In this document: positions 1-64,000 of the stretch, piece after piece | How the letters are laid out: every line of letters begins with the position of its first letter | How positions within the stretch are numbered: position 1 is the first letter of the stretch | Source of the DNA: a bacterium | GTDB lineage: Bacteria > Elusimicrobiota > Elusimicrobia > Elusimicrobiales > UBA9959 | Reading direction: 5' to 3' | Assembly: GCA_021811405.1 (NCBI GenBank) | Contig: JAJZOZ010000001.1 | Span: forward strand, 5,103-69,102 | Length of the DNA stretch: 64,000 nt | The notes under the pieces: generated by a model | The model's input: the letters and a program-made list of their open reading frames with translations, nothing else | The model's database searches: none | What the model was told of the DNA's origin: nothing | Position numbers and translations under genes: made by a program

Positions 1-662
1 TGGCTATTCTCCTGCTCTCTGCCTGTTCGGCCGGTCCCGCGGCGCTGCGCCGGGGCGGGGACGCCTACCCGGACTTCTCCGCCATGAGGGCCGCCTATGC
101 CGAGGGCGCGGATTATTCCCGCGAGGTCTACCCGCGCGGCTCCGCGGTCTCCGTGTTCGCGATGCACGGCGGGGACATCGAGGATTCCACCGCCAGGGTG
201 GCCCGCCGGATAGCCGGCAAGGACTTCAACCTGTACGTGTTCAGCGGCTGGCTGGGGCCGGACAGCTCCCGCATGCACGTGACCTCCACCCATTTCGACG
301 ACCCGGACGCGGTGCTGCTGGCCACCTCCTCCGTGCTGGGCATCTCCGTGCACGCCGAGGCCGACAGCGGGGCGCGGGTCTGCGTGGGAGGCTCCAACCG
401 CCTGGCCGCCGGCCTGGTCACGAGGCGCCTGCAGGAGGCGGGCTTCGCTGCGGAAACGCCGTGCGAGCGGCTGCCCGGCACTTCGCCGAAGAACCTGGTG
501 AACCTGCCGTCCTCGGGCGGGGTGCAGCTCGAGCTGACCCTGCGCCTGCTGGGCAGGCTGGAGAGGGACCGGGAGGCGCTGGCCGCCTTCAGCGGCGCCG
601 TGAGGATGGCCGCGTCCGAATTCGTCAGTTCAGAGAGCAAGTCTACCGGAGAGAACAAATGA
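1..662 (+). CDS. Poly-gamma-glutamate hydrolase family protein (PghP/YjqB-like), probable lipoprotein. The 5' end probably lies at or beyond the window edge.
   Basis: The reading frame is open from nt 3 and encodes AILLLSACS, a lipobox-like signal end, upstream of the listed ATG at 84. Family-typical motifs are present: AMHGGDIEDST (HGGxIExGT), ISVHAE..VCVGGSN and GGVQLELT. GC3 is high. Confidence 0.7.
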   Translation, partial: AILLLSACSAGPAALRRGGDAYPDFSAMRAAYAEGADYSREVYPRGSAVSVFAMHGGDIEDSTARVARRIAGKDFNLYVFSGWLGPDSSRMHVTSTHFDDPDAVLLATSSVLGISVHAEADSGARVCVGGSNRLAAGLVTRRLQEAGFAAETPCERLPGTSPKNLVNLPSSGGVQLELTLRLLGRLERDREALAAFSGAVRMAASEFVSSESKSTGENK

Positions 663-1759
663 AAAAGATCAGGATATTCGCTTTCGGCGGGAACGAGGTG
701 GCCCCGGTGGGCCTCAAGGACAAGGACGGCAAGACCATCAACCCCGACATAGCCATGCAGTGGCAGCGCACGGCCGAGACCGCGGCGCTCGTGGCCGACA
801 TCTTCAAGGCGCACCCGGAGGACAAGTACGTCATCACCCACGGCAACGGCCCTCAGGTGGGCAACATCATCCAGCGCGCCGAGATGTGCCGGCCCCAGCT
901 CTTCCCGCTGCCGCTGGACGTCTGCGTGGCCGACACGCAGGGCGCTATGTCCTACATGATGGCGCAGCTCAACAACGTGCTGAACATCCGCGGCATAGAC
1001 AACATCGTCGCCGGCGTGGTGACGCAGGTGGTGGTGGACAAGGACGACCCGGACTTCAAGAACCCGTCCAAGTACATCGGCCAGTCCTATACCGCCGAGG
1101 AGGCCAGGCAGCGCATGTCCGAGGGCTGGCAGATGAAGATGTACAAGAAGGACGCCGCCGGCAACGAGATCTGGCGCCGCGTCGTGCCCTCTCCCGCCCC
1201 CATCGACATAGTGGAGATAGACGCTATAGAGGCCCTGCTCGACAAGGGCATAGTGCCGATCACCGTGGGCGGCGGCGGCATCCCGGTACGCGAGGTGCCG
1301 GCCGAGGTAAAGGACGGCAAGGAGACCTACACCACCAATTTCGGCGTGAAGTTCTCCAAGCCGCACAAGGGCGGCAGGCCGCTAAAGATGTACACCGGCG
1401 TCGAGGCCGTCATAGACAAGGACCTGGCCAGCGCGCTGCTGGGCTGCATGCTGATGAAGCGCGCCAAGGCCCGCGGCGAAAAGGTGGAGGTCAGCCTCAC
1501 CATCTTCACCGGGGAGGACGGCGCCAAGCTGAACTACCAGAAGCCCGACGAGAAGGCGCTGCGCGTCATCAAGGTCAGCGAGCTCGAGGCCATCTACAAC
1601 CAGAAGCCGGCCCCGTTCCCCGCCGGCTCGATGGGGCCCAAGATCAAGGCCGTGATAGAGTTCATCAAGAACGGCGGCTCGGTGGCTTACATAGCCAAGA
1701 CAGAGCTGTTCGAGGCTACGCTCGAGGGCAAGGCCGGCACCACGGTGCTGCCGGGCTGA
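659..1759 (+). CDS. arcC: Carbamate kinase-like protein (366 aa, longer than typical ~310-aa enzymes)
   Basis: ATG at 659 starts MKKIRIFAFGGNEV. The hallmark motif HGNGPQVGN is present and the C-terminal end is GTTV. The 4-nt ATGA overlap with the upstream stop suggests translational coupling. Confidence 0.75.
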   Translation: MKKIRIFAFGGNEVAPVGLKDKDGKTINPDIAMQWQRTAETAALVADIFKAHPEDKYVITHGNGPQVGNIIQRAEMCRPQLFPLPLDVCVADTQGAMSYMMAQLNNVLNIRGIDNIVAGVVTQVVVDKDDPDFKNPSKYIGQSYTAEEARQRMSEGWQMKMYKKDAAGNEIWRRVVPSPAPIDIVEIDAIEALLDKGIVPITVGGGGIPVREVPAEVKDGKETYTTNFGVKFSKPHKGGRPLKMYTGVEAVIDKDLASALLGCMLMKRAKARGEKVEVSLTIFTGEDGAKLNYQKPDEKALRVIKVSELEAIYNQKPAPFPAGSMGPKIKAVIEFIKNGGSVAYIAKTELFEATLEGKAGTTVLPG

Positions 1760-1808
1760 GGAAATGAGGGATAAAGAGGGGGGGGCCGGCCAGGACCGGT
1801 ACGTCGAC

Positions 1809-2219
1809 ATGAGGCAGCTGCGGAAGTTCGTGCTGTACCCGCTCGCCGCGTTGTCCGGGGCCTATGTTCTCTATATCTGGCTCGGCCCCGCGCTGACCGG
1901 CGCCCGCATCTCCCTGGACCGGTATTCGGACCTCTCCCCCCTGGTCAGGCAGGCGAGGGAGGACTCTTTCACTTACGGGCAGGCTGCAGCTTACGGGGAC
2001 TCGCTGGCCGGGAAATACGCTATCTGGTGCGTGCAGAACAGGGAGGAGTGGAACGTGACCGTGGACGGCGATCCAGGGAAGCGCCTGAACGTGTCCAATT
2101 ATCCCGCCATGCCCGTGTACACGGGCAATAAGCACCAGGCCTGCGTGCCGATGCTGCTGCTGCTGGAAAAGTCCGGGACGGACGCCAGGGTGCGGGTTTT
2201 CTTTAAAGAGGCGCTATAA
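1809..2219 (+). CDS. Hypothetical membrane-anchored protein
   Basis: ORF with strong GC3 bias. There is one N-terminal hydrophobic segment (FVLYPLAALSGAYVLYIWLGPAL). I recognised no family. The start is uncertain (ATG 1764 or 1809). Confidence 0.45.
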   Translation: MRQLRKFVLYPLAALSGAYVLYIWLGPALTGARISLDRYSDLSPLVRQAREDSFTYGQAAAYGDSLAGKYAIWCVQNREEWNVTVDGDPGKRLNVSNYPAMPVYTGNKHQACVPMLLLLEKSGTDARVRVFFKEAL

Positions 2220-2222
2220 ACA

Positions 2223-3461
2223 ATGAAAAAGATAAAGACACTGCAGTGCATCAGGTGCGGAAAGGACCACAAGCTCGACGAGACCAAGTACAACTGTACA
2301 GCCTGCGGCGGCAACCTGCAGGTGCTCTACGACTATAACCTGATAAAGAAGCGGATGAATTTCGAGGAGCTCAGCGAGAACCAGGACCGCAGCATCTGGC
2401 GCTACCTGGACATACTGCCCGTCAGCAGCCTGAAGGACACGCCGCCGGTGCAGGTCGGCTGGACGCCGCTGTACCGGGCCGAGAAGATGGGCGACGAGAT
2501 AGGCGTGCCCAACCTCTACGTCAAGGACGACGGCCGCAACCCCAGCGCCTCGTTCAAGGACAGGGCCAGCGCCGTAGTGACCGCCCGGGCTATAGAACTG
2601 GAGGAAAAGGTCGTGACCTGCGCCTCCACCGGCAACGCGGCCTCGTCGCTGGCCTGCATGACCGGCAGCCTGGACATGAAGACGGTCATCTTCGTCCCGG
2701 AGACGGCGCCAGCCCCCAAGGTGGCCCAGCTGCTGGTCTACGGCGCGGCGGTCATCATGGTGAAGGGCACCTACGACGACGCTTTCGAACTGTGCCTGAA
2801 GGCCTCGCAGGAGTACGGCTGGTACAACCGCAGCACCGGCATCAACCCGTTCACGCGCGAGGGCAAGAAGACCTGCGCTTTCGAGATCTGCGAGCAGCTG
2901 GACTGGGAGACCCCGGACAAGGTGTTCGTGCCGGTGGGCGACGGCAACATCATCAGCGGCATCTGGAAGGGCTTCGTGGAGTTCCACCGCCTCGGCTTCA
3001 TAGACCGCCTGCCGCAGCTGGTCGCCGTGCAGGCCGAGAAGTCGGACGCGGTAAAGCGCGCCTTCGAGACCGGCGGGGATATCCAGCCCGTGAGCGGCCA
3101 GACCGTGGCCGACAGCATCTCCGTCAGCCTCCCGCGCGACGGCCTGGCCGCCGTGATGGCCGTGCGCGATTCGAAGGGCTTCGCCCTGAGCGTCACCGAC
3201 AACGAGATCCTGTCGGCCATCCCCGCGATAGCGCGCGGCTCCAACGTCTTCGCCGAGCCCGCGGCCGCGGCCACCTACGCCGGCCTGCTCAAGGCCGTGA
3301 GGGAGGAGAAGGTTAAGGAGAACGAGTCCGTGGTGCTGCTGGTGACCGGCAACGGCCTGAAGGACGTGCAGAGCGCGATGAAGTCCGTAGGCAAGCCCAT
3401 AGTCATTAAGCCGGAGCTGGCTGAGCTCAAGAAGGTGGTGGCGGACAACAAGCTGGTCTGA
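2223..3461 (+). CDS. thrC: Threonine synthase
   Basis: N-terminal zinc-ribbon-like motif CIRCG..CTACGG. PLP-lysine motif SFKDRAS. Overall length is 412 aa. A strong terminator follows. Confidence 0.85.
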   Translation: MKKIKTLQCIRCGKDHKLDETKYNCTACGGNLQVLYDYNLIKKRMNFEELSENQDRSIWRYLDILPVSSLKDTPPVQVGWTPLYRAEKMGDEIGVPNLYVKDDGRNPSASFKDRASAVVTARAIELEEKVVTCASTGNAASSLACMTGSLDMKTVIFVPETAPAPKVAQLLVYGAAVIMVKGTYDDAFELCLKASQEYGWYNRSTGINPFTREGKKTCAFEICEQLDWETPDKVFVPVGDGNIISGIWKGFVEFHRLGFIDRLPQLVAVQAEKSDAVKRAFETGGDIQPVSGQTVADSISVSLPRDGLAAVMAVRDSKGFALSVTDNEILSAIPAIARGSNVFAEPAAAATYAGLLKAVREEKVKENESVVLLVTGNGLKDVQSAMKSVGKPIVIKPELAELKKVVADNKLV

Positions 3462-3481
3462 AGTCCGCAGCAGTAATAAGG

Positions 3482-3512
3482 AAAGGGCCGCCGCCGGCGG
3501 CCCTTTGCTTTT
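3482..3512 (+). terminator. Rho-independent terminator after thrC
   Basis: Perfect 11-bp stem AAAGGGCCGCC / GGCGGCCCTTT with loop GCC, followed by GCTTTT. Confidence 0.8.
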
Positions 3513-3659
3513 CCCGCGGGCGGGGACAAGAGGCCCAGCGGGGCCTGGGCCTAAATAGGCCGCTTTCCTGGTACCAAAGCCTCTTATGGGGCCGTGCGGC
3601 AAGTGGTAGACTCTGAGTGATGAGTCGCGTTCCAACGGTATAAATGGAGGTCGTCCCGC

Positions 3660-4703
3660 ATGACTAACAAGATAGTCGCAGCACTCGCCTGCCTCGGCTT
3701 TGCCGCCTCGGCCGGCGCAGAAGTGAACTTCGATCAGAACATCGACGTCAAGAGCGTGGTAGAACAGGCCAAGAGCGTCGACGTGAAAGCCCCTTACCCG
3801 TATTACGGCCCCCACCGCGTGCGCTACAGCAGGGAATGCAGGAACTTCGGCTTCGGGGCCAGCCCCTTCGCCCAGTCTTCGGGACGGGAATTCATCAGCA
3901 GCACCGAATATATAGAGGACTGCCGGTTCATCCCCGCTCCTCCTAATCCTCCGCTCCCGCCGCCCCCGCCGCGGCCGAAGAAGACCAAGACCGCTGCGGA
4001 GAAGGACTACTACCCCGGCCAGCCCGGTTACCCTGGCTATAACGGCAACGACTACGGCCCGAACGGCGACTACACTTACCCCGGCAACTTCGGCGGGCAA
4101 CAGGGCCAGTGGTACTGCCGCGAGCGCATTGGGCAGGTCTTCCGCGCCAGCGCGCAGGTCAACCTGGCCCCCAGGCAGCTCTATCCCTGGGAGAGCGAGT
4201 CGTTCGCGGTCTGCATGGAGGGTCAGCGCGTGGACTTCGAGACCCGCAACTCCCCCTACAGCTACTCGGTGGACAGGCAGGGCCTCTACGACCTCACCTT
4301 CAACCTGACCCCCAACTACCGCAGGCCCACGCCTCCTGACGCCTCGGGCCTCAACCTCGCCGGCTTCGCGTTCCGCGACGGCAAGTTCGTGATGGCCATC
4401 GGCGACAGGTGGGCGGCCGAGTACGCCGGCGAGAAGGTGGAGATCCAGGTGGAGCTGATGAAGGACGGCTTCCTGTTCTTCAACAGCAGCAAGGGCAAGA
4501 AGACCTTCACGCTGGACACCGCCTCCAGCTACGAGCTCGCCTTCAACGAGGGCGACCTCACGAAGGACAAGGACTTCGTGGACGATTCCGGCGACGTGCG
4601 CGGCCCCAAGAAGTTCTACGTGAAGTGGGGCTTCCGCCGCATCGGCAGCGTCTCCACCAACGACTACATCAAGAAGGGCGACACCGACAAGATAACGCAG
4701 TAA
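3660..4703 (+). CDS. Secreted hypothetical protein with proline-rich linker
   Basis: RBS GGAGG lies 8-12 nt upstream. Signal peptide MTNKIVAALACLGFAASAGA. Contains the run PAPPNPPLPPPPPRPKK. No family recognised. Confidence 0.6.
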   Translation: MTNKIVAALACLGFAASAGAEVNFDQNIDVKSVVEQAKSVDVKAPYPYYGPHRVRYSRECRNFGFGASPFAQSSGREFISSTEYIEDCRFIPAPPNPPLPPPPPRPKKTKTAAEKDYYPGQPGYPGYNGNDYGPNGDYTYPGNFGGQQGQWYCRERIGQVFRASAQVNLAPRQLYPWESESFAVCMEGQRVDFETRNSPYSYSVDRQGLYDLTFNLTPNYRRPTPPDASGLNLAGFAFRDGKFVMAIGDRWAAEYAGEKVEIQVELMKDGFLFFNSSKGKKTFTLDTASSYELAFNEGDLTKDKDFVDDSGDVRGPKKFYVKWGFRRIGSVSTNDYIKKGDTDKITQ

Positions 4704-4722
4704 CGGCACGGCCCTGAAAGAG

Positions 4723-4761
4723 GTCCCCCGCGCGAGCCTGCGCGGGGGACTTTCTTTTTTT
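4723..4761 (+). terminator. Rho-independent terminator
   Basis: Stem GTCCCCCGCGC, loop gagcct, stem GCGCGGGGGAC, followed by TTTCTTTTTTT. Confidence 0.85.
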
Positions 4762-4773
4762 CCGCGGTAAATG

Positions 4774-4804
4774 AAGGACCCGCCGGCGTTAACGGCGGGC
4801 CCTT
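4774..4804 (-). terminator. Probable terminator for the convergent histidine kinase gene
   Basis: 12-bp stem with one mismatch (AAGGACCCGCCG / CGGCGGGCCCTT) and a 7-nt loop. It lies just downstream of the minus-strand stop at 4823. The T-tract on the minus strand is weak. Confidence 0.5.
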
Positions 4805-4822
4805 GCATTCCCTGCGCGGCCG

Positions 4823-6391
4823 TCAGGCCGGGAGGGCTATGGTTATGGCGGAGCCTTTCTGCAGCTGGGACTTGGCGAAGATGCGGCCGCCGTGGGCTTC
4901 CGCTATCTTCTTGGCGTAGGCCAGGCCCAGGCCCCAGCCCTCCACCTGGCCGGTGAAGGAGGCCTCCACCTGGTAGAACTTCTGGAAGATGTTCTCGAGC
5001 TCTTCCCCGGGGATGCCGGGGCCGTTGTCGCCCACCGAGATCAGCGCGTAGCCGTCCCTGGACTGGGCCGAGAGGATGACCAGCTTGTCCTTGGCCTGGT
5101 TGAACTTCACGGCGTTGTCTATCATGCCCTTGATGGCCGAGCCCAGCAGCTTGCGGTCGGCCTTTATGGTGACCGGCTCGGGAACCGCTATCTTTATGCT
5201 GACACCGGGGATCTCCTTGAGCCAGGCCTTGGCGCCCTCGGCGGCCTCGGTGAGGAACTCCGCGGCGTCGAACTCTATCCTGTTCAGCGCGGGCTGGTCC
5301 AGGTCCTCGGCCATCACGAAATTGAGCAGGCTCTCCACCAGGCGGTTCAGCTTCTGGCCCTGCGAGTTTATGGTGACGGCGGCCTTCTTGACCATTTCGG
5401 GCACCGCGGAGTTCTTCTCCGACTCGTCGCGCAGGATCTGCGCGAAGCCGTTGATGGAGGCCAGCGGGGTCTTAAGCTTGTGCGAGACCAGCGACAGGAA
5501 GTTGCGGGCCATCAGCTCTTCCAGCTTGCGGGCCGTGACGTCGGTGAACACCCAGAGCGTTCCTTCCGGAACCTCGCTGCCGTCCGGGTTCTCCTTGAAG
5601 AGCTTTATGGCCGAGGCGTCCATGAAGAACTTCTTGGGCTTGGCCCGGAAGAGCTCGAAGCGGCAGTGCTGGTCGGAGCAGGACAGCACGCTGTCCAGCT
5701 CCGGCTTGACCTCGAAATCGGCGAAGGCGTTCTTGACGTTGGTGAACTTGTACTTCTCGTGCTCCAGGTAGGTCTTCGCGGCGCTGTTGATCAGGATGAT
5801 CTCCCCGTCGGTGTCGGTGAGTATCGCGCCTTCCTTGATGCGCTTGAAGACTATTTCCAGCTTGCGCTTCTCCTCCTTGACCGTGGAGAAGAGCCTGGAG
5901 TTCTCTATGGCTATGGCCGCCTGGCTGGCGAAGGCCTCGAAATTGTTGCGGTCGGTGTCGGAGAACTCGCCGTCGATGCGGTTGATGGCCTGCACCACGC
6001 CTATCACCTTGCCCTTGATGATCATCGGGCAGGTCAGCAGGGACTTGGTCTGGAAGCCGCTCCTGGAGTCCGCCTTCTTGGAGTGGCGCGGGTCGTTGGC
6101 CGTGTCGTTGATGATGATGGAGCGGCCTTCCTTGGCGCAGGTGCCGGCTATGCCCTCGCCCAGCTTGAAGCGCATCTTCTGCACGTCCTCGGGCAGGCCG
6201 AGGGCCACGTCGAAATAGAGCTCCTGCGCTTTCTCGTCGAGCAGGTACAGCGAGGCGCGCTCCGCCCCGACCACGCGGGAAGCCAGGCGCATGATGGTGG
6301 TGAGCAGCTCGGAGATGTCCAGCTTCGAGGAGAGAAGCCGGCTGACCATCACCAGCATTTCAAGGCTTTCTTGCGATTGCGTTACCATCAT
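4823..6391 (-). CDS. GAF-PAS sensor histidine kinase (cytoplasmic)
   Basis: N-terminal GAF-like region (ERASLYLLDEK..GIAGTCAKEG). H-box FLSLVSHKLKTPL. N/G boxes DNAVKF and GDNGPGIP..GWGLGLAY. Confidence 0.8.
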   Translation of the reverse strand: MMVTQSQESLEMLVMVSRLLSSKLDISELLTTIMRLASRVVGAERASLYLLDEKAQELYFDVALGLPEDVQKMRFKLGEGIAGTCAKEGRSIIINDTANDPRHSKKADSRSGFQTKSLLTCPMIIKGKVIGVVQAINRIDGEFSDTDRNNFEAFASQAAIAIENSRLFSTVKEEKRKLEIVFKRIKEGAILTDTDGEIILINSAAKTYLEHEKYKFTNVKNAFADFEVKPELDSVLSCSDQHCRFELFRAKPKKFFMDASAIKLFKENPDGSEVPEGTLWVFTDVTARKLEELMARNFLSLVSHKLKTPLASINGFAQILRDESEKNSAVPEMVKKAAVTINSQGQKLNRLVESLLNFVMAEDLDQPALNRIEFDAAEFLTEAAEGAKAWLKEIPGVSIKIAVPEPVTIKADRKLLGSAIKGMIDNAVKFNQAKDKLVILSAQSRDGYALISVGDNGPGIPGEELENIFQKFYQVEASFTGQVEGWGLGLAYAKKIAEAHGGRIFAKSQLQKGSAITIALPA

Positions 6392-6402
6392 CTTGTCGGT
6401 TC

Positions 6403-7266
6403 CTAGAAGAAAAGCTGCACCAGCACCTTGTAGTAGCTCTTCGCGGGCGCGTTCTCTTCCTTGTAGGCGTCGTAAGCCAGGTCGAGCGTGCTGCGCTCGT
6501 TGAGGTTCATCTTGATGCCGCCTATCAGCGAGCCGGCCTTGCCTTCGCTCCTGAACGATATTTTACTATATCCCGCGTAAATATGGCTGTCGAAATCCGG
6601 CCGCATATTACGGGCGATCTGGGCCGAAAGCGCCCATTCCGGTATGGCCGTGACCTGGCGGAACACCCCGAGGTAGGCCAGCTCGGCCTGGTCCAGCGCC
6701 GGCTTGACCAGGTTGGCGTTGGACGCGCCGCCGCCCGGCTTCCGGAAGCCGGCCGCGGAGGCCAGGAAGTAGAACTGGCCGTAGAAGGACTTCTCCACCT
6801 GCAGTTCGCCGGCGGCCTGGGAGAACTCCTTGCGGTCCGGCGCGCCGGTCCCGGCCAGGAAGGCCTTCTGCCTGGCCCAGGCGCCGGAGAGTATCAGGTG
6901 GGCGTAGCTCTCGTCATCGGCCTCCTGCAGGGAGGTCAGCAGGTACAGCTTGCCCCCGTACGCGCCGGAGCGGGTATAGGAGGAGACCGGGTACAGGAAA
7001 GGCTTCAGCGAGACGAAATAGTTCCTGCCGGAGTACATCAGCGGGACCCGGAAAGAATAGACCCTCTCCCGGTAAGCGGCCGTGTCCTTGTAGAAGGAGA
7101 GGTTCAGCCCAGAGGAGAACGGGCTTTTTCCCTTGACGAAGGCCGTAAGCGAGTTCTTCTTGAGCCCGTTGGAACCGAAGGCGTAGTCGTTCTCCAGCCA
7201 CCAGGCGGCGGAGGCCTGGGCGGCCGCGGCGGCGGATATCAGCAGGGCCAGCAGGAGTCGCTTCAT
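6403..7266 (-). CDS. Outer-membrane beta-barrel protein, hypothetical
   Basis: Signal peptide MKRLLLALLISAAAAAQASA. Alternating amphipathic segments. C-terminal VLVQLFF (terminal Phe). Lies 11 nt upstream of the kinase gene on the same strand. Confidence 0.6.
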   Translation of the reverse strand: MKRLLLALLISAAAAAQASAAWWLENDYAFGSNGLKKNSLTAFVKGKSPFSSGLNLSFYKDTAAYRERVYSFRVPLMYSGRNYFVSLKPFLYPVSSYTRSGAYGGKLYLLTSLQEADDESYAHLILSGAWARQKAFLAGTGAPDRKEFSQAAGELQVEKSFYGQFYFLASAAGFRKPGGGASNANLVKPALDQAELAYLGVFRQVTAIPEWALSAQIARNMRPDFDSHIYAGYSKISFRSEGKAGSLIGGIKMNLNERSTLDLAYDAYKEENAPAKSYYKVLVQLFF

Positions 7267-7302
7267 CGTTTACATTATATATTAAAACGCCCGAAACATC
7301 GC

Positions 7303-7347
7303 GCGAAAATAAAAAGGCCTCCCGCGGTTTCCCGGGGGAGGCCTTTT
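7303..7347 (-). terminator. Rho-independent terminator after the repeat-protein gene
   Basis: Perfect 12-bp arms AAAAGGCCTCCC / GGGAGGCCTTTT. On the minus strand the hairpin is followed by TTTTTATTTT. Confidence 0.75.
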
Positions 7348-7360
7348 CGCTTGCCGGGCG

Positions 7361-8320
7361 TCAGGCCTGCTCGCCGACGAAGAGGAAGAAGTACTGCAGG
7401 AAGTCGTACAGGTCGCAGTTGACCAGGGTAATGTCGACCGGGCTGCGGTCCATGCCGCCCGTGATGCGGCCGCTGATCTTGTCGTAGGTCAGCTCCACCG
7501 GCGCGCGGTTGGCGTAGCCGGTCACGGTCACGGTCTTCGCGTCGGCGTTGCCCTCGTCCATGTTGAACTCCAGCTTCAGCGGGGCGTGGTTGGAATAGCC
7601 TTCCAGCAGGCCGTTCTTCCAGTTGACGGTATAGTGCACGGGGCTGTGGTTGGCGCCGCCGTCCACGGTGACCTCCTCCGGGCTCCAGCTGAACTTCAGG
7701 TCTACGGGGGAGTGGTTGGCGCCGCCCTTGATGGTCATGGCGTCATTGTCTATCTTTACGTCCACCGGGCTGAGGTTGATGCCGCCGGTGATGGTCCAGT
7801 TGACCTTGTCGATCTTCACGTCGACCGGGCTGTGGTTCATGCCGCCGGTGATCGAGCCCTGCTTTACGGCGTAGGAGGAGCGGCTCTTGTTGCCGAGGCC
7901 GAAGATGTCGTCGTAGACCTTCCGGCTCACCTTCACCTCGGTAATGTAGTAGTAGCGGGCCAGCCCGACCGCGCGGTCCGCCGCGTTCTGGCCGCTGACG
8001 TCCGCGAGCACCATGTAGCCGCCCAGGCCGTCCTGGTAGGCCTTGACCTTGAAGCCCGCTCCGGCGAGTTCGGAAAGGACTTTGTCGATGTCCTGGCGGC
8101 GCCCGACCATGCCGATGACGGCGTCGTTCATGTCGGACGAGGTATTGACCGAAATCTTACGCAGGGTGTTCCACTGGTTGGATTTGGGCGCCGCCGGGGT
8201 CGGTATTTCCAGGGCCGCCGGGGTAAGGCCGATGTCGCTGAGGGCTTTGTTCTCGGCCGCGCCTGCGGCGGTGAAGGCTGCGGCGATGATGGCGAGGGCT
8301 ATATAAGGGGCTTTCTTCAT
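7361..8320 (-). CDS. Exported protein with seven ~20-aa GG-x-N-H-S-P-V-D tandem repeats
   Basis: Start chosen at ATG 8320 (MKKAPYIALAIIAAAFTAAGA signal peptide, RBS GGAGG upstream) rather than the track start at 8467. The C-terminal half holds repeats such as GGMNHSPVDVKID, GGINLSPVDVKID, GGANHSPVDLKF, GGANHSPVHYTV, YSNHAPLKLEF, YANRAPVELTY and GGMDRSPVDITL. Confidence 0.65.
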   Translation of the reverse strand: MKKAPYIALAIIAAAFTAAGAAENKALSDIGLTPAALEIPTPAAPKSNQWNTLRKISVNTSSDMNDAVIGMVGRRQDIDKVLSELAGAGFKVKAYQDGLGGYMVLADVSGQNAADRAVGLARYYYITEVKVSRKVYDDIFGLGNKSRSSYAVKQGSITGGMNHSPVDVKIDKVNWTITGGINLSPVDVKIDNDAMTIKGGANHSPVDLKFSWSPEEVTVDGGANHSPVHYTVNWKNGLLEGYSNHAPLKLEFNMDEGNADAKTVTVTGYANRAPVELTYDKISGRITGGMDRSPVDITLVNCDLYDFLQYFFLFVGEQA

Positions 8321-8455
8321 TTGTCCTCCGGTTATACGTATATTCTGGCAGAATACGGCCGTGCGCGCAAAAGTCCGGGGACCCCTCTTCCGGCCGTTTT
8401 TTGGCCCACAGGAGATGGACCTTTGGGCCCAGGGGCGGCCTGGGCCTTGCCCCCC

Positions 8456-8484
8456 TTGACTAGTCAAGCGTACCCTGCTATCCT
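8456..8484 (+). promoter_or_regulatory. Sigma-70-type promoter for the C11 peptidase gene
   Basis: TTGACT-N17-TATCCT, 27 nt upstream of ATG 8512. The -35 box sits inside the perfect palindrome CTTGACTAGTCAAG (8455-8468). Confidence 0.55.
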
Positions 8485-8511
8485 ATTTGGCGTAGCGACC
8501 GGAGGAAATTT

Positions 8512-9894
8512 ATGAAAAAGTTCCTTGTTCCAGCTCTGTTAGCGGTAATAGCGGCCTCGCCGGCTCTCGCCGGGTCCGGGGACGCGCTCTCCAGCCTTGG
8601 CCTCTCCAAGTCCGCCGCGGTGGCCGTGCCGGCCGCCGCCGGCTCCGCGGCTCTCCCGGTGGAAAGGTCGGGGCCTAAAGAGTGGACCGTGATGGTCTTC
8701 ATCAACGGCAAGAACGACCTGGAGCTCGCCGGCCTCTACAACGTGAACCAGATGGAGCAGGTGGGGTCCAGCGGCAAGGTGAACATCGTGGTGGAGATGG
8801 GCCGCATGAACGGCCAGGCCCAGGGCGACGCTCACCAGGACGGCGACTGGACCGGCTCCCGGCGCATGCTGATAAAGAAGGATAAGGACGAGGAGAAGAT
8901 CACCTCGCCGGTCCTGATGAAGACCGAGAAGGTCGACATGGGCGACTACAAGCGCGCGGTCGACTTCGTGAAGTGGTCCAAGGAGAACTTCCCGGCCAAG
9001 CATTACATGCTGATCATCTGGAACCACGGCTCCGGGTTCATGGACCCCCGCAAGGAGCAGAAGGGCATCTCCTTCGACGACGAGACCGGCAACTACATCC
9101 GTACACCGCAGATCGGCCAGATACTGAGGGAGGCCGGCAAGGTGGACGTGCTGGCCTTCGACGCCTGCCTGATGCAGTCCGCCGAGGTGGATTATGAGGT
9201 GAAGGACAACGTCGACGTCATCGTGGGTTCCGAGGAGACCGTCCCCGCACTGGGCTATCCCTACAGCATGTTCCTCGGCGCGCTGGTCAAGAAGCCGGAT
9301 CTTAACGCCGAGCAACTGGGCGCGATAACCGTAGAGGCCTACAAGATGTTCTACGACAAGCTGGGCAAGCCCTCGCAGCTCTCCGCCGTGCGCGCCTCCA
9401 AGCTGGAGGGCTTCGCGCAGCGCATGAAGGACTTCTCCGCCCTGGCCAAGGACGCCGACGCGGCCGCCCTGAAGGCCGCCCGCGACGGAGTGATCCGCTA
9501 TGACGCGGTCGGCCCTTCCGACGCCAAGATGACCATCTCCTTCTACGGCGACGCGGCCCAGTTCGCCAAGCTGGCGGCCGACAACCTGAAGGACGGGGAC
9601 AAGGCGGCCGCGGTAAAGCAGAAGGCCGAGGAGCTGGGGGCCTTTATAGACGGGGAGCTCGTGATACACAAGGGTGCCACCGGCAAGAACCGCGCCGGGC
9701 ACGAGATGTCCGAGAGCCGCGGCATCTCGGTCTACCTGCCGCCGGCGGAGGCCAGGATACCCCAGGCCAAACTGGAGGGGATCTTCGAGGCGCCGTACAC
9801 GGACTTCGTCTTCGACAAGGCCTCCGGCTGGCACGACTTCGTGACCTTGCTTTACGCCAGCGCCGTCGCTCCCGCGCCGGCTCCCGCGAGATAG
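8512..9894 (+). CDS. Clostripain-family (peptidase C11) cysteine protease, secreted
   Basis: Signal peptide. WTVMVFINGKNDLE. Catalytic-dyad context IIWNHGSGF and LAFDACLM, typical of C11. Confidence 0.75.
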   Translation: MKKFLVPALLAVIAASPALAGSGDALSSLGLSKSAAVAVPAAAGSAALPVERSGPKEWTVMVFINGKNDLELAGLYNVNQMEQVGSSGKVNIVVEMGRMNGQAQGDAHQDGDWTGSRRMLIKKDKDEEKITSPVLMKTEKVDMGDYKRAVDFVKWSKENFPAKHYMLIIWNHGSGFMDPRKEQKGISFDDETGNYIRTPQIGQILREAGKVDVLAFDACLMQSAEVDYEVKDNVDVIVGSEETVPALGYPYSMFLGALVKKPDLNAEQLGAITVEAYKMFYDKLGKPSQLSAVRASKLEGFAQRMKDFSALAKDADAAALKAARDGVIRYDAVGPSDAKMTISFYGDAAQFAKLAADNLKDGDKAAAVKQKAEELGAFIDGELVIHKGATGKNRAGHEMSESRGISVYLPPAEARIPQAKLEGIFEAPYTDFVFDKASGWHDFVTLLYASAVAPAPAPAR

Positions 9895-9915
9895 CCCGCG
9901 GCTGAGCGATAGAAA

Positions 9916-9943
9916 ATACCCCGGCCAGCCGGGGTATTTTTTT
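9916..9943 (+). terminator. Rho-independent terminator
   Basis: Stem ATACCCCGG, loop CCAG, stem CCGGGGTAT, followed by TTTTTT. Confidence 0.85.
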
Positions 9944-10116
9944 GTCCCCACTGCCGGAGATCCCCCCCGGTCCTTATCTGCGGCGGTCCCGCTGCCGTTC
10001 CGCCGCGGCTTTTGAAGGCCGCGCGCGGGTATCATCGCGGGAACGGCATAGCTGACATGGCCGCGAACCGCCGGTTCCCATTGGCAGGGGTTGCGGCCAT
10101 TTGGCATAATAACACG

Positions 10117-11217
10117 ATGTCCCATATAAGGAACACGCAGAAGAACTCCGTCACGGGCAAATTGATGGGGCGCCTCCGGCTTTCCAGGGTGCTCAGCATC
10201 CCGGAGAAGGAGTTCTCCGCGTTCATAGCCGAGATAGAGGGCGACGACCTTTTCGGGGCGCTGGCCCGGCCGGCGCGGACTTCCGAGAAGGTCGTTTCGT
10301 ACAAGAGGTTCCCGCGCGGGACCTGGGCCAGGCAGGTGCAGTTCAACGAGGGGGTTTTCGCGGAAAGGCCTTCCATGGGGGTGCACGAGTTCCTGGCCGG
10401 CCGCGAGGATATCCTGCCCCTGTTGCGGCGCGTCGGAGAGAAGAGCTTCCTGGAGGATTTCCTCTACAGGGAGACTTCCCGCGGCCTCGAGGAGACCGCC
10501 GGCGCCCTGGGGCTGACCCTGGACGAGGCCGGCAGGATCATGGACTTCGTTAACGAGTTCCATCTCAAGCGGGAGATAGAGGGCGGCGGCGCTCCCGCCG
10601 CTTTGCCGGACGCTCTCAAGGAGCGCGGAGCCGACACGCCGGTGGCCCAGATCTACGCGGAAGGCGGGAACATAACCCTGTCCTACCTCTCCCTTTCTTC
10701 CGCCCGGGGCCGCTACGAGATAGATTATGCGCGGCTTAAGGCGCTGGAAAGGACGCTTCCGACGGAAAGGAAAAAGCGTCTCCGCGGCTTGATAGGCAAG
10801 ATGGAGCTGGCCAATATGCGCAAGGGCGTTCTCCACAATATCCTGCTGCAGCTGATAGACTGCCAGCATAAATACCTGATCACCGAGGAGGAGGACGACA
10901 TAAAGCCGGTCTCGCAGCGCGAGATAGCCCGTACGCTGGCGATAAATTCCGGGGTGTTGAACCGCATCGTTTCGGGCAAATCCCTCGCGCTGGCGTCGGG
11001 GCGCGCGGTGCCGATGGGCTCGCTGTTCCTTTCCCGGAAGGACTGGATGAAGGCGGCGCTGGGCAGGCTGCTGGCCGAGCGCGGCGGCGAGTCCCCCGCG
11101 GACGGGGAGCTGGCCGCTCTCCTGCGCGAAAGGACCGGCGTCCGGGTCTCCCGCCGCTCGGTGAACGATTACCGCAGGGAGATAGCCGGGAAACTGCCGG
11201 GGAAGAGGGTCCGCTGA
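10117..11217 (+). CDS. Short, divergent sigma-54 (RpoN)-like factor (~366 aa)
   Basis: The C-terminal region aligns by eye to the sigma-54 DNA-binding domain. IKPVSQREIARTLAINSGVLNRIVSGKSLALASGRAVPMGSLF matches the [42 protein letters not shown] region. The RpoN-box-like VSRRSVNDYRREI matches ARRTVAKYRE. The N-terminus keeps only a remnant of region I (LRLSRVLSIPEKEFSAFIAEIEGDDLF). The start is uncertain (ATG 10117 versus 10012). Confidence 0.65.
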   Translation: MSHIRNTQKNSVTGKLMGRLRLSRVLSIPEKEFSAFIAEIEGDDLFGALARPARTSEKVVSYKRFPRGTWARQVQFNEGVFAERPSMGVHEFLAGREDILPLLRRVGEKSFLEDFLYRETSRGLEETAGALGLTLDEAGRIMDFVNEFHLKREIEGGGAPAALPDALKERGADTPVAQIYAEGGNITLSYLSLSSARGRYEIDYARLKALERTLPTERKKRLRGLIGKMELANMRKGVLHNILLQLIDCQHKYLITEEEDDIKPVSQREIARTLAINSGVLNRIVSGKSLALASGRAVPMGSLFLSRKDWMKAALGRLLAERGGESPADGELAALLRERTGVRVSRRSVNDYRREIAGKLPGKRVR

Positions 11218-11218
11218 T

Positions 11219-12676
11219 ATGGCCGACAAGACCTCAAGATGCAGCTCGCCGTACTGTTTCGACAGGCTCGGCGTGAGGATAATACTGAGCCTCGTCGCCT
11301 GCATAGCGCTCACCAGCGTCGCGGGGCTGTTCCGGGACCTGCGGCATAACAGGCGCTATATCCGCCACCGCGAGGGCGCCAAGGCCTCGTCGCAGGCGGC
11401 GGTGCTGCGCGCGTATCTCGAGCACGAGATGTTCGAGAGCGGCCATGACGGCACCAGGATAGCGCTGGAAGCCGTCAGGGGGCAGCCCAACCTGGAGGAC
11501 CTGCTCATACTGGACTCCAAACGCAAGGTCGTGCGCGCGCTGGACAGGAAGATGGAGGGGCGCACGGTGCCGTCCCCGTCCGCGGACGGCTGGGACGGAG
11601 AGTTCATCCGCATGGATTTCCCGATAAAGGCCAAGAAGGCCTGCTACCGCTGCCACGGCAGGGACAAGCAGCTGCTCGGGTACTTCGAGTTCGTGGTCTC
11701 CACCGTGGAGGCCTACGCCGACCTGAAGCGCTGGCAGCTCTCGCACATCCTGGCGGAGAGCGTCTCCCTCGCCGTCATCTGCGTGCTGGTCATATTCATC
11801 ATAGCGACCATGCTCAACCGCCCTTTGTCGGCCCTTTCGGCGGCCATGGCCAAGGCCGGCGGAGGGGATTACTCCGTGCGCGTTCCGGAGAACGTTTCCG
11901 GGGAGATGGGGGAGCTGGCCAGGCAGTTCAATTCCATGGCCGGGAAGCTGGAGGAGAACCGCGCGGAACTTGAGCGGCTTCACCGGGAGAGCATCTCGCA
12001 CATGGACAGGCTGGTCTCGCTCGGCGAGCTGGCGGCCAGCCTGGCCCACGAGATACGCAACCCGCTCGCCGGCATCGCGGCCGCCATACAGGTGCTGCAG
12101 CGCGACCTGCCCGCGGAGGACCGCCGCTCCTTCGTCCTTACCGAGGTGCTCAGGCAGGTGGCCCGGCTGAACAAGACGGTGGACAATCTGCTGAGCTATG
12201 CCCGGCCGGCGGCGCCGGTGATGTCCAGCGTGTCCCTGCCCGAGACCGCGGCCCGCGTGCTGTCCATCGTGGAGCCGCAGCTCAGGAAGCAGAACGTCTC
12301 GCTGGAAACGGACTGGAGCGGTCCCGTCGGCGCGGTGACGGCCGACCAGGGGCAGATGGAGCAGATACTGCTGAACCTGTGCCTCAATTCCCTGCAGGCG
12401 ATGCCCGCGGGGGGCAGGCTGCGGGTGGGCGTGAGGCCTTCGGACGACGGCTCCGCCGCGGTCCTGGAGGTGTCCGACACCGGCGTCGGGATCCCGGCCG
12501 ACAAGCTGTCCTCCATCTTCAAGCCTTTCTTCACCACCCGCGCCAAGGGCACCGGCCTCGGCCTGGCCATCGTGAAGAAGATAATAGAGTCCCACGGAGG
12601 AAGGATAGAGGTCTTCAGCGAGGAAGGCAAGGGCGCGCGTTTCATGGTGACCCTGCCTTCCGGGCCGGCGGCCTGA
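11219..12676 (+). CDS. Membrane sensor histidine kinase (HAMP-HisKA-HATPase) with a CXXCH haem-c motif in the periplasmic loop
   Basis: Two TM segments flank a ~130-aa loop containing KACYRCHGRD (nt 11642-11656). A HAMP region follows. H-box SLAHEIRNPLAGI. G-boxes DTGVGIP and GTGLGLAIV. Confidence 0.85.
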   Translation: MADKTSRCSSPYCFDRLGVRIILSLVACIALTSVAGLFRDLRHNRRYIRHREGAKASSQAAVLRAYLEHEMFESGHDGTRIALEAVRGQPNLEDLLILDSKRKVVRALDRKMEGRTVPSPSADGWDGEFIRMDFPIKAKKACYRCHGRDKQLLGYFEFVVSTVEAYADLKRWQLSHILAESVSLAVICVLVIFIIATMLNRPLSALSAAMAKAGGGDYSVRVPENVSGEMGELARQFNSMAGKLEENRAELERLHRESISHMDRLVSLGELAASLAHEIRNPLAGIAAAIQVLQRDLPAEDRRSFVLTEVLRQVARLNKTVDNLLSYARPAAPVMSSVSLPETAARVLSIVEPQLRKQNVSLETDWSGPVGAVTADQGQMEQILLNLCLNSLQAMPAGGRLRVGVRPSDDGSAAVLEVSDTGVGIPADKLSSIFKPFFTTRAKGTGLGLAIVKKIIESHGGRIEVFSEEGKGARFMVTLPSGPAA

Positions 12677-12679
12677 GCC

Positions 12680-14059
12680 ATGAAAAAAAGAGTGCTTGTA
12701 GTCGACGACGAGGACCTTATCCGCTGGTCGCTCAAGGACGAGCTGACGCGGGAGGGGTATACCGTGCTGAGCGTGGGCACGGCGGCCGAGGCCATTGAGC
12801 AGCTTTCCCGGGGCGGCGTGGACGTCACCATCTCCGACATCAATCTGGGCGACGGCAGCGGCCTGGACATCCTCAGGTACGCCAGGGAGAACCTGCCGTC
12901 CATGCCGGTGGTGCTGATGACGGCCTACGGCGACGTGAACGGCGCTGTGGACGCGATGCGCAGCGGCGCGGCCCACTACATCTCCAAGCCCTTCGACCTG
13001 TCAGTGCTGCGCATGGAGCTGGAAAAGGTGTGCGAGACCAGCAGCCTCCGGGACCAGGTGCTCGACACGCAGGAGCGGCGCCGGCGCCGCTACAACTTCG
13101 GCTCCATAATAACCGGCGACGAGGGCATGAAGCGCGTTATCTCCGAGGCGGTCATGATGGCGGCCAATCCTTCCGCCACCGTGCTGATACAGGGCGAAAG
13201 CGGCACCGGCAAGGACCTGATGGCGCGGGCGCTGCATTACGAAAGCCCGAGGGCGGGCAAGCCGTTCCTCGAGATAAGCTGCACGGCCATCCCGGAGAAC
13301 CTGCTGGAGAGCGAGCTGTTCGGCTACGAGAAGGGGGCCTTCACGGACGCCAAAGGGCAGAAGAAGGGCTTCTTCGACACCGCCGACGGCGGCACCGTGT
13401 TCCTCAACGAGATAGGCCACATGCCGCTGACCCTGCAGGCCAAGCTGCTGCGGGTGATAGAGGACAAGGTGTTCATGCGGCTGGGCGGCACCGAGGAGAC
13501 CGCCTGCGACGTGCGCATCATAGCGGCCACCAACGAGGACCTGCAGGAGGCCGTCAGGAAGGGCGGCTTCAGGGGGGACCTGTATTTCAGGCTTAACGTC
13601 CTGTCCGTCAGCCTGCCGCCGCTCAGGGAGCGCAAGGGGGACATACTGCCCCTGGCCGGGCATTTCCTGGCCCGCTTCAGCGGGGAGATGCGCAAGGACG
13701 TCCCGGTCCTTTCGGAGGAGGCGCAGGCCGTGATGACGGCCTATCGCTGGCCCGGCAACATCAGGGAGCTGCGCAACGTGATGGAGCGGGTGATGATACT
13801 CGGCGCGGGCAGGGAGATAGCCGGCGTATGGATGCGGGAACAGATAGGAAAGACCTCCGGCCTGGGCGCCGCCCCGTCCGGAGAGGTCTGCTTCAGGCTG
13901 CCGCCGGAGGGGATCTCGCTGGAAGCTGTAGAGAAGGACTTCATCAGGCAGGCCCTGGAATCTGCCGGCGGCAACCAGGTGAAAGCGGCGCGCCTCCTGG
14001 GCATCAGCCGGGACGCCTTGCGCTACCGGCTGGAAAAGCACGGGCTGCGCTATTCCTGA
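12680..14059 (+). CDS. Sigma-54-dependent response regulator (NtrC family enhancer-binding protein)
   Basis: Receiver domain (VLVVDDE..DINLGDGSG). AAA+ Walker A GESGTGKD. GAFTGA-type loop EKGAFTDA. The motifs ESELFGYE and RELRN. C-terminal Fis-type HTH (AARLLGISRDALRYRLEKHG). Confidence 0.9.
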   Translation: MKKRVLVVDDEDLIRWSLKDELTREGYTVLSVGTAAEAIEQLSRGGVDVTISDINLGDGSGLDILRYARENLPSMPVVLMTAYGDVNGAVDAMRSGAAHYISKPFDLSVLRMELEKVCETSSLRDQVLDTQERRRRRYNFGSIITGDEGMKRVISEAVMMAANPSATVLIQGESGTGKDLMARALHYESPRAGKPFLEISCTAIPENLLESELFGYEKGAFTDAKGQKKGFFDTADGGTVFLNEIGHMPLTLQAKLLRVIEDKVFMRLGGTEETACDVRIIAATNEDLQEAVRKGGFRGDLYFRLNVLSVSLPPLRERKGDILPLAGHFLARFSGEMRKDVPVLSEEAQAVMTAYRWPGNIRELRNVMERVMILGAGREIAGVWMREQIGKTSGLGAAPSGEVCFRLPPEGISLEAVEKDFIRQALESAGGNQVKAARLLGISRDALRYRLEKHGLRYS

Positions 14060-14078
14060 GCGCCGCGGGCCCGCGCGC

Positions 14079-14094
14079 TGGCAGGGTTGCTGCG
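14079..14094 (+). promoter_or_regulatory. Candidate sigma-54 (-24/-12) promoter upstream of the 15-haem cytochrome operon
   Basis: TGGCAGGGTTGCTGCG has GG and GC with correct 12-nt register (consensus TGGCAC-N5-TTGCA). It lies 45 nt upstream of ATG 14139, directly after the EBP gene. Confidence 0.6.
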
Positions 14095-14138
14095 CGCTTA
14101 ATTTCGTATAGAATACCTGAATATAATCGGAGAGTGCT

Positions 14139-15452
14139 ATGCGTATCCAGCGTTATATCCCGATCATGCTCCTGCTGTGCGCCGCCGCGCGCGGCCGGGC
14201 GGCCGCGGCGCCGGTTTCACCTGACGTTATAACCACTACGCCCGCCTGCGTGGAGTGCCATAAGAAGGTGGTCTCGTCCAAGTTCACGCACGGTCCGGTC
14301 GGAGTGAAAATGTGCAGGGTGTGCCACTCGGACGAGAAACCGGCACAGGACCCCGCGAAGCATCATGTCTTCTCGTTCCCGAAGCCGCAGCCGGAACTGT
14401 GCCTGGAATGCCACGTGGACGTGCGCGAGAGCCTCAGGTCCGGCAAGATGACGCACGGCGCCATCGAGGCCGGCGGCTGCACTTCCTGCCACGATCCGCA
14501 CGGCTCCGGCCAGAAGTTCTTCCTGCGCGGGGAGAACATGGACGCGCTCTGTTCCAACTGCCACGGGAAAAAGACCGGCGGCGCCGTGGTCCACCGGCCG
14601 GTGAAGGCCTCGTGCATGCTGTGCCACGAGCCGCACGCGTCCGGCGGCAGCCACCTTCTCAAGACCGACACCCCGGAACTCTGCCTGGGCTGCCACCAGC
14701 AGGTGAAGACGGAGCTTTCCGGCAAGTACGTCCACGGCCCGGTGCAGACCGGCTGCCAGACCTGCCATGACCCGCACAGCGCGCCCAAGCCGTACCTGCT
14801 GAAGTCCGACGCGAAGAAGGAGCTCTGCCTGGGCTGCCACGCGGACATGGCCAAGGCGCTGAAGAACGCCAAGCGCCCGCACCCCGCCGTGGAATCGGCC
14901 GGCTGCATCGGCTGCCACAGCCCCCACGCGTCGGGGCAGCCGAAGATGCTGCTGAAGCCGATGAAGGAGCTCTGCCTGGGCTGCCACGCGGACAAGGCCG
15001 CGGAGCTGGGCAGCAAGTTCCTGCACGGCCCGGTGCGCCTGAACGAATGCCAGGGCTGCCATGACCCGCACGGGGCGGACAACCCCAACATCCTCAAGGA
15101 ATATTTCCCGGAGGACTTCTACAACTCGTACAAGGAAGGCCTGTACGCCCTGTGCTTCGAATGCCACGAGAAGAACATCGCCAGCGAACCCAGGACCGCC
15201 AAGCTGACCAACTTCCGCAACGGCGACGTGAACCTGCATTACGTCCACGTCCATTCCGAGAAGGGACGCAGCTGCAAAGCGTGCCACCAGGTGCACGGCG
15301 GCCGCCAGGAGAAGCACGTCCGGGAGAGCGTGCCGTTCGGCTCCTGGCCGCTGCCCATCGTGTACAGGAAGACCGCCACCGGCGGCAGCTGCAACGTCGG
15401 CTGCCATAACCCCAAGTCCTACGACCGCGTGAAAGAGGTGGAGAACAAATGA
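14139..15452 (+). CDS. Multihaem c-type cytochrome, 14 CXXCH plus 1 CXXXCH (437 aa)
   Basis: Signal peptide MRIQRYIPIMLLLCAAARGRAAAAP. Motifs counted in the translation: CVECH, CRVCH, CLECH, CTSCH, CSNCH, CMLCH, CLGCH, CQTCH, CLGCH, CIGCH, CLGCH, CQGCH, CFECH, CKACH and CNVGCH. Confidence 0.9.
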   Translation: MRIQRYIPIMLLLCAAARGRAAAAPVSPDVITTTPACVECHKKVVSSKFTHGPVGVKMCRVCHSDEKPAQDPAKHHVFSFPKPQPELCLECHVDVRESLRSGKMTHGAIEAGGCTSCHDPHGSGQKFFLRGENMDALCSNCHGKKTGGAVVHRPVKASCMLCHEPHASGGSHLLKTDTPELCLGCHQQVKTELSGKYVHGPVQTGCQTCHDPHSAPKPYLLKSDAKKELCLGCHADMAKALKNAKRPHPAVESAGCIGCHSPHASGQPKMLLKPMKELCLGCHADKAAELGSKFLHGPVRLNECQGCHDPHGADNPNILKEYFPEDFYNSYKEGLYALCFECHEKNIASEPRTAKLTNFRNGDVNLHYVHVHSEKGRSCKACHQVHGGRQEKHVRESVPFGSWPLPIVYRKTATGGSCNVGCHNPKSYDRVKEVENK

Positions 15453-16417
15453 GATACATCGTAAGAGCGTTCGTCGTGCTGGCCTTCGGCCTGCCGTTCT
15501 GCGCGGGCGTCTCCCGCTGCGAAGCCAACCCGCTGCGGAACCTGGAACTGGGGGCCGCCGCTTTCCCGTTCTCCCTGCCGGACACGAACGGGAACGCGGT
15601 AAGCCTGGACAAGTTCAAGGGGCGGCCCGTGGTGGTCTGTTACTGGCGTGAAGGCCAGTTCTACTCCAAAAAGATGCTCGAGGTCATGACGCGCGCGCAG
15701 GCCAAGTTCGGCGGCAAGGGCGTGGAGTTCCTCTCCATCACAAGGACCGCGGGCGCCGAAGCCCCAAAGGTGTCCACGATGCCTTTCCCGGTGCTGCTGG
15801 ACGACCAGGAGAAGGTCTACGGGGATTACGGCCTGTTCATACTGCCTACCACGTTCGTGCTGGACGGCGGGCACCGCCTCAAGGCTTATTTTTCCAGCTA
15901 CCAGGAGGAGTCCGGACCGGAGCTGGACAAGATACTGTCGGAGATGCTCGGCCTAAAGGCGACGCCGGCGCCCGCCCCGCGCTACGCGGCGGTGCAGGGC
16001 ATGGCTGACCCGGAGCTCAACCTCGCCCGCGAGCTGCTGAAGGAGGGCAAGGCTGCCGAGGCCCTGCCGCTGCTGGAGAAAGGGCTGCGCGGCGCGGCGT
16101 CAGGCGACGCCGCGGAGCTGAAGCTGCTGTCCGCCCAGGCGCTGATGCAGCTGTCGCGCCTGGAGGAGGCCAAAGCGAGGCTGGAGGGCTGCCTGAAGGA
16201 CGATCCCGCCTCGCACGAGGCGCAGCTGCTGCTGGGCAGGACCCTTTTCCTGATGGGCCGCTACGAGCCCGCGGAAGAGGCCCTCAAAAAGTCCATGGGC
16301 CTGAACCCGCATTCCGAAAAGGCGCATTATTACCTCGGGGAGCTGTATGAGAAGACAGGCCGCAAAGATCTGGCGCTGGCCGAATACCGCGCGGCGCTTG
16401 AGCGTATATACAGGTAG
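15449..16417 (+). CDS. Exported thioredoxin-fold (TlpA/ResA-like) domain lacking the CXXC motif, fused to TPR repeats
   Basis: Signal peptide. The redoxin-like stretch FSLPDTNGNAVSLDKFKGRPVVVCYWREGQFYS stands where WxxWCxxC is expected. The C-terminal half is TPR-like (AEALPLLEKGL.., AHYYLGELYEKTGRKDLALAEYRAALE). ATGA overlap with the upstream gene. Confidence 0.65.
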   Translation: MRYIVRAFVVLAFGLPFCAGVSRCEANPLRNLELGAAAFPFSLPDTNGNAVSLDKFKGRPVVVCYWREGQFYSKKMLEVMTRAQAKFGGKGVEFLSITRTAGAEAPKVSTMPFPVLLDDQEKVYGDYGLFILPTTFVLDGGHRLKAYFSSYQEESGPELDKILSEMLGLKATPAPAPRYAAVQGMADPELNLARELLKEGKAAEALPLLEKGLRGAASGDAAELKLLSAQALMQLSRLEEAKARLEGCLKDDPASHEAQLLLGRTLFLMGRYEPAEEALKKSMGLNPHSEKAHYYLGELYEKTGRKDLALAEYRAALERIYR

Positions 16418-16928
16418 CGCCGCCGCGCTGCTGCTGGCCGGCTGCCTGGCGTCCGTCCGCCTGGCTTCCGTGCACGCGCCCTACGGGCGGCATAATTGCG
16501 AGGCCTGCCACGACGTGGGCGGCACGCTGGCCAGGGGGGTTTCGGCCTCTTCCTATTCGGACCGCGTGAAGGAAGAGGCCGCCGGCGGGGACTATTCCCT
16601 TTCGCCCGGCGAGGAAGTCCCCTCGCTTCTCCGCTACCGGGTGGACAGGCTTTGTTTCCAGTGCCACCGGGAGCTGGACCCGGCCTCTCCGGGCTACGAG
16701 GGGAAATGGCTGCACGGTCCGTTCCAGGCCGGCGTGTGCCTGGCCTGCCATCAACCGCACGAATCCGCGAACCCCCGTCTTCTGGTGGCCTATCCGGTGG
16801 AGAAGCTCTGTTCCATGTGCCATTCCGGGTTCCACGGCAAGGAGGGGGCCTCCCGTTATCCCGGGAAGCCATGCCTGGCCTGCCATTCCCCGCATTCCCA
16901 GGAGAAAGCCGCCAGGACCCCGGACTGA
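16347..16928 (+). CDS. Pentahaem c-type cytochrome, probable lipoprotein
   Basis: Lipobox LLAGC. CXXCH motifs CEACH, CFQCH, CLACH, CSMCH and CLACH. The start is uncertain: ATG 16347 overlaps the upstream gene by 71 nt, and an alternative TTG at 16398 gives MSVYTGSAAALLLAGC. Confidence 0.7.
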   Translation: MRRQAAKIWRWPNTARRLSVYTGSAAALLLAGCLASVRLASVHAPYGRHNCEACHDVGGTLARGVSASSYSDRVKEEAAGGDYSLSPGEEVPSLLRYRVDRLCFQCHRELDPASPGYEGKWLHGPFQAGVCLACHQPHESANPRLLVAYPVEKLCSMCHSGFHGKEGASRYPGKPCLACHSPHSQEKAARTPD

Positions 16929-16933
16929 GGGGG

Positions 16934-17698
16934 TTATTTCAGTTTTTTCAGGCTTTCCCGCACCTGTATGGTGAACGGATGCGCCGGTCCCAGCGCTTTT
17001 TCCGCCAGGGCCAGGGCCGTCTTGTACCGCGCGCGGGCCTCGGCCGGCCTGTCCAGGTCGCGGTAAAGGTCGCCCAGATTGCTCAGCGTGATGGCCATGT
17101 TGGGGTTGCCGTGGCCGAAGCTGCCGCCGCAGAGGTCTACGGCCCTCTTGAAAAGAGCCTCGGCGCGCGCGGGGTCCTTGCGCTGGTGGCAGACCTTCGC
17201 CAGGTTGTTCAGCGTGGCGACCACGTCGGAGATGTCGGCTCCGGGGGTCTTGTCGTAATAGGAGAGGGTGGTCTCGAAGGCTTTCTGGGCCGCCTCCAGC
17301 TTGCCTTCTTTCTGGTAAACGGCTCCCAGATTGTTCAGCGCGGTCATGGCCTGGGCCGAGGTCTCGCCGTAGGATTTCGCCGCCAGGGAGAACACCTCGC
17401 CGGCCAGCGGCTCGGCGGCGGAGAAATCGCCGCGGTCATAGTACAGCTTGGCGAGCAGGCCGACGTTGCCGGCCAGCCGGATGTCTCCGGACCGGAAGAT
17501 CTTCCTGGCCAGTTTCAGCGCTTTCCCGGCCTCCTGCACGGCCATCTCTCCCTGTCCATGCTTCGAATATACCGCGGCTTTATCCATGCTCTCCTGCCAG
17601 GCCGGCAGGTCCTTTTCGCTGTTCACGCAGGCGGAAAGCGCCAGGATGATGATAGCCGGGACTAGAGCGGCGCGGTAGCGGATGTTATAAGAGGGCAT
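16934..17698 (-). CDS. TPR-repeat lipoprotein
   Basis: Signal peptide plus lipobox ALSAC. Repeated TPR_12-like units (LNNLGAVYQKEGKLEAAQKAFE, LNNLAKVCHQRKDPARAEALFKRA, LSNLGDLYRDLDRPAEARARYKTA). Confidence 0.8.
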   Translation of the reverse strand: MPSYNIRYRAALVPAIIILALSACVNSEKDLPAWQESMDKAAVYSKHGQGEMAVQEAGKALKLARKIFRSGDIRLAGNVGLLAKLYYDRGDFSAAEPLAGEVFSLAAKSYGETSAQAMTALNNLGAVYQKEGKLEAAQKAFETTLSYYDKTPGADISDVVATLNNLAKVCHQRKDPARAEALFKRAVDLCGGSFGHGNPNMAITLSNLGDLYRDLDRPAEARARYKTALALAEKALGPAHPFTIQVRESLKKLK

Positions 17699-17816
17699 TC
17701 GTATCTCCTTAAGAGCTTGTTGCGTAGATCCAGAACCTGCGGCAATTGCGGCTTTTGGGCTGCGGCTTCGTCGCTTACGGCCCCGGCTTCGAGGCCGCCG
17801 ATGGCCTGTTATCGCG

Positions 17817-17833
17817 TGGCAGCATTGCTGCCA
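17817..17833. promoter_or_regulatory. Candidate sigma-54 (-24/-12) promoter, perfectly palindromic
   Basis: TGGCAGCATTGCTGCCA reads TGGCAG-N5-CTGC on the + strand and TGGCAG-CAATG-CTGC on the - strand. It lies 20 nt upstream of ATG 17853, and 119 nt upstream of the divergent TPR gene start at 17698. Confidence 0.55.
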
Positions 17834-17852
17834 TGATAATAAATGACGCGTT

Positions 17853-18227
17853 ATGCTGTCTATATTGATCGTGGACGATGAGCCGCTGATAAACTGGTCG
17901 CTGGGCCAGGTCTTCGAAGGCGCCGGCTACGCCGTGACCCTGGCCGAAAGCGGCGAGGAGGCCGAGGCGCTGGCCATGGCCGGCCGTTTCGACGTGGTAT
18001 TGACGGACGTTAAGATGAAAGGCATGACCGGGTTCGAGCTCCTCCGGCGGCTGAAAGCGGGCCTTCCGGGGGTCAAGGTGGTCCTGATGACGGCTTTCTC
18101 CGGAGAGGCGGAAAAGGACGCCTCCTTACGGGAAGGCGCCGACGATTTCATACGCAAGCCTTTCAATGTGGCGGAGGTGGTCCAGCGGGTGCGGGCGCTG
18201 CTCGCAGGGGCGGAGTGCGCGTTTTAA
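17853..18227 (+). CDS. Single-domain response regulator (CheY-like receiver)
   Basis: ILIVDDE. Phospho-acceptor context DVVLTDVKMKGMTG. The motifs LMTAF and KPF. Confidence 0.85.
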   Translation: MLSILIVDDEPLINWSLGQVFEGAGYAVTLAESGEEAEALAMAGRFDVVLTDVKMKGMTGFELLRRLKAGLPGVKVVLMTAFSGEAEKDASLREGADDFIRKPFNVAEVVQRVRALLAGAECAF

Positions 18228-18248
18228 CGCGATTTGCGTCAAATCGCG
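18228..18248. repeat. Perfect inverted repeat CGCGATTT-GCGTC-AAATCGCG immediately after the receiver gene stop
   Basis: 8-bp arms with a 5-nt loop starting 1 nt after the TAA stop. The following sequence, CATTGTTTG, is only weakly T-rich. It could be an attenuating hairpin or an operator. Confidence 0.4.
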
Positions 18249-18307
18249 CATTGTTTGCTATGATATTACGGAAATTCCGTGCATCTGTGATCTGGAGCCG
18301 ACCTTCC

Positions 18308-19297
18308 ATGCGCCATAGTATCAGAAAGAACCCGTGCGGCCCCCGCCGCCTGCTCCGCGCCGCTGCTGTCCTCTGCCCGCTGCTCTGTCTTGCCGCCCTT
18401 TCCTGGGCCGGGAAGAAGGACAACGCGCCCGACCCTTTTTACGCCAGGCACACGGCCGAGGCCGGAAAGTTCGCCGGTAAGGGGCACGTCCATACTCCGG
18501 TGGCGAAGAACGTCTGCAGCCCGTGCCACGCGTCGGCGGAAGACCCGAAGAAGCTCTCCGCCGAGGGCAATGAGCTGTGCTTCTCCTGCCACTCCGCGCT
18601 GAAGAAGGACCTTAAGAAGAAGAAGGTCCACGAGCCCTTCTCCGGCATGCCCTGCTCCACCTGCCACGACCCGCATTCCTCCGGAGAGGCCGCCAACCTC
18701 GTTTCCCCGGTCAGGGAGCTCTGCTCCATGTGCCATGACGTCTCAGCTACCGGTACGGCGGCCGCGCACGGCGGCGTCAGGACGATGAAGAAGGACTGCA
18801 CGCTGTGCCATTCCCCGCACGCCTCCGACAACGGCAAGCTGCTGCTGGAGGGAAAAACGCATCCCTCTTTCGAAGCCGGCTCCTGCGGTACCTGCCACGC
18901 CGAGCCGGGCCCGGACGGCGAGGCGAAGCTTTCCGGTTCCGCGGGCAGCGCGTGCCTTATGTGCCACGGGGACCTGCAGGACGCCATGAAGGAGAAGTCG
19001 GCGCACCGGCCTTTCCTGTCCGGCGCCTGCGAGAAATGCCATTTTCCCCATGTAGGCAAGTTCCGGGCCTTCACGCTCTCGGAGCCAGAGCTGATGTGCC
19101 GCTCCTGCCACGCGGGCATCCAGGATAACGGCCACCCGGTGGTCGGACACCTTTCCCACGATCCCGGCAAAAAGAATCCCCTGGACAAGTCACGGCCGTT
19201 CGACTGCGTTTCCTGCCACAAGCCGCACGCTTCCGCTTTCGGAAAGCTGCTGGTGAAAGAGCCGGGGGAACTGTGCCTGGCCTGCCATGAGCAGTGA
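18308..19297 (+). CDS. Multihaem c-type cytochrome, 11 CXXCH (329 aa)
   Basis: Start taken at ATG 18308 (MRHSIRKNP..LLCLAALSWAG signal). Motifs: CSPCH, CFSCH, CSTCH, CSMCH, CTLCH, CGTCH, CLMCH, CEKCH, CRSCH, CVSCH and CLACH. Confidence 0.85.
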   Translation: MRHSIRKNPCGPRRLLRAAAVLCPLLCLAALSWAGKKDNAPDPFYARHTAEAGKFAGKGHVHTPVAKNVCSPCHASAEDPKKLSAEGNELCFSCHSALKKDLKKKKVHEPFSGMPCSTCHDPHSSGEAANLVSPVRELCSMCHDVSATGTAAAHGGVRTMKKDCTLCHSPHASDNGKLLLEGKTHPSFEAGSCGTCHAEPGPDGEAKLSGSAGSACLMCHGDLQDAMKEKSAHRPFLSGACEKCHFPHVGKFRAFTLSEPELMCRSCHAGIQDNGHPVVGHLSHDPGKKNPLDKSRPFDCVSCHKPHASAFGKLLVKEPGELCLACHEQ

Positions 19298-19381
19298 GGA
19301 ACTCCGGGGGGCGGGGAAAAGGCGCGAGCAATAGAGCGCTGATTTGCGGGTACAGCGGGGCTTATCCTTAAAGGAGTTTTT

Positions 19382-20428
19382 ATGCGGTCCATCGTGCTGT
19401 CTTTGGCGGTTATGGGCGGTCTCTTCGCGGTGTACGGGACGCCGGCGGCGGCCGCCGCCGAAGCGAAAGAAATAGTCTTCCCGGCTCCGCCCGACGTGCC
19501 GCGCATAAAATATCTCAGAAGCCTCGCGCGGGAATCCGATATTTCCGGCCGGAAATCCGGCATGTGGGGCAAGTTCCTCAACGCCATCACCGGCAAGGAG
19601 GCGTCCAACATCTTCATGACCAGGCCGTACGACGTCTGCGCCGACACCGGCAGCGTCTACGTCTCGGACAGCGAGGGCGGGGCCGTGGTGGCGTTCAACC
19701 TGCAGAGCGGGAAAGCCTACAAGATCGGCGGCACGCTGGAGGGGAGGCTGGTCTCCCCGATGGGAGTGGCGCTGGATTCCTCGGGCAGGCTTTTCGTGGC
19801 GGATTCGGCCGGGGACACGATAAAGGTCTTTTCAGTGAACGGAGATTTTCTTTTTCGCTTCGGCCTTTCCGGCTCCGGGCCCGGGCAGTTGAAAAAGCCG
19901 CTGGACGTGACCTATGACCGCGGGCGCGACAGGATACTGGTGGCGGACAGCGGCAACGCGCGGATACAGATTTTCGACACCGCCGGAAAGTTCATAGCCC
20001 AGATAGGGAGCCGCGGGACCGCCGACGGCCAGTTCTCCATTCCGGTCGGGGTGGCCGTGGCCCCGGACGGGCGGGTGATCGTCTCTGATACCATGCTCTG
20101 CCGGGTGCAGGAATTCTCACCTGACGGGAAGTTCCTCCTGAAGTTCGGCGAGCAGGGGGACAGCCTGGGCTACTTCGCCCGGCCCAAGGGAGTGGCCACG
20201 GACAGCGACGGGAACATCTACGTGGCGGACGCGCTTTTCAGCGCGATACAGATCTTCGATCCGAAGGGCGAGCTGCTGATGCATTTCGGGGCCGAGGGCG
20301 GCGAGCCCGGCGCTTTCCAGCTGCCCATCGGCGTCTACGTGGACGACCAGGACAAGGTCTATATCGCCGATTCTTTCAACCAGCGCGTCCAGGTCTTCCA
20401 GTACCTGAAGCAGCCTAAAGCGCCTTAG
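19382..20428 (+). CDS. Exported NHL-repeat six-bladed beta-propeller protein (paralog 1 of 4)
   Basis: RBS AAAGGAG and a signal peptide. Repeated NHL-type units (P.GVA.D..G.I.V.D..N.R.Q.F). Conserved N-terminal VFPAPPDVPRIKYL and C-terminal QRVQVFQYLK. Confidence 0.85.
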   Translation: MRSIVLSLAVMGGLFAVYGTPAAAAAEAKEIVFPAPPDVPRIKYLRSLARESDISGRKSGMWGKFLNAITGKEASNIFMTRPYDVCADTGSVYVSDSEGGAVVAFNLQSGKAYKIGGTLEGRLVSPMGVALDSSGRLFVADSAGDTIKVFSVNGDFLFRFGLSGSGPGQLKKPLDVTYDRGRDRILVADSGNARIQIFDTAGKFIAQIGSRGTADGQFSIPVGVAVAPDGRVIVSDTMLCRVQEFSPDGKFLLKFGEQGDSLGYFARPKGVATDSDGNIYVADALFSAIQIFDPKGELLMHFGAEGGEPGAFQLPIGVYVDDQDKVYIADSFNQRVQVFQYLKQPKAP

Positions 20429-20478
20429 GACCGGCCGGGGCGCCGGAATATGACGCCGATCGCGGAGCCTGCGGTCCC

Positions 20479-20508
20479 TTGACAACGGCGCGGCCGCGGG
20501 GGTATACT
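20479..20508 (+). promoter_or_regulatory. Sigma-70-type promoter
   Basis: TTGACA-N18-TATACT, about 30 nt upstream of GTG 20539. Confidence 0.55.
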
Positions 20509-20538
20509 TCGCTAAGAACGCGCCGTACCGGAGGAGCG

Positions 20539-21102
20539 GTGAAAACCAAGGTCATACTTCTTTTCATGTCGGTGACGCTGCTGCTGGCTTATTTCGCGCA
20601 TAGACGCGGGAAGCCGGTGACGGTCCCTTCCGACCTGCGCGATTCCGTGATAACCGTTCATGGCTCTTCCGGGGTTCCCGGTTTGGCGCCGCAGTGCCTG
20701 TCCGGCGGCCTTCCGCACAGGGCCGCGGCCGCCGCCGCCTGGGACGGCGGCGGAGCGCTCGCCGCCGGCGTTCAGTCTTCCCCGATGGCGCAGGGAGTAT
20801 ATTCCTGCCTGTCCTGCCATGACGGCACGGTGGCGCCGGCGGATAAGTCGTATTCGGCCGCGCTCGGCTTTTCCGGCGGCGCGCCGGAGGGCGGCTCCGC
20901 CGGAAATCACCCGGTGGGCGTGGATTACGGGGAGGCCATGCGCGCCCGCCCAGGCGAGTACAATGACCCGCATTCCAACCCGGATATCAGGCTTTCCGGG
21001 AACAAGGTCACGTGTCTTTCCTGCCATGCCAGCGAACTGACGGCCGGCCTGCAAATGCCCGGCGGCCAGACCGCTCTTTGTCTCTCCTGTCACAGGCTTT
21101 GA
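20539..21102 (+). CDS. Small c-type cytochrome, 3 CXXCH, divergent member of the tetrahaem family with a degenerate first haem site
   Basis: GTG start preceded by GGAGGAG. TM/signal segment VILLFMSVTLLLAYFA. The motif CLSCH occurs three times, and GNHPVGVDY is present. The position of the first motif reads CLSGGLPH. Confidence 0.7.
   Translation: MKTKVILLFMSVTLLLAYFAHRRGKPVTVPSDLRDSVITVHGSSGVPGLAPQCLSGGLPHRAAAAAAWDGGGALAAGVQSSPMAQGVYSCLSCHDGTVAPADKSYSAALGFSGGAPEGGSAGNHPVGVDYGEAMRARPGEYNDPHSNPDIRLSGNKVTCLSCHASELTAGLQMPGGQTALCLSCHRL
20994..21102 (+). repeat. Direct repeat copy A (3' end of the trihaem cytochrome gene)
   Basis: About 90% identical by eye to 28422-28530, with a perfect 59-nt core (21016-21074 = 28444-28502). 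Confidence 0.9.
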
Positions 21103-21450
21103 GCGCGCTTACCGCCTGCTCCGGCTTTTTGCCGGACCGGCCGGAAGATCGCGTGCCTTTTACCGGGCGTTCACTGATCGATGGATACGCTGAGGGCTTG
21201 TTTTCTGGCGTCCGCTTCATTGCCTGTTCCGCGGATCGCGGAGTCCGCCCGCGGCGGACGCCGCCCCTTGCCCGCATACCGCGTGTATGCCCGCTCATCG
21301 CGGCTTGTTCCCGGACAGCGCCGCTGAGCGCCACCCACAGCCGTCTCCGGCCTATGGCCGTGCCAGGAGCTATGCCCGTCGAACAGCCAAATCCGGGCCG
21401 CCATAAGTCATATTGCTTATGCGCGGGCCGGTTAATGAGGAAATACTGTT

Positions 21451-22512
21451 ATGCGTAATCCACCCGCCAGACCCGTCCAGCGTAGTTTATGGAGCGCGTT
21501 CGCCGCCAAATGCGCCATTGCCCTTTTCGCCGGCAGTTTGGCGGGGCCGATCGCCGCGCATGGCCAGGACATCGTCTTTCCGCCGGCTCCGGATGCTCCG
21601 CGCGTGCGCTATCTGTACAGCCTCAGCGGGCCGCAGGACATCAAGCCGAAAGTGTCCGGGTTCAGGGCTTTTCTGCTGAAGCTTGCCGGTAAAGGCCCGC
21701 GGTCCGGCCAGGCCATGGTGCGGCCTTACGGCGTGTACGCCGCCTCCGGCCGCGTCTTTGTAGCCGATACCGGCGGCATGGCCGTGGCGGTGTTCGACCG
21801 CGGCGCAAAACGGCTGACGAGGATCGGCGGTTCGCGGGAGGGCAGCCTTATCAATCCGATCGATGTTGCAGCCGATGAGGCCGGCAATATCTACGTTACG
21901 GATTCCGGGCTGAATCTGGTCAAGGTTTACGGGCCGGACGGGAACTTCCTGAGGCAACTGGGCACGGCTTCGGGACTGTCGCATCCCACGGGCATCGTTT
22001 ACGACGCCGGCCGCAAACGGCTGATCGTCGCCGATACGGGGAACTCCCGCCTGGTCCTGTTCGACGCGGGCGGGAAAATGTCGGGGACTATAGGCCGCCG
22101 GGGAACGGAAAAGGGGGACATGTCGGTGCCGATAAATCTGGCGCTGGACAGGGAAGGCGATATCTATGTCGTGGAGAACATGCTCAGCCGCGTCCAGATA
22201 TATTCTCCGGAGGGGGTTTTTCTTTCGCAGTTCGGCAAAAACGGCGACCTGCCGGGCTATTTCGCCAGGCCAAGAGGCATAGCCCTTGACAGCGACGGCA
22301 ATATTTATGTCGTTGACGCCTTGATGAATATGGTGCAGATTTTCGACCGGGAAGGGAAACTGCTGCTGTTCTTCGGAGGCGGCGGCGCGGAGCCGGGCAC
22401 GTTCCAGCTGCCTGCCGGAATTTTCATAGATCCGGAGGACCGTATTTATGTGGTGGATTCCAACAATAGGCGTGTCCAGGTTTTCCAGTATCTGAAGCCG
22501 CCTCCGAAATAG
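21451..22512 (+). CDS. Exported NHL-repeat beta-propeller protein (paralog 2 of 4)
   Basis: Signal peptide. IVFPPAPDAPRVRYL. NHL units. C-terminal RRVQVFQYLKPPPK. Confidence 0.85.
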   Translation: MRNPPARPVQRSLWSAFAAKCAIALFAGSLAGPIAAHGQDIVFPPAPDAPRVRYLYSLSGPQDIKPKVSGFRAFLLKLAGKGPRSGQAMVRPYGVYAASGRVFVADTGGMAVAVFDRGAKRLTRIGGSREGSLINPIDVAADEAGNIYVTDSGLNLVKVYGPDGNFLRQLGTASGLSHPTGIVYDAGRKRLIVADTGNSRLVLFDAGGKMSGTIGRRGTEKGDMSVPINLALDREGDIYVVENMLSRVQIYSPEGVFLSQFGKNGDLPGYFARPRGIALDSDGNIYVVDALMNMVQIFDREGKLLLFFGGGGAEPGTFQLPAGIFIDPEDRIYVVDSNNRRVQVFQYLKPPPK

Positions 22513-22625
22513 GGCTTGCGGCAGAAAACCGTTTGTGCGGGATTTCCCCCGGTCTGCGTGAAATCACCCGGATTTGCGGCGGCCGGAACAGCGGTTTCCA
22601 TTGGGAAAGGCGCGTTGCGGGGTGT

Positions 22626-22641
22626 TGGCAGAAACGCTGCA
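22626..22641 (+). promoter_or_regulatory. Candidate sigma-54 (-24/-12) promoter
   Basis: TGGCAGAAACGCTGCA has correct GG/GC register. It lies 88 nt upstream of ATG 22730. The palindrome CTTGACATGTCAAG (22661-22674) lies in the presumed 5' UTR. Confidence 0.65.
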
Positions 22642-22729
22642 CTAAGGATATATGGCGGGGCTTGACATGTCAAGTGCCGCGGCCGCGGCGGGGAAAATGC
22701 GCGGGGGACAGAGGAAACGGGGAGGCGTT

Positions 22730-23365
22730 ATGAAGAAACATGAATCCGTGTGGGCGGGCATGCTTATAGCGTGTGCCCTTGTTCTGCCGGCGCGGCCGGC
22801 GCGCGCAGTGGTTGCGGGTTCCCTGCACGACTTCACCGCGGCCCCGTATTCGCTGCTCACCACCTGTTCGGGCTGCCACGTGCCGCACCAGACCAAGACG
22901 AATGTCCCGTTATGGGCGCACGCGACATCCACGTATACCTACACATTGTATAACCAGAACGCGGCGTATGTCGTGAAAAGCCCCGCCTTCACTTACGATG
23001 CGTCCCCGAGCGCCCTCACGGGCAGCAAATCGCTGTTATGCCTGGGCTGCCATGACGGTACGGTGGCGGTATCCGGCACGAACTATATCACGCAGGCCTC
23101 GGCCTCCTGGATACTTTATGACGCCGGAGCGAAGGTGGGCGGCCAGGCGAGCGCCAATCCGTCGGCCGGCCTGAAAGGCAGCCATCCTATCGGTGTCGTC
23201 TACCAGGCGGTGGCGGGGAAATATAATGATATCTCGCTCGACCCCGATGTGAAGCTGGACAGCACCAAGGTCCAATGCACTTCGTGCCACAACCCGCACA
23301 ACCTGTTCCCCAAGATGCTGGTGAAATCAGGCGCCGCGCTCTGCACCACCTGCCATATAAAGTAA
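22730..23365 (+). CDS. Tetrahaem c-type cytochrome (211 aa), cassette A
   Basis: Start at ATG 22730 (RBS GGGGAGG, signal MKKHESVWAGMLIACALVLPARPARA). Motifs CSGCHVPH, CLGCHDG, CTSCHNPH and CTTCHIK, plus NVPLWAH and GSHPIGVVY. Confidence 0.85.
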   Translation: MKKHESVWAGMLIACALVLPARPARAVVAGSLHDFTAAPYSLLTTCSGCHVPHQTKTNVPLWAHATSTYTYTLYNQNAAYVVKSPAFTYDASPSALTGSKSLLCLGCHDGTVAVSGTNYITQASASWILYDAGAKVGGQASANPSAGLKGSHPIGVVYQAVAGKYNDISLDPDVKLDSTKVQCTSCHNPHNLFPKMLVKSGAALCTTCHIK

Positions 23366-23437
23366 CGCGCGGCAGGAACGGCCCGCCGGGGTTTTTAAGC
23401 ACGGGGGCCGCTGTTTCCGGGAATCCAGGATGATAAA

Positions 23438-24490
23438 ATGCGCTGGAAAACGGCCGGCATCAGTCTGAAAACGCTGAAGTTTCCAGCCATGCTGCTGGCT
23501 ATAGCGTTCACGGCAGCCGCCGCGGCGTCCGTTGGCGGGCGTGTCTGGCCCCCGGCCCCGGATAAGGCGCGGATCCGGCTGATAGCCGTGCTTCCCGAAG
23601 CGGCGCAGGAGGACAATGCCGGGCCGCTTTTTCTGAAAATTTTACGCCGCCTGGCCGGCCTGAAGCCGGGCAAGCGCCGCGGTCCGGGGTTTGTGCGCCC
23701 CACAGGCGTGGCCGTGCGCGGCCGCGTCGTCTATGCCGCAGACCCGGGAGCCGGAGGCGTTGTCATCTATGACACCGAAAAACGTTCCTGCAGCCTGATT
23801 CCGGCCAACCGCCGCAACCGCCTGCCTTCTCCGGTAGGAGTGGCGGCGGCTTCCGACGGGAGCATATTCGTCAGCGATTCCCGGCTGCGGAAAGTTCTTC
23901 TGTTCGACGCCGGAGGCCGCGCCAGCGGCGAACTTAAACCCCCGCCGGGCGCTTTCATGCGGCCGGGTGGTCTGGCTCTGGACGAGGCCCGCGGCCGGCT
24001 GTGGGTGGCCGACGCTGCGGCGCATATGATCTACGCCTATTCTCTCGGCGGAGAATACCTGTTTTCCATCGGCGCGCGGGGCCAGGCGCCCGGCAGTTTC
24101 AATTATCCCACCTATCTCTGGGCCGATACGCGCACAGGAGCCCTGTGGGTCTGCGACTCCGGCAACTTCCGCGTCCAGTCCCTTGACGCCGCCGGGCGGC
24201 CGACAGGGGCTCTGGGGCGCAACGGCAACTGCCCCGGTTATCTGGCGCGGCCGCGCGGCGTGGCCGCAGATTCCGAAGGCCACGTCTATGTGGCGGACGG
24301 CGCGATGTCCGCCGTGCAGATATTTGACGAGAGCGGGCGGTTATTGCTGTATTTCGGAGAGCGGGGCGGCCAACCGGGCGAGTTCTATCTGCCGGGGGGG
24401 GTGTTCATTGACGGCGACGACAGGATATATGTCGCCGATACCTATAACGCCAGGGTGCAGGTATTCCAGTACCTGAAGGACGCGCCATGA
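23438..24490 (+). CDS. Exported NHL-repeat beta-propeller protein (paralog 3 of 4), cassette A
   Basis: Signal peptide. VWPPAPDKARIRLI. NHL units. C-terminal ARVQVFQYLKDAP. ATGA overlap with the next gene. Confidence 0.85.
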   Translation: MRWKTAGISLKTLKFPAMLLAIAFTAAAAASVGGRVWPPAPDKARIRLIAVLPEAAQEDNAGPLFLKILRRLAGLKPGKRRGPGFVRPTGVAVRGRVVYAADPGAGGVVIYDTEKRSCSLIPANRRNRLPSPVGVAAASDGSIFVSDSRLRKVLLFDAGGRASGELKPPPGAFMRPGGLALDEARGRLWVADAAAHMIYAYSLGGEYLFSIGARGQAPGSFNYPTYLWADTRTGALWVCDSGNFRVQSLDAAGRPTGALGRNGNCPGYLARPRGVAADSEGHVYVADGAMSAVQIFDESGRLLLYFGERGGQPGEFYLPGGVFIDGDDRIYVADTYNARVQVFQYLKDAP

Positions 24491-26367
24491 AGAAAATGTC
24501 CGCCGCTGCCGCCTCCGCCGCGCCGGCCGCCATTTCGCTGCTTCTGGCCGGCGCGCTGTTCCCGCCTCCGGCGCGCGCGCTTGTCGTCGCCGGTTCTAAA
24601 CACGATCTCTCTCCCGGTTCGGGCACGTCCCAGACCTGCATATTCTGCCACACGGCCCACCAGGCCAAGCGGAACGTCCCGCTGTGGAATCATTACGTGA
24701 CCACCCAGACCTTCACCTTCTACTCCTCCAACCATCTCAACACCTACCTCGCCATCGCCGCCCCGACCATGGCCGACCTCCCCGGAACTCGCACGGAGCT
24801 GTGCCTGTCCTGCCATGACGGGATGACGGCCCTCGGAGGCCTCTACAATCTGGGCGGGGAAACCATTTCAAAACCCCCGGCCGTTACGGGCCCCGCCAAC
24901 CTGGGCACTAACCTCGCCGACGACCACCCGGTGCTTTACGACGTCAAGCCCGGCGCGGGTCCGCCCGGCTCGCCCGGCACCGACCCCGAGATACAACTGC
25001 CGCTTGCCGGCGACGCGGTCAAGGTCTACGGCGCCGCCAACAGGGTGGAGTGCACTTCCTGCCATGACCCGCATGATAACCAGTTCGGCCATTTCCTGGT
25101 CAAATCCAACGCCAACGCGGCCATCTGCACGACATGTCACATAAAATCCGGCTTTTCCGCCTCCGCGCACGCGACTTCCGTCGTGGCCTATACTCCGCCA
25201 GGCGAAGCGGCGACCACCGTCGGCGAGTGGTCATGCCGGAACTGCCACCGTTCCCACGGGGCGTCCGCGACGCAGGCCTACATCCTGCGCGGAGCCGAGG
25301 AGGCCACCTGCTACCAGTGCCACGGCAATCCTCCCCTGGCCGGCGCCAGGAATATGCAGGCGCTCTTTCTCAAAGCCTCCAGACACCCGACGGAAACGGT
25401 CTCGGCCAGGCATAAGGACCCGGAGACGGACGGCTCCAATTTCACGTATTCGCCGCTCAACAACAGGCATGCGGAATGCCAGGACTGCCATAATCCGCAC
25501 CAGGCCAAGACCGGCACCCATACCGCGCCCGCCAATAACATCTCGAACGTACTGCTGGGCCAGTGGGGCGTGGAACCCTCTGACGGCGCGATCTGGACCG
25601 CGGCCATCGCCTATGTCCGCCAGGTCTTCGCTAACACGACAGGCTACAAGGAGTACCAACTCTGTCTCAAGTGCCACTCCTACTACGCCTTCGGCGCCAT
25701 ACCCGCTCCCAATATCACGGACCAGACCGTCGAGTTCAATATCAATAACAAGGCCGCTCATCCTGTCCGCGCGGGTCTCAGCGGCCAGACCGGGAGCGTT
25801 GCTCCGAAGGCTTTGACGGCCGGCCAGATGTCGGCGCCGTGGACGACCGCCGGCACCCAGACGATGTACTGCTCGGACTGCCACGATTCTGACGTCGCTG
25901 CCGATCCCAAGGGTCCGCATGGCTCGGCCGGAACGTGGCTCAAGAAAGGCCCCAACGTCTACTGGCCCAGGGACGCCGCTCTGGCGCTGTATACGCTGGG
26001 CGCCAACAACACTACCGACGCGCATCTGGCGGGACTTTTCTGCCGCAACTGCCATCCTTTGAGAAGCGCGACAGCAAATACCTGGTACAACAACGCCCAC
26101 CAGGAGCACAGTGGGGCGCAGGTAAGCAATGTCCCCTGCGTGGCCTGCCATGTGGTGGTCCCGCACGGCTCGCGCCGCGGGCGGCTCATCGGCTACGCGG
26201 CTGAAAGCGCCCCCTACAACAACAACGGCGCGGGAACCCTTGAAAAACTCGTGCTGAGCGGCTTTAAGAAAGCGACGACCCCCGTAGGATACGTCACGGG
26301 AAACTGTTACTCCACCGTCGCGGGATGCAGTTCGGTGCATACGAACGCGGGTGGCTATGATCCCTGA
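24487..26367 (+). CDS. 11-haem c-type cytochrome (626 aa), cassette A
   Basis: Signal peptide. 11 CXXCH motifs: CIFCH, CLSCH, CTSCH, CTTCH, CRNCH, CYQCH, CQDCH, CLKCH, CSDCH, CRNCH and CVACH. The first ~215 aa are homologous to the small tetrahaem proteins. Confidence 0.9.
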   Translation: MKKMSAAAASAAPAAISLLLAGALFPPPARALVVAGSKHDLSPGSGTSQTCIFCHTAHQAKRNVPLWNHYVTTQTFTFYSSNHLNTYLAIAAPTMADLPGTRTELCLSCHDGMTALGGLYNLGGETISKPPAVTGPANLGTNLADDHPVLYDVKPGAGPPGSPGTDPEIQLPLAGDAVKVYGAANRVECTSCHDPHDNQFGHFLVKSNANAAICTTCHIKSGFSASAHATSVVAYTPPGEAATTVGEWSCRNCHRSHGASATQAYILRGAEEATCYQCHGNPPLAGARNMQALFLKASRHPTETVSARHKDPETDGSNFTYSPLNNRHAECQDCHNPHQAKTGTHTAPANNISNVLLGQWGVEPSDGAIWTAAIAYVRQVFANTTGYKEYQLCLKCHSYYAFGAIPAPNITDQTVEFNINNKAAHPVRAGLSGQTGSVAPKALTAGQMSAPWTTAGTQTMYCSDCHDSDVAADPKGPHGSAGTWLKKGPNVYWPRDAALALYTLGANNTTDAHLAGLFCRNCHPLRSATANTWYNNAHQEHSGAQVSNVPCVACHVVVPHGSRRGRLIGYAAESAPYNNNGAGTLEKLVLSGFKKATTPVGYVTGNCYSTVAGCSSVHTNAGGYDP

Positions 26368-26434
26368 ATCCCGCCGTTGCGCCGGGAGAAGGTGATGCCG
26401 GCCGGAATGGTTCCCGGGTTGGGAGGGCGAACTC

Positions 26435-28108
26435 ATGCGCCGCCATACCAGCTGTCTGCTCTGCGTTTTCTGGCTGCTGAAGGCGGCCGTACCCGCAGCG
26501 CGAGCGCAATCCCCGTACGCAGCGTCCGGCCGGCTCGGCTGGTCCTATGACGACGTCATGGTCCGGACCCCGGAGGGAAGCAGGCGCATCGCGATAGCCG
26601 GCCAGAAGTACAATCTGAACCTCCGGGGACCGTTCGGCCTGCCGGGGATCGGCGAAGGCTTCGCCACGCTCGACTATTCTGAAGGGAGGAACCTCTCGCA
26701 GGTCGTCGCAGGCGGGGGCGCCGCCCAGAAGCTGGTCGGGTATTCTATCGGCGGCAGCTTCCTCCCGCCGGAGGCGCGCGAATTCGTGTCGCTTGGCGGG
26801 ACGTTCGCGCGGAATTCCGACCGCACGGCCTGGGGCGCGGGTCCGCCCAGGAATCTCACGGACACGAGCTATGACGGCAATATCGGCCTGACGCTGCCCG
26901 GGCTGCCGAGCCTGCAGCTGAGCTGTCAGAACCTTCAGCGCCGCGACAGCGCCGAAGGCGCGCCGGCCAGCCAGGATATCATAACGTGGCGGGAGCGCGC
27001 GTCGTACGCCAAGGGCCCTCTGCGCTGGAATTACTTCCGCACCCGGCAGGATACAAGAGCCCTCGGTCCGGGAGTCCGGAGTTCCGGCAACGACGACCTT
27101 TCCACCGACCTGTCCCTGGACTATCCCGCTCTGCGCGTGCGCGGCCTGCGAAGCCTGGCCCTGCGCGCCTCGTTTACCCGCCAGGCGTTCGACAGCGCCG
27201 GGAACCGGAGGACGCAGCAGTCTATCGGCGAGAGCGGCTATCTCACCACGGCGCTTTCGCGCAGCGGACGGTTCGAGTCATATCTCGGCTACGGCGAGAG
27301 CTTTTCCCGCATCGCCGGGGAAAAAAGCCTGCGCTCCAGCCATAACCTGAGCCTGGTCAGCCAGTCGGTTTCGTCGCGCTGGAATGTGAACAACCAGGCC
27401 AAGTACTCCGCGGCCTCCGGCCCCGGCGTAAGCGGCCAGAGTCTCGACGAGAATTTCAACGCGGAGTCGCCGAGGTTCGGCAAATACTTCGTCTACTATC
27501 TGCAGAGCGCCGGCAGCGTCCGCTGGGGGGGATCCGGCGGAGGGACGGCCGGAGAATCGGCGTTGCAAAAACTCTCCTTCTATCCCCGCCCGGAACTGGA
27601 TGTCTACTGCCAGCAGAGCTACTCGGGTTCGGGCGCCAGGCTTGGCCGGGCGCGCGAGGACAGCCTCGGCTGGGCCGCGGGCGTCAATTGGCGGCCCGGC
27701 AGCCTTCTGGAAACCGCCGCCGACTACAGTCGGCAACGCGGCCGCGGTCTTCTTACTGACCAGCTGACGTTAAGTTATAAAGCCTTTCCGCTGGACAGTA
27801 TGACCATAGGATGCGGTTATTCCCTGCAGCGTACCCGGACTTACCGGCCGCTGCCGATGGAATCCGTGTACGGCACATTCAAAGCCGACCTTGGATATCG
27901 CCCGGCCGAGGGCCTCTCGCTGGACGCCAGCCTCCTGCGGCAACGGTTTGCCGGGGAGAATCCGGGCCGGCCAGGCGCCATGGATTATTCCCTGTCGGCG
28001 CTATACCAGCTGGGCGCAGTCGAAATGAGCGTTAAATACGAAAACCGCGCGATTTCAACGGTCAACGAATACAGCCGTCTGGCAGCGGAGTTCAGCCGGA
28101 ATTTTTAG
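26435..28108 (+). CDS. Large outer-membrane beta-barrel protein (557 aa), cassette A; putative porin partner of the cytochromes
   Basis: RBS GGGAGGG. Signal peptide ending AARAQ. Ser/Gly/Tyr/Arg-rich alternating beta-strand pattern throughout. C-terminal AAEFSRNF (terminal Phe). Paralog of 38586-40289. Confidence 0.7.
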   Translation: MRRHTSCLLCVFWLLKAAVPAARAQSPYAASGRLGWSYDDVMVRTPEGSRRIAIAGQKYNLNLRGPFGLPGIGEGFATLDYSEGRNLSQVVAGGGAAQKLVGYSIGGSFLPPEAREFVSLGGTFARNSDRTAWGAGPPRNLTDTSYDGNIGLTLPGLPSLQLSCQNLQRRDSAEGAPASQDIITWRERASYAKGPLRWNYFRTRQDTRALGPGVRSSGNDDLSTDLSLDYPALRVRGLRSLALRASFTRQAFDSAGNRRTQQSIGESGYLTTALSRSGRFESYLGYGESFSRIAGEKSLRSSHNLSLVSQSVSSRWNVNNQAKYSAASGPGVSGQSLDENFNAESPRFGKYFVYYLQSAGSVRWGGSGGGTAGESALQKLSFYPRPELDVYCQQSYSGSGARLGRAREDSLGWAAGVNWRPGSLLETAADYSRQRGRGLLTDQLTLSYKAFPLDSMTIGCGYSLQRTRTYRPLPMESVYGTFKADLGYRPAEGLSLDASLLRQRFAGENPGRPGAMDYSLSALYQLGAVEMSVKYENRAISTVNEYSRLAAEFSRNF

Positions 28109-28421
28109 CCCCCATGTTCTATAAGCGCGCCGGCGCCGATTTGTGTTTTACCGCCTTCGGCGCGCTGTCCGGGTATGCCTGAAAAACCGGCGCCCCCTCT
28201 TCCAAGGCCATAAGCCTTTAACGAGGTGAAAACGCAAATATTAAAATTAGTATATTCATCATTTTACCGCCGGCTATTCTTTCGGCGATCCGTTCCCCTG
28301 AACAGTTCCCGTACCGCAGCTCTTCCTGAATTTGCCCGCGGTTCTATTACAACTTCACGGTCAGGCTTAAAATATGGATCTTGCCCGGGTCGCCTATCTT
28401 GCTGGCGAAAAGGCGTAGTTG

Positions 28422-28530
28422 TTCCGGCGACAAGGTGACCTGCCTTTCCTGCCATGCCAGCGAACTGACGGCCGGCCTGCAAATGCCCGGCGGCCAGACC
28501 GCCCTCTGCCTCGCCTGCCACAGGCTGTGA
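28422..28530 (+). pseudogene. Orphan 3' fragment of a cytochrome gene (direct repeat copy B)
   Basis: Encodes ..GDKVTCLSCHASELTAGLQMPGGQTALCLACHRL*, nearly identical to the C-terminus of the 20539-21102 product. The frame is closed by TGA at 28327. There is no signal peptide and no ATG or RBS. An AT-rich patch lies upstream. Confidence 0.75.
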
Positions 28531-28563
28531 GCTCGCCCCGCCGCCGGCCGCCCCTCCGGGCGG

Positions 28564-29841
28564 TCAGCGCTCCCCGCCCCGGTCCAGCCCGAACAAGGTC
28601 CTGACAGCGCTTATCTTCGCCAGCGTCTCCTCGTCCGTACCGTTCCCGCCGTTCTTGAGGCCGGTGATGGGAGCGTGCAGGATCCTGCCGAGGACCCGCC
28701 TGGTGACCACGTCCAGCAGCTCGCGGTCCCGCTCCCCGAAGCGGCCGGCGTGCTTCTCCACCTCGCTGCGGCGGATCTCCTCGAAGAGCTCCGTCAGCTC
28801 CCTGATCGTGGGACCGGCGGCGAGGGAGAGGTGCCAGCGGGTGAACGCGGCGAGCTCCTCCTCTACGATAGTCCTCACCTTGGCGGCTTCGCGCGTCCGC
28901 TTGTCCAGGTTCTGGTCCACGATGCGCTGGAGGGCGTCGATATCGTGAAGGAAAACGTTGCCGACCTCGTCCGCGAGCGGGTCGATATTGCGGGGGACCC
29001 CGATGTCGATAAGGAAGAGCGGGCCGCGGTCGCGCTCGCGTTCCCCCATGGCCCGGCGTACGTCCTCCGCCCTGAGAACGTAGTCCGGCGCGGAGACCGA
29101 GCTGATGACGATGTCGGCCCGGCGCAGGTGGGTGTGAAGGGCGTCGAAGTCCACCGCCGTGCCCCCCAGCTTCCCCGCGACCTCCTCCGCCTTGCCGCGC
29201 GTGCGGTTGGTTATCAGCAGGTCCCGGACGCCCCTGCCGGCGAGGTGCCTGCCGGTCAGTTCGCCCGTTTCCCCGGCCCCTATGAGAAGGACGCGTTTCT
29301 GGTCCAGGCGCTCGAAGATCTTAGCGGCCAGCTCGGCGGCGGCGAAGCTGACGGAGACGGCGCCCTCGCCTATCCCGGTCTCAGCGCGGCTGCGCTTCCC
29401 GACGTGGAACGCCGTCTGGAAGAGCCGGTTCAGGAGCAGCCCGCTGGTGGAAAGCTCCGCGGCGAGGGAGAAGGCGTCCTTCACCTGCCCCAGGATCTGC
29501 ACGTCGCCCAGGACCATGGAGTCCAGGCCGGAGGCCAGCTCGAAGAGATGCTTCGCCGCCTCGCCGGAGCGGAGGGCGTAGAAATGCCCCGGGCGGGCCG
29601 CCTGCCGCGCCCCCTTGAAGTCCACCAGGAAATCCCGCAGCCGCTCCGGCCGCGGCTCGCCGGACGGGGAGACGGCGTAGGCCTCGGTCCTGTTGCAGGT
29701 GGAGACCAGGACGCATTCGCTGAACGCGCCGCTGCGCAGCGCGGGCAGCGCCTCCCGGAGCTCCTCGCGCGAGAAGCAGAGCTTCTCGCGGACGTCTACG
29801 GGAGCGGTCCTGTGGTTGAGTCCGACGCAGAGAAGGTCCAT
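28564..29841 (-). CDS. hemA: Glutamyl-tRNA reductase
   Basis: MDLLCVGLNHRTAPVDVREK. The motifs STCNRTE and GAGETGEL (NADPH site). Length 425 aa. Confidence 0.9.
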   Translation of the reverse strand: MDLLCVGLNHRTAPVDVREKLCFSREELREALPALRSGAFSECVLVSTCNRTEAYAVSPSGEPRPERLRDFLVDFKGARQAARPGHFYALRSGEAAKHLFELASGLDSMVLGDVQILGQVKDAFSLAAELSTSGLLLNRLFQTAFHVGKRSRAETGIGEGAVSVSFAAAELAAKIFERLDQKRVLLIGAGETGELTGRHLAGRGVRDLLITNRTRGKAEEVAGKLGGTAVDFDALHTHLRRADIVISSVSAPDYVLRAEDVRRAMGERERDRGPLFLIDIGVPRNIDPLADEVGNVFLHDIDALQRIVDQNLDKRTREAAKVRTIVEEELAAFTRWHLSLAAGPTIRELTELFEEIRRSEVEKHAGRFGERDRELLDVVTRRVLGRILHAPITGLKNGGNGTDEETLAKISAVRTLFGLDRGGER

Positions 29842-29862
29842 GGTTTGGCCGGAGGAACGCGC

Positions 29863-30687
29863 TCAGCTGAAATTGTGGAAGCCGCGGAAAAAGAGATTTA
29901 TGACGGTCATGGAGAGCAGGGCCAGGGCGAACCCCAGGATGGACAGGACGGCGAACTTCTTGCCGTACCAGCCCGCCGCCTCCCTCAGCCCGAGGCCGGC
30001 GCCGTACACCAGCCAGATGAGCGCGGTGCCGATGAGCTTCGGGTCCACGTAGGAATGCCCCGGGAACGCCCTGGCCAGCCACGCCATGCCGACCGCTATC
30101 GCCACGGTCAGGAAGAAAAAGCCCGTCGCCGTCGAGATGAAGCTCAGCCTTTCGAGTACCTCCAGGCTGGGCAGGCGCTCGTAGACGACGCCGAGCCGGC
30201 TGGACTTTATCTCGTGATAGAGCATCAGGTAGAGGAAGCCGTAGACGGCCGCGATCGCGAGCGCCGCGTAGCCGAGCAGCGCGCCGGAAACGTGTATCCC
30301 GAGAAGCCGGCTCTTCAGGACTGGATCCACGTCGGTCCTGTTCACGATCAGCAGCGAGGAGGCGAGCTGGAAGAGCAGCGGGAGACCGAGGATGAAACAG
30401 CCGGTGCCCTTCACCTTGGTCCAGTACTCCAGCAGGAAGTACGCGAGCGAAATGCTGAAGGCGATGACCGAGAGTATCTCCGGAAGGCTGGTGATGGGCG
30501 GGTGTCCCAGAAAGACCGTCCGGGCGAGCAGATAAGTGAGATGGACGGAAAGCGCGGCGATAAGCAGCGGCGTCTTGGCGGTCTTCGCGACGGGGCTCGC
30601 GCTGAAGAACGCCCTGGCGTACGCCGCTACTGTTGCCAGGTAAAGGAGCGGCAGCAGAGCGTTCAACGCGGTTATTGCATGGTTCAT
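29863..30687 (-). CDS. Cytochrome c assembly (CcsA/HemX-like) integral membrane protein
   Basis: About 8 predicted TM segments immediately upstream of hemA, as in hemA-hemX arrangements. The start at ATG 30687 is supported by the promoter at 30731-30759, so the track start at 30759 is rejected. Confidence 0.6.
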   Translation of the reverse strand: MNHAITALNALLPLLYLATVAAYARAFFSASPVAKTAKTPLLIAALSVHLTYLLARTVFLGHPPITSLPEILSVIAFSISLAYFLLEYWTKVKGTGCFILGLPLLFQLASSLLIVNRTDVDPVLKSRLLGIHVSGALLGYAALAIAAVYGFLYLMLYHEIKSSRLGVVYERLPSLEVLERLSFISTATGFFFLTVAIAVGMAWLARAFPGHSYVDPKLIGTALIWLVYGAGLGLREAAGWYGKKFAVLSILGFALALLSMTVINLFFRGFHNFS

Positions 30688-30730
30688 TGCCGTGTGCCGT
30701 AACGAAAAAACATACTGACCGGCCGGTTCA

Positions 30731-30759
30731 AGTTTATGTAAATCGTGTGTCGAAGTCAA
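30731..30759 (-). promoter_or_regulatory. Sigma-70-type promoter for the ccsA-like/hemA operon
   Basis: On the minus strand, TTGACT (30759-30754), N17, TAAACT (30736-30731). Confidence 0.55.
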
Positions 30760-31137
30760 GGGATAGGCCTGCCCCTGGATACGGGACCGGATGGGGGCTG
30801 CGCCGCGCGGCAGGGCGCTGTATCGGGAAGGACGGGGGGTCTTGGTCCTGGCGTCTCTGCCGGGAAATTTCCGCCTCCCTGCTATGGTATTTTCTGGAGA
30901 GTGTTTACATATTATAACGGGAAAGCCTCTTTATTAATGATTTATCTATATTATATATCAATGAAGGGGGTTGCGGGAAGCCAATTGTCATAATTTGGTC
31001 AAAAAACGCAGGGGTGGGGGTTTTCCCCCATGGGCAGAGCCCCCGGTTTTCATCAAAGCGCGGCATTCAGCTGGAAATAGGCTTGATGGACTTCAGATCT
31101 GCCGTTTCCCTATGAGAAATGCCGTCTTTGGCGGCTA

Positions 31138-31153
31138 TGGCAGGAATGCTGCA
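31138..31153 (+). promoter_or_regulatory. Candidate sigma-54 (-24/-12) promoter for cassette B
   Basis: TGGCAGGAATGCTGCA has correct register. It lies 79 nt upstream of ATG 31233. It overlaps the inverted repeat CTGCAC-N8-GTGCAG (31149-31168). An AT-rich tract at about 30900-30990 lies upstream. Confidence 0.65.
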
Positions 31154-31232
31154 CCAGTATTTGTGCAGTACCAGGCGGGTGTCTGGATTTTACAGGAAGA
31201 AAACAGCGAAAACGAAAATTATGGAGGAGATA

Positions 31233-31892
31233 ATGAAAAAGGCGAAAATCGCGGGTCTGCTGATAGCGATCTGCGCGATAACCACCGGTGTACAGCCGCT
31301 TCATGCTGCCATTGCCGGTTCAAAGCACGACTTCCGCCAGACCGGCGGTGGTTTTCCGATAACCGGCGTCACCGAGATGTGCGTGACCTGCCATGTGCCG
31401 CACAGGCCTCTGGTCAATGTTCCCCTGTGGAATCACTCGATCAGCTCGTATACCTACACGCTCTACAACCAGAACGCCGAGTACGCTTCCGGCAACAGCG
31501 CGGCTTACGACGCTTCCCCCAGCGGCCTGCAGAACTCCAAGTCCAGGCTGTGCATGTCCTGCCATGACGGTTCCGTCGCCGTGGCCAGCTCGGTGAAGAT
31601 ACAGAGCGCTTCCAACAACTGGATCCTCTGGGACAACGGCGCGGCCGTGGCCAACGGCTCCGGCACCGGCAACACCGGCATGAAGGGCTCCCACCCCGTG
31701 GCCGTCAACTACGCCACCGTGCAGACCGCCAACCCCACTGATTACGTGGCGGCCGCCAGCCTCGTGGACGTGAAACTCGACGCCGGCAAAGTGCAGTGCA
31801 CCACCTGCCACAACCCGCACAACAAGTACAACAAGATGCTCGTGGCGGACAACGCCGGCAGCGCGCTGTGCCTTAAGTGCCACATAAAGTAA
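31233..31892 (+). CDS. Tetrahaem c-type cytochrome (219 aa), cassette B
   Basis: RBS GGAGGAG. Signal MKKAKIAGLLIAICAITTGVQPLHA. GSKHDF. Motifs CVTCHVPH, CMSCHDG, CTTCHNPH and CLKCHIK. NVPLWNH. GSHPVAVNY. Confidence 0.9.
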   Translation: MKKAKIAGLLIAICAITTGVQPLHAAIAGSKHDFRQTGGGFPITGVTEMCVTCHVPHRPLVNVPLWNHSISSYTYTLYNQNAEYASGNSAAYDASPSGLQNSKSRLCMSCHDGSVAVASSVKIQSASNNWILWDNGAAVANGSGTGNTGMKGSHPVAVNYATVQTANPTDYVAAASLVDVKLDAGKVQCTTCHNPHNKYNKMLVADNAGSALCLKCHIK

Positions 31893-31980
31893 AGGGTATA
31901 GCGGGTCCCCTGAGGGCCTGACAGTACATAAGACGCCGGGCGCCACACACGCCCCCGGCGGCTTATTGAAGGGGGCGATG

Positions 31981-32008
31981 TTTACGCGGGAGGACGAAAA
32001 GGTATAAT
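31981..32008 (+). promoter_or_regulatory. Possible internal sigma-70-type promoter
   Basis: TTTACG-N16-TATAAT, 46 nt upstream of ATG 32055. The -35 box is weak. Confidence 0.35.
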
Positions 32009-32054
32009 TTATCCGGGTTTTTTCCGGCCGGATGTCCGGAGCCCGCTGATCAGG

Positions 32055-33077
32055 ATGAAAAAACTGCTGCTCTGTCTTCTTCTTGTCCCGCTTGCCATCG
32101 GCCCGGCCGCGGCCGGGGAGAAGCCGGTCTGGCCGGCTCCGCCGGACAAGCCGCGTATAGAGTATCTGGAAACCCTGACGGCCGGCAAGAGGGCGGACGG
32201 AAAGCGCGGGAAATTCGGGAAAATGCTGGATTTCCTGCTGGGCGTGGTGTCGGGCGGCCGCTCCGAGCAGGAGTTCTTGCGGCCTACCGGCATATGGGTC
32301 ACCGAGAACGCGGTTTTCGTCGCGGATCCGGGCGTCGGCCGCGTCATGGTGCGCGACAAGGCTTCCGGGAAGTCCCGTTGGGTGCCGTCCGCCAGGCGGC
32401 ACAGGATGCCGTTCCCGGTGGGCGTGGCGGTAGCGCCGGACGGCAGGCTTTTCGTAAGCGATCCGGAGCTGGGAGGGGTTTCGGTCTTTGATCCGGAAGG
32501 AAAGCCCCTTCCCGGGCTGGCGGCGCCTCCGCAGGGGTTCCAGCGCCCTACCGGCCTGGCCCTGGACGCGAAGCTCTCGCGGCTCTACGTGTCCGACACC
32601 GGCACGCATTCCGTTTCCGCCTACGGCCTGGATGGCCGCTATCTTTTCACTTTCGGAGGCCGGGGCGGCGGCGCCGGGGAGCTGAACTACCCCACCTATC
32701 TCTGGGCCGACTCCGGCACCGGGAGGGTGCTGGTCTGTGATTCCGGGAATTTCCGGGTCAGGATATTCGACCCGGAGGGCAAGCCCGCCGGAGGTTTCGG
32801 GGAGATGGGCGACAGGCCCGGGTATCTGGCCAGGCCCAGAGGCATAGCCGCCGATTCTGACGGCGACGTCTATTCGGTCGACGGGGCGCTGGAGGCGGTG
32901 CAGATCTTCGACGAAAAGGGCCGGCTGCTGCTGTACTTCGGGGAGAGCGGCGGCGCGCCGGGTTATTTCTCGATGCCGGGAGGGATATTCGTGGACGGAC
33001 AGGACAGGATATACGTGGCGGATTCGTTCAACTCCCGGGTGCAGGTTTTCCAGTACCTCAAGGCGGACGCACGATGA
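32055..33077 (+). CDS. Exported NHL-repeat beta-propeller protein (paralog 4 of 4), cassette B
   Basis: Signal MKKLLLCLLLVPLAIGPAAA. VWPAPPDKPRIEYL. NHL units. C-terminal SRVQVFQYLKADAR. ATGA overlap with the next gene. Confidence 0.85.
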   Translation: MKKLLLCLLLVPLAIGPAAAGEKPVWPAPPDKPRIEYLETLTAGKRADGKRGKFGKMLDFLLGVVSGGRSEQEFLRPTGIWVTENAVFVADPGVGRVMVRDKASGKSRWVPSARRHRMPFPVGVAVAPDGRLFVSDPELGGVSVFDPEGKPLPGLAAPPQGFQRPTGLALDAKLSRLYVSDTGTHSVSAYGLDGRYLFTFGGRGGGAGELNYPTYLWADSGTGRVLVCDSGNFRVRIFDPEGKPAGGFGEMGDRPGYLARPRGIAADSDGDVYSVDGALEAVQIFDEKGRLLLYFGESGGAPGYFSMPGGIFVDGQDRIYVADSFNSRVQVFQYLKADAR

Positions 33078-34981
33078 GCGCGCTTTCCAGGACCATACTT
33101 TTCCCGGCGGCCTTGCTGGCCTTCGCCGCGGCCCCGTGCCGCGCAGCCTCCATAGTGAACTCCAAGCACGACATGTCCTCGCTGTCGGCCACCACCGGGC
33201 CCAAGTCGCTCTCCACCAGCGAGCGCTGCGTTTTCTGCCATACTCCGCACAGGGCCGGCGTGAACGTGCCGCTCTGGAACCAGTCGGTCACCACCCAGAC
33301 CTTCACTTTCTATTCCTCCAACTACGTCAACACCTACCTGGGCATGGCCGTCCCGACCATGGCGAAGCTGGCCGGCTCCCGCACCAAGCTCTGCCTCTCC
33401 TGCCACGACGGCATGACCGCGCCCGGCAGCGTGTTCAATCTGGGCGGGACCGGCGGCCGGCTGAACATGAGCGGTCCGCTGGGCTCCGCTTCCACCCTCG
33501 GCGTGAACCTGGCCGACGACCACCCGGTCCTTTACGGCGTAAACCCGGGCGCGGGTCCCCCGGTCCAGCCGGGGACCGACCCCGAGATACAGCTGCCGCC
33601 CGCCGGGGACAAGGTAAAGGTGTACGGCGCGGAGAACCTGGTGGAATGCACCTCCTGCCATAACCCGCACGATAACCAATACGGCCATTTCCTGGTCAAG
33701 TCCAACGCCAACGGCGCGCTCTGCACCACCTGCCATTACAAGACCGGCTTCTCCGCCAGCGCGCATAAGCTGTCGGCCGTCTCCTATACTCCGCCCGGGG
33801 AGAGCCCCACCACCGTGGGCGAGTGGGCCTGCCGCGACTGCCACCGTTCGCACGGGGCGTCCTCGGTGCAGGCTTACCTGCTGAGCGGCGCGGAAGAGGC
33901 CACTTGTTACGCCTGCCACGGCAATCCGCCGCTTACCGGGGCCAGGAACCTGAAACTTACCGTAGGCAAAGCCTACAAGCACCCGGTTGAGACCGTCTCC
34001 GGCAGGCACAAGGACCCGGAGACGGATGGCGCCAATTTTACGTATTCGCCGCTCAACAACAGGCATGCGGAATGCCAGGACTGCCATAATCCGCATCAGG
34101 CCAAGTCCGGCACGCATGTCGCCCCGACCAACGTCATTTCCAGCGTCCTGCTGGGCCAGTGGGGCGTGGAACCGGCCTACGGCACGGCCAGCTGGACGCA
34201 GCCCACCAGCTATTCCAGGAAGGTATTCGCCGACACGCTGAACTACAGGGAATACCAGCTCTGTCTCAAATGCCATTCCTCGTACGCGTTCGGGACTACG
34301 CCCCCGCCCGGAATAACGGACCAGTCGATAGAACTGAGCATAAATAACCGCGGCGCCCATCCGGTGATACGGGGGCTTAACAGCCAGACCGGCAGCACCA
34401 GCCCCAAGCCGCTGGCGGCCAACCAGCTTTCCAGCCCCTGGTCCGCCGCGCGCGGAACGCAGACCATGTACTGCTCGGACTGCCACGGCCCGGACAGCAC
34501 AACGGATCCCAAGGGTCCGCACGGTTCCGCCGGAGAACACATCTTGTCCGGGCCGAACGTCTACTGGCCCAGGAAACCCGGGGGGGCGCTCTACACTCTG
34601 GACGACTTCCCCGGGGGGAACAACTCCGGCGCCAACACCTCGGCTGGCCTGTTCTGCCTGAACTGCCACCCGATGTACTCCGGAACCAGTTTCTTCAACA
34701 ACGTCCACATGGAGCATAATCAGAAGAATCAGGGCGTTACTCATGCCTGCGTCGGCTGCCATCAGGTGATCCCGCACGGCTCAAAACGCTCCCGGCTTAT
34801 AGGCTATGCCTCCGACCAGGCGCCTTACAACTATAACGGGACGGGGGCGTTCGATAAGCTGGTCCTGTCCGGGTTCAAGAAGGCGACCAGCCCTACCGGT
34901 TATGTGAAAACGAACTGCTACGCTCCTGTTTCCGGTTGCAGCAGCGAGCACGGGATCAACTCGGGCGGATATGATCCATGA
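33074..34981 (+). CDS. 11-haem c-type cytochrome (635 aa), cassette B
   Basis: Motifs CVFCH, CLSCH, CTSCH, CTTCH, CRDCH, CYACH, CQDCH, CLKCH, CSDCH, CLNCH and CVGCH. Collinear with 24487-26367. Confidence 0.9.
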   Translation: MSALSRTILFPAALLAFAAAPCRAASIVNSKHDMSSLSATTGPKSLSTSERCVFCHTPHRAGVNVPLWNQSVTTQTFTFYSSNYVNTYLGMAVPTMAKLAGSRTKLCLSCHDGMTAPGSVFNLGGTGGRLNMSGPLGSASTLGVNLADDHPVLYGVNPGAGPPVQPGTDPEIQLPPAGDKVKVYGAENLVECTSCHNPHDNQYGHFLVKSNANGALCTTCHYKTGFSASAHKLSAVSYTPPGESPTTVGEWACRDCHRSHGASSVQAYLLSGAEEATCYACHGNPPLTGARNLKLTVGKAYKHPVETVSGRHKDPETDGANFTYSPLNNRHAECQDCHNPHQAKSGTHVAPTNVISSVLLGQWGVEPAYGTASWTQPTSYSRKVFADTLNYREYQLCLKCHSSYAFGTTPPPGITDQSIELSINNRGAHPVIRGLNSQTGSTSPKPLAANQLSSPWSAARGTQTMYCSDCHGPDSTTDPKGPHGSAGEHILSGPNVYWPRKPGGALYTLDDFPGGNNSGANTSAGLFCLNCHPMYSGTSFFNNVHMEHNQKNQGVTHACVGCHQVIPHGSKRSRLIGYASDQAPYNYNGTGAFDKLVLSGFKKATSPTGYVKTNCYAPVSGCSSEHGINSGGYDP

Positions 34982-36273
34982 GAAAGCTGCTGGTCTCGCC
35001 CCGCACGGCGCTGGCGCTGATGGGGGCGATAGCGGCGGCCTGCTGCGCGGCTTCCTTCGTGCCGCAGATAGCCGACAGCAGCCCGGCCGTTATCGGGGCT
35101 TGGAGGAGTGCCAGCCCGCTGACTTACCGGCTGGCCGGGGTCCTGCGGCTTGACAGGATATATACTTCTCCATGGTTCCTGCTGCTGGTAGCCGCGGCCG
35201 GCGTGGTGCTTGCCTATTCGGTCCGGCTGCAGTTCCGCGGCTGCCTTTCCGGCCTGGCCGGGAGCGGCGCGCCGGCGGTCCAGTTCCCGGGCCAGGGGCG
35301 CTTGTCCGCGGCGCTGTCAGCCAGAGGGTATTCCATGCTTCCGGCATCGGCAGGAGAGGCCCGTTTCGCGGCCAACAGGCCTGGTCGGTGGGGCTCGCCT
35401 GTCTTTCATCTCGGGCTGCTGCTGGTGATAGTCGCCGCCTTCCTGACGTTCGCGTTCCAGCAGAGAGGCTTCGTGCAGCTGATAGAGGGCGAGGTCTTCG
35501 ACGGCGCCGCCGCCGATTTCCTTACCGTGAACAATGGGCCGCTGGCCGGCCGCTTTTTGGTGCCGTTCAGCCTGCGCATGAACAAACTGGAGCAGGCATA
35601 CTGGGGGAACGGACAACCCAGGGATTTCGGCAGCCGGGTGGACTTCCTGGAGGAAAGCGGCAGGCCGGCGCCGGCTCTGATCTCGGTAAACAACCCCTTC
35701 CGCCGGCGCGGCGTGACGGTGTACCAGTCGCCCTATTACGGCTACAGCGTGTCGCTGGCGCTGAAAAGACCGGCCGGCGCGGAAACGCTGACGCATTTCC
35801 TGCTGGACAGGGCCGCCGTCCCTTCGAGGCCTGCGGTCGGTGGGGCGGATTTCCCCGGTACGGGCTATCTTTTCTGGCTCGAATTCCTGCCGGACGCGGC
35901 CGGACGGTCGTTCTTCGTGAAGGACCCGGTACTGAAGGCCCGCGTGACGGAAGGCGGCCGCGTGGTCTTCGACGGCCCCGTTCCGATGGACGGCACGGTG
36001 CGGGTCGGAGCGGATTCCCTGCGCGTGGCGGCCGTACGCGGCTGGAGCGGGCTCGTGTTCGTCCGCGACAGGTGGCAGGGGCTGGCGTACGCGGGACTGG
36101 GGCTTTGCGTCCTGGGGGCCGCGCTGATGTTCCTGCTGCCGTATCGCGAGCTGGCCGTGGCGCTTCCGGACGCCGGCGAAGCTGTGGTCCGGGCGGTTTC
36201 GGGCAGGGAGATGGACCTGCTGCGTGAAGAGGCGCGCGACATAGAGGCTGAACTTAAAAAATGGAAGGAATGA
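34978..36273 (+). CDS. ResB/CcsB-like cytochrome c biogenesis protein (System II)
   Basis: Membrane topology of an N-terminal TM pair, a large soluble loop and a C-terminal TM. It sits directly upstream of, and is coupled to, ccsA. The assignment rests mainly on context and architecture. Confidence 0.6.
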   Translation: MRKLLVSPRTALALMGAIAAACCAASFVPQIADSSPAVIGAWRSASPLTYRLAGVLRLDRIYTSPWFLLLVAAAGVVLAYSVRLQFRGCLSGLAGSGAPAVQFPGQGRLSAALSARGYSMLPASAGEARFAANRPGRWGSPVFHLGLLLVIVAAFLTFAFQQRGFVQLIEGEVFDGAAADFLTVNNGPLAGRFLVPFSLRMNKLEQAYWGNGQPRDFGSRVDFLEESGRPAPALISVNNPFRRRGVTVYQSPYYGYSVSLALKRPAGAETLTHFLLDRAAVPSRPAVGGADFPGTGYLFWLEFLPDAAGRSFFVKDPVLKARVTEGGRVVFDGPVPMDGTVRVGADSLRVAAVRGWSGLVFVRDRWQGLAYAGLGLCVLGAALMFLLPYRELAVALPDAGEAVVRAVSGREMDLLREEARDIEAELKKWKE

Positions 36274-37085
36274 CCCCTCTTAAGGCCGGGATACTGCTGC
36301 ACTGGGCCGCGGTGACGCTCTATATACTCTCTACGGTGGCCTACGCGGCCGCAGCGACTTTTTCCCGTGAGAGCCTGCTGAAGAAGGGCTGGTGGCTGGC
36401 GCTGGCCGGACTTCTGCCGCACAGCGCCGCCCTGGCGCTGCGCTGGTACGCCACCGGGCACGGCCCGTACATGGCGAAATACGAGGTGTTCTCTTCCAAC
36501 GCCTGGGTGGCCGTACTCATGTTCCTGGTATTCTCCAAAAAGATACCGCGCCTCAGGGCGGCCGGTTACGTGGTGCTGCCCGCTTCCTTCCTGATGATGA
36601 CGGCAGGCTTGTTCACAAGCCCGGAGCTGCGTTTTCTGCCGCCGTCGCTCAGGAGCTTCTGGCTGGTGCTGCATACGGTGTTCGCCAAACTGGCCGTCGG
36701 AGGCATACTCATCGCGGTGGGGGCCTCCATCCTGTACCTGGTCAGGGAAAGGAAGGGCGGCGCGGAGGCGGCCTCCCTCCCGGCGCTGGACGACTATGCC
36801 GGCCGTTTCGCCGGCTTCGGCTTCATTTTCTGGACCATCATGACGGCCGCCGGCGCCATCTGGGCCAATGAGACCTGGGGCCGCTACTGGGGCTGGGACC
36901 CCATAGAGACCTGGTCCCTCATCACCTGGCTGCTTTTCGGCTCCTACCTGCACGGCCGCCGCTCCCTGGGCTGGCGCGGCGGGAAGGCCGCCTGGGTATT
37001 GCTCGGCTGCTTTGTCCTGTCGCTGGCCACGGTGTTCGTCATCCCGTTCGTCTTCGACACGCTCCACGGGGAGTACTTCAGATGA
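36261..37085 (+). CDS. ccsA: Cytochrome c-type biogenesis protein CcsA/ResC (System II haem handling)
   Basis: WWD-type haem-handling motif WGRYWGWDPIETWSLITWL. Polytopic membrane protein with conserved His residues. Confidence 0.85.
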   Translation: MEGMTPLKAGILLHWAAVTLYILSTVAYAAAATFSRESLLKKGWWLALAGLLPHSAALALRWYATGHGPYMAKYEVFSSNAWVAVLMFLVFSKKIPRLRAAGYVVLPASFLMMTAGLFTSPELRFLPPSLRSFWLVLHTVFAKLAVGGILIAVGASILYLVRERKGGAEAASLPALDDYAGRFAGFGFIFWTIMTAAGAIWANETWGRYWGWDPIETWSLITWLLFGSYLHGRRSLGWRGGKAAWVLLGCFVLSLATVFVIPFVFDTLHGEYFR

Positions 37086-38593
37086 AGGCCAAGGTCCTGC
37101 TGATGACGCCGCCCTATCACTGCGGCGTGGTGGAAGCCGCCGGCACCTGGGTGCCGCTGGCGCTGGCGTCCGTGGCCGGCGGCCTCTCCCGCGCCGGCTA
37201 CGAGGTGGAGATCTACGACGCGATGGCCAAGTACTCGGACTGGGCCGCTATCGAGGAGAAGCTCAGGTCCTCGAACCCCGACTTCGTGGGGACCACGGCC
37301 TTCACGGCCACGGTCAACGACGCCGTCAGGGCGCTGGCGCTGGCCAAGCGCGTCAAGCCGGGCGTGGTAACGTTGCTGGGCGGCATCCATCCCAACTTCC
37401 AGTGGAAGGAGCTCCTCGAGGCGGAGGATTCGCCGGTGGATTACGTGGTCAGGGGGGAGGGCGAGGTGACGGCGCCCCGCCTGCTGGACGCCATAACCTG
37501 CGGGGAGCCGCCGGAGCGCGTGCGGGGGATAGCGCTGCGCGACGCTTCCGGCAGGGCCTTCGCCACGGCATCCAGGCCGCTGATAGAGGACCTCGACGCC
37601 CACCCGGCCGCGTGGGAGCTGCTCGACTGGAAGGACTACACTTTCTATCCCCGGCCCGGCTCCGTCTCGGGCCTGATCTCCTCGTCGCGCGGCTGCACCG
37701 AGGCCTGCTCCTTCTGCAGCCAGCAGAAGTTCTGGTCCCAGAGCTGGAGGGCGAAGTCCCCGGAGGCCTTCGTCGGCGAGATAGAGCTGCTGCGCAAGGA
37801 GTTCGGCGTCTCCATAGCGATGGTCGCCGACGAGACGCCCACCAAGGACCGCGCGCGCTGGCGCAGGATACTGGACCTGCTGATAGCCAGGAAGCTCGAC
37901 TTCGAGCTGATGCTGGAGACCCGCGTGGACGATATCCTGCGCGACCGCGACTGGCTGGACGACTACCGGCGGGCGGGCATAATGCACATTTACGTGGGGG
38001 TGGAATCCGGCTCGCAGGAGACGCTGGATACCTTCAAGAAGAACCTTAAGACGGAGCAGTCCAAAGAGGCCATAAAGCTGATAAACGAGGCCGGGATAAT
38101 CAGCGAAACGGCCTTCGTGCTGGGCATGCCGGGGGAGACGCCGGAGTCCATACGGCGCACCACGGACCTGGCCCTGGAGTACGGTCCCGACATGGCCTTC
38201 TTCATGGCCATAGCCCCGTGGCCGTATTCCGACATCTACAGGGAGCTCAAGCCCCTGGTGGAGACGGACGACTACTCGCTCTACAACCTGGTGCGCGCCG
38301 TGGTCAAGCCCAGGGCGATGACCCGCGCCGAGGTGGAGGCGGAGCTGGCCTCCGCCTTCAGGAAATTCTACATGCACCGGCTCAAGGGGCTGGAGAAAAT
38401 GCCGCCCTTCAAGCGGGAGTACATGCTTGCCGTGACCAGGCTGCTGGCCTCGCACTCCTACCTCAAGGAGCAGATGAAGGGGATGGGGGGCTCGGCCGGC
38501 ATGCCGGAGGAGGTGCTGCGCGTTCTCGGCGCGGCCGGCGTCGCGCTCACGGAGGCGGCGCGGCCGGGCTCCGCGGATAAAAAGCATGCGTGA
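37082..38593 (+). CDS. B12-binding-domain radical SAM enzyme (class B rSAM)
   Basis: N-terminal cobalamin-binding-like domain (VLLMTPP..DFVGTTAFT..LLGGIHPN). The CX3CX2C cluster motif is SSRGCTEACSFCSQQ. ATGA overlaps at both ends embed it in the operon. Confidence 0.8.
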   Translation: MKAKVLLMTPPYHCGVVEAAGTWVPLALASVAGGLSRAGYEVEIYDAMAKYSDWAAIEEKLRSSNPDFVGTTAFTATVNDAVRALALAKRVKPGVVTLLGGIHPNFQWKELLEAEDSPVDYVVRGEGEVTAPRLLDAITCGEPPERVRGIALRDASGRAFATASRPLIEDLDAHPAAWELLDWKDYTFYPRPGSVSGLISSSRGCTEACSFCSQQKFWSQSWRAKSPEAFVGEIELLRKEFGVSIAMVADETPTKDRARWRRILDLLIARKLDFELMLETRVDDILRDRDWLDDYRRAGIMHIYVGVESGSQETLDTFKKNLKTEQSKEAIKLINEAGIISETAFVLGMPGETPESIRRTTDLALEYGPDMAFFMAIAPWPYSDIYRELKPLVETDDYSLYNLVRAVVKPRAMTRAEVEAELASAFRKFYMHRLKGLEKMPPFKREYMLAVTRLLASHSYLKEQMKGMGGSAGMPEEVLRVLGAAGVALTEAARPGSADKKHA

Positions 38594-40289
38594 GCCGCGT
38601 CCCGGCAGGCCGTGGCGCGCCGGCGTCCTGGCGGCCTCCGCTTCATTGGCCGTCTGCGCCGCTTCCGCCAGCGGCGGGCAATACCATTATTCCGGCAAGC
38701 TGGACTGGAGGTTCGAGAGCGTCGCGGTAAGGACCCCGGCCGGAAAGACCACCACCTCCATGGGTTCCCATGTCTACAGCCTGAATCTGGACGGGCCTCT
38801 GGGAACGCCGCTCATCGGCAACGGAAACCTGGGGCTGACCCTGCAGGGGGGGAAGAGCCTCTCCAACGTGGTGGCCGCGCGCAAGTCCTCGCAGGAACTG
38901 ACCGGCTATAACTTCGGGGCCACGCTGCTCCCCCCTCCGCTTAGAAGGTTCATTAATCTCTCCCCCAACTTCAGCAGGAGCGTCAATAAGACGTCCTGGG
39001 GCGACGGCGCGCTGCATAACATAACCGACGCCGCTTCCGGGGTCACGGCCGGGCTGACGCTGCCGAAACTGCCGACCTATTCCGTCACCTATCAGAAACT
39101 GAGGCGCACCGACGACAGCAGCTACGCTTCCGACCAGGAGACGGACATCATGGACGAGCGCGCGCTTTATATGAAAGGCGTGCTGAGGGCGGAATACCAG
39201 CGCCGCCGGCAGACGACGCGCGATCTGCTGGGAAGGTCACCGGATAACGAGGTGGACAGCGTGAACTCCAGCGTCGACCTGAACGACGCGGATTTCAACA
39301 GGCTGGGCCTGCGCTCCTACTTCATGCGGGTCTCGTACGCCGGCCAGACCAATCGGTCCGTAGGCAGCACCAGTCAAAGAGGGGTTTCCTCGCTTTTCAA
39401 TCTCACCTCCAGGACGGTCCGTTCCGGGGGGGTGAAATCCTATCTCGGATACACGCAGGGCCTTAACCGCGATCTGGTCTCGAAGGCGCGCACGTCCAAT
39501 TCCGATGTAACCGCCTACAGCTCCTATTCCGGTTCCAGCGGCACCATAAACAACCAGCTGCAGTTCAGGAATATCGACGGACCCGCGGGAGCGGACCGTT
39601 CCGTCAGCGACAACCTGAACTCGGAGGTCACGCTGTTCAACGGCCTGGCCGGCCACAGGCTGCAGCTGGCAGAGACTCTCTCGTGGGGGGCGCAGGGCGC
39701 CCGCGGCACCGACCTGATAGAACAGCGCGTTTCGGTATATCCCGCCGCGAAATACGACTTCTACGTGGACCAGCGCTACTCTGCCGCACGTTCCGCGGCC
39801 GCCGGGGCGCTGAACCAGGGGCTTGGCTGGGGCGGCGGCGTCAACTGGAGGCCGGCCTATTACGCCCGCGGGGACATGAGCTATCAGGAAGACCTCGGTT
39901 CCGACCTCGCGAAGGGCAGCAAGACCAGGTCGGATACGGTCACCATGAAGTTCTCCGCCGAGCCCGCGGTCGGCCTCTCGGCCACTCTTATCTGCGCCTT
40001 TTATTCCAACAGCGCCGAGCTCGTCAGGTCCAGGAACGGCACTCTTTCGCTGGAAACCGCCTATTCCGTGACCCCGGCCCTGACGTTCTCCGGCAGCCTG
40101 TACCGGACGGACACGCGGCAGCGTTTCCGGCCGGACGGAGGGCGGGCCAGGACGGTCTCTTTGGATTACAGCGCCAGGATGGTCTACAACATCGGCCGTA
40201 CCACGCTTTCCCTGCTGTACGAATCCAGGGAAGCCTCAGTCTTCAACGCGTATTCGCGCTTCGGCGCTTTCCTTACGCGGACCATTTAA
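38586..40289 (+). CDS. Large outer-membrane beta-barrel protein (567 aa), cassette B; paralog of 26435-28108
   Basis: Signal peptide. The N-terminal region is alignable with the cassette A barrel (YSGKLDWRFESVAVRTPAG..YSLNLDGPLG versus ASGRLGWSYDDVMVRTPEG..YNLNLRGPFG). The same strand-like composition is seen throughout. Confidence 0.7.
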   Translation: MREPRPGRPWRAGVLAASASLAVCAASASGGQYHYSGKLDWRFESVAVRTPAGKTTTSMGSHVYSLNLDGPLGTPLIGNGNLGLTLQGGKSLSNVVAARKSSQELTGYNFGATLLPPPLRRFINLSPNFSRSVNKTSWGDGALHNITDAASGVTAGLTLPKLPTYSVTYQKLRRTDDSSYASDQETDIMDERALYMKGVLRAEYQRRRQTTRDLLGRSPDNEVDSVNSSVDLNDADFNRLGLRSYFMRVSYAGQTNRSVGSTSQRGVSSLFNLTSRTVRSGGVKSYLGYTQGLNRDLVSKARTSNSDVTAYSSYSGSSGTINNQLQFRNIDGPAGADRSVSDNLNSEVTLFNGLAGHRLQLAETLSWGAQGARGTDLIEQRVSVYPAAKYDFYVDQRYSAARSAAAGALNQGLGWGGGVNWRPAYYARGDMSYQEDLGSDLAKGSKTRSDTVTMKFSAEPAVGLSATLICAFYSNSAELVRSRNGTLSLETAYSVTPALTFSGSLYRTDTRQRFRPDGGRARTVSLDYSARMVYNIGRTTLSLLYESREASVFNAYSRFGAFLTRTI

Positions 40290-40458
40290 ACCCAAAAGGA
40301 GCCAGGCTGTCGAAACGGAGTCCACGCTGATTCCTTGCCGCGGGCAGGCTGAATGGTATCCAGCAATTATCCAGCCGCGGAGGCGGTAAAAGTTTTAATT
40401 TGTTAGAATTAATGTTGCGGTCCAATCCTGTACTGTCCGGTCTTGAGGTGCGCAACTG

Positions 40459-41991
40459 ATGGATCAGATCCTTATCCTGGATTTCGGCAGCCAGTACACC
40501 CAGCTCATCGCCCGCAGGCTGCGCAGCCTGCGGGTTTATTGCGAAATACTCCCGTACGGCGCCCCGGTGGAGGACATCCTCTCGCGGTCGCCTAAGGGCA
40601 TCATCCTCTCCGGAGGCCCGTCGAGCGTATACGACAAGGCCGCGCCGAAGCCCGACCCCGCCGTGTTCAACCTCGGCGTGCCGGTGCTGGGCGTCTGCTA
40701 CGGCATGCAGCTGCTCGCGCACGAGTTCGGCGGCAAGGTGGCCAAGGCCGCCAGCCGCGAGTACGGCTTCAGCAAGCTGAAGGTCTTGAAAGGCTCGCGC
40801 CTCTTCAAAGGCATAGGCAAAGAGGTCAATGTCTGGATGAGCCACGGCGACGAGGTGAAGAAAGTCCCTGCCGGCTACCACATGACCGCCAGGGCCGACG
40901 GCTCCGACATCACGGCTATGGAGAACCCGGACCGCGGCCATTACGCGCTGCAGTTCCACCCCGAGGTGCACCATACCGAGAGCGGGACGAAGATGCTGGA
41001 GAACTTCGCGCGCGGAGTCTGCGGCTACAGGGACCGCTGGTCCCCGGCCTCCTTCCTCAAGGACAGCATCGCGGAAATTAAACGCCAGGCCGGCGGCAGC
41101 GCCGTGATCTGCGGCCTCTCCGGCGGGGTGGATTCCTCCGTCGCGGCGGTGCTCGCGCACAAGGCCATCGGCAATAAATTGAAGTGCATCTTCGTGGACA
41201 CCGGCGTGCTGCGCCACGGCGACCGCGAGCGCATGACGGAAGTCTTCAAGAAGAAGTTCGGTTACAGCCTGAAGATAGTGGACGCTTCCGCTCTGTTCCT
41301 CGGGCGGCTGAAGGGAGTGACCTCGCCGGAGAAGAAGCGCAAGATCATCGGCCACACCTTCATCGAGGTCTTCGACCGCGAAGCGAAAAAGGTGAAAGGC
41401 GCGAAGTTCCTGCTGCAGGGCACGCTGTACCCCGACGTGATAGAGTCGGTGTCCGTGAAGGGGCCGTCGGCCGTCATCAAGAGCCACCACAACGTGGGCG
41501 GTCTGCCCGCGAAGATGAAGATGGGCCTGATAGAGCCTCTGCGCTACTTCTTTAAGGACGAGGTCCGCGAGCTCGGCCGCAGCCTGAGGATACCGGAGAG
41601 CGTGCTGATGCTGCACCCGTTCCCGGGGCCCGGCCTCTCGATACGCGTGCTCGGCGAAGTGACGCCCGACAGGCTGAAGATACTGCGCGAAGCGGACCGC
41701 GTGATGCGCGAGGAGATCGGGAAGGCCGGCTGGTACGATAAAATATGGCAGGCCTTCTGCGTGCTGCTCCCGGTGCGGTCCGTCGGCGTGATGGGCGACG
41801 AGCGCTCCTACGAATACACTATAGCGATACGCTGCGTGAGCTCGGTGGACGGCATGACGGCCGACTGGAGCCGCCTGCCGCACGACCTGCTGCAGAAGAT
41901 CTCGTCGCGGATAGTCGGCGAGGTGCGCGGCGTCAACCGCGTGGTCTACGACGTTACCTCGAAACCGCCCGCCACGATAGAGTGGGAGTGA
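40459..41991 (+). CDS. guaA: GMP synthase (glutamine-hydrolysing)
   Basis: ILILDFGSQYTQLIARR. The motifs GVCYGMQ and SGGVDSSV. C-terminal PPATIEWE. Confidence 0.95.
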   Translation: MDQILILDFGSQYTQLIARRLRSLRVYCEILPYGAPVEDILSRSPKGIILSGGPSSVYDKAAPKPDPAVFNLGVPVLGVCYGMQLLAHEFGGKVAKAASREYGFSKLKVLKGSRLFKGIGKEVNVWMSHGDEVKKVPAGYHMTARADGSDITAMENPDRGHYALQFHPEVHHTESGTKMLENFARGVCGYRDRWSPASFLKDSIAEIKRQAGGSAVICGLSGGVDSSVAAVLAHKAIGNKLKCIFVDTGVLRHGDRERMTEVFKKKFGYSLKIVDASALFLGRLKGVTSPEKKRKIIGHTFIEVFDREAKKVKGAKFLLQGTLYPDVIESVSVKGPSAVIKSHHNVGGLPAKMKMGLIEPLRYFFKDEVRELGRSLRIPESVLMLHPFPGPGLSIRVLGEVTPDRLKILREADRVMREEIGKAGWYDKIWQAFCVLLPVRSVGVMGDERSYEYTIAIRCVSSVDGMTADWSRLPHDLLQKISSRIVGEVRGVNRVVYDVTSKPPATIEWE

Positions 41992-42183
41992 CTGTGAATA
42001 TTGATCTTCCCGAGGTCAGCGGACGACACGGGGAGCGGATAAGCAAAACCGTCGCGGAGGCCGAGGCTTGCGTAAGCGACGAGGCCGAGTGGCGAGGCGC
42101 GCGCACGGTGTGCGCGACGCCGTGTTTTGCGTTCCGGTCCCCGGGGCGGACGCGTAAGACAGGATTGTCTAAAGGAGACTGCG

Positions 42184-43644
<1,461 letters not shown>

Positions 43645-43683
43645 GGCGCCGTTGTGCTATAGTATATCCTGTCAGGGGGAACT

Positions 43684-44106
43684 ATGCGCAAGATACTGCT
43701 GGTGGAAGACGATAAGTCGCTCCTGGTGCTGCTGAGGCATTGCCTGGAGACCGAAGGCTACATGGTGGTAGCTGCCGAGACGGGCGGGGCCGCCATGAAC
43801 TGGCTGAAGGAATCGCGTTTCGACCTGGCCCTGCTGGACCTGACGCTGCCCGACATGAACGGGGCCGAGATCTGCGCCTCGATCAAGGAGAGCCCGAGGA
43901 CCAGGTCCACCCCGGTGATAATACTGACCGGCAACACCTCCAACGAGGCGAGGATAAGGACCGGGCTGGAGGCTAACGCCGATCTTTTCCTCAACAAGCC
44001 CATCGACCCGGCCGACCTCAGGAAGGCGGTCAAGACCATAATCGAAGCGGCCGAGCGGAAGAAGCTGCTGCTGCGCCGCTCCATAAAGGACAGGCTGGGG
44101 GAATAA
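43684..44106 (+). CDS. Single-domain response regulator
   Basis: ILLVEDD. The motifs DLALLDLTLPDMNG and KP. Confidence 0.8.
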   Translation: MRKILLVEDDKSLLVLLRHCLETEGYMVVAAETGGAAMNWLKESRFDLALLDLTLPDMNGAEICASIKESPRTRSTPVIILTGNTSNEARIRTGLEANADLFLNKPIDPADLRKAVKTIIEAAERKKLLLRRSIKDRLGE

Positions 44107-44114
44107 CGGCCTGC

Positions 44115-44156
44115 CGCGAAAAAAGGCCGCCGGGTGACCGGCGGCCTTTTTTCGCG
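44115..44156. terminator. Bidirectional Rho-independent terminator between convergent genes
   Basis: Palindrome CGCGAAAAAAGGCCGCCGG-gtga-CCGGCGGCCTTTTTTCGCG. Confidence 0.9.
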
Positions 44157-44166
44157 GAGCTGGAGG

Positions 44167-44949
44167 CTACTTCCCCTTGAAATCCGGCTTGCGCTTCTCG
44201 AGGAAGGCGGCTATGCCCTCCTCGTAGTCGCCGCTGTTGTAGACCTTCCGCCGCAGCGCCTGGATGCGTTCGAACGACTCCGGGCTTATAGGGTGCGCCT
44301 CCGAAAGGATGCGGAACTGCTCCTTTACCACCGAGACCGCCAGCGGCGAGTTGGCAGCTATGGTCTTGGCGAGGTTGAAGGTGAAATCCTCTATCTCGCG
44401 GGAGCTTATCAGGTGGTTCAGGATGCCGAAGTGGTAGGCGCGCTCGGCCTTCACGGGCTCCGCGGTGAAGAACATCTCCTTGGCGATGTTGCTGCCCACG
44501 CGGTTGATGAAGTGCATGATGCCGGAGGCGTTGTACGGCAGGCCCATCTTCACGGGCGTGATGGCGAAGGAGGCCGTCTCGTCCCCGACGGCGAGGTCGC
44601 AGGTGACGGCGAGGTCGGTGGCGCCGCCCCAGACGCTGCCCTGTATCATGGCTATGACCGGGCCGGGGAAGGCCTGGATCGCGCGGAAGGCGGTCTCCAT
44701 CGGGCTGTCGTAGGCCAGCGGGTCGTGGTGCACCTTAGGCAGCTGCGTGATGTCGTGCCCGGCGGACCAGACCCGCGCGCCGGGCTCGGCCCGGAGGATG
44801 ACCACGTTCACCTTCTTCTTCTTGAAATCCTCCAGGGCGTTCGTCAGCTGCTTGCACAGCTCCAGGCTCAGCGCGTTGCGCCTGGCCGGGTTGTTGAGCG
44901 TCATAACGCCTATGCCTTCCTTGATGTCCCTGAGAATCAGCTGGTCCAT
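44167..44949 (-). CDS. Enoyl-CoA hydratase/crotonase-family protein (methylmalonyl-CoA decarboxylase-like)
   Basis: Start at ATG 44949 (RBS GGGAGGAC). GVMTLNNPARRNALS. FSAGHD-like segment (VWSAGHDI). G.VWGGA. C-terminal EGIAAFLEKRKP. The 673-aa track ORF upstream extension is rejected. Confidence 0.85.
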   Translation of the reverse strand: MDQLILRDIKEGIGVMTLNNPARRNALSLELCKQLTNALEDFKKKKVNVVILRAEPGARVWSAGHDITQLPKVHHDPLAYDSPMETAFRAIQAFPGPVIAMIQGSVWGGATDLAVTCDLAVGDETASFAITPVKMGLPYNASGIMHFINRVGSNIAKEMFFTAEPVKAERAYHFGILNHLISSREIEDFTFNLAKTIAANSPLAVSVVKEQFRILSEAHPISPESFERIQALRRKVYNSGDYEEGIAAFLEKRKPDFKGK

Positions 44950-45012
44950 AGTCCTCCCGCCGGCGGCGTCGCAACCGGGGCCGCCGGCCGGGTCTAATTG
45001 TATAATTTTAGG

Positions 45013-46272
45013 ATGAAGATCTCCCTGCTGTTCCTTTCCCTGCTCGCGGCTCCCGCCGCGGTCTCCGCCGGGGCGGCGGACCCGGGGCTGGCGGCCGGGA
45101 AGGCGGCCGCGCTGGTGGCCGAAAGTCCTTCGGGCGCGGAGGAGCTGTTCACGGCCGAGTTCTTCAGGCATATCTCGCTGGACAGGCTGAACGCGCTGTT
45201 CCGCGGCCTGTATGCGGGGCAGGGGCCGGTCAAGTCCGTGGTCCTGTCGAGTTCCGGCCCTTATTCCGGGCATTATTTCTTCGACACGGGACGCGGTTGG
45301 CGCATACCGGCCGCGCTCTCGGTGGACCCGCGGAGCGGCAAAATAGACGGACTTTTCTTCGGCGGTCCGTACAAGCTGGACGCGAAGCTGGCCGACGTCC
45401 GAACGGAGCTGGCCGCCCTGCCCGGGCGCAAAGGCCTGCTGGTCGAGCGCCTGGGGAAAGCACCTGAATCGCTCGAGTCGCTGTGGCCGGGCGAGGAGTT
45501 CGCGGTGGGACCGGCCTTCGAGCTCTACGTGCTGGCCGCGGCGGTCAAGGACGGGCTGCCGTGGGAAAGGGTGGTCAGGCTCAGGGACGTAGACAGATCC
45601 CCGCCCGGCGGCCGCCTGCGGGACTGGCCGGCCGGCTCGCCGCTCACCGCGCACACGCTGGCCGCGATGATGATCTCCGAGAGCGACGGCACCGCCGCAG
45701 ACGCGCTCATCTCCGAGGTGGGCAGGGGGAACATAGAAAGGAGCCTGCCCGCGCTCGGGCATTCGGTCCCGGAGCGGATGCGCCCTTTCCTGAAGACCTC
45801 GGAGATGTTCAGGCTTAAGTCCGATACCGGGTCCGCGCTGAAGTACATGAACCTCTCCCCCGGGGACAAGTACGCCTACCTGCGCTCCATGCCCCCGGCC
45901 CTGCCGGAGGCTGAGCGCCCGGGCCAGTCCCCCTTCGGGATAGACAAGATCGAGTGGTTCGCCTCCCCGGCCGACCTCTGCCGTCTGATGGGCTGGTTCG
46001 CGGAGCGCGGCGGGGATGCCCTGGGCATACTGGCGGTGAACCCGGGCCTGAAGGAGGCCTCCGAAGGCTTCTCCTACGCGGGCTATAAGGGCGGCTCCGG
46101 GCCCGGGGTGCTCTCCGCCACCTGGCTGCTCAGGGACAAGGGCGGGGAGTGGCTTTGCCTTTCCTCCTCCTGGAACGACCCGGCCCATGACCTGGACGAG
46201 GGGAAGTTCTTCGGCCTGATGGGGACGGCCCTGCGGGCGCTGTCCGGCAGGACCGGGCCGGCGGGCCCTTGA
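45013..46272 (+). CDS. Secreted class A beta-lactamase-fold-like protein with apparently degenerate catalytic motif
   Basis: Signal MKISLLFLSLLAAPAAVSA. The SDN-loop-like segment ISESDGTAADALI and the KTG-like segment YKGGSGPG are present. The S-x-x-K position reads GPAFELYVLAAAV. Confidence 0.45.
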   Translation: MKISLLFLSLLAAPAAVSAGAADPGLAAGKAAALVAESPSGAEELFTAEFFRHISLDRLNALFRGLYAGQGPVKSVVLSSSGPYSGHYFFDTGRGWRIPAALSVDPRSGKIDGLFFGGPYKLDAKLADVRTELAALPGRKGLLVERLGKAPESLESLWPGEEFAVGPAFELYVLAAAVKDGLPWERVVRLRDVDRSPPGGRLRDWPAGSPLTAHTLAAMMISESDGTAADALISEVGRGNIERSLPALGHSVPERMRPFLKTSEMFRLKSDTGSALKYMNLSPGDKYAYLRSMPPALPEAERPGQSPFGIDKIEWFASPADLCRLMGWFAERGGDALGILAVNPGLKEASEGFSYAGYKGGSGPGVLSATWLLRDKGGEWLCLSSSWNDPAHDLDEGKFFGLMGTALRALSGRTGPAGP

Positions 46273-46297
46273 CAGTAATCAAGCCTCTTATTACACT
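46269..46297 (+). promoter_or_regulatory. Sigma-70-type promoter
   Basis: TTGACA-N17-TACACT, 39 nt upstream of ATG 46337. Confidence 0.5.
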
Positions 46298-46336
46298 TTA
46301 AATAACGCGCACACGCGGTAACATAAGGATACGGCT

Positions 46337-48193
46337 ATGAACAGACTATTACTTTCAGCGGTCCTGGCGGCGCTCGCGGCGGCCCCCTCGTTCGCCCAGC
46401 TCGCCCCGGCCGACAAGACGCTGATCACGGAATGCACGGACAACGTCGACCCGGCCAAGAAAGGGCTTTCCCCCGAGAGGGCCGACAGCTGCGTGAAGGC
46501 CCTCAACGACGGCCAGCCGCCGCTGATCGCCCGCTATTCCCAGGAGGACCCCGAGGCCGCGGATATCCTCATAGCCCGCAATAACGCGCTGCTCGACCTC
46601 AAGCGCATAGTGGTCAAGCAGGAGTGGTACCACGGCGCCACGGCCCTCTCCCGCGTGATGGAGAAGCCGGACTGCACCCTCTGCGACATGGGCCTGGGCC
46701 CCAAGCCCGAGACGGCCTTCGACTGGATAGGGAAATACGCCTCCGACCGCCTGGAGAAGACCAAGGTCACCGTGCGCACCTGGGACGTGCTGGGCCCGAT
46801 ACGCACCGGTTCGCTCGCCTCTCCCGATTACGGCATGGACAAGGCCTCCTGGAACGAGCAGGGCATGCTCGAGCGCTATTCCGAGCTGTCCAAATGGGCC
46901 CGGAAGGAGACCGACAAGCTGGTCGCCATCTCCGCCGATCCGGCCGCGGCCTCCAAGCTCAAGATAGACGACCTGGTCAAGGTGCTCAGGGAGGACCTGA
47001 TCTTCAGCTCCGACGCCCCGTACAGGGCCAAGCTGGACGCGCTGTCCAAGACCGTAAAGGAGAGCGCCGGCAAGCCGGTGGCCCCCACCACCGCGGACAA
47101 GAAGGGCAAGGACCTTTCCACCGCCAGCGACAGGCTGGCCGCGCTGAGCCCCGACAACCACGGCGAATACCTGGCGCAGACCTTCGACAACGCCGGCGCG
47201 GCGCGCCCCGGCGCCTTCCCGGAGGGGTCGGGCAAGCCCGCGGCAGGCACCGGCGGCGGCGCCGGCGTGAAGCCTATCACCCCGGTCAAGATGACGGCCG
47301 ACCAGGAGAAGGCGCTCGGCGAAGCAATGATCCGCATGGACAAGGACGGCAAGCCCACCGGCTACCTGGTGGACGTGATGAACGAGACCGAGGCCGGCAA
47401 GCGCACCGTGGCCTTCTACGGCGACCCCAAGTACGCCAAGGCCGGCAGCAACAAGCTGAACTTCGGCTTCCAGCGCGAAGAGGGCGTCTTCGGCTTCTGG
47501 TCGCCGGCCAACAAGAATATCGTGGTGAACAGCGAGGTCGCCGAGGAGTTCGCGGCCAAGCGCGGCATGACCGTGGAGCAGCTGATGAAGGATAAGGACG
47601 GGATGCGCGACCTCGCGCTCTACATCTCGCCCACCTTCGTGCACGAGTCAGAGCACCAGAACCAGACCGCCCGCGCGATAGACGCCGGGATAGACTACGT
47701 GAAGTTCTCCAACGGCAACAGCACCGACCCGTACACCCGGGCGAAGGAGAACCTCTCCAACAAGTGGTCCGCCGAGCACATGATCGAGTACTGCTCCAAG
47801 CACGGCGGCGCCGGGTGCTTCCAGAACTTCCACGAGATGCACGCCGACAACGCCGACAAGTTCATGCAGGGCGGCATGGAGGCCCTCGACACGCTGAAGG
47901 CCCCGCTCTACCCGCGCATAGACAGCCTGGAGGGCGGCGCGGCGCGCGAGTTCAAGCAGGCCCAGTCCTACGCCGCCTACCTGAAGACGCTGGAGGACAA
48001 GAACCGCACCAGCCCCGCCTCGATGACGGCGCAGGAGAAGAAGGACATGGCCGACTACCGGGAGCTGATGAACACCCGCTTCAAGTGGTACACGATGATG
48101 TACCGCGAGAGCGTGGATAACGAGGCGGAGGCGCTGGCCTTCAGGAAGAAATACGGCGGCGCGGGGCTCGGGCTCTCCGTGCCGGCGCTGTAA
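46337..48193 (+). CDS. Secreted hypothetical protein with HExxH motif (possible zincin-like metalloprotein)
   Basis: Signal MNRLLLSAVLAALAAAPSFAQ. One HESEH motif (TFVHESEHQNQ). Lys/Asp-rich overall. No family recognised. Confidence 0.55.
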   Translation: MNRLLLSAVLAALAAAPSFAQLAPADKTLITECTDNVDPAKKGLSPERADSCVKALNDGQPPLIARYSQEDPEAADILIARNNALLDLKRIVVKQEWYHGATALSRVMEKPDCTLCDMGLGPKPETAFDWIGKYASDRLEKTKVTVRTWDVLGPIRTGSLASPDYGMDKASWNEQGMLERYSELSKWARKETDKLVAISADPAAASKLKIDDLVKVLREDLIFSSDAPYRAKLDALSKTVKESAGKPVAPTTADKKGKDLSTASDRLAALSPDNHGEYLAQTFDNAGAARPGAFPEGSGKPAAGTGGGAGVKPITPVKMTADQEKALGEAMIRMDKDGKPTGYLVDVMNETEAGKRTVAFYGDPKYAKAGSNKLNFGFQREEGVFGFWSPANKNIVVNSEVAEEFAAKRGMTVEQLMKDKDGMRDLALYISPTFVHESEHQNQTARAIDAGIDYVKFSNGNSTDPYTRAKENLSNKWSAEHMIEYCSKHGGAGCFQNFHEMHADNADKFMQGGMEALDTLKAPLYPRIDSLEGGAAREFKQAQSYAAYLKTLEDKNRTSPASMTAQEKKDMADYRELMNTRFKWYTMMYRESVDNEAEALAFRKKYGGAGLGLSVPAL

Positions 48194-48208
48194 AGGAAGG
48201 AGCGGGCC

Positions 48209-48781
48209 ATGAAAAAACCTCTGCTTTACGTTTCGCTGCTGCTGGCGGCCTGCCCGGCGCTGGCCACCGCCCCCGCTCCGCGGGTCTATACCGAGGGCAA
48301 GTACTTCACCGTACAGGTGCCTGAGGGCTGGGTGAAGAAGGAGGAGGGCCTCGGCCTTTCCGACGCCGACAAGAAGGTGTACGGCTCCGACTTCTTCGGC
48401 CCGTATTCGGGGGAGCTGGGCGTCAGGCTGGGGGTGCATTACTACGCGCCAGGCAACCAGTTGCAGCCCACCGCCGAGAAGTTCATAAAGCTGCATTCCG
48501 CCCCGGCCATAGGGGTCAACCTGGACGGCAAGGTCTACGGCAAGGTCAAGGAGGGCAAGGCCGGCAGCTATTACGCCAGGGTCTTCGAGCGCAAGACCTA
48601 CGAGTACAAGCCGGAGAACGCGCTGCACCCCAAGAAGATACACGTCTACGAGAAGTTCTACGTGGTGCCAGTGAAGAACGGCTTCTACGTGCTGAGCTAC
48701 TACGCCCCGATGGACCTGGCCAAGGCCAACCTGAAGGCGTTCGAGACCGCCGTCTCCTCGTTCAAGCCGCTGACGCGCTGA
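48209..48781 (+). CDS. Secreted hypothetical protein (190 aa)
   Basis: RBS GGAAGGAG. Signal MKKPLLYVSLLLAACPALA. Followed by a strong terminator. Confidence 0.6.
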   Translation: MKKPLLYVSLLLAACPALATAPAPRVYTEGKYFTVQVPEGWVKKEEGLGLSDADKKVYGSDFFGPYSGELGVRLGVHYYAPGNQLQPTAEKFIKLHSAPAIGVNLDGKVYGKVKEGKAGSYYARVFERKTYEYKPENALHPKKIHVYEKFYVVPVKNGFYVLSYYAPMDLAKANLKAFETAVSSFKPLTR

Positions 48782-48801
48782 ACCGGCGCGGAGCGGGAGG
48801 A

Positions 48802-48834
48802 AAGGGCCCCGGGAGACCGGGGCCCTTCTTTTTT
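48802..48834 (+). terminator. Rho-independent terminator
   Basis: Stem GGGCCCCGG, loop gaga, stem CCGGGGCCC, followed by TTCTTTTTT. Confidence 0.85.
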
Positions 48835-48856
48835 CGCAGTGTAGTATAATCCTTGT

Positions 48857-50314
48857 ATGCCGCTGAAGAACGACGCGCCGGAGCAGGGCTCGCTGAAGTC
48901 CCCCCAGGAACCCGCCCTCAGGGCGCTTTACAAAAAGACCTTCGGGCCGGAGCCGGATACCTTCGAGCCGCTGCGGGCCGACGCTTCCGCGCGCAGGCTC
49001 TTCCGCCTCGGCGACGGGAAGAGGACCGCGGTCGGCGTGTTCGGCCCGGACAAGGCCGAGAACCGCGCTTTCCTCTCCTTCTCCGGCCAGTTCCGCGCGG
49101 CGGGCCTGCCGGTGCCGGAGATCTACGCCGAGGACCAGGCCCAGGGCATATACCTGGAGGAGGACCTCGGCTCCACCACGCTCTTCGAGTACCTCAGCGC
49201 CGAGCGCAAGGGGCCGGAGCTGCCGCCGCAGGTCATGGCCGCCTACCTTAAAGTCCTGGACTGGCTGCCGAAGTTCCAGGCGCAGGTGAAGGCCGGCCTG
49301 GACCTGAGGCACTGCTACCCGCGCGCCGCCTTCGACCGGCAGTCGGTGATGTGGGACCTCAATTACTTCAAATATTATTTCCTCAAGCTGGCGAAGATCC
49401 CCTTCAACGAGGACAAGCTGGAGGCGGATTTCTCGCGCTTCGCGGACCTGCTGCTGGAAGCCCCGTCGGACCATTTCCTCTACCGCGACTTCCAGAGCCG
49501 CAACATCATGCTGCGCGACGGCGAGCCGTGGTTCATAGACTACCAGGGCGGGCGCCGGGGCGCGGCGCAGTACGACGTGGCCTCGCTGCTCTACGACGCC
49601 AAGGCCGACCTGCAGCCGGAGGACAGGGCCTCGCTGCGCGAGGCCTACCTGAAGGCCTCCGGGCAGGACGCCGGCGGGTTCATGCGCTACTATTACGCCT
49701 TCGTCTACGCGCGCATCATGCAGGCGATGGGCGCCTACGGCCTGCGCGGCTTCTACGAGCGCAAGACCCATTTCCTCGCCAGCGTGCCGTACGCGGTGCG
49801 CAACATCGAGTGGCTGCTGCGCAACGCCGAGCTGCCGGTGAAGCTGCCGGAGCTGACCGCCTGCTTCAAGCGGATAGCGGCCTCCTCCTACCTGCGCCAG
49901 TTCGGCAAGTCCAGGCTGGGCCTGACGGTGCGCGTGACGAGCTTCTCGTTCAAGAACGGCGTCCCTCTCGACGACCGCGGCCACGGCGGCGGCTTCGTGT
50001 TCGACTGCCGCGCGCTCCCCAACCCGGGCCGCTACGAGCAGTACGCCCAGCTGACCGGCAGGGACAAGCCGGTGGCGGATTTCCTGAAGGGCGAGGCCGA
50101 GGTGGAGCGCTTCCTGCGGGGCGTCTTCGCCATAACCGGCCAGAGCGTGGAGAACTACCTCTCCCGCAACTTCACCTCGCTGTCGGTCTCCTTCGGCTGC
50201 ACCGGCGGCCGGCACCGTTCCGTATACTGCGCCGAGGCCCTGGCCGCGCACCTGCGGAAGAATTACGGCGCGCGCGTGGAGCTGACGCACCGGGAGCTGG
50301 GACCCGCCAGATGA
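48857..50314 (+). CDS. Fusion protein: AmgK-like anomeric sugar kinase (APH-fold phosphotransferase) plus RapZ C-terminal-like domain
   Basis: The N-terminal ~340 aa carry YRDFQSRNIMLRDGEPWFIDYQGGRRGAAQYDVASLL, a typical APH/AmgK catalytic loop. The C-terminal ~130 aa carry FVFDCRALPNPGRY..LTGRDKPVADFL..VSFGCTGGRHRSVYCAE, which matches the RapZ C-terminal signature (D.R.LPNP, GCTGG.HRSV). Confidence 0.7.
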   Translation: MPLKNDAPEQGSLKSPQEPALRALYKKTFGPEPDTFEPLRADASARRLFRLGDGKRTAVGVFGPDKAENRAFLSFSGQFRAAGLPVPEIYAEDQAQGIYLEEDLGSTTLFEYLSAERKGPELPPQVMAAYLKVLDWLPKFQAQVKAGLDLRHCYPRAAFDRQSVMWDLNYFKYYFLKLAKIPFNEDKLEADFSRFADLLLEAPSDHFLYRDFQSRNIMLRDGEPWFIDYQGGRRGAAQYDVASLLYDAKADLQPEDRASLREAYLKASGQDAGGFMRYYYAFVYARIMQAMGAYGLRGFYERKTHFLASVPYAVRNIEWLLRNAELPVKLPELTACFKRIAASSYLRQFGKSRLGLTVRVTSFSFKNGVPLDDRGHGGGFVFDCRALPNPGRYEQYAQLTGRDKPVADFLKGEAEVERFLRGVFAITGQSVENYLSRNFTSLSVSFGCTGGRHRSVYCAEALAAHLRKNYGARVELTHRELGPAR

Positions 50315-51021
50315 AGGCGATGGTCTTCGCAGCCGGCCTGGGCACCAGGCTGCGCCCGCTCACGGATACCGTTCCCAAGGCCCTCGTGGACGTGAACGGC
50401 CGCCCGATGCTCTGGCACGTGCTGGGGAGGCTGGCCGCGGCCGGCGTCACCGAGGCCGTGGTCAACACGCACCATTTCCACGAGAAGATAGCGGAGTTCG
50501 TCGCGGCCGGCGGTACGCGCGGCATCCGGGTGACGCTTTCCCGCGAGGAGGAGTTCCCGCTGGAGACCGGCGGCGGCCTGAAGAAGGCCGCGGCGCTGCT
50601 CTCCGGCGGCGGCCCTCTCCTCGCCTGCAACGCCGACGTCTGGAGCGAGCTGGACCTGAAGGCGCTGCTGGCGGCTCACGCCGCCTCCGGCGCGCTGGCC
50701 ACGCTGGCCGTCCGCGAACGCCCGTCGAAGCGGCGGCTGCTGTTCGACGGGGAGATGAACCTGAAGGGCAGGGAGGGGGAAGCCCCGGGCCCGGGCCTGC
50801 GGCCGCTGGCCTTCAGCGGCATCCAGGCCGTTTCCCCGGAGCTCTTCGGGAAGATGACGGAGGAGGGGGTCTTCTCCATAACCTCCGTCTACCTGCGGCT
50901 GGCCGCCGCCGGGGAGAAGGTCCGCGGCTTCCCGGACGCGTCCCCTTTCTGGAGCGACATCGGCGACCTGGAGCGCCTCGAGGGCGTCCGCCTGCGCGCC
51001 TCGTCTATATCGGCCCGGTAA
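50311..51021 (+). CDS. Sugar-1-phosphate nucleotidyltransferase (MurU-like)
   Basis: MKAMVFAAGLGTRLRPLTDTVPKALV (G-x-G-T-R motif). ATGA overlap with the kinase gene. Confidence 0.75.
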   Translation: MKAMVFAAGLGTRLRPLTDTVPKALVDVNGRPMLWHVLGRLAAAGVTEAVVNTHHFHEKIAEFVAAGGTRGIRVTLSREEEFPLETGGGLKKAAALLSGGGPLLACNADVWSELDLKALLAAHAASGALATLAVRERPSKRRLLFDGEMNLKGREGEAPGPGLRPLAFSGIQAVSPELFGKMTEEGVFSITSVYLRLAAAGEKVRGFPDASPFWSDIGDLERLEGVRLRASSISAR

Positions 51022-51040
51022 AAATATATAATACGCTTGT

Positions 51041-52081
51041 ATGACCTCATTGATGACCGCGGTGCTGCTGGCGGCCTCCCCCGCTTTTTCGGCCCCCCAG
51101 CCTTCTTCCTGCTTCGACAACGCCGTTCCCTGCGCGGCCTCCTCCGCCGCCCTGCCGGCCCCGGCGCTGCCCGCCCCGCTGGCCGCGGGCCGGCCGGTGG
51201 TGATCTCCATCGTCGGCATAGATTTCACCGAGCTCGGCTTCGGCAAGCTCGAGCTGTCCTACCTGAAGAAGATACTTCACTTCTTCAGGCCCGGTGCCGG
51301 GCTGGACGAGTCCGAGTTCCGGACGCGCCTTTCCAGCGTGGGGCAGGACCTGGAGATGGCCGAGTATTACAAGAAGTCCGACGCCGGGGCAGCGGCGGCC
51401 GGCAAGTACCCGGACAATTACCTGGATTCCAGGCTGGCGGACGTGCTGCCGGCGGACAAGTACGAGATAGTGCCGGTGCGCTGGTCGCGCGATCCCGATG
51501 AGAGCGAGCAGGCCCTGCCGCTGGTCGAGGCCGAGATCCGGAACACCTTCGCCAAGGCCAGCTCGGAGGGGCGCCCCGTCTACCTGGTGGCCCACAGCTG
51601 GGGGACTATGCTCGCCCATACCGCGCTGAACCGCATGGCCGTCTCTGACCCGCGGGTGCGCATAGACAAGCTGATCACGCTCGGCTCGCCGCTGGTGCCG
51701 TCCACCTGGTGGATGAAGATCTTCACCGAGCACGAGGTGAACGCGGGCCACCTGCAGAGCTTCGTCTCCAAGCCGGCCAACGTCGGCTACTGGGTCAACC
51801 TCTGGGCCGGCAACGACTATTTCTCCAACGAGATAAAGGCCGCGGACAAGAACATCCGCGAGGACGGCTTCACCGAGGACCTGGTCAGAAGGGTAAAGGC
51901 GGCGGCGCAGCAGGACCATTCCCTGGGGGAGAAAGCGCTGCGCGACCTGTTCTTCCTGAAGAGCCTGAAGAGCTGGCATTTCGCCTATATTTTCGATTAC
52001 CAGGTATACCTGAAGACCCTGAAGGAAAGCCACGAGAAGGCGATCTTCGCCCCGGTGATCTCCGGGGAGCTGGGCAAGTAG
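51041..52081 (+). CDS. Secreted alpha/beta-hydrolase (lipase/esterase-like, AHSxG nucleophile elbow)
   Basis: Signal peptide. YLVAHSWGTMLAHTAL has an A-H-S-x-G elbow, as in small Bacillus-type lipases. Confidence 0.5.
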   Translation: MTSLMTAVLLAASPAFSAPQPSSCFDNAVPCAASSAALPAPALPAPLAAGRPVVISIVGIDFTELGFGKLELSYLKKILHFFRPGAGLDESEFRTRLSSVGQDLEMAEYYKKSDAGAAAAGKYPDNYLDSRLADVLPADKYEIVPVRWSRDPDESEQALPLVEAEIRNTFAKASSEGRPVYLVAHSWGTMLAHTALNRMAVSDPRVRIDKLITLGSPLVPSTWWMKIFTEHEVNAGHLQSFVSKPANVGYWVNLWAGNDYFSNEIKAADKNIREDGFTEDLVRRVKAAAQQDHSLGEKALRDLFFLKSLKSWHFAYIFDYQVYLKTLKESHEKAIFAPVISGELGK

Positions 52082-52088
52082 GCCGCAT

Positions 52089-52556
52089 ATGATAGTGGCC
52101 AGCCTCAAGCACGCCGACAGGCAGTCCCCCGGAACCGAAGGGCTTTCGAAGGCCTTCGCCTTCCTGCGGCGGCCCGGCCTGGCGGAGCTGGCGGACGGCA
52201 GGTACCCGATAGACGGGGACAGGGTGTACGCGCTCGCGCAGCGCTACTCCACCGAGGCCGGCGGCGCGGAGCCGCGCTTCGAGGCCCACCGCGATTTCAT
52301 CGACGTGCAGTACCTCGTCGCCGGCTCAGAGGTCATAGGCTGGGCGCCCCTGTCCGCGGTGGAGATTTCGGAGCCTTACGACTCCGGCAAGGACGCCTGT
52401 TTCGGGCGGGCGCGCGGCTGGACGCCGGTCCGGCTGGGCCCGGGCGACCTGGCGGTGCTCTACCCGGAGGACGCCCACGCCCCGCGGCTGGCCGACGGGG
52501 CCCCGGGCCCCGTGGCGAAGATAGTGGTGAAGGTGAGCGTGGCGGACGGGATATGA
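52089..52556 (+). CDS. YhcH/YjgK/YiaL (DUF386) family protein
   Basis: Size of 155 aa. FEAHRDFIDVQYLVAGSEVIGW and YPEDAHAP are typical of this cupin-like family. Confidence 0.6.
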   Translation: MIVASLKHADRQSPGTEGLSKAFAFLRRPGLAELADGRYPIDGDRVYALAQRYSTEAGGAEPRFEAHRDFIDVQYLVAGSEVIGWAPLSAVEISEPYDSGKDACFGRARGWTPVRLGPGDLAVLYPEDAHAPRLADGAPGPVAKIVVKVSVADGI

Positions 52557-52936
52557 CTTTCAAGGAACTGGTACGGTCGGCTATCTGCGGCGAGATGGAG
52601 GACATCTCGGCCTGCGTTACGGACGGGGAGGCCTTCCCCGCGGCGGCCGCCTTCTACGGCGGTCTTGCCGACGAGAAACGGGAGCGCCTCAAGGAGCTCG
52701 GGCGCATCTTCCGGGAGGGCACCGGCTTCCGCCAGCGCCGCATAGAGGCTTCCAGGTCGCTGGAGGCCTCGCTGCGCGCGCGCGCGGCCAGGGCGTCCGA
52801 GGCGGCCTCGGTCTACGCCGCGCTGGTCAGGCAGATGAACAAGCCGGAATATAAAGAGGCGCTGAAGGCTTTCGGGGACAGGGAGCTGATAATACTGGGC
52901 GAGGTGCGGGCTTTCCAGGCGGGGCTGAAAAAATAG
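52553..52936 (+). CDS. Hypothetical protein (127 aa)
   Basis: Coupled ATGA start and high GC3. No family recognised. Confidence 0.45.
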   Translation: MTFKELVRSAICGEMEDISACVTDGEAFPAAAAFYGGLADEKRERLKELGRIFREGTGFRQRRIEASRSLEASLRARAARASEAASVYAALVRQMNKPEYKEALKAFGDRELIILGEVRAFQAGLKK

Positions 52937-52955
52937 GCAGGGCGAGCCCCGCGGC

Positions 52956-52985
52956 AGGCCGGTCAGCGCGACCGGCCTTTTTTTA
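52956..52985 (+). terminator. Rho-independent terminator overlapping the 3' end of the convergent gene
   Basis: Stem AGGCCGGTC, loop agcgc, stem GACCGGCCT, followed by TTTTTTT. Confidence 0.75.
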
Positions 52986-54678
52986 TTTCCTCCGTCCTGG
53001 CCAGGTTGTCCGCCGCGCTCCGCAGGCCGGGGTCTATGCCGAGGGCTTTCCTGAAAAGCTTTTCCGCCCCGTCGAGGTCCCCGCGGCCCGCCAGCAGTAC
53101 GCCGTAGTCGTTGAGGGCCTCGGTGTCGGCCGGGTCGTCCGCCAGGACGCGCCGGTAAAGCCCCTCGGCCTCTTCCGCGCGGCCCATCGCCGCCTCCGAG
53201 CGGGCCAGCACCAGCAGCGCCGGCGCGTAGCCGGGATGCAGGCGGAGCAGGTCCATCAGGGCCGCGGCCGCTTCCTTGTCCCGGCCGGAGCCGCGCAGCA
53301 CCGTGTAGCGGTTGAACAGGGCCTCTTCGTCACCGGGCTTAAGCGCCAGCTCCGCGTCCAGCGCCTTCAGCGCTCCCGCCTCGTCGCCGTCCTTCCAGCG
53401 CGCCAGCGCCAGCCCGCCCAGGTAGGACGGCTCGCCCGGCGCCTCGGCGGCTATGCGCTCCAGCAGCAGCCTGCTCTTCTGGAAGCGCCCCCTCAGGTAA
53501 TACTCGCGCGCCAGGTTGTAGAGCATCGGCTTCGAAGTGGAGGTCAGCGCCGCGTTCTCGTAGATCTTCAGGTCGGTGCCGCGCTTCGGGATATTGAGCG
53601 CGGAGGCCAGCGCGAAGACCGCGGCGGCCGCGGCCAGGGCGCGCCGGCCGGCAGCTTTTTGCGCCAGCTTGTCCGAGGCCCAGAGGAACAGCCCGGCGTT
53701 GGACAGGTAGACCCAGTGGTCCAGCATCAGGTCGTTGGCGGCCAGCAGCGGGAACTTCGGGGCCAGGTTCAGCAGGTACCAGCCGGCGCACAGAACGGAG
53801 GCGCGGCTTCCCTTCTTCAGGATCAGCAGCGCGGCGGCGGCCAGCGCCGGCAGGGCCGTCCAGTTGAGCGCGGCCAGCTGCGGCTGCATGCGGTGAGAGT
53901 GCATGTCGAAAGGCAGCGCCGCCTCCTTCAGGTAGACCAGCAGCGCCTGGGGCACCTTCAGGAACAGCCCCGCCGCCACCGGGCCGGCGCCGCGCGAGAA
54001 CAGGCCCATGCCGAGCGCTTCGTGGCGCAGCAGCAGGTAGACCGGGACGAAGGCCAGGAAAGGGATCAGCTTGCGGTACTCGGCGCGCGGCCGGCGCAGG
54101 TACCACAGGCAGAGGGCGGCCAGCGCGGGGGTTATCACGCCGTTCTCCTTGAAGCCGCAGGCGGCCAGGAAAAGCAGGAAGGACCAGGCGGCGCGGCCGC
54201 GCAGGAACAGCGGCAGCGAGGCGGCCATGCAGGCCCCCGAGGCCAGCTCCGCGCGCCCGGCTATGACGAGCATCTGCTCCACGGCCGCCGGGTGCGCCGC
54301 CAGCAGTACAGCCGCCCAGAGGGAGGCGCCCCTGCCGAAGCCCAGCTGTAGCGCCAGGAAGAAGAACAGCACGGCCGCCGCGGCGTGGAAGGCGAAATTG
54401 GTCAGGTGATAGCCGAACGGCCTCAGCCCCCACAGCGAGAAATCGGCCATGTTGCTGACGGTCTGCAGCGGCCTGTAATAGTTGAGCCCCTGATCGAAGG
54501 GGTCGCCCCTGAAAGCGCGGGCCAGGTTGGCGGCGCTCATTGAGATATGCGGGTTACCCTCTATCATGCGGTGGTCGTCCCACAGGAAGCCCACCCGCAG
54601 GGTCAGGCCGAAGGCCAGCAGCGCCGCGAGCAGGATGCCCGCCGCGGCCGCGGATCTTTTGCCGGGGTCGTTCAGCAC
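52963..54678 (-). CDS. GT-C-type (PMT/TMTC-like) polytopic membrane glycosyltransferase with C-terminal TPR repeats
   Basis: N-terminal motif VGFLWDDHRMIEGNP. About 10 TM segments. The C-terminal ~200 aa are TPR repeats. Confidence 0.6.
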   Translation of the reverse strand: MLNDPGKRSAAAAGILLAALLAFGLTLRVGFLWDDHRMIEGNPHISMSAANLARAFRGDPFDQGLNYYRPLQTVSNMADFSLWGLRPFGYHLTNFAFHAAAAVLFFFLALQLGFGRGASLWAAVLLAAHPAAVEQMLVIAGRAELASGACMAASLPLFLRGRAAWSFLLFLAACGFKENGVITPALAALCLWYLRRPRAEYRKLIPFLAFVPVYLLLRHEALGMGLFSRGAGPVAAGLFLKVPQALLVYLKEAALPFDMHSHRMQPQLAALNWTALPALAAAALLILKKGSRASVLCAGWYLLNLAPKFPLLAANDLMLDHWVYLSNAGLFLWASDKLAQKAAGRRALAAAAAVFALASALNIPKRGTDLKIYENAALTSTSKPMLYNLAREYYLRGRFQKSRLLLERIAAEAPGEPSYLGGLALARWKDGDEAGALKALDAELALKPGDEEALFNRYTVLRGSGRDKEAAAALMDLLRLHPGYAPALLVLARSEAAMGRAEEAEGLYRRVLADDPADTEALNDYGVLLAGRGDLDGAEKLFRKALGIDPGLRSAADNLARTEEIKKGRSR

Positions 54679-54737
54679 GAGGAGATTATAGCAAGTACTC
54701 CGGGCGCTGCCGCCCCGGAAAAAGATAGAATGGAGGC

Positions 54738-55517
54738 ATGAGCAGGATCGCGGACGGCTCCGAGGTGTACTGGGACGGCGGGCAGTACGACGCCTTCAAC
54801 ACGCCCTACGAGGACGACCTCCCCTTTTACCTGGCCGAGGCCCGCAGGGCGCGGGGCCCGGTGCTGGAGCTGGCCTGCGGCACGGGCCGGCTCGCCCTGC
54901 CGCTGAAGAAAGCGGGGGCGGATATCACCGGCCTGGACTTCTCCGGGCCCATGCTGAAGCGCGCCCGCGCCAAAGCCCGGGAAGCCGGCCTGGACCTGCC
55001 GCTGGTAAAGGGCGACGCGAGGAAATTCTCCTTGGGCCGCCGGTTCAGGCTGGTCTTCATGGCCTTCAACTCAATGCAGCACCTGGGCAGAAGGGAGGAC
55101 CTGGAAGGTCTTTTTTCCTCGGTGAAGAAGGCGCTGGCCCCGGGCGGCAGGTTCATCTTCGACGTCTTCAACCCGGACCCCCGCTACCTTTCCCGGGACC
55201 CCGACGAACTGCTGCCTGTGGCTTATTACGACGACCCGTCCGGCCCGGGCAAGATGCTGGTGAACGAGCAGTACAGCTACGACAAGGCCGCGCAGGTGTC
55301 CAGGCTGGTCTGGCATTACAGGCGCGAGAGCGACGGCCATACCGTCAAAAAATCCTTGAATCTCCGGTGTTTTTTTCCGGAGGAGCTGCTGGTCCTTGTG
55401 CATTACAACGGCTTCAGGGTGCTGAGGCGGTACGGCGACTTCTCGCGCGCCCCCTTCACGGCCTCCTCGGGAAAGCAGGTGCTGGTCTGCGCCCCGCGCC
55501 CCGCCGGCCGGCGCTAG
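54738..55517 (+). CDS. Class I SAM-dependent methyltransferase
   Basis: Motif I VLELACGTGRL. Post-I segment ITGLDFS. Confidence 0.8.
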   Translation: MSRIADGSEVYWDGGQYDAFNTPYEDDLPFYLAEARRARGPVLELACGTGRLALPLKKAGADITGLDFSGPMLKRARAKAREAGLDLPLVKGDARKFSLGRRFRLVFMAFNSMQHLGRREDLEGLFSSVKKALAPGGRFIFDVFNPDPRYLSRDPDELLPVAYYDDPSGPGKMLVNEQYSYDKAAQVSRLVWHYRRESDGHTVKKSLNLRCFFPEELLVLVHYNGFRVLRRYGDFSRAPFTASSGKQVLVCAPRPAGRR

Positions 55518-55572
55518 CCCCGTCCCCGGTCTCCTTGTAAAGGCTCCCCGCATTTGCTATTATTAACCTACT

Positions 55573-55878
55573 ATGAATACCTATGAGTTAATGCTGATAA
55601 TCAATCCCCAGCTTACGGACGCCGAGGTAGGGGAAGCGATCGAGAAGGCCAAGAAGACCCTGACCGACGAGAAGGGCGAGGTCCTCTCCGAGGACCGCAT
55701 CGGCCGCAAGAAATTCGCGCACGCCGTCGGCAAGAACCGCGACGGCTATTACGTCTACATGAAGGTGAAGGCCTCCCCCGAGAGCCTGAAGACCATACAG
55801 CACGCCCTCAAGCTGCAGGAGACCGTGCTGCGCGCCATGATGATGAAGGCCGCCGTAGAGCCCGTAAAGAAGGCCTGA
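55573..55878 (+). CDS. rpsF: 30S ribosomal protein S6
   Basis: MNTYELMLIINP...GRKKFAH. Context rpsF-ssb-rpsR-rplI. Confidence 0.9.
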   Translation: MNTYELMLIINPQLTDAEVGEAIEKAKKTLTDEKGEVLSEDRIGRKKFAHAVGKNRDGYYVYMKVKASPESLKTIQHALKLQETVLRAMMMKAAVEPVKKA

Positions 55879-55885
55879 GCCAGCC

Positions 55886-56332
55886 ATGGATATACGCGTA
55901 CCGGAGCTTAACCAGGTTATGATCGCGGGTCGCCTGACGCGCGACCCCGAGCTGCGCTTCACCCAGAAACAGCAGGGCGTAGTTTCCCTGTCCGTGGCCG
56001 TGAACCGCCGCTACCAGGACCAGGCCTCCGGCGAGTGGAAGGACGACACCACTTTCGTGCCGGTCACCGTCTGGGGCCCGGCCGCGGAGCGCTGCAAGGA
56101 GAAGATGCGCAAGGGCAGCCCGGTGCTGGTGGAGGGCCGCCTCACGGCGTCCGAGTACACCGACAAGGCCGGCCAGAAGCGCAAGGAACTCAAGATCACC
56201 GCGCGCCGCGTGCAGCTGATGGCCTACGGCTCCGCCGAGGCGGGAGAGGGCGGCGCTAAAGAGGCCGAAGAGATACAGGCGGACCCGGAGCCCAAGGGCG
56301 ACTCGTCCGGCATAGAGGAAGTCCCGTTCTAA
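55886..56332 (+). CDS. ssb: Single-stranded DNA-binding protein
   Basis: OB-fold N-terminus NQVMIAGRLTRDPELRFT. Acidic tail ending IEEVPF. Confidence 0.9.
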   Translation: MDIRVPELNQVMIAGRLTRDPELRFTQKQQGVVSLSVAVNRRYQDQASGEWKDDTTFVPVTVWGPAAERCKEKMRKGSPVLVEGRLTASEYTDKAGQKRKELKITARRVQLMAYGSAEAGEGGAKEAEEIQADPEPKGDSSGIEEVPF

Positions 56333-56427
56333 CCCTTTAAAGCCCGGAGCGGCCGGTCCGGCAGGCGCCGGGCCCAAGAGAGCTTTGCCGGGATACGAGC
56401 CAACAGGAACAGTACTAGGAGCGAATT

Positions 56428-56733
56428 ATGGAGAACAAAGAAACCACCCCGAAGCCGGCCGAGGCCGCGCCCGCCGCCGCCCCGAGGCCCTACGCCGGTC
56501 CGCGCCGCCCCGGCGGCCGCAGGTTCGCGCCGCGCCGCAAGGTATGCAGGCTGTGCGCCGAGAAGATCGAGCTGGTGGACTACAAGCAGACCCAGATAGT
56601 CAAGAGCTTCTGCACCGACACCGGCAAGATCCTTTCCCGCCGCATCACCGGCGCGTGCGCCAGGCACCAGCGCCAGATCATGAGGGCGGTGAAGATCAAC
56701 CGCAACCTGTCCATCATGCCCTACAACGGCTAA
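56428..56733 (+). CDS. rpsR: 30S ribosomal protein S18
   Basis: VDYKQTQIVKSFCTDTGKILSRRITG...HQRQIMRAVKINRNLSIMPY. Confidence 0.9.
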   Translation: MENKETTPKPAEAAPAAAPRPYAGPRRPGGRRFAPRRKVCRLCAEKIELVDYKQTQIVKSFCTDTGKILSRRITGACARHQRQIMRAVKINRNLSIMPYNG

Positions 56734-56745
56734 CGGAGCTAAATC

Positions 56746-57195
56746 ATGAAAGTGATACTCAAGAAAGACGTGTACAAGGTCGGCCGGTCCGGCGAGATCA
56801 AGAACGTTAAGGACGGCTACGCCCGCAACTTCCTGATGCCCCGCGGCCTCGCGGAGACCGCCACCCCCGGCGCGCTGCGCGCGTGGAAGAACTCCGCCGA
56901 GAAGCGCACCAAGCGCGTCGCGGCCGAGGACGCCGCGCTGGACGAGCTGGCCAAGCGCCTCGGCGCGATAACGCTCTCGTTCTCCCGCCCGGTCTCGGAA
57001 GAGGGCGTGATGTTCGGTTCCGTGGCCAAGAGCGACATCATCAAGAACCTGGCCGCCGCCGATATAGAGATACACAAGGACATGATACGCCTGCCGGCCT
57101 CGATAAAGGCCGTCGGCACCTTCGAGGTGGAGATAGCGCTCAAGCCGCATATCGCCGCCAAGATCAAGGTCGCGGTTTCAGCCCAGAGCAAGTAA
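56746..57195 (+). CDS. rplI: 50S ribosomal protein L9
   Basis: [36 protein letters not shown]. Confidence 0.9.
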
Positions 57196-57305
57196 GCAGC
57201 TTCAACCCGCCGGGCCCCCGCACTAAGTCTGCGCTGGCTCGGCGGGTCGTTTTTCAGGCCGCGCCCCCGGGGGGGCGGCGCCGATCCGGACGGGGTAACA
57301 CCACC

Positions 57306-58691
57306 ATGAGCTATAACAAGGTTCCTCCGCATTCCACCGAGGCGGAAATGGCCGTGCTCGGCGCTCTGCTCATAGACAAGGACGTCATCGACGGCATCAT
57401 CGAGGTCCTCCAACCCAAGCATTTCTACAGCGACGTGCACCGCCGGATCTACGAGGCCATCCTGGAGCTTTACCAGCGGCACATGCCGGTGGACGTGGTC
57501 ACGCTGACGGCCGAGCTGAAGAAGACCGACCGCCTGGAGGAGCTGGGCGGCCAGAAGTACCTGGCCGACCTGATGGAGAAGGTCTCCACGTCCGCGCACA
57601 CGCAGGCCTACGCCAACATCGTCAGGGAGAAGGCCCTGATGCGCGAGCTGATCCGCGTCTCCACCACCATCGTGGAGAAGACCCAGGACGGCGCGGAGCC
57701 GGTGGACAAGATCATAGATTTCGCCGAGCAGCAGATACTGCAGGTGGCGCAGACCAACACCGACCACGGTTTCTCTTCGGCGGACTCGCTGGCCGCGCAG
57801 ACGCTGGAGCGCATGGAGAAGCTGTTCTCCCAGCGCTCGCCGCTCACCGGCGTGCCGAGCGGCTTCCTGAAGCTCGACGGCATGACCGGCGGCTTCCAGA
57901 AGTCGGACCTGATCATCCTCGCGGCCCGGCCCTCGATGGGCAAGACCGCGCTGGCGCTCAACGTCGCCTACCACGCCTGCGTGGAGAAGAAGGTGCCCAC
58001 GGCCGTCTTCTCGATGGAAATGGACAAGCACTCCATCATGCAGCGCATGATCTGCAGCGCCGCCCGCGCCAACATCGGCGCCGTGCGCAAGGGGCTGCTG
58101 TCCAGGTCGGTCTGGCCGCAGCTGACCCGCGTCACGCAGACCGTCTCCGAGTCCCCGCTCTTCATCGACGACACGCCCGGCCTCAACATCCTCGACATCC
58201 GCAACCGCACCCGCAAGCTGATGACGCAGCTGAAGAACGAGGGCAAGGAGCTGGGCCTCGTCATCATCGACTACCTGCAGCTGATCCGCGGCGCCGGCAG
58301 GACCGAGAGCCGGCAGCAGGAGGTCTCCGAGATCTCCCGCCTGCTGAAGGACCTCGCCCGCAGCCTGAAGATCCCGGTGATCGCGCTGGCCCAGCTGAAC
58401 CGCCGTACCGAGGACAAGGGCCGCACCGACAACAAGCCGATGCTCTCCGACCTGCGCGACTCGGGCTCCATCGAGCAGGACGCCGACGTGGTGGCGATGA
58501 TCCACCGCGACGAGTACTACAAGCGCGAGGACCCCACCGTCAAGAACCAGGCCACGCTGATAGTCGCCAAGCACCGCAACGGCGAGGTCGGCGTGGTGGA
58601 CCTGGCCTTCTTCAGCGAGTACACGAAGTTCGAGAACCCGGCCGTCAAGGCGATAGAGGAAGAGCCGCTGCCGGAATCCACGGTCTTCTGA
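57306..58691 (+). CDS. dnaB: Replicative DNA helicase
   Basis: PPHSTEAEMAVLGALL. Walker A ARPSMGKTA. The motifs IDYLQL and LSDLRDSGSIEQDAD. Confidence 0.95.
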   Translation: MSYNKVPPHSTEAEMAVLGALLIDKDVIDGIIEVLQPKHFYSDVHRRIYEAILELYQRHMPVDVVTLTAELKKTDRLEELGGQKYLADLMEKVSTSAHTQAYANIVREKALMRELIRVSTTIVEKTQDGAEPVDKIIDFAEQQILQVAQTNTDHGFSSADSLAAQTLERMEKLFSQRSPLTGVPSGFLKLDGMTGGFQKSDLIILAARPSMGKTALALNVAYHACVEKKVPTAVFSMEMDKHSIMQRMICSAARANIGAVRKGLLSRSVWPQLTRVTQTVSESPLFIDDTPGLNILDIRNRTRKLMTQLKNEGKELGLVIIDYLQLIRGAGRTESRQQEVSEISRLLKDLARSLKIPVIALAQLNRRTEDKGRTDNKPMLSDLRDSGSIEQDADVVAMIHRDEYYKREDPTVKNQATLIVAKHRNGEVGVVDLAFFSEYTKFENPAVKAIEEEPLPESTVF

Positions 58692-58699
58692 GCCAGGCC

Positions 58700-59800
58700 A
58701 TGCCCCCTATGCTGCGACCTACCCGGGCCGAGATCAGTCTCGGGGCGGTGCGCGGCAATCTGAAAAAGCTGTCCGCCACGGCCGCCCCGGCGCGGCTGCT
58801 CTTCGTCGTCAAGGCGAACGCCTACGGCCACGGCGCCGCGGAGCTGGCGCGGCTGGCCGAGCGCGAGGGCCTGGCGTACGGCTTCGGCGTCTCCTGCGTG
58901 GAGGAGGGGCTCGCGCTGAGGGCCGCCGGCCTGAAGAGCCCGGTCCTGGTGCTCGGCAGCCTCTACCCTTTCGAGAGCTTCGTCGAGGCCATTAACTCCG
59001 GCATGATGGTGACGATAGCCAGCCTGGACGCGGCGCGCCAGGTGATAGAGGCCTCCCGCCGCCTAGGCCGGAAGGCCGAATGCCACATCAAGCTCGAGAC
59101 CGGCATGGGGCGCATCGGCGCCCGCCGGCCCTCGGTGCTGAAGATCTACGACGAGCTCTCGTCCTCCGGCGCCGTCGAGGTCTCCGGCCTCTACACCCAT
59201 CTTTCCAGCGCGGACACCGACCCGGACTACACCGGCCAGCAGCTTTCCATCTTCGGCGAGACCGTCTCCGACCTCGAGCAGCGCGGCGCCAAGGGCCTGA
59301 CCCTGCACGCGGCCAATTCCGCGGCCACGCTGCGCTACCCCGTCAGCCGGATGGACATGGTGCGCTGCGGCATAGCCGCCTACGGGCTGGCGGAGGGCTT
59401 CTCGCCCGCGATGCAGCTGAAGACCAGCGTGGTCTTCATAAAGAACGTGCGCGAGGGAGCCTACATCAGCTACAATAAGTCCTTCAGGGCGGACCGCGCG
59501 ATGAAGATAGCCACGATACCGGCCGGCTACGGGGACGGCTATATCAGGCGCTTCTCCAACAGGGCCGACGTGCTGATAGGCGGCAGGCGCTGCCGGGTGC
59601 TGGGGAACGTCACGATGGACATGACGATGGTGGACGTCACCGGCGTGAAGGAGGCGGCTGTCGGCTCGGAGGCCGTGCTGCTGGGCCGCCAGGGCGCCGA
59701 GGAGATAACGGCGGCCGAGCTGGCCGGGTTGGCCGGCACCATCACTTACGAGATAGTAACGCTGGTGACCGGCCGGGTGCCCCGGGTGTACGTGGAATGA
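58700..59800 (+). CDS. alr: Alanine racemase
   Basis: PLP-lysine context FVVKANAYGHG. C-terminal ITYEIVT. Confidence 0.9.
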   Translation: MPPMLRPTRAEISLGAVRGNLKKLSATAAPARLLFVVKANAYGHGAAELARLAEREGLAYGFGVSCVEEGLALRAAGLKSPVLVLGSLYPFESFVEAINSGMMVTIASLDAARQVIEASRRLGRKAECHIKLETGMGRIGARRPSVLKIYDELSSSGAVEVSGLYTHLSSADTDPDYTGQQLSIFGETVSDLEQRGAKGLTLHAANSAATLRYPVSRMDMVRCGIAAYGLAEGFSPAMQLKTSVVFIKNVREGAYISYNKSFRADRAMKIATIPAGYGDGYIRRFSNRADVLIGGRRCRVLGNVTMDMTMVDVTGVKEAAVGSEAVLLGRQGAEEITAAELAGLAGTITYEIVTLVTGRVPRVYVE

Positions 59801-60585
59801 AATACTGCGTTACCGAGAAGATAGGCCGGAAGGCCATGTCGCTGGCCGAGGCGCTGGGCGCCGGCGCGCTGATGTTCAAGTCGGTGCTCTTCTGGCTTTT
59901 CCGCTCGAGGCTGGAGGTCGCCGAGACGGTGAAGCAGTCGGTAAAGATCGGCGTGGACTCCCTGACCGTGGTGGCTCTGACCAGCTTCTTTACCGGCATG
60001 GTGCTGTCGCTGCAGACGGGCCATTCCTCGCAGAACCTCTTCAACGAGCCTCTTTACATCGGCACGATGGTCGCTTTCTCGATGCTCAAGGAGCTGGGCC
60101 CGGTGCTGACCTCCATCGTCGTGGCCGGCCGCGCCGGCGCCGTGGTGACGGCCGAGATCGGCACGATGCGCGTCACCGAGCAGATCGACGCGCTGTACAC
60201 GCTGGGGACCAACCCCACCCGCTACCTGCTGGTGCCGCGCTACATCGCCTTCATGATCATGCTGCCGCTGCTGACGGTGTTCGCGGATTTCCTGGGCATC
60301 ATCGGCGGCGCCCTCGTCGGGGTGGTGCGGCTGGACATCCCGACCAGCGTGTTCATGAACGACATCTACACCTACGTGGACGTCAAGGATTTCATGCACG
60401 GCTTCCTGAAGACCTTCTTCTTCGCCTTCATGATCGCCACGGTCTCCTGCTACAAGGGGCTCAGCACCAGCGGCGGGGCCGAGGGCGTCGGCAAGTCCAC
60501 CACGGAGGCCGTGGTGACCAGCATGGTGCTGGTGATGGTGCTGGACTATTTCATCAGCGCGCTGCTGGTGGCGGTGGGGGTGTGA
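59797..60585 (+). CDS. mlaE: Mla/Ttg2-type ABC transporter permease
   Basis: Polytopic protein with GRAGAVVTAEIGTMRVTEQIDAL, typical of MlaE. Confidence 0.85.
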   Translation: MKYCVTEKIGRKAMSLAEALGAGALMFKSVLFWLFRSRLEVAETVKQSVKIGVDSLTVVALTSFFTGMVLSLQTGHSSQNLFNEPLYIGTMVAFSMLKELGPVLTSIVVAGRAGAVVTAEIGTMRVTEQIDALYTLGTNPTRYLLVPRYIAFMIMLPLLTVFADFLGIIGGALVGVVRLDIPTSVFMNDIYTYVDVKDFMHGFLKTFFFAFMIATVSCYKGLSTSGGAEGVGKSTTEAVVTSMVLVMVLDYFISALLVAVGV

Positions 60586-60963
60586 GGAGCCTGTCGGGGC
60601 TTGGCTTCACCGGGCACGCTATCGGCCACACCGTGGCCGCGCTGCCGCTCGGCCTCGGCGCTTGCGCAAGCCTCGGCCTGCGCGAGCACCCGTTGAACCC
60701 AAGCCCCGCCCGGCTCCTGGTTGAGGTAATAATTGAGGGCGACGTGCGGGAGATGTGGCCCGAGTGCCTTCGCGGAGGCCCGAGCTTGCATAAGCGCGAG
60801 GGCCGGATGGCCGCGAAGCGGCCAGGTCTGCGTGATGAGCGGCGCGCACGGTGGCCGCTTGATGAGCATAGCTCCTGATGCGGCACGGGCATGGCCCAGT
60901 GCGCGACCGCGCGCCGAGGGACACATCTCCCGTACGGCGCACTAGGGGCTTGAATTTGAAGGT

Positions 60964-61713
60964 ATGATCGAAATAAGGAATTTGAACAAGGCTTTCGGGG
61001 AGCACAAGGTGCTCAAGGACATCTCCGTCGATATAAAGGAGGGGGAGCTGTTCAGCGTCATCGGGCCCTCCGGCATCGGCAAGAGCACCTTCATAAAGTG
61101 CGTCATCCGCCTGCTGCGCCCCGACAGCGGCCGCATAATCGTGGACGGCCAGGACATAGGTTCCACGAACAGCGAGTTCACGCTGGCCAAGGTGCGCCGC
61201 AGCTTCGCCTACCTGTTCCAGGAGGGCGCGCTGTTCGACTCGCTCACCGTCTTCGAGAACGTCTCTTTCGGGCTCAAGTACCTGACCGACAAGCCGAAGA
61301 GCGAATACCGCCGCATCGTGAAGGAGAAGCTCGCGCTGGTGGGCCTCAAGGACGTGGAGGACCTGAAGCCGGCCGAGCTCTCCGTCGGCATGAAGAAGCG
61401 CGTCTCGCTGGCCCGCTCTATAGCGGCCGAGCCCAAGTACATCCTCTACGACGAGCCCACCACGGGCCTGGACCCGGTCACCACCGGCATGGTAAAGGAC
61501 CTGATCACGGACATGAGGGCCAAGCTGGGCATCACCTCCGTGGTGGTCACCCACGACATGAAGCTGGCACTCGAGATCTCCAGCCGCGTCGCCATGCTCT
61601 ACGGCGGCGAGTTCGCCGAGGTGGCCGAGCCCGCCGCGTTCTGCAAGTCCCCGCACAAGGGGGTCCAGGAATTCATGAGGATCTCCGGCCTTTCCTCCGA
61701 CTGCAGGCCCTGA
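60964..61713 (+). CDS. mlaF: Mla-type ABC transporter ATP-binding protein
   Basis: Walker A GPSGIGKST. Signature LSVGMKKRVSLAR. Walker B ILYDEPT. Confidence 0.9.
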   Translation: MIEIRNLNKAFGEHKVLKDISVDIKEGELFSVIGPSGIGKSTFIKCVIRLLRPDSGRIIVDGQDIGSTNSEFTLAKVRRSFAYLFQEGALFDSLTVFENVSFGLKYLTDKPKSEYRRIVKEKLALVGLKDVEDLKPAELSVGMKKRVSLARSIAAEPKYILYDEPTTGLDPVTTGMVKDLITDMRAKLGITSVVVTHDMKLALEISSRVAMLYGGEFAEVAEPAAFCKSPHKGVQEFMRISGLSSDCRP

Positions 61714-61735
61714 GCCGCAAGGCAGACGCCGCCGC

Positions 61736-61764
61736 GCGGCCCGGCCCCCCGGGCCGCTTTTTTT
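61736..61764 (+). terminator. Rho-independent terminator between mlaF and mlaD
   Basis: Stem GCGGCCCGG, loop cccc, stem CCGGGCCGC, followed by TTTTTTT. It is immediately followed by TATAAT (61766-61771). Confidence 0.8.
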
Positions 61765-61818
61765 ATATAATGGATATCGCTATAGATATCATTCGGCCGC
61801 GGCAGCGGAAGGGGTCCC

Positions 61819-63111
61819 ATGAACGGCGAGATGAAGGTCGGTTTTTTCGTGCTGGTCGGTTCCGTGCTTTTCGGGACCGCCGTCTTCCTGCTGGGCGATT
61901 ACTCCTTCCAGAAGTTCTACCCCCTTAACGTCGAGTTCTCGGACGTGGCGGGCCTGCCGGACAAGGCCACCGTAAAGCTGTCGGGCGTCTCCGTGGGCAA
62001 GATCAAGCGCATCTACATCCAGGACGACAAGGTCATAGTGCAGCTGGCCATAAAGGAAGGCGTCAAGATCTACCGCGACGCGCGTTTCCTCGTGGGGGCC
62101 ACCAGCATGATAGGCTCCAAGTTCCTGCAGGTGGACCAGGGCAGCCCGGCGGCCGGCAAGCTGAAGGCCGGCGAGACCGTAAAGGGCGACGACGCGCTGC
62201 CGCTGGACCGCGCCATCGGAAAGGCCGTCAGCAGCCTGCAGAAGATGGTGGAGGAGATCAACGGCGAGGGCCGCCTGGCGCGCGACCTTAACGAGATAAT
62301 GAAGAACCTGCGGGAGATCACGGCCAACGTCAACGAGCTGGTCTCCAACAGCCAGCCGCACGCGGAGATGGTGGTGCAGCGGCTCGACACCATCACCGCC
62401 AAGCTCGACGCGATGCTGGACAAGACCAACGCCATAGTGGACAAGGTCAACAACGGCGAGGGCGTCGCCGGGGCGCTGGTCAGCGACCAGAAGATGAAGG
62501 CGGACGTGGCCGAGGCCGTCAGCAACATAAAGGACGCCAGCGTCTCGGTGAAGTCCGCGCTGGGGCGCGTGAGCGGCTTCCGCACCTACCTGAAGTGGGA
62601 CTATAAGAACGAGCCCCTGGCCCGCTCCTCCAAGAACGATTTCGGCGTTAAGATCTACCCCCGCGAGGGACGCTATTACTATCTCGGCGCGGCCAACATG
62701 ATAAACACCAAGGACAAGGCCAAGGGCACCGACTACGAGGTGATGAACACCGTGGACGCGCAGCTCGGCTGGGAAGTAGGCGGGTTCGACCTCTACGCCG
62801 GAATCATCCGCGGCTCGGGCGGCGCCGGCGCGCGCTGGCGCCCCTTCATGAACTCCAAGTGGGACCGCATAGCCCTGCTGGCCGAGGGCACCGAGTTCAC
62901 CCGCAACCGGACCATCAAGGGCAGGGATTTCAACAAGCCGCGCTACGACGTGGGCGTGGACCTGAAGCTCAACAAGTACGTTTCGGCCGGGGTGCGTCTC
63001 AACGACCTGGCGGAGACCAAGCGCGTAAACTATACCACCCGCGTGCTGTTCGAGGACAAGGACATAGCCTACCTGTTCGGCTTCGCCTCGCTGGGGTCGC
63101 TGAAGAAATAG
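61819..63111 (+). CDS. mlaD: MCE-domain (MlaD-like) protein with long C-terminal extension (430 aa)
   Basis: N-terminal TM segment. MCE motif VKLSGVSVGKIKRI. Confidence 0.8.
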   Translation: MNGEMKVGFFVLVGSVLFGTAVFLLGDYSFQKFYPLNVEFSDVAGLPDKATVKLSGVSVGKIKRIYIQDDKVIVQLAIKEGVKIYRDARFLVGATSMIGSKFLQVDQGSPAAGKLKAGETVKGDDALPLDRAIGKAVSSLQKMVEEINGEGRLARDLNEIMKNLREITANVNELVSNSQPHAEMVVQRLDTITAKLDAMLDKTNAIVDKVNNGEGVAGALVSDQKMKADVAEAVSNIKDASVSVKSALGRVSGFRTYLKWDYKNEPLARSSKNDFGVKIYPREGRYYYLGAANMINTKDKAKGTDYEVMNTVDAQLGWEVGGFDLYAGIIRGSGGAGARWRPFMNSKWDRIALLAEGTEFTRNRTIKGRDFNKPRYDVGVDLKLNKYVSAGVRLNDLAETKRVNYTTRVLFEDKDIAYLFGFASLGSLKK

Positions 63112-63113
63112 CC

Positions 63114-64000
63114 ATGAAGCTCAAGACCGTCTACCGCTGCCAGCAGTGCGGGCAATCCTCCCCCAAGTGGGCGGGACAGTGCCCCGGCTGCGGCGGCTGG
63201 AACACGCTGGTCGAGGAGGCCGAGGAACTGGTCTCCAGGGCGGCCTCCAAGGCCCGCGGTCTTACCGATTTTTCCGAGCCGCCGGTGAAGCTGTCCGAGG
63301 CCCGGGCCCTGAAGGCCGAGCACGCTTCCACGGGCATCTCCGAGCTGGACCGCGCGCTGGGCGGGGGCCTGGTGAAGGGCCAGGTGGTGCTGCTGGCCGG
63401 CCCTCCCGGCATCGGCAAGAGCACGCTGACGCTGGAGAGCTGCGCCGCGCTGGCCTCCGGCGCGTACAAGGCCGGGAAGGTGCTGTACGTCTCCGGCGAG
63501 GAGTCGCTCGCGCAGGTGGGCTCGCGCGCCGAGCGCCTGGGCGCCAAGTGCGACAACGTCTACCTGATGAGCGAGACCAACCTCGCGCGCGTGATAGAGG
63601 AGTTCCGCAAGATCAAGCCGGCCTTCCTCGTGATAGACTCCATCCAGACCGTCTACCATCCCGATTTCGTGGGCAGCCCGGGCTCGGTGGGCCAGATACG
63701 CGAGTGCGCCTCCGAGCTGCTGAAGATCGCCAAGTCCGCCGGCGTCCCTCTCTTCCTGCTGGGACACGTGACCAAGGAGGGTTCGCTCGCGGGCCCGAAG
63801 GTGCTCGAGCACATAGTGGACACTGTCCTCTATTTCGACGCGGAGAAGAGCAACGTCTTCCGCGTGCTGCGGCCGCACAAGAACCGCTTCGGCGCGGTGG
63901 ACGACGCCGGCATCTTCGAGATGACCGGCAGGGGCCTGCGTCCGGTGGCCGACGCCGGCCTGATGCTGGGGGAGTCCGACAGGGACAGGGCGCTGGCCGG
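63114..64000 (+). CDS. radA: DNA repair protein RadA (5' part; runs off the window)
   Basis: My own translation from ATG 63114 gives MKLKTVYRCQQCGQSSPKWAGQCPGCGGWNTLVEE (zinc finger) and Walker A GPPGIGKSTL. The frame stays open to the window end. This ORF is not in the supplied track because no stop is reached. Confidence 0.9.
   Translation, partial: MKLKTVYRCQQCGQSSPKWAGQCPGCGGWNTLVEEAEELVSRAASKARGLTDFSEPPVKLSEARALKAEHASTGISELDRALGGGLVKGQVVLLAGPPGIGKSTLTLESCAALASGAYKAGKVLYVSGEESLAQVGSRAERLGAKCDNVYLMSETNLARVIEEFRKIKPAFLVIDSIQTVYHPDFVGSPGSVGQIRECASELLKIAKSAGVPLFLLGHVTKEGSLAGPKVLEHIVDTVLYFDAEKSNVFRVLRPHKNRFGAVDDAGIFEMTGRGLRPVADAGLMLGESDRDRALA

Follow-up and report, generated by a model that had tools for sequence, protein, structure and literature searches.

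Four genes for exported NHL-repeat proteins lie among multihaem cytochrome genes in a 64,000-nucleotide stretch of an Elusimicrobia genome (GCA_021811405.1 JAJZOZ010000001.1:5103-69102; hereafter the window). What could a repeated propeller do beside such cytochromes, and is the arrangement already known elsewhere? The original prediction, made from the sequence, described four paralogues with invariant terminal motifs and a dedicated role linked to cytochromes. We followed this up in the window (Table 1) and in a comparison set of 79 related loci, spread over about 15 phyla and holding 138 NHL genes.

Table 1. Features of the window (positions counted from its first nucleotide)
Position	Strand	Feature	Remarks
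14139..15452	+	14-haem periplasmic-type cytochrome	14 CXXCH; Pfam Paired_CXXCH_1 E 5e-67
15449..16417	+	AhpC/TSA (thioredoxin-fold) domain fused to TPR repeats	Pfam
18308..19297	+	11-haem cytochrome, 329 aa	directly upstream of NHL1
19382..20428	+	NHL1, six-bladed propeller, type a	signal peptide, no lipobox
19475..19525	+	NHL1 N-terminal motif VFPAPPDVPRIKYLRS	residues 42-48, strand predicted to complete blade 6; pLDDT 88-96 here
20384..20410	+	NHL1 C-terminal motif RVQVFQYLK	last strand of blade 6; strand 335-341 in AlphaFold2 model
20539..21102	+	degenerate OmcE-like cytochrome, 3 haems	lacks first haem site and N-terminal His
21451..22512	+	NHL2, propeller type a	of the four, nearest to the G. 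sulfurreducens omcE-cluster propeller
22730..23365	+	full-length OmcE homologue, 4 haems	phmmer vs PDB: 9YUQ E 3e-12, 7TFS E 5e-9
23438..24490	+	NHL3, propeller type b	stop overlaps start of next gene (ATGA)
24487..26367	+	undecahaem cytochrome	11 CXXCH; OmcE-like four-haem domain (residues 27-220), then seven-haem extension
26435..28108	+	putative outer-membrane beta-barrel, 557 aa	signal peptide; C-terminus ...SRNF
28564..29841	-	glutamyl-tRNA reductase HemA	haem biosynthesis
29863..30759	-	CcsA/HemX-type membrane protein	Pfam Cytochrom_C_asm E 1.6e-27
31233..31892	+	second full-length OmcE homologue, 4 haems	phmmer E 1.8e-16 to G. sulfurreducens OmcE
32055..33077	+	NHL4, propeller type b	ATGA overlap with next gene
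33074..34981	+	second undecahaem cytochrome	OmcE-like N-terminal domain; 7TFS E 5.4e-30, end-to-end OmcE alignment
34978..36273	+	ResB/CcsB, cytochrome c maturation system II	Pfam ResB E 2e-34
36261..37085	+	CcsA, haem handling in cytochrome c maturation	Pfam E 4e-36
37082..38593	+	B12-binding radical SAM enzyme	within operon; Pfam
38586..40289	+	second putative outer-membrane beta-barrel, 567 aa	signal peptide; paralogue of 26435-28108, BLASTP E 3e-80

Propeller fold and terminal motifs

The four paralogues were found as open reading frames where they had been predicted, all on the + strand. They share 35-54% identity; the other copies align with NHL1 over their full length (35-45%), and NHL3 and NHL4 are 54% identical. 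Pfam assigns all four to NHL with E 1e-27 to 1e-36, and the NHL repeat (PF01436) scores 94-123 bits against a gathering cut-off of 20. Each protein starts with a positive stretch followed by a hydrophobic one, in agreement with the signal peptides that had been read from the sequence. Inspection revealed no lipobox in any of the four, nor in the listed Elusimicrobia copies of two other loci (L001 and L002).

Structure prediction gave the expected propeller, with six four-stranded blades (AlphaFold2, pLDDT 93). Foldseek placed the TRIM71 and Thin NHL domains at the top (E 1e-25; TM-score 0.70/0.85). These domains, like those of TRIM2 and Brat, have the six-bladed fold in common with the window propellers (identity about 34% across 264 columns; TM-score 0.70 when normalised by the query and 0.85-0.88 by the target). 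Unlike the window proteins, however, they are cytoplasmic and bind RNA or protein, and three features are missing from them: a signal peptide, the [FW]PxxP lead-in and the 33 residues inserted between the closing strand and blade 1. A search of the PDB returned no propeller of the NHL family found here. The propellers carry no conserved His or Cys and are therefore not themselves redox or metal proteins.

The common C-terminus was confirmed, as all four copies end in N.RVQVFQYLK followed by 3-6 residues. At the other end, the motif V[FW]P[AP][AP]PD.[AP]R[IV] lies 5-8 residues past the likely cleavage site in 4/4 window copies. A Pro-rich mature N-terminus, as originally proposed, describes the window lineage but not most homologues, where the motif comes after a lipidated Cys and a linker of 9-19 residues (a lipobox Cys at this distance is present in 68 of the 106 motif-bearing homologues). 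The partner cytochromes mostly have no lipobox Cys.

In the AlphaFold2 model, blade 6 receives only three strands from the C-terminus, and the N-terminal strand 42-48 (RIKYLRS, of the PRIKYL motif) is the sole strand left over. With this strand as the fourth of blade 6, placed beside the C-terminal one, the PRIxYL and RVQVFQY strands would most simply pair to close the propeller, a reading based on strand counting rather than on coordinates. The RVQVFQYLK strand is also the consensus strand of the NHL repeat and is conserved throughout the family. The suggestion that the Pro-rich N-terminal peptide docks into a partner was not supported; by the strand count, the N-terminal strand would fill blade 6.

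OmcE-type neighbours and two propeller types

The predicted adjacency was confirmed: cytochrome genes flank every NHL copy in the window on either side, and all four adjoin an OmcE-like gene or domain. Both full-length homologues, 22730-23365 and 31233-31892, have the four CXXCH sites and the four conserved non-motif His of OmcE (in KHD, PH, DHP and [VP]H), as do the N-terminal domains of both undecahaem proteins, of which that of 24487-26367 matches 7TFS with E 3.6e-29. The set is incomplete in 20539-21102, according to the alignment. Judged by homology, the OmcE nanowire family is the one to which these neighbours belong. The OmcE identity of the neighbours and the published association of propellers with them had both escaped the original prediction.

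Adjacency to cytochromes is kept across about 15 phyla, with multihaem cytochrome genes in 75/79 loci, which supports the proposed dedicated, cytochrome-linked role. A multihaem cytochrome gene comes directly after the NHL gene in 101/138 cases, an OmcE-like gene directly adjoins it in 106/138 (79 loci), and a 10/11-haem gene follows in 41/138, usually with an overlap of 4 nt. Across the 79 loci, the density of genes with at least three CXXCH is 12.7 per 10 kb up to 500 nt from an NHL gene but falls to 0.4 per 10 kb at a distance of 7-10 kb, so that the proximity exceeds chance. One member of the family, L028, lacks a cytochrome gene within 10 kb. Gene order is shared with the omcE locus of G. 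sulfurreducens and recurs in three further OmcE loci, and one natural protein, a single case, joins a propeller to a 10-haem cytochrome.

The propellers fall into two ancient types, a and b, each tied to its own cytochrome. Type a (NHL1 and NHL2) is encoded beside small OmcE-type cytochromes, and type b (NHL3 and NHL4) shows translational coupling to an undecahaem cytochrome that has an OmcE domain as its first third. The types are orthologous across loci: the nearest relative from another locus was of the same type in 78/85 cases, and a type b propeller shares 59% identity with type b of other loci versus 37% with type a of its own locus. Distance matrices of cognate propellers and cytochromes correlated more strongly (r 0.86 and 0.71) than non-cognate ones (0.59 and 0.57), the difference being 0.20 (range 0.12-0.29). 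This excess could result from joint inheritance or transfer of adjoining genes rather than from contact.

Among the other genes of the window, 15449-16417 probably encodes a cytochrome-maturation helper; such AhpC/TSA-TPR genes also adjoin 13/14-haem cytochromes in L013, L019 and L079. The B12-binding radical SAM gene has an equivalent position in L001, L002 and L045. The two putative barrels are 33% identical, and hhalign relates 26435-28108 to porin-like proteins from other loci with a probability of 86.6%. AlphaFold2 models this protein as beta almost throughout, though unreliably (pLDDT 43.5), and a search of 5.8 billion proteins found only 4 homologues. We therefore treat the barrel assignment as tentative.

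Relation to described cytochrome clusters

The original prediction had raised the possibility that NHL genes sit near some Geobacter outer-surface cytochrome loci. This link is correct: immediately upstream of omcE, G. sulfurreducens has a gene for a homologue that carries the same motifs (FWPPLPERPRIEWL and ...RRFQVFQYI) and a lipobox. NHL2 matches it (L082:8338-9423) along its full length with BLASTP E 2e-60 and 35% identity over 315 residues, and the four window copies match it with phmmer values of 9e-59 to 2e-46. Two further window genes have homologues in that cluster, namely 14139-15452 (9-haem cytochrome, L082:6163-7275, phmmer E 6e-102) and 18308-19297 (8-haem cytochrome, L082:7290-8282, phmmer E 1.5e-27). 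The propellers share the [FW]PxxPxxPRI motif, a helix-containing insert and the C-terminal RxQVFQY strand, while the clusters have in common an OmcE homologue, ResB/CcsA, a pair of cytochromes rich in haem and a large unannotated protein that may be a barrel. In contrast to G. sulfurreducens, the window has propellers without lipobox, four propeller copies and two putative barrel paralogues, and two of its propellers are coupled to undecahaem proteins, of which the G. sulfurreducens locus has none.

According to a 2025 preprint, omcE clusters typically include "two beta-propeller lipoproteins" (bioRxiv 10.1101/2025.10.22.684050); the Elusimicrobia host of the window lies outside the five phyla given there. 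The propeller family has thus been noted before next to OmcE-type genes, in Geobacter and in many other bacteria, and the association of propellers with cytochrome genes is in the literature (PMC5815863; bioRxiv 10.1101/2022.05.06.490989; bioRxiv 10.1101/2025.10.22.684050).

Similar arrangements occur in other organisms. In the uet cluster of Candidatus Tenderia electrophaga (UetH/UetI), an NHL gene directly precedes an undecahaem gene, followed by ccsA/ccsB (bioRxiv 10.1101/2022.05.06.490989). The window counterpart is NHL4 - undecahaem - ResB - CcsA, with overlapping stops and starts, but it lacks the trihaem c7 proteins, cupredoxin and prolyl isomerase of uet. In the occ cluster of Candidatus Dechloromonas occultata, the undecahaem cytochrome OccP is predicted to be extracellular and has 6-NHL proteins among its neighbours (bioRxiv 10.1101/695007). 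From gene order, we infer that the Uet and Occ propellers are homologous to those of the window. By their descriptions, DFE_0451 and DFE_0463 of Desulfovibrio ferrophilus IS5 are also alike, being NHL beta-propellers encoded and co-expressed among outer-membrane multihaem cytochrome genes; this organism reportedly has no obvious porin-cytochrome conduit (PMC9769857). Likewise by description, GSU2505 (NHL, beside omcS) and OscD (beta-propeller-like, in the omcS-companion cluster) are propeller genes adjoining a nanowire cytochrome. A role in OmcS assembly or expression has been suggested (PMC9070056), and PMC13194489 attributes to Shen et al. 2025 the suggestion of a role in filament morphology. 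OmcS, however, belongs to a different cytochrome family.

Possible roles of the propellers

What is established is the propeller fold, the membership of the family, the order of the genes, the existence of two types and that most homologues are lipoproteins. We favour, with moderate confidence, the reading that the four genes encode the beta-propeller component of OmcE-type (nanowire or porin-cytochrome) clusters, acting as assembly, docking or anchoring factors.

A less probable reading, which we nevertheless take seriously, is that the propellers stay in place as structural subunits of a porin-cytochrome conduit in the outer membrane, permanently bound to cytochromes and barrel and stabilising the complex, as was proposed for DFE_0451 and DFE_0463 (PMC5815863). 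The two readings differ chiefly in the duration of binding. Genes coupled one to one with 4-nt overlaps and an expression comparable to that of the cytochromes (PMC5815863) are consistent with permanent binding. The lipoprotein anchors, which most homologues carry and the cytochromes mostly do not, speak for either reading. This tethering argument does not apply directly to the window copies because, unlike most homologues, they have no lipid anchor. Solved OmcE filaments contain OmcE chains only, as do purified ones, so type a cannot be a stoichiometric filament part, and the PDB yielded no structure of such a complex. Type b could well stay bound, given that the undecahaem protein it is coupled to is not known as a filament subunit.

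It is improbable that the propellers sit on the cell surface as modules for adhesion or substrate binding, holding minerals, electrodes or partner cells near the cytochromes. NHL propellers are generic binding platforms, and Gmet_0556, an NHL protein of G. metallireducens, is cited in bioRxiv 10.1101/2022.05.06.490989 as interpreted to act in adhesion. However, one type-a homologue, a single case, bears a C-terminal SPOR peptidoglycan-binding domain, a hint of a periplasmic location, and the two propeller types follow their cytochrome partners, not habitat. The most conserved positions, moreover, are those of fold closure and of the repeat (Gly, Pro, Asp and aromatics) rather than a distinctive surface patch. 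The substrate-binding module of the original prediction found no support.

It is very doubtful that they are enzymes modifying cytochromes or a small molecule, like the lyases and lactonases among six-bladed propellers: the fold is common to peptidyl-alpha-hydroxyglycine lyase and there are weak Pfam matches to SGL/gluconolactonase and arylesterase, but these lie far below the NHL match, and the invariant and near-invariant columns of the family contain no His or Cys and no metal-site pattern.

In the assembly, docking or anchoring role that we favour, each propeller would bind its own OmcE-fold cytochrome directly, presumably at the periplasmic face of the outer membrane, and would keep that cytochrome positioned, possibly unpolymerised, at the large beta-barrel of the cluster, to which the cytochrome may then be handed over and through which it would be exported or anchored. 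The propeller itself would remain outside the electron path and outside the finished filament.

Exported NHL propellers and their terminal motifs

The propeller finding is real and non-random. All four open reading frames (NHL1 to NHL4) were confirmed on the forward strand of the window, which comes from an Elusimicrobia metagenome-assembled genome. NHL2 to NHL4 align end to end with NHL1 at 35–45% identity, NHL3 and NHL4 share 54% identity, and NHL repeats were detected in every copy with strong scores (E 1e-27 to 1e-36). Their N-termini consist of a signal-like segment, charged then hydrophobic. As stated in the original prediction, cytochrome genes flank each of the four copies and both terminal motifs are present in all of them: V[FW]P[AP][AP]PD.[AP]R[IV] a few residues past the likely cleavage site, and a C-terminal N.RVQVFQYLK followed by 3–6 residues. 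NHL3 and NHL4 both overlap the next gene by ATGA.

Features of the propeller–cytochrome region (window positions)
Feature	Position	Strand	Remark
Sigma-54 DNA-binding protein, histidine kinase, sigma-54-dependent response regulator	10030-14059		ahead of the cluster
Match to G. sulfurreducens 9-haem gene	14139-15452		E 6e-102
Thioredoxin-fold (AhpC/TSA) + TPR protein	15449-16417		directly adjoins a 14-haem cytochrome gene
Match to G. sulfurreducens 8-haem gene	18308-19297		
NHL1	19382-20428	+	type a
Degenerate OmcE-like gene	20539-21102		3 haems
NHL2	21451-22512	+	type a
4-haem cytochrome	22730-23365		full-length OmcE homologue
NHL3	23438-24490	+	type b
Undecahaem cytochrome	24487-26367		
OmcE-like domain of the preceding	24487-25161		complete four-haem, including N-terminal KHD His
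Putative barrel	26435-28108		
hemA (glutamyl-tRNA reductase) + ccsA/hemX-like gene	28564-30759	-	between the two cytochrome modules
4-haem cytochrome	31233-31892		full-length OmcE homologue
NHL4	32055-33077	+	type b
Undecahaem cytochrome	33074-34981		
OmcE-like domain of the preceding	33074-33751		complete four-haem, including N-terminal KHD His
B12-binding radical SAM gene	37082-38593		within the operon, between ccsA and the second barrel gene; overlapping stop/start codons
Putative barrel	38586-40289		

NHL1 was modelled with AlphaFold2 from 40 homologues, and the model shows six blades with a mean pLDDT of 93. Four strands were counted in each of blades 1–5 and three in blade 6, all of them C-terminal (315–320, 325–330, and 335–341). 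The sole leftover strand corresponds to N-terminal residues 42–48 (RIKYLRS, in which the PRIKYL motif ends), modelled at a pLDDT of 96. In the simplest reading, drawn from the strand count and not from coordinates, the N-terminal motif would form the fourth strand of blade 6, beside the RVQVFQY strand. Such strand pairing is the usual way of closing a propeller ring. The C-terminal motif is the ordinary final strand of an NHL repeat, and we infer from the model that fold closure explains the terminal motifs. A free N-terminal peptide docking into a partner, as had been proposed, was rejected on this strand count. The closing strand and blade 1 are separated by an insert of 33 residues, which includes a helix and an invariant Gly and is lacking in eukaryotic NHL domains, the closest solved structures.

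Propeller homologues in cytochrome loci

Of 8000 candidates scored in our profile search, 1683 proteins fell below E 1e-10; their source names span at least 8 lineages. The N-terminal motif was found in 88 of the 120 top homologues using a strict pattern. When a profile of the N-terminal module was run against 1.84 billion representatives, giant multi-NHL proteins dominated the output through matches to the repeat-like end of the profile; the full-length matches were all proteins of about 310–455 aa, plus a few shorter fragments.

Scanning one genome per species gave 79 related loci (L001 to L079) from about 15 phyla. Motif-bearing homologues did not predominate in cytochrome-free loci, the outcome set beforehand as contradicting the prediction: multihaem cytochrome genes were present in 75 of the 79, and three of the other four are contigs of less than 3 kb. 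The only long locus with no cytochrome gene within 10 kb is L028, and its propeller (L028:9794-11407) is a divergent member with FWPKPPDLPRF and a non-conserved C-terminal strand. For 101 of the 138 propeller genes the next same-strand gene has at least 4 haem sites; 41 directly precede a gene for a 10- or 11-haem protein, in most cases overlapping it by 4 nt. Cytochrome gene density drops about 30-fold from 0–500 nt to 7–10 kb away from a propeller gene. The common layout runs from a 4-haem gene to a propeller, a 4/5-haem gene, a 560–710 aa protein, then a second propeller and an 11-haem gene; the 560–710 aa protein has a signal peptide and usually ends in an aromatic residue. Among the non-cytochrome parts of nanowire and conduit clusters few are invariant, and the propeller is one of them.

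The association of such propellers with cytochromes has already been described. For the NHL propellers reported next to outer-membrane cytochromes in D. ferrophilus, a role in stabilising the complex was proposed (PMC5815863). Others were found in the occ cluster (bioRxiv 10.1101/695007) and in the uet cluster (bioRxiv 10.1101/2022.05.06.490989), and an NHL gene beside omcS was suggested to aid OmcS assembly (PMC9070056). A 2025 preprint, which found omcE clusters in five phyla, gives OmcE, a large barrel, two beta-propeller lipoproteins and two multihaem cytochromes as products that are encoded in every such cluster, and was unable to identify an initiator subunit in omcE operons (bioRxiv 10.1101/2025.10.22.684050). 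None of these five works demonstrated the function of the propeller. Our window adds the Elusimicrobia lineage as a new phylum, a non-lipidated variant and a duplicated cluster. The analysis also joins propellers that were reported separately, that of the Geobacter omcE cluster by sequence and those of D. ferrophilus, Occ and Uet by gene order.

The omcE locus of G. sulfurreducens comprises, in order, ResB, CcsA, 9-haem and 8-haem genes, an NHL propeller, OmcE, a 752-aa unannotated protein ending in FF, and glycosyltransferases, and this order is repeated in three further OmcE loci. The propeller of this G. sulfurreducens locus carries a lipobox as well as FWPPLPERPRIEWL and ...RRFQVFQYI, and shares 35% identity with NHL2 (E 2e-60); the 9-haem and 8-haem genes of the locus both have counterparts in the window. 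Because homology and order are shared with this locus, 14139-40289 represents an expanded, partly duplicated omcE-type cluster, which also contains haem synthesis and cytochrome maturation genes.

Several other genes accompany the cluster. The arrangement of the radical SAM gene is shared by L001, L002 and L045. The AhpC/TSA + TPR protein, which may keep apocytochrome cysteines reduced, has counterparts by 13/14-haem genes in several phyla (L013:14795-16429, L019:12802-13782, and L079:14214-15848). Kinase and regulator pairs are common in related loci (L001-L003, L018, L030, L060, and L072). Two ORFs were discarded as spurious: 28675-30702 on the plus strand overlies the minus-strand hemA and ccsA-like gene, its apparent conservation in other loci being the antisense of hemA, and at 16496-17665 the real gene is a minus-strand TPR protein. 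The putative barrel proteins evolve very fast; thousands of homologues exist for the flanking propellers and cytochromes, and only 4 for the barrels among 5.8 billion proteins. Their assignment is tentative because of these few relatives and an unreliable AlphaFold2 model.

OmcE-type cytochromes and two propeller types

A sequence search of solved structures matched the first ~200 residues of both window 11-haem proteins to OmcE of G. sulfurreducens (PDB 7TFS; E 3.6e-29 and 5.4e-30), and the same regions to OmcE of Desulfuromonas soudanensis (9YUQ). All four haem sites are conserved in these domains and in the OmcE-type 4-haem genes of the window, as are the N-terminal KHD His and three other His residues. 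The seven-haem extension that follows has no solved relative. Across the 79 loci, an OmcE-like gene directly adjoins 106 of the 138 propeller genes, and all 48 10/11-haem proteins matched by OmcE contain an OmcE-like domain. Judging from sequence, the N-terminal part of the widespread UetJ/OccP-type undecahaem cytochromes, these 48 included, is a complete four-haem OmcE-like domain with the N-terminal KHD His. This by-product of the analysis is more novel than the propellers and suggests a possible base or nucleator role; undecahaem proteins could join the OmcE polymer as its base or tip. In the degenerate OmcE-like gene, the N-terminal His, one distal His and the first haem site have been lost; its product may be a capping variant or one that does not polymerise.

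Propellers preceding the small cytochrome (type a) and those preceding the 11-haem protein (type b) form two distinct orthologous groups. Identity-based clustering did not separate them, but a nearest-neighbour test did: in 78 of 85 cases the nearest relative in another locus belonged to the same type. Type b shares 59% identity with the best type b elsewhere, compared to 37% with type a of its own locus. In the 15 loci having all four proteins, distance matrices correlated better for cognate pairs (type a and small cytochrome, r 0.86; type b and 11-haem protein, r 0.71) than for non-cognate ones (type a and 11-haem protein, r 0.59; type b and small cytochrome, r 0.57), a difference of 0.20 (range 0.12–0.29 on subsampling). 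This fits co-evolution, and joint inheritance of adjacent genes could give the same pattern.

Location and proposed role of the propellers

A lipobox Cys lies 9–19 residues ahead of the motif in 68 of 106 motif-bearing homologues and is absent from NHL1–NHL4 and from the copies in two other Elusimicrobia loci. Most partner cytochromes have no lipobox (38 of 41 large and 47 of 56 small). The type-a propeller lipoprotein L037:67-1770 ends in a SPOR (peptidoglycan-binding) domain, which implies a periplasmic location for at least this member. In L052:2151-5669, a natural fusion of 1172 aa, a signal peptide and an NHL propeller are followed by a hydrophobic segment starting GGGGGCF and a 10-haem cytochrome domain.

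Solved OmcE filaments contain OmcE only, which places the propeller outside the filament body. Tight gene coupling to OmcE-fold genes, the lipid anchor, the SPOR fusion and type-specific pairing lead us to lean towards the propeller being a periplasmic-side partner near the outer membrane. There it would bind its cognate OmcE-fold cytochrome and, at the barrel, either retain it or pass it on. The main rival, a permanent structural subunit, appears rather unlikely, although for type b the present data do not separate this rival from a periplasmic partner. Surface adhesion finds little support and is very improbable. Catalysis, with equally little in its favour, is hardly credible, since column conservation across the propeller family revealed no conserved His, Cys or metal pattern, and an enzyme was rejected on this ground.

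Beyond a periplasmic partner, a more speculative and doubtful proposal is that the whole cluster works on cytochrome nanowires in the manner of a chaperone-usher system, with each propeller type serving one OmcE-fold client as its dedicated chaperone in the periplasm. The client of type b, the UetJ/OccP-type undecahaem protein, would then act as base or nucleator, with its seven-haem tail placed in the barrel and its OmcE domain seeding or anchoring the polymerisation of OmcE. If true, this would give omcE operons the initiator subunit missing from the 2025 preprint, in a system reaching about 15 phyla, Elusimicrobia included. The two propeller types, each with its own OmcE-fold partner, and the undecahaem OmcE domain provide concrete protein pairs for studying how microbes that exchange electrons with their surroundings export, start and anchor cytochrome nanowires and outer-membrane cytochrome conduits.

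Follow-up and report, generated by a model that had tools for sequence, protein, structure and literature searches.

A dead 3′ end of a trihaem cytochrome gene, probably a rearrangement scar, in an electron-transfer island of an Elusimicrobia lineage

The 64,000-nt stretch of DNA analyzed here (the window) contains an intact trihaem cytochrome gene whose last 109 nt recur downstream as a direct repeat, and the two copies bracket a 7.3-kb block of further electron-transfer genes. Does the second copy record the insertion or duplication of that block, as the initial annotation proposed, or is it what remains of another gene?

Extent and reality of the repeat

The features that define the repeat are as follows.

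20539..21102, plus strand: tri-A, an intact trihaem c-type cytochrome gene (187 aa, GTG start) resembling UetD/E/G
20994..21102, plus strand: repeat copy A, the last 35 codons and stop of tri-A
21016..21074, plus strand: perfect core in copy A, encoding the family-variable linker between haem motifs 2 and 3
28109..28421, no strand: AT-rich spacer from the barrel stop to the stump (46 to 50% GC), resembling nothing else in the window
28422..28530, plus strand: repeat copy B, the orphan 3′ stump of a trihaem cytochrome gene, a pseudogene fragment
28444..28502, plus strand: perfect core in copy B, 59 nt, identical to the core in copy A

Exact alignment of copies A and B gave 98 identities over 109 ungapped positions (89.9%) and a perfect core of 59 nt (21016-21074 = 28444-28502), in agreement with the ~90% identity and the core first described. 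An independent repeat search of the window recovered the same pair (family D5; 115 nt, 90%, spacing 7428). An exact match of 59 nt cannot arise by chance within 64 kb. Both copies terminate in TGA, as had been noted, but homology does not end exactly at the stop: similarity runs ~6 nt beyond it (GCGCGC in one copy, GCTCGC in the other) before it is lost. Of the 11 mismatches, 9 fall at third codon positions, and the remaining two replace N with D and S with A.

Since the sequence comes from a metagenome assembly and the region holds a 59-nt exact repeat, the stump could in principle be a chimeric join at a repeated k-mer. However, the MEGAHIT k of 141 is longer than the 59-nt core, the flanks of copy B are unique, and the copy B junction is unchanged in a MEGAHIT contig from an independent sample (L013). 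Eleven long contigs agree as well, carrying intact tri-A with the same neighbor genes. Furthermore, Logan k=31 contigs from two other runs (L012 and L014) both break exactly at 28473. The last 31-mer found only on the copy B side of the shared core begins there, and a genuine second copy predicts a break at this point. We consider the chance of an assembly artifact to be negligible. The 59-nt repeat itself probably causes contigs to break and may also cause variation in the copy number of cassette A.

Copy B as a gene remnant

The protein encoded by tri-A, which carries a hydrophobic segment at its N terminus and three CXXCH motifs, matches the trihaem-family profile with an E value of 8e-75. 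Its exact sequence is present in the public collection (P0001), on 11 contigs, and its nearest tri homologue is only 58% identical. The frame of copy B is open only from 28330, after a stop at 28327, and offers no ATG and only weak in-frame TTGs; no hydrophobic N terminus was found in any frame. When the six frames of the window were searched with the trihaem-family profile, copy B was matched only at profile positions 141 to 175 of 175 (E value of 2e-14), and no 5′ partner fragment was found in the whole 64 kb. The DNA upstream of copy B is unrelated to the 5′ part of tri-A, and the boundary at 28422 is abrupt. No other gene relics were found in the intergenic regions of the island described below. 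The initial annotation had called copy B a gene remnant, a claim that these results uphold; an overlooked upstream start and signal peptide, which it had named as the observation that would overturn the claim, were looked for, and none were present. Our verdict, judging from sequence, is that copy B appears to be the 35-codon dead 3′ end of a small trihaem cytochrome gene, a probable rearrangement scar that is likely nonfunctional, and we suggest that 28422-28530 be labeled a pseudogene fragment.

Cassette A, hemA-hemX, and cassette B within a variable island

The stump lies within a gene island that holds two cytochrome cassettes.

8512-9894: PepC11, the left flank of the island
9950..40458, no strand: electron-transfer gene island (~30.5 kb) between PepC11 and guaA, including tri-A to cassette B
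21451..28108, plus strand: cassette A (NHL2, tetrahaem, NHL3, 11-haem, putative barrel; Pfam)
21451-22512, plus strand: NHL2
22730-23365, plus strand: cassette A tetrahaem gene
23438-24490, plus strand: NHL3
24487-26367, plus strand: cassette A 11-haem gene
26435-28108, plus strand: cassette A putative barrel (557 aa), no Pfam match
28564-29841, minus strand: hemA (Pfam)
29863-30687, minus strand: hemX/CcsA-like gene (Pfam)
31233..40289, plus strand: cassette B (tetrahaem, NHL, 11-haem, ResB, CcsA, radical-SAM/B12, putative barrel)
40459-41991: guaA, the right flank of the island

The genes first listed for the bracketed block (NHL, tetrahaem, NHL, 11-haem, and barrel) were correct, with the qualification that the putative barrels (557 and 567 aa) have no Pfam match. 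That the block is a discrete insert is harder to maintain. It encodes no recombinase or transposase (Pfam), and its genes are old paralogues of those in cassette B (66% identity between the 11-haem proteins and 33% between the putative barrels) with orthologues in other MAGs (57 to 71% identity in L015 and L017) that stand in circularly permuted order. The proposed insertion footprint is real in its geometry, that of an intact gene, 7.3 kb, and an orphan 3′ end, but the variable unit is the ~30.5-kb island and not the 7.3-kb block. In the four closest relatives (L068, L069, L071, and L072), the genes flanking the island are syntenic, the island is absent, and PepC11 adjoins guaA; in L072, the two are 229 nt apart. 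No boundary repeats of the island were found, and no recombinase, integrase, transposase, or excisionase was detected anywhere in it when every gene was surveyed with Pfam and precomputed domains. Searches of related genomes for an empty site, that is, a single cytochrome gene lacking the 7.3-kb block, returned none, the closest four lacking the whole island instead. Likewise, a check for junction variants yielded no deletion variant: tri adjoins hemA in 0 of 17 contigs carrying the window's hemA, and the tri protein predicted for a deletion hybrid is absent among ~15 billion proteins.

Islands that target tRNA genes or guaA bring with them a duplicate of their target gene's 3′ end. By analogy, copies A and B might be the attL and attR of an integrative element that carried its target gene's 3′ end and integrated into the tri gene, which would account for direct repeats at a gene's 3′ end, for a gene left intact, and for few-base differences around an identical core like those of hybrid att sites. 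However, neither the block nor the island has the enzymes that such an element would use, and the composition of the block is like that of its surroundings. Its genes have chromosomal orthologues beside cassette B in other MAGs, and comparison with the closest genomes shows the entire 30.5-kb island to be the part that varies, with no repeats at its boundaries. An att origin thus seems highly improbable to us; copy B is an ordinary genome scar, not a mobile element.

Gene order in relatives places the stump at a joint. The canonical module has tri directly ahead of tetrahaem, followed by 11-haem, ResB, CcsA, radical SAM, and barrel (L003 and L006), and in L077 an NHL gene lies upstream of tri, giving the order NHL-tri-tetrahaem. 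The window departs from this order: between its tri gene and the tetrahaem gene stand cassette A, the stump, and a hemA-hemX pair that is detached. Given the canonical NHL-tri-tetrahaem order, cassette A therefore sits where an insertion after tri would place it. Cassette B is the canonical module minus its head tri gene, in the same order as in L003, L006, and L017, and its 11-haem protein shares 73% identity with the one in L003. From the stump to cassette B, which is downstream, the distance is 2.7 kb. The hemA stop is 33 nt from that of the stump, on the opposite strand. The hemA-hemX pair is 62 to 70% identical to the pair in MAGs L033 and L049, where hemC, hemD, and hemE come next, versus only 38% and 27% identical to the L017 pair. 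These three genes are absent from the window; the pair is detached from them, and the separation of hemA from hemC falls exactly at the stump.

Mosaic divergence between the copies

The initial annotation's model can be stated as a single tri gene that underwent segmental duplication or a Campbell-type insertion, the left breakpoint falling at codon 152. The unit would be the 7,428-nt period 20994-28421, and copy B would have started out as a fragment with the same sequence as copy A. The succession of intact gene, block, and orphan 3′ end, with its abrupt 5′ boundary at 28422, is what this model would produce. Excising 21103 to about 31100 restores the NHL-tri-tetrahaem order of L077, L006, and L003, and cassette A is permuted relative to L017, a result expected of a duplication with subsequent loss or of a circular intermediate.

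The pattern of divergence between the copies is less easily reconciled with such a birth, which predicts even divergence that is faster in the dead copy. All 11 mismatches lie in the flanks and none in the core, and 9 of the 11 are synonymous; when 11 mismatches are permuted, an unbroken 59-nt match arises with a P of about 0.001, and third-position differences number 9/16 in the flanks versus 0/19 in the core (Fisher p, 1.6e-4). This argues against a discrete unit that left identical copies. We compared both copies with three homologues from other lineages. In the haem-motif flanks, differences amounted to 11/50 between A and B, 12 to 14/50 between A and the outgroups, and 8 to 10/50 between B and the outgroups, a comparison that rests on 50 sites only and may be affected by saturation or codon bias. 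In the core, A and B differ at 0/59 sites versus 23 to 26/59 relative to the homologues, and the linker that it encodes between haem motifs is variable in the trihaem-family alignment (A4). Derived changes in the flanks are mostly in the live copy A and are mainly C to T; the last 9 sense codons of tri-A are T-rich at the third position (5/9 versus 17% gene-wide). Copy B, the dead copy, keeps family-consensus C-ending codons that live tri-A does not, and it was therefore under coding constraint until recently. On the side of duplication or insertion, A and B have an identical linker and share derived states relative to all three outgroups (Ser-Gly for Ser-Asp, an AGG arginine codon, the TGA stop, and GC.CGC after the stop); the raw flank counts therefore overstate the distance between them. 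However, there is no collinearity between the right side of copy B and that of copy A, so that a second event just past the stop would be required. Taken together, we regard a single-gene duplication or insertion as unlikely, though a serious candidate; a diverged paralogue relic with recent gene conversion appears to fit the mosaic better than does a fresh duplication.

Proposed origin of the stump

The reading that we prefer, at a probability of about 0.5, is that copy B is the relic of a once-complete trihaem paralogue, later patched by gene conversion, at a module joint. A second complete trihaem gene, a paralogue of tri-A in the UetD/E/G-like family, would have lost ~450 nt of its 5′ end, leaving the stump at the joint of three island modules: module A (NHL1, tri-A, NHL2, tetrahaem, NHL3, 11-haem, and barrel), the detached hemA-hemX pair, and module B (tetrahaem, NHL, 11-haem, ResB, CcsA, radical SAM, and barrel), which is headed by tri in relatives. 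Similarity in the haem-motif flanks would then be ordinary family-level conservation, and a patch of at least 59 nt over the variable linker would owe its identity to recent gene conversion between the two paralogues. Support comes from module B lacking a head tri gene and having the stump upstream of it. Counting against this history are the short flanking homology available for conversion and the separate event needed to put hemA-hemX between the stump and the module B tetrahaem gene; no genome was found to carry an intact second tri gene where the stump lies. The relic, the island, the canonical gene order, the permutation of cassette A, and the mosaic pattern are shown directly by the sequences; we infer both the gene conversion and the origin of the relic as a separate paralogue rather than a partial copy.

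The stump itself would have no activity, save possibly as a 59-nt substrate for homologous recombination. This role, raised in the initial annotation, may still apply, the perfect core being long enough for RecA-type recombination. Recombination between the copies would delete or amplify the intervening 7.4 kb, and a deletion would yield an intact hybrid tri gene with S183A as its sole difference.

Alternatively, the stump might have been retained for a function. As part of an antisense hemA 3′ UTR, its 109 nt would pair with the 3′ end of tri-A mRNA (59 nt perfectly), coupling haem synthesis to cytochrome output; as a silent conversion donor, it would exchange the variable inter-haem linker with tri-A, comparable to pilS/pilE. 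The stump does lie 33 nt past the hemA stop on the opposite strand, the sole minus-strand terminator-like hairpin (28208-28192) lies beyond it, it is less decayed than dead sequence might be, and the identical segment is exactly the family-variable linker with conserved motifs on either side. However, the terminator match is weak and at chance level (1 found versus 1.5 expected), no Rfam family was matched, and no relative has a conserved counterpart. As a donor, a single copy identical to tri-A in its variable part offers no diversity. We give little credence to either function.

Comparison with known systems

As a relic, the stump resembles bacterial gene remnants at rearrangement or deletion junctions, being a start-less orphan 3′ end without detectable function at a synteny break (barrel-A apart from NHL2 and hemA apart from hemC). 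It differs in being unusually well preserved and in matching its live paralogue perfectly over at least 59 nt, which points to recent gene conversion. The join point of a tandem duplication followed by random loss would likewise have a partial gene copy at the start of the second unit and a permuted neighboring cassette, and its direct repeat could drive further amplification or collapse. Here, however, the second unit stays collinear for only 6 nt past the stop, after which comes hemA on the opposite strand, and the divergence is unlike that of copies identical at birth. Similar to the attL and attR of islands that integrate at gene 3′ ends, the repeats are direct, imperfect around an identical core, and associated with an intact gene; in contrast to those islands, there is no integrase and no empty site for the unit, the cargo consists of chromosomal paralogues, and the actual 30.5-kb island has other borders, without repeats.

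In Neisseria, silent 5′-truncated pilS cassettes donate to pilE through gene conversion. The stump is similarly promoterless and truncated, with conserved segments around a variable one and signs of a short conversion tract. Unlike pilS, there is only one stump, which now matches the live gene completely in the variable part; no element that initiates recombination is known here, and the periplasmic product is under no obvious pressure to vary.

[quoted passage not shown] Both cassettes match it in 11-haem (UetJ-like), tetrahaem (UetA-like), and trihaem (UetD/E/G-like) cytochromes, in NHL propellers (UetH/I-like), in a putative large barrel (UetC-like), and in CcsA/CcsB, and by gene content relative to the published description, the island is a uet-like porin-cytochrome cluster. 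It differs in its host phylum, here Elusimicrobia as judged from GuaA, in its gene order, in an extra radical-SAM gene, and in that no PPIase or cupredoxin was seen in the island. In this setting, the stump is useful for following the evolution of multihaem-cytochrome conduits in an uncultivated Elusimicrobia lineage, where conduit modules are reshuffled, head genes are lost, and short patches are apparently swapped by recombination inside a 30-kb island missing from the closest relatives.

Repeat pair and gene context

Direct alignment of 20994-21102, the 3' end of the trihaem cytochrome gene tri-A (copy A), with 28422-28530 (copy B, hereafter the stump) was gap-free with 98/109 positions identical, in agreement with the coordinates and the perfect 59-nt core (21016-21074 = 28444-28502) proposed in the initial annotation. 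A repeat search recovered the pair independently (115 nt, 90%, spacing 7428). Nine of the 11 mismatches fall at third codon positions, and the other two give N to D and S to A. Both copies end in a stop codon, as had been described (TGA in each), but similarity continues for ~6 bases past the stop rather than ceasing exactly there. The surrounding features are as follows.

Features of the window
2223-3455, PALP enzyme, flanking gene
6388-4829, GAF histidine kinase, flanking gene
8674-9855, PepC11 (Peptidase_C11), flanking gene
10012-11217, ORF with a sigma-54 DNA-binding domain (Pfam E 6e-8)
11219-12676, HAMP histidine kinase
12680-14059, sigma-54-dependent NtrC-type response regulator
19382-20428, NHL1
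20539-21102, +, tri-A
21451-22512, +, NHL2
22730-23365, +, tetrahaem A
23438-24490, +, NHL3
24487-26367, +, 11-haem A
26435-28108, +, putative barrel A, 557 aa
28422-28530, +, stump
28564-29841, -, hemA
29863-30687, -, hemX/CcsA-like
31233-31892, +, tetrahaem B
32055-33077, +, NHL-B
33074-34981, +, 11-haem B
34978-40289, +, ResB, CcsA, radical-SAM/B12 and putative barrel B
37082-38593, radical-SAM/B12, B12-binding
38586-40289, +, putative barrel B, 567 aa
40459-41991, guaA
42184-43638, guaB, flanking gene

GuaA places the host in Elusimicrobia/Elusimicrobiales, with relatives 86-93% identical. Pfam assigns neither putative barrel to a family, and 5.8 billion protein clusters contain just three homologues of barrel A above 50% identity.

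The stump is a gene remnant

The stump had been interpreted as a gene remnant, and an upstream start or signal peptide was looked for and not found: the reading frame is interrupted upstream by a stop at 28327, copy B has no ATG, and no upstream frame encodes a signal peptide. The preceding interval, 28109-28421, has a GC content of 46-50% (versus ~65% elsewhere) and does not significantly resemble the 5' end of tri-A or the rest of the window. A trihaem-family profile built from ten members and searched against all six frames of the 64 kb matched tri-A (E 8e-75), both tetrahaem genes, and copy B (E 2e-14), the last over profile positions 141-175 alone. Since the match is confined to these positions and the same search found no tri 5' fragment in the window, copy B is a true orphan 3' stump.

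A degraded tri 5' end at 28226 (GTG AAA ACG, like the MKT... start of tri-A) was considered and is unsupported, with a local DNA alignment score of 18 against a shuffle mean of 18.6 (chance level) and no family-profile match. The stretch 28222-28250 reads GAGGTGAAAACG followed by codons for MKTQILKL and resembles the RBS and start of tri-A (GGAGCGGTGAAAACC, MKTKVILL); statistically unsupported, this resemblance could be all that remains of a start belonging to the stump. On the plus strand, the spacer also holds two sigma-70-like promoter matches just upstream of the stump (28218-28247 and 28346-28373, against 0.2 expected), which may simply reflect AT-richness. A function for the stump, either as antisense in the hemA 3' UTR or as a silent donor cassette, is suggested by its position and good preservation only. 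Rfam returned nothing at the stump, no convincing terminator was found there, and the terminator-like hairpin beyond it is at chance level; we regard such a function as very improbable.

The junction from barrel A through the stump to hemA is not an assembly artefact, an explanation that we find scarcely credible. The exact tri-A protein occurs on 11 contigs with unchanged neighbours and the exact HemA protein on 17, and an independent MEGAHIT contig (L013) is identical to the window through barrel, spacer, stump, and hemA. In other runs, two Logan k=31 contigs (L012 and L014) end exactly at 28473, the start of the last 31-mer still holding a base unique to the right flank of copy B. Such breaks are expected if the second copy of the core is genuine. 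Public assemblies made with a short k thus break exactly at the 59-nt repeat, and their contig ends offer a way of recognising it in other samples.

Mosaic divergence of the repeat

We compared both copies with homologous DNA of three distant family members as outgroups (L010, L003, and L006), whose proteins are ~45 to 58% identical to tri-A. In the haem-motif flanks (22 + 28 nt), copies A and B differ at 11/50 positions, copy A differs from the outgroups at 12-14/50, and copy B differs from them at 8-10/50, whereas in the 59-nt core the two copies differ at 0/59 and each differs from the outgroups at 23-26/59. Translated, this core gives the linker ASELTAGLQMPGGQ, which lies between two nearly invariant motifs and is where the family varies most. 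Third-position differences number 9/16 in the flanks versus 0/19 in the core (Fisher p 1.6e-4), and by permutation, 11 mismatches would leave a perfect run of 59 with a P of ~0.001. Where the copies differ, copy B mostly shows the outgroup state (C-ending codons) and tri-A a derived one, mainly C to T; the opposite would be expected had the fragment started out identical to tri-A and decayed since. Third-position T occupies 5/9 of the last nine sense codons of tri-A (21075-21099), versus 17% gene-wide and 5-12% in neighbouring genes. The T changes in these codons are all C to T on the coding strand when compared with copy B and the homologues. The simplest reading of this mosaic is that the two coding sequences separated long ago and that a single short exchange across the linker took place recently. 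As a caveat, the flanks comprise only 50 sites, and within them copies A and B also share a few derived states (Ser-Gly, an AGG codon, and the TGA stop).

Related modules and origin of the stump

In three relatives with such cassettes (L003, L006, and L077), a canonical module runs (NHL), tri, tetrahaem, Wzy/TPR protein, NHL, 11-haem, ResB, CcsA, radical SAM, and barrel, with the small trihaem gene at its head. This module is cassette B of the window (31233-40289) plus a head tri gene, and with 21103 to ~31100 taken out the window again reads NHL1, tri, tetrahaem B onwards. Each cassette-B-type module seen (window, L003, L006, and L017) has a conserved B12-binding radical-SAM gene between CcsA and the barrel. 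The 11-haem A protein shares 66% identity with 11-haem B and 67% with the L003 protein, to which 11-haem B is 73% identical, and the two barrels share 33% identity; the two cassettes are old paralogues.

Orthologues of cassette A occur in L015, L017, and L018 (barrel, 57-58%; NHL3, 71%; NHL2, 69%; tetrahaem, 64-66%), in which cassette B comes first and cassette A follows in circularly permuted form. Comparing window positions 21451-28108 with L017 6910-14314 and L015 1988-9355, the relatives' order is NHL3, 11-haem, barrel, NHL2, LysR (opposite strand), and tetrahaem, and that of the window is NHL2, tetrahaem, NHL3, 11-haem, and barrel. In these relatives the tetrahaem gene is succeeded, without a change of strand, by hemX and a fused hemA-hemC gene. 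The window's own hemA-hemX pair is only 38% and 27% identical to that of L017, one of the Elusimicrobia sharing the cassettes; its counterpart in MAGs of low GC content that are labelled Bacteroidota is 62-70% identical and has hemC, hemD, and hemE after it. Since these three genes are absent from the 64-kb window, the hem operon is severed directly 3' of hemA, 33 nt from the stump. The pair may be a horizontally acquired accessory haem-synthesis unit within the island. The cassette and hem comparisons thus place the stump at a joint of three pieces with different histories. Island intergenic regions held no barrel 3' relic upstream of NHL2, no NHL 5' relic past barrel A, and no hemC relic past hemA.

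We favor, with a probability of roughly one-half, the stump as the leftover of a second tri paralogue that lost its 5' end and had its linker homogenised with tri-A. The source would most simply be the head gene of module B; reshuffling of the island would have removed ~450 nt from its 5' end, and gene conversion with tri-A would have homogenised the linker. Without such a further event, a head gene co-diverged with cassette B is rejected, because the linker is 100% identical and the cassettes are only 33-66% identical in protein. The initial annotation instead envisaged that the block inserted into, or was duplicated within, a small-cytochrome gene; spelled out, one resident tri gene would have been hit by a duplication, or by an insertion of Campbell type, with a unit of 7,428 nt. 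The geometry is real, as is the remnant, and both the canonical order and the permuted cassette are consistent with that model. The divergence pattern is a poor fit to it, a further event that ends just past the stop codon would be required, and we consider it rather unlikely. The initial observation is confirmed and its interpretation supported in part; the stump is a real but ordinary scar.

A variable island and its potential for recombination

All four closest relatives compared (L068, L069, L071, and L072, with GuaA identities of 87-93%) share one arrangement: PALP, GAF histidine kinase, two small genes, and Peptidase_C11 come first, then up to four further small genes or none, and finally guaA and guaB. 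In L072, 229 nt separate PepC11 from guaA. The flanking genes of the window (PALP, kinase, PepC11, and guaB) are 66-85% identical to theirs, and its PepC11-guaA interval is an island of ~30.5 kb (9950-40458) that is absent from 4/4 relatives. The region is a variable hotspot, and the 7.3-kb block of the initial annotation is an internal part of this island. The island contains a sigma-54-like gene, a two-component system, several multihaem cytochromes, and cassettes A and B. It opens with its own regulatory set, comprising the sigma-54 ORF, HAMP kinase, and NtrC-type regulator (10012-14059). Pfam and domain annotation revealed no recombinase in the island, and its borders carry no direct repeats of at least 9 nt. 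A mobile element with att repeats is highly improbable given the lack of a recombinase, a cargo of chromosomal paralogues, and the failure to find a matching empty site. The predicted empty site, with tri directly beside hemA, was found on none of the 17 contigs carrying this hemA; the four closest relatives lack the whole island instead. Searches for closer homologues returned no tri protein above 58% identity, only short additional contigs in a metagenome scan for island carriers, and only ordinary hem operons in a hemA-anchored genome scan.

Efficient RecA-dependent recombination in E. coli is reported to require a minimal match of roughly 20-30 bp. As the 59-nt perfect match exceeds this length, deletion or amplification of cassette A through the core is plausible. 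The predicted deletion product is an intact tri gene whose sole change is S183A. This hybrid protein was not among ~15 billion public proteins, and the cluster of intact tri-A (P0001) has one member. With neither the hybrid protein nor a tri-hemA contig found, assembled data give no sign of deletion variants.

Likeness to the uet cluster

The most useful by-product of this analysis is the setting of the stump, an island of uet-like electron-transfer genes in Elusimicrobia. It consists of paralogous modules that have been reshuffled, and the closest relatives lack it. The published uet (undecaheme electron transfer) cluster comprises the 11-haem UetJ, tetrahaem UetA, trihaems UetD/E/G, NHL proteins UetH/I, barrel UetC, and CcsAB (bioRxiv 10.1101/2022.05.06.490989; PMC10734462). 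The island agrees with it in gene content.

Follow-up and report, generated by a model that had tools for sequence, protein, structure and literature searches.

Two diverged cassettes in a putative OmcE-type extracellular electron transfer locus of an uncultured Elusimicrobia bacterium

A 64,000-nt stretch of DNA from an uncultured Elusimicrobia bacterium (the window) contains two collinear four-gene cassettes, A (22730-28108) and B (31233-40289), each encoding a tetrahaem cytochrome, an NHL beta-propeller, an 11-haem cytochrome and a ~560-aa predicted barrel. This arrangement raises the questions of how the two cassettes are related and what system they belong to. We consider it fairly probable that the region from ~11.2 to 40.3 kb forms a single sigma-54-regulated OmcE-type extracellular electron transfer locus, because it combines OmcE-family tetrahaem proteins and N-domains, NHL propellers, ~560-aa predicted barrels and upstream periplasmic-type multihaem cytochromes (Table 1).

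Table 1 Features of the locus, in window coordinates
Feature	Position	Strand	Basis or remark
Histidine kinase	11219-12676	+	Pfam HAMP/HisKA/HATPase; conserved regulator of system
NtrC-type sigma-54 activator	12680-14059	+	Pfam Response_reg/Sigma54_activat/HTH_8; conserved regulator of system
Sigma-54-type -24/-12 element, TGGCAG-N5-CTGC	14079-14093	+	Upstream of 14-haem gene
14-CXXCH cytochrome, periplasmic-type, paired-CXXCH, DmsE/MtrA-like	14139-15452	+	Pfam Paired_CXXCH_1 1e-67
Equivalent sigma-54-type -24/-12 elements	17817-17831, 22626-22640, 31138-31152	+	
11-CXXCH paired-CXXCH cytochrome, 360 aa	18215-19297 (likely start 18308)	+	Counterpart of two small multihaem cytochromes of Geobacter omcE loci
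NHL beta-propeller, upstream type, paralogue 1	19382-20428	+	48% identical to 21451-22512
Degenerate OmcE-like trihaem	20539-21102	+	Alignment
NHL beta-propeller, upstream type, paralogue 2	21451-22512	+	Clustering
A tetrahaem, OmcE-family, candidate filament subunit	22730-23365	+	PDB sequence matches 9yuq 3e-12, 7tfs 5e-9; signal peptide
A NHL beta-propeller, 11-haem-coupled type	23438-24490	+	Pfam NHL 1.6e-31; signal peptide
A 11-haem cytochrome, 626 aa	24487-26367	+	11 CXXCH; 7tfs 3.6e-29 over residues 27-220
A predicted outer-membrane beta-barrel, 557 aa	26435-28108	+	Signal peptide; ends ...RNF
Trihaem-gene 3'-end remnant	28422-28536	+	115 nt, 90% identical
hemA	28564-29841	-	Between cassettes A and B
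CcsA-family gene without WWD motif	29863-30759	-	Between cassettes A and B
B tetrahaem, OmcE-family	31233-31892	+	Alignment; sigma-54-like element at 31138
B NHL beta-propeller, 11-haem-coupled type	32055-33077	+	Similarity to A; clustering
B 11-haem cytochrome, 635 aa	33074-34981	+	11 CXXCH; OmcE-like N-domain; C-terminal C-X6-C-SSE-H
ResB/CcsB-like System II component, putatively dedicated	34978-36273	+	Pfam ResB 2e-34; 4 hydrophobic segments
CcsA haem lyase, putatively dedicated	36261-37085	+	Pfam 4e-36; intact WWD motif (WGRYWGWD)
B12-binding radical-SAM enzyme, BchE-like, predicted cytoplasmic	37082-38593	+	Pfam B12-binding and Radical_SAM
B predicted outer-membrane beta-barrel, 567 aa	38586-40289	+	33% to barrel A; common family profile

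Relationship of the two cassettes

The open reading frames of both cassettes are located where the original prediction had placed them, and its claim that the paired proteins align end to end holds. BLASTP of A against B gave 48% identity over 240 aa for the tetrahaem pair (E 6e-65), 54% over 312 aa for the NHL pair (E 1e-111), 66% over 613 aa for the 11-haem pair (E 0) and 33% over 555 aa for the barrel pair (E 4e-79). All four alignments span essentially the entire mature protein, and the similarity goes well beyond common CXXCH motifs or NHL repeats. CXXCH counts are equal between the cassettes (4 and 4 in the tetrahaems, 11 and 11 in the larger cytochromes). At the DNA level, blocks of 76-85% identity across the tetrahaem and 11-haem genes are uniformly offset by 8,521-8,602 nt. 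The predicted tight junctions are also present: the NHL and 11-haem genes overlap by ATGA in both cassettes, as they do in relatives L001, L003, L042, L124-L126 and L128, and in cassette B ATGA overlaps recur at 11-haem/ResB and CcsA/rSAM, with overlaps of 13 nt at ResB/CcsA (4 nt if the next ATG is used) and 8 nt at rSAM/barrel. From these overlaps, fixed stoichiometry of the products may be supposed. Both the ribosome-binding site and a sigma-54-like element at position 22626 favour start 22730 for the cassette A tetrahaem.

Collinearity and the constant DNA offset of ~8.6 kb might suggest that a single locus was recently duplicated in tandem or was doubled by faulty assembly, but we regard this as highly improbable, as it is already contradicted by the levels of divergence, with protein identities of only 33-66%. 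In addition, A-type orthologues and orthologues linked to the ResB-CcsA-rSAM trio are present together in two further MAGs of different sample origin (L040, L129), which indicates that the split is old, and none of 60 bootstraps of a neighbour-joining tree places A and B as sisters. The cassettes are old paralogues, maintained as distinct matched sets. They may have duplicated as units: the split is old, but the component trees are not fully congruent. The description of the trio as an insert in B has to be revised. In L040, L042, L110, L123, L126 and L127, the trio also comes after the 11-haem gene, and the trio-less A-type clade (57/60) nests among trio-linked copies, with B basal (51/60). 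Because of this nesting, loss of a probably ancestral trio from A is more likely than its insertion into B.

OmcE-family cytochromes, predicted barrels and the front half of the locus

The OmcE-family signature consists of four CXXCH motifs and four histidines (bioRxiv 10.1101/2025.10.22.684050). In our alignment, the tetrahaem proteins keep all four CXXCH motifs and all four conserved non-CXXCH histidines, including the N-terminal one. On this sequence basis, both the tetrahaem proteins and the N-terminal ~200 residues of their 11-haem neighbours belong to the OmcE nanowire-subunit family, with all eight conserved histidines kept. The cassette A 11-haem protein consists of an OmcE-like N-domain (residues ~30-220) and a ~400-aa extension with 7 haems, ending in C-X6-C-SSV-H. 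7tfs was its sole match in a PDB search, its AlphaFold2 model is confident for residues 330-626, and invariant Cys and His residues are seen across 92 homologues.

The ~560-aa proteins are predicted outer-membrane barrels. The cassette A protein has no Pfam, NCBIfam or PDB match and no predicted transmembrane helix, and its AlphaFold2 model is all-beta with about 24 strands, but poor (pLDDT 40). Alignment of the family profile with Geobacter omcE-locus barrels (hhalign) gave Prob 95.8 and E 7.8e-9, with a score of 81 versus 38 for the reversed control; the link to the Geobacter barrels is this single profile-profile score. An open reading frame that fuses the rSAM and the barrel was found elsewhere (P0138).

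The genes upstream of cassette A had been taken as a third, partial module, which our analysis does not support: the NHL genes form a separate orthologous group, and the 11-haem protein has a different architecture. In relatives L001, L042 and L124-L126, a block of cytochrome, NHL and OmcE-like genes precedes NHL-11-haem-barrel; the block is the conserved first half of the locus rather than a decayed cassette copy. The 18215-19297 cytochrome matches both cytochrome genes that precede NHL-omcE in L004, L005, L009, L021 and L034 (tblastn, 28-41%); as a candidate orthologue of the 626/635-aa proteins it was rejected, with about 25% identity over only about 200 aa. The 19382-20428 propeller groups with the upstream NHL proteins of L001 and L042, apart from the 11-haem-coupled ones. 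In L040, the orthologue of the 21451-22512 propeller follows an A-type barrel. The trihaem protein is 36% identical to the C-terminal halves of the A and B tetrahaems and lacks the first CXXCH cysteine, the N-terminal histidine and the histidine after motif 3.

Orthologues of the kinase and the activator head equivalent clusters in other phyla (activator 43-45% to L003 and L123, kinase 35% to L042), and clusters with both regulators were found again in Elusimicrobia, Ignavibacteria and Bacteroidota. The window contains seven sigma-54-type -24/-12 elements where 0.36 would be expected; the four on the + strand each lie directly 5' of a cytochrome operon. The 14-CXXCH cytochrome contains an additional C-terminal CX3CH, scores 162.7 bits against the NCBIfam DmsE-family model, below its cut-off, and shows a 38% full-length match to the L123 cytochrome downstream of the trio.

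The trio and the C-terminal cytochrome motif

Pfam domains confirm the ResB-like, CcsA and B12-rSAM assignments, so that the extra genes of B comprise a System II haem-lyase pair and a B12-binding radical-SAM enzyme. CcsA scores 165.7 bits against NCBIfam CcsB (cut-off 187.6). BchE is the anaerobic Mg-protoporphyrin IX monomethyl ester cyclase, with a tetrapyrrole substrate. The rSAM shares with BchE (TIGR02026) full-length similarity of 384.6 bits, the B12-binding domain and the CX3CX2C radical-SAM core (residues 205-212), but it scores below the equivalog cut-off of 481 and is found in a non-phototrophic context, next to cytochrome c biogenesis genes. Neither a signal peptide nor a transmembrane helix was predicted for it.

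All 7 contexts in which the cytochrome ends in C-X6-C-X1-3-H have the trio after the 11-haem gene, compared with none of the 6 in which it ends in C-X5-6-CH; these 13 contexts are phylogenetically non-independent. In metagenomes, larger and different cytochromes upstream of ResB-CcsA-rSAM likewise end in C-Xn-C-X2-3-H. Even when the barrel is encoded elsewhere (L123, L127), the trio is found after the 11-haem gene, and it seems to go with the 11-haem gene, not with the barrel. We propose that the trio may serve specifically to mature the non-canonical C-Xn-C-X1-3-H site at the C-terminus of the 11-haem cytochrome; cassette A, with the identical motif type, would presumably use it in trans. Wolinella succinogenes has dedicated System II haem lyases, NrfI for CXXCK and CcsA1 for the CX15CH of MccA. 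Common to both cases is an extra CcsA-type synthase beside a cytochrome with a non-canonical haem motif; here, however, ResB and CcsA are split, a B12-rSAM is always alongside, and in the putative target motif the histidine follows the second cysteine by 1-3 residues. The C-terminal cysteine pair could also be a mere disulfide, with the histidine as a distal ligand.

ResB and CcsA might instead be the general cytochrome c synthase of the organism, placed beside a haem-hungry operon, with the rSAM an unrelated neighbour such as a lipid or cofactor methylase. We consider this unlikely, although in Geobacter loci the omcE cluster is directly preceded by resB-ccsB, the window has no second ResB, and the rSAM also matches HpnR, HpnJ and other B12-rSAM families. 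A CcsA-family gene is in the flank of 35/80 loci with rSAM homologues, in favour of trio linkage; it is directly upstream in only 11/55, many homologues have no neighbouring CcsA, and at most of them a directly adjacent one is missing. Against a general synthase, L040 and L129 have a second ResB-CcsA pair beside hemA besides the trio. The trio CcsA represents a distinct lineage, 57-61% identical to its L040 and L042 orthologues, 27% to the hemA-linked paralogue and 27-32% to hemA-linked and second copies overall. The trio ResB is 38-45% identical to its own L040 and L042 orthologues, as against only about 26% for the other ResB copy in L040; the rSAM is 69-70% identical to its orthologues in L040 and L042. 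The trio genes also overlap one another and the cytochrome gene, follow that gene wherever the barrel is, and track the variant of the C-terminal motif.

Proposed electron path and comparison with known systems

By analogy with OmcE, the tetrahaem protein, predicted to be secreted and carrying the histidines that ligate haem in OmcE subunits, may be the polymerising or outermost cytochrome. Electrons would pass from the periplasmic paired-CXXCH cytochromes (14139, 18215) to the 11-haem protein in association with the barrel and then on to extracellular OmcE-like subunits. As a candidate base or adaptor, the 11-haem protein could provide the docking site for tetrahaem subunits via the OmcE-type interface, and the propeller, translationally coupled to it, may be a periplasmic scaffold or chaperone. 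A plain Mtr/Pcc-kind porin-cytochrome conduit with no filament is less likely. The 11-haem protein and the barrel would then form a trans-outer-membrane complex stabilised by the propeller, and the tetrahaem would shuttle as a monomer in the periplasm or at the surface. Weak Pfam MtrC/MtrF-domain matches in the 11-haem proteins are consistent with such a conduit, and NHL propellers have been proposed to stabilise outer-membrane cytochrome complexes in D. ferrophilus. Tandem duplication of four-gene porin-cytochrome units is known from G. sulfurreducens ombB-omaB-omcB / ombC-omaC-omcC (PMC4282303), and OmcE-like tetrahaems are said to be widespread, with polymerisation not needed for all (bioRxiv 10.1101/2025.10.22.684050). 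The full OmcE histidine set, including the N-terminal histidine, argues for filament formation instead, as does the propeller-plus-barrel context, the criterion of the same preprint for likely nanowire formers.

The minimal omcE cluster comprises two multihaem cytochromes, two propellers, OmcE and a large barrel (bioRxiv 10.1101/2025.10.22.684050). With the clusters of Desulfuromonadia (G. sulfurreducens OmcE, PDB 7tfs; D. soudanensis OmcE bundle, PDB 9yuq), our locus shares the tetrahaem with four CXXCH and four extra histidines, NHL propellers, small paired-CXXCH cytochromes, a large barrel with an aromatic end residue and nearby resB/ccsB. The Geobacter loci that we fetched have the order resB-ccsB-cyt-cyt-NHL-omcE-barrel-NHL, to which the 18215 cytochrome and the NHL genes of the window correspond. 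In contrast, Elusimicrobia are outside the five phyla reported in that preprint, the barrels are ~560 aa rather than 705-778 aa with only remote similarity, and glycosylation genes are not adjacent. The propellers have no lipobox (none was found in 23438-24490), whereas those of Desulfuromonadia are described as lipoproteins. Also specific to our locus are the doubled cassette, the BchE-like rSAM, regulation by a histidine kinase and sigma-54 activator, and the extra 626/635-aa cytochrome with an OmcE-module N-domain; since no such fusion protein occurs in the fetched Geobacter omcE loci, the proposed base or adaptor role is without precedent.

Other systems resemble the locus in part. The G. 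sulfurreducens osc (omcS-companion) cluster, likened here by description, also encodes a nanowire subunit together with beta-propeller-like OscD, channel-like OscEFG and accessory maturation factors (Shen et al. 2025, as summarised in PMC13194489). OmcS is a hexahaem protein of a different family and the accessory factor is a prolyl isomerase, where our locus has a haem lyase and an rSAM. The omb-oma-omc units and MtrCAB share a barrel with periplasmic and outer multihaem cytochromes, and the former a tandem four-gene duplication. The Geobacter copies, however, duplicated recently, are still almost identical and each contain a transcription factor, whereas those of our locus show 33-66% identity, comprise a propeller and an OmcE-like subunit as well, and have hemA between them. 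The EET1 clusters of peat Acidobacteriota, also likened by description, comprise a porin, a scaffold protein and an OmcE-like multihaem cytochrome with 8-13 haems; they belong to different phyla, and their description contains no rSAM or haem-lyase link (bioRxiv 10.64898/2026.05.27.727921). Taken together, one genome carries two diverged gene sets for predicted outer-membrane electron transfer that are related to the Geobacter OmcE "nanowire" system.

Two collinear cassettes and their history

Cassettes A and B each encode a tetrahaem cytochrome, an NHL propeller, an 11-haem cytochrome and a predicted barrel, and cassette B also contains a trio of ResB, CcsA and radical-SAM (rSAM) genes ahead of its barrel gene. 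All ORFs of the original prediction were recovered where it had placed them, and the CXXCH motifs number 4 and 11 per cassette, 11 in the 360-aa protein encoded upstream and 3 in the product of the "trihaem" gene. In BLASTP comparisons of A with B, the paired genes are collinear and align from end to end in all four components: the tetrahaems with 48% identity (E 6e-65), the NHL proteins with 54% (E 1e-111), the 11-haem proteins with 66% over 613 aa (E 0) and the barrels with 33% over 555 aa (E 4e-79). The DNA self-comparison contains blocks of 76-85% identity repeated at a constant offset of ~8.6 kb, and the gene-junction overlaps are as had been described. The observation of a cassette pair is confirmed, since the similarity reaches beyond CXXCH motifs and NHL repeats. 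The predicted start codons are also backed by the positions of sigma-54-type elements; tetrahaem starts at 22652 and 31119 were rejected because such elements fall at or within them.

Two other metagenome-assembled genomes (MAGs; loci L040/L041 and L129) contain a trio-linked cassette followed directly by an A-type cassette. A-type orthologues are 75-77% identical to A, and the trio-linked 11-haem protein of L040 is 73% identical to that of B. Of 60 bootstrap replicates of a neighbour-joining (NJ) tree, 57 recover a monophyletic A-type clade, 51 place B at the base and none makes A and B sisters; the A-type clade is nested among the trio-linked genes. By this tree and the coexistence of both types, the A/B split is as old as the clade. 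A recent duplication or an assembly artefact was rejected, as the A and B proteins are divergent and never sisters in the 60 bootstraps. The trio had been described as an insert in B; because the A clade is nested among trio-linked genes, it is more likely ancestral and was lost from the A-type cassettes. The cassettes may have duplicated as units, or may have exchanged genes later; the NHL and 11-haem trees are not fully congruent, and strict unit duplication is therefore unproven.

Two features between the cassettes had been overlooked. One is a minus-strand pair of hemA and a CcsA-family gene without the WWD motif, whose product we take to be less like a haem lyase than like the HemX-type CcsA-like proteins accompanying hemA; L040 and L129 also have this pairing. 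A plus-strand ORF at 28675-30702 was rejected as a shadow of this pair, based on GC3 and Pfam. The other is a 115-nt remnant of a trihaem 3' end directly after barrel A, which encodes ...KVTCLSCHASELTAGLQMPGGQTALCLACHRL* and is a relic of an older rearrangement or duplication within the locus.

Coordinates of features in the window and in related loci (L, loci fetched from relatives, MAGs and metagenomes)
Feature	Locus	Position	Strand	Remark
Gene with Sigma54_DBD	window	10012-11217		
TGGCAG-N5-CTGC element	window	14079	+	just upstream of 14-haem gene
14-CXXCH cytochrome	window	14139-15452		
5-CXXCH ORF	window	16347-16928		start uncertain
TGGCAG-N5-CTGC element	window	17817	+	just upstream of receiver/11-haem operon
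11-haem-NHL-trihaem-NHL block	window	18308-22512		
Trihaem	window	20539-21102		
TGGCAG-N5-CTGC element	window	22626	+	just upstream of cassette A
Cassette A	window	22730-28108		
Trihaem remnant	window	28422-28536		between barrel A and hemA; 90% identical to 20994-21108
hemA	window	28564-29841	-	
CcsA-family gene	window	29863-30759	-	WWD motif absent; upstream of hemA
TGGCAG-N5-CTGC element	window	31138	+	just upstream of cassette B
Cassette B	window	31233-40289		
ResB-CcsA-rSAM trio	window	34978-38593		
Trio-linked barrel	window	38586-40289		
Trio-linked barrel	L040	5044-6738		
Trio-linked barrel	L129	126-1814		
Zn-ribbon gene	L001	8605-8988		
Zn-ribbon gene	L042	8565-8942		
Zn-ribbon gene	L124	7602-7991		
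Zn-ribbon gene	L125	7599-7985		
Zn-ribbon gene	L126	6599-6985		
142-167-aa protein	L043	6478-6906		
142-167-aa protein	L127	7585-8088		
11-haem/System I region (CX5CH-type genome)	L128	10031-11252		

OmcE-type cytochromes and predicted barrels

Homology to the OmcE nanowire subunit covers the tetrahaems of both cassettes and, in each 11-haem protein, residues ~30-220, with phmmer E values of 3e-12 to 3.6e-29 to PDB entries 7tfs and 9yuq. The former is the G. sulfurreducens OmcE filament, and the latter, a multihaem entry of 16 chains, is consistent with the D. soudanensis OmcE bundle. In a joint alignment with these entries, all four CXXCH motifs and four further His residues (N-terminal KHD, CHxPH, DHP and CHxxH) are kept in both tetrahaems and both 11-haem N-domains. 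This signature of four CXXCH and four His is conserved across OmcE homologues (bioRxiv 10.1101/2025.10.22.684050). OmcE subunits polymerise into a filament in which a His of the adjoining subunit ligates one haem; the AlphaFold2 (AF2) apo-model of the OmcE-like N-domain has low confidence. Judging by the alignment, the trihaem protein, which is without the first CXXCH motif, the N-terminal His and one more His, is a degenerate OmcE paralogue.

After the N-domain, the 11-haem proteins continue with an extension of ~400 residues containing seven more CXXCH. These seven motifs and 13 non-motif His are invariant among 92 homologues. The AF2 model of the extension is confident (pLDDT 80-94), and Foldseek found no solved relative of it, with 7tfs matching weakly and OmcS at E 4. 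Full-length homologues of the fusion cytochrome (~590-700 aa, identity down to 40%) fill all 120 matches listed, with Elusimicrobia, Ignavibacteriae and Bacteroidota as the source names; the 5,153 matches at E <= 1e-10 take in generic multihaem proteins. The C-terminus of every family member contains two extra Cys and a His, most commonly as C-X5-6-CH, and the window proteins end in C-X6-C-SSV/SSE-H.

The 7tfs sequence was used to fetch Geobacter omcE loci, which have the order resB-ccsB-cyt-cyt-NHL-omcE-barrel-NHL, in agreement with the published minimal omcE cluster (bioRxiv 10.1101/2025.10.22.684050). The 11-haem OmcE-fusion protein is absent from every one of those fetched. Desulfuromonadia operons encode no OmcE-like tip/stopper candidate (same preprint), and the fusion family supplies one. 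We consider that the fusion protein probably links the barrel to the OmcE-like subunits as an adaptor. In other Elusimicrobia (L001, L124 and L125), the order is histidine kinase, response regulator, cytochrome, NHL, one or two tetrahaems, a small Zn-ribbon gene, NHL, 11-haem and barrel; L042 and L126 have this order with ResB-CcsA-rSAM ahead of the barrel. Ignavibacteria-like loci (L003, L128, L039, L123 and L127) are arranged as cytochrome, x, NHL, tetrahaem, barrel, NHL and 11-haem. In other Elusimicrobia, the conserved Zn-ribbon gene (125-129 aa) separates the tetrahaem gene from the 11-haem-coupled NHL gene; it is in neither window cassette.

The ~560-aa proteins have a signal peptide, no transmembrane helices and, at the C-terminus, an aromatic or hydrophobic residue; they match no family in Pfam, NCBIfam or PDB. 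Relatives were found in 43 clusters by a full HMMER scan of 1.84 billion representatives, and a word-indexed search gave 4 matches. BLASTP detected no similarity between the Geobacter omcE-locus barrel and the window barrels. An hhalign comparison with the Geobacter profile (705-778 aa) gave Prob 95.8 and E 7.8e-9 over 469 columns, with a score of 81 versus 38 for the reversed control and <=24 for block shuffles. The AF2 model, built from 5 sequences, is all-beta with ~24 strands at low confidence (pLDDT 40). There is thus good motivation to assign these proteins as predicted outer-membrane barrels. An Mtr/Pcc conduit, in which a decahaem is inserted in a barrel homologous to MtrB/OmbB, is not supported: the barrel profile matched neither MtrB nor any other PDB sequence beyond noise (E<=10), the barrels have no Pfam family, and the DmsE/MtrC-domain matches of the window cytochromes are all sub-threshold.

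Trio-linked barrels are ~30% identical across genomes (L040, L129 and window), and in those genomes the 11-haem proteins are 73%, rSAM 70% and CcsA 57% identical; among orthologues, B-type barrels are 31% and A-type barrels 58% identical. By these identities, the barrels are the fastest-diverging component, with the trio-linked barrel evolving unusually fast. In P0138, a 1075-aa homologue from another metagenome, a BchE-like rSAM and a barrel are called as a single ORF that contains an internal segment resembling a signal peptide and a linker rich in Gly and Asn. The fusion may be real, or may reflect loss of a stop codon at the 8-nt overlap.

The ResB-CcsA-rSAM trio and the C-terminal motif

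ResB and CcsA form a System II haem-lyase pair (Pfam ResB 2e-34, Cytochrom_C_asm 4e-36), and the CcsA WWD motif is intact (WGRYWGWD). This CcsA is a divergent member, because its NCBIfam CcsB equivalog score of 165.7 is below the cut-off of 187.6, and it belongs to a lineage apart from the hemA-linked and second CcsA copies. The rSAM protein is a cytoplasmic class-B enzyme (PF02310 1e-26, PF04055 3.7e-25, C205-X3-C209-X2-C212). Its best family by far is BchE (TIGR02026, 384.6 bits, full length), but the score is below the cut-off of 481.35 and the neighbours are cytochrome genes, so that it is classed as BchE-like only.

Among 13 locus contexts sharing ancestry, the trio directly follows the cytochrome gene in 7/7 with C-X6-C-X1-3-H (window B, L040/41, L042, L110, L123, L126 and L127) and in 0/6 with C-X5-6-CH (L001, L003, L039, L124, L125 and L128). 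Two of the seven positives were predicted ahead of look-up, from separate tree clades. A search anchored on rSAM found 261 metagenome relatives, with a CcsA-family gene in the flank of 35 of the 80 loci fetched. The cytochromes preceding ResB in rSAM loci are different proteins of ~570-1,450 aa, and end in C-Xn-C-X2-3-H in 6/7 loci; the exception, L099, has a single C-D-H-S-H. Other recurring rSAM neighbours are weak ResB-like, CcsA-like, thioredoxin-fold and FtrD-like membrane Fe-S proteins.

From the motif/trio co-occurrence, the rSAM-anchored picture and the distinct CcsA lineage, we conclude that the trio is a predicted dedicated maturation unit for the C-terminal C-Xn-C-X1-3-H site. Two candidate chemistries are that it attaches a (possibly modified) 12th haem or that it modifies the tail peptide. 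It is also possible that the C-terminal Cys pair is a simple disulfide with the His as a distal ligand, although this would leave the co-occurrence unexplained. In the literature searched, we found no paper on an rSAM-CcsBA link.

In 7/16 long metagenome loci (L043, L127 and five others), the gene directly preceding rSAM encodes a 142-167-aa protein that matches nothing in Pfam. It is missing from the window and may be another part of the maturation unit. In L128, System I genes (CcmC-like, CcmD_alt and CcmE), not System II, come after the 11-haem gene, so that haem-handling genes recur nearby under different maturation systems.

Regulation and a proposed electron conduit

The upstream genes are, in order, a histidine kinase, an NtrC-type sigma-54 activator, a 14-CXXCH cytochrome, a thioredoxin-fold/TPR protein, a 5-CXXCH ORF, a receiver protein and the 11-haem(paired)-NHL-trihaem-NHL block. 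Locus proteins are identical to those tagged M0025_12130, 12135 and 12165 in an Elusimicrobia MAG. The genes at 14139 (14 CXXCH) and 18215 (11 CXXCH) are two additional multihaem cytochromes of the omcE-type cluster; in tblastn, the second of them matches the two Geobacter cytochrome genes. We note that the 14-CXXCH cytochrome also ends in CX3CH (SCNVGCH), and that the 5-CXXCH ORF overlaps the end of the AhpC/TSA-TPR gene. The window NHL propellers are 30-35% identical to Geobacter ones. In the Desulfuromonadia omcE-type cluster, propeller lipoprotein genes flank the subunit gene; 0/4 window propellers have a lipobox Cys where the signal peptide would be cleaved. The window propellers split into an "upstream" group (19382 and 21451) and an "11-haem-coupled" group (cassettes A and B). 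Because the NHL proteins of the block fall in the former, what had been read as a third, partial module is instead the front half of the locus, which is conserved.

TGGCAG-N5-CTGC, of the sigma-54 -24/-12 type, occurs 7 times in the window versus 0.36 expected. Four of these elements each precede a cytochrome operon, and this placement supports a shared sigma-54 regulon. Sigma54_DBD is the sole domain of the gene at 10012-11217, which therefore may encode an unusual RpoN-like protein.

We propose that the locus encodes a sigma-54-controlled OmcE-type outer-membrane electron conduit, held as two matched paralogous sets. A broader reading, which we offer tentatively and consider rather doubtful, is that ResB-CcsA and the BchE-like rSAM form an unrecognised accessory branch of cytochrome c maturation and that the 11-haem OmcE-fusion is the missing OmcE base/tip subunit, sought in Geobacter operons without success. 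Such a branch would begin in the cytoplasm, with rSAM acting on a tetrapyrrole (or on the apocytochrome tail); the dedicated System II synthase would then export the product and attach it to C-Xn-C-X1-3-H, giving OmcE-fusion cytochromes with a chemically distinct 12th cofactor. The 13 invariant non-motif His of the family would fit 12 bis-His haems. OmcE clusters (bioRxiv 10.1101/2025.10.22.684050) and porin-scaffold-cytochrome clusters (bioRxiv 10.64898/2026.05.27.727921) are already known; the literature searched contained no account of an OmcE-type locus in Elusimicrobia, an OmcE-fusion cytochrome, paired cassettes, or the rSAM/haem-lyase/motif linkage.

The motif/trio co-occurrence predicts a role for a radical-SAM enzyme in c-type cytochrome maturation; the literature searched contained no paper describing one. 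A widespread ~630-aa cytochrome with an OmcE first domain is a concrete candidate for anchoring, starting or capping OmcE filaments. OmcE-type machinery would reach Elusimicrobia and, by homologue names, Ignavibacteria and Bacteroidota, and there would carry its own compact regulatory unit. Two matched cassettes in one genome are a natural test of partner specificity among subunit, propeller, adaptor and barrel.
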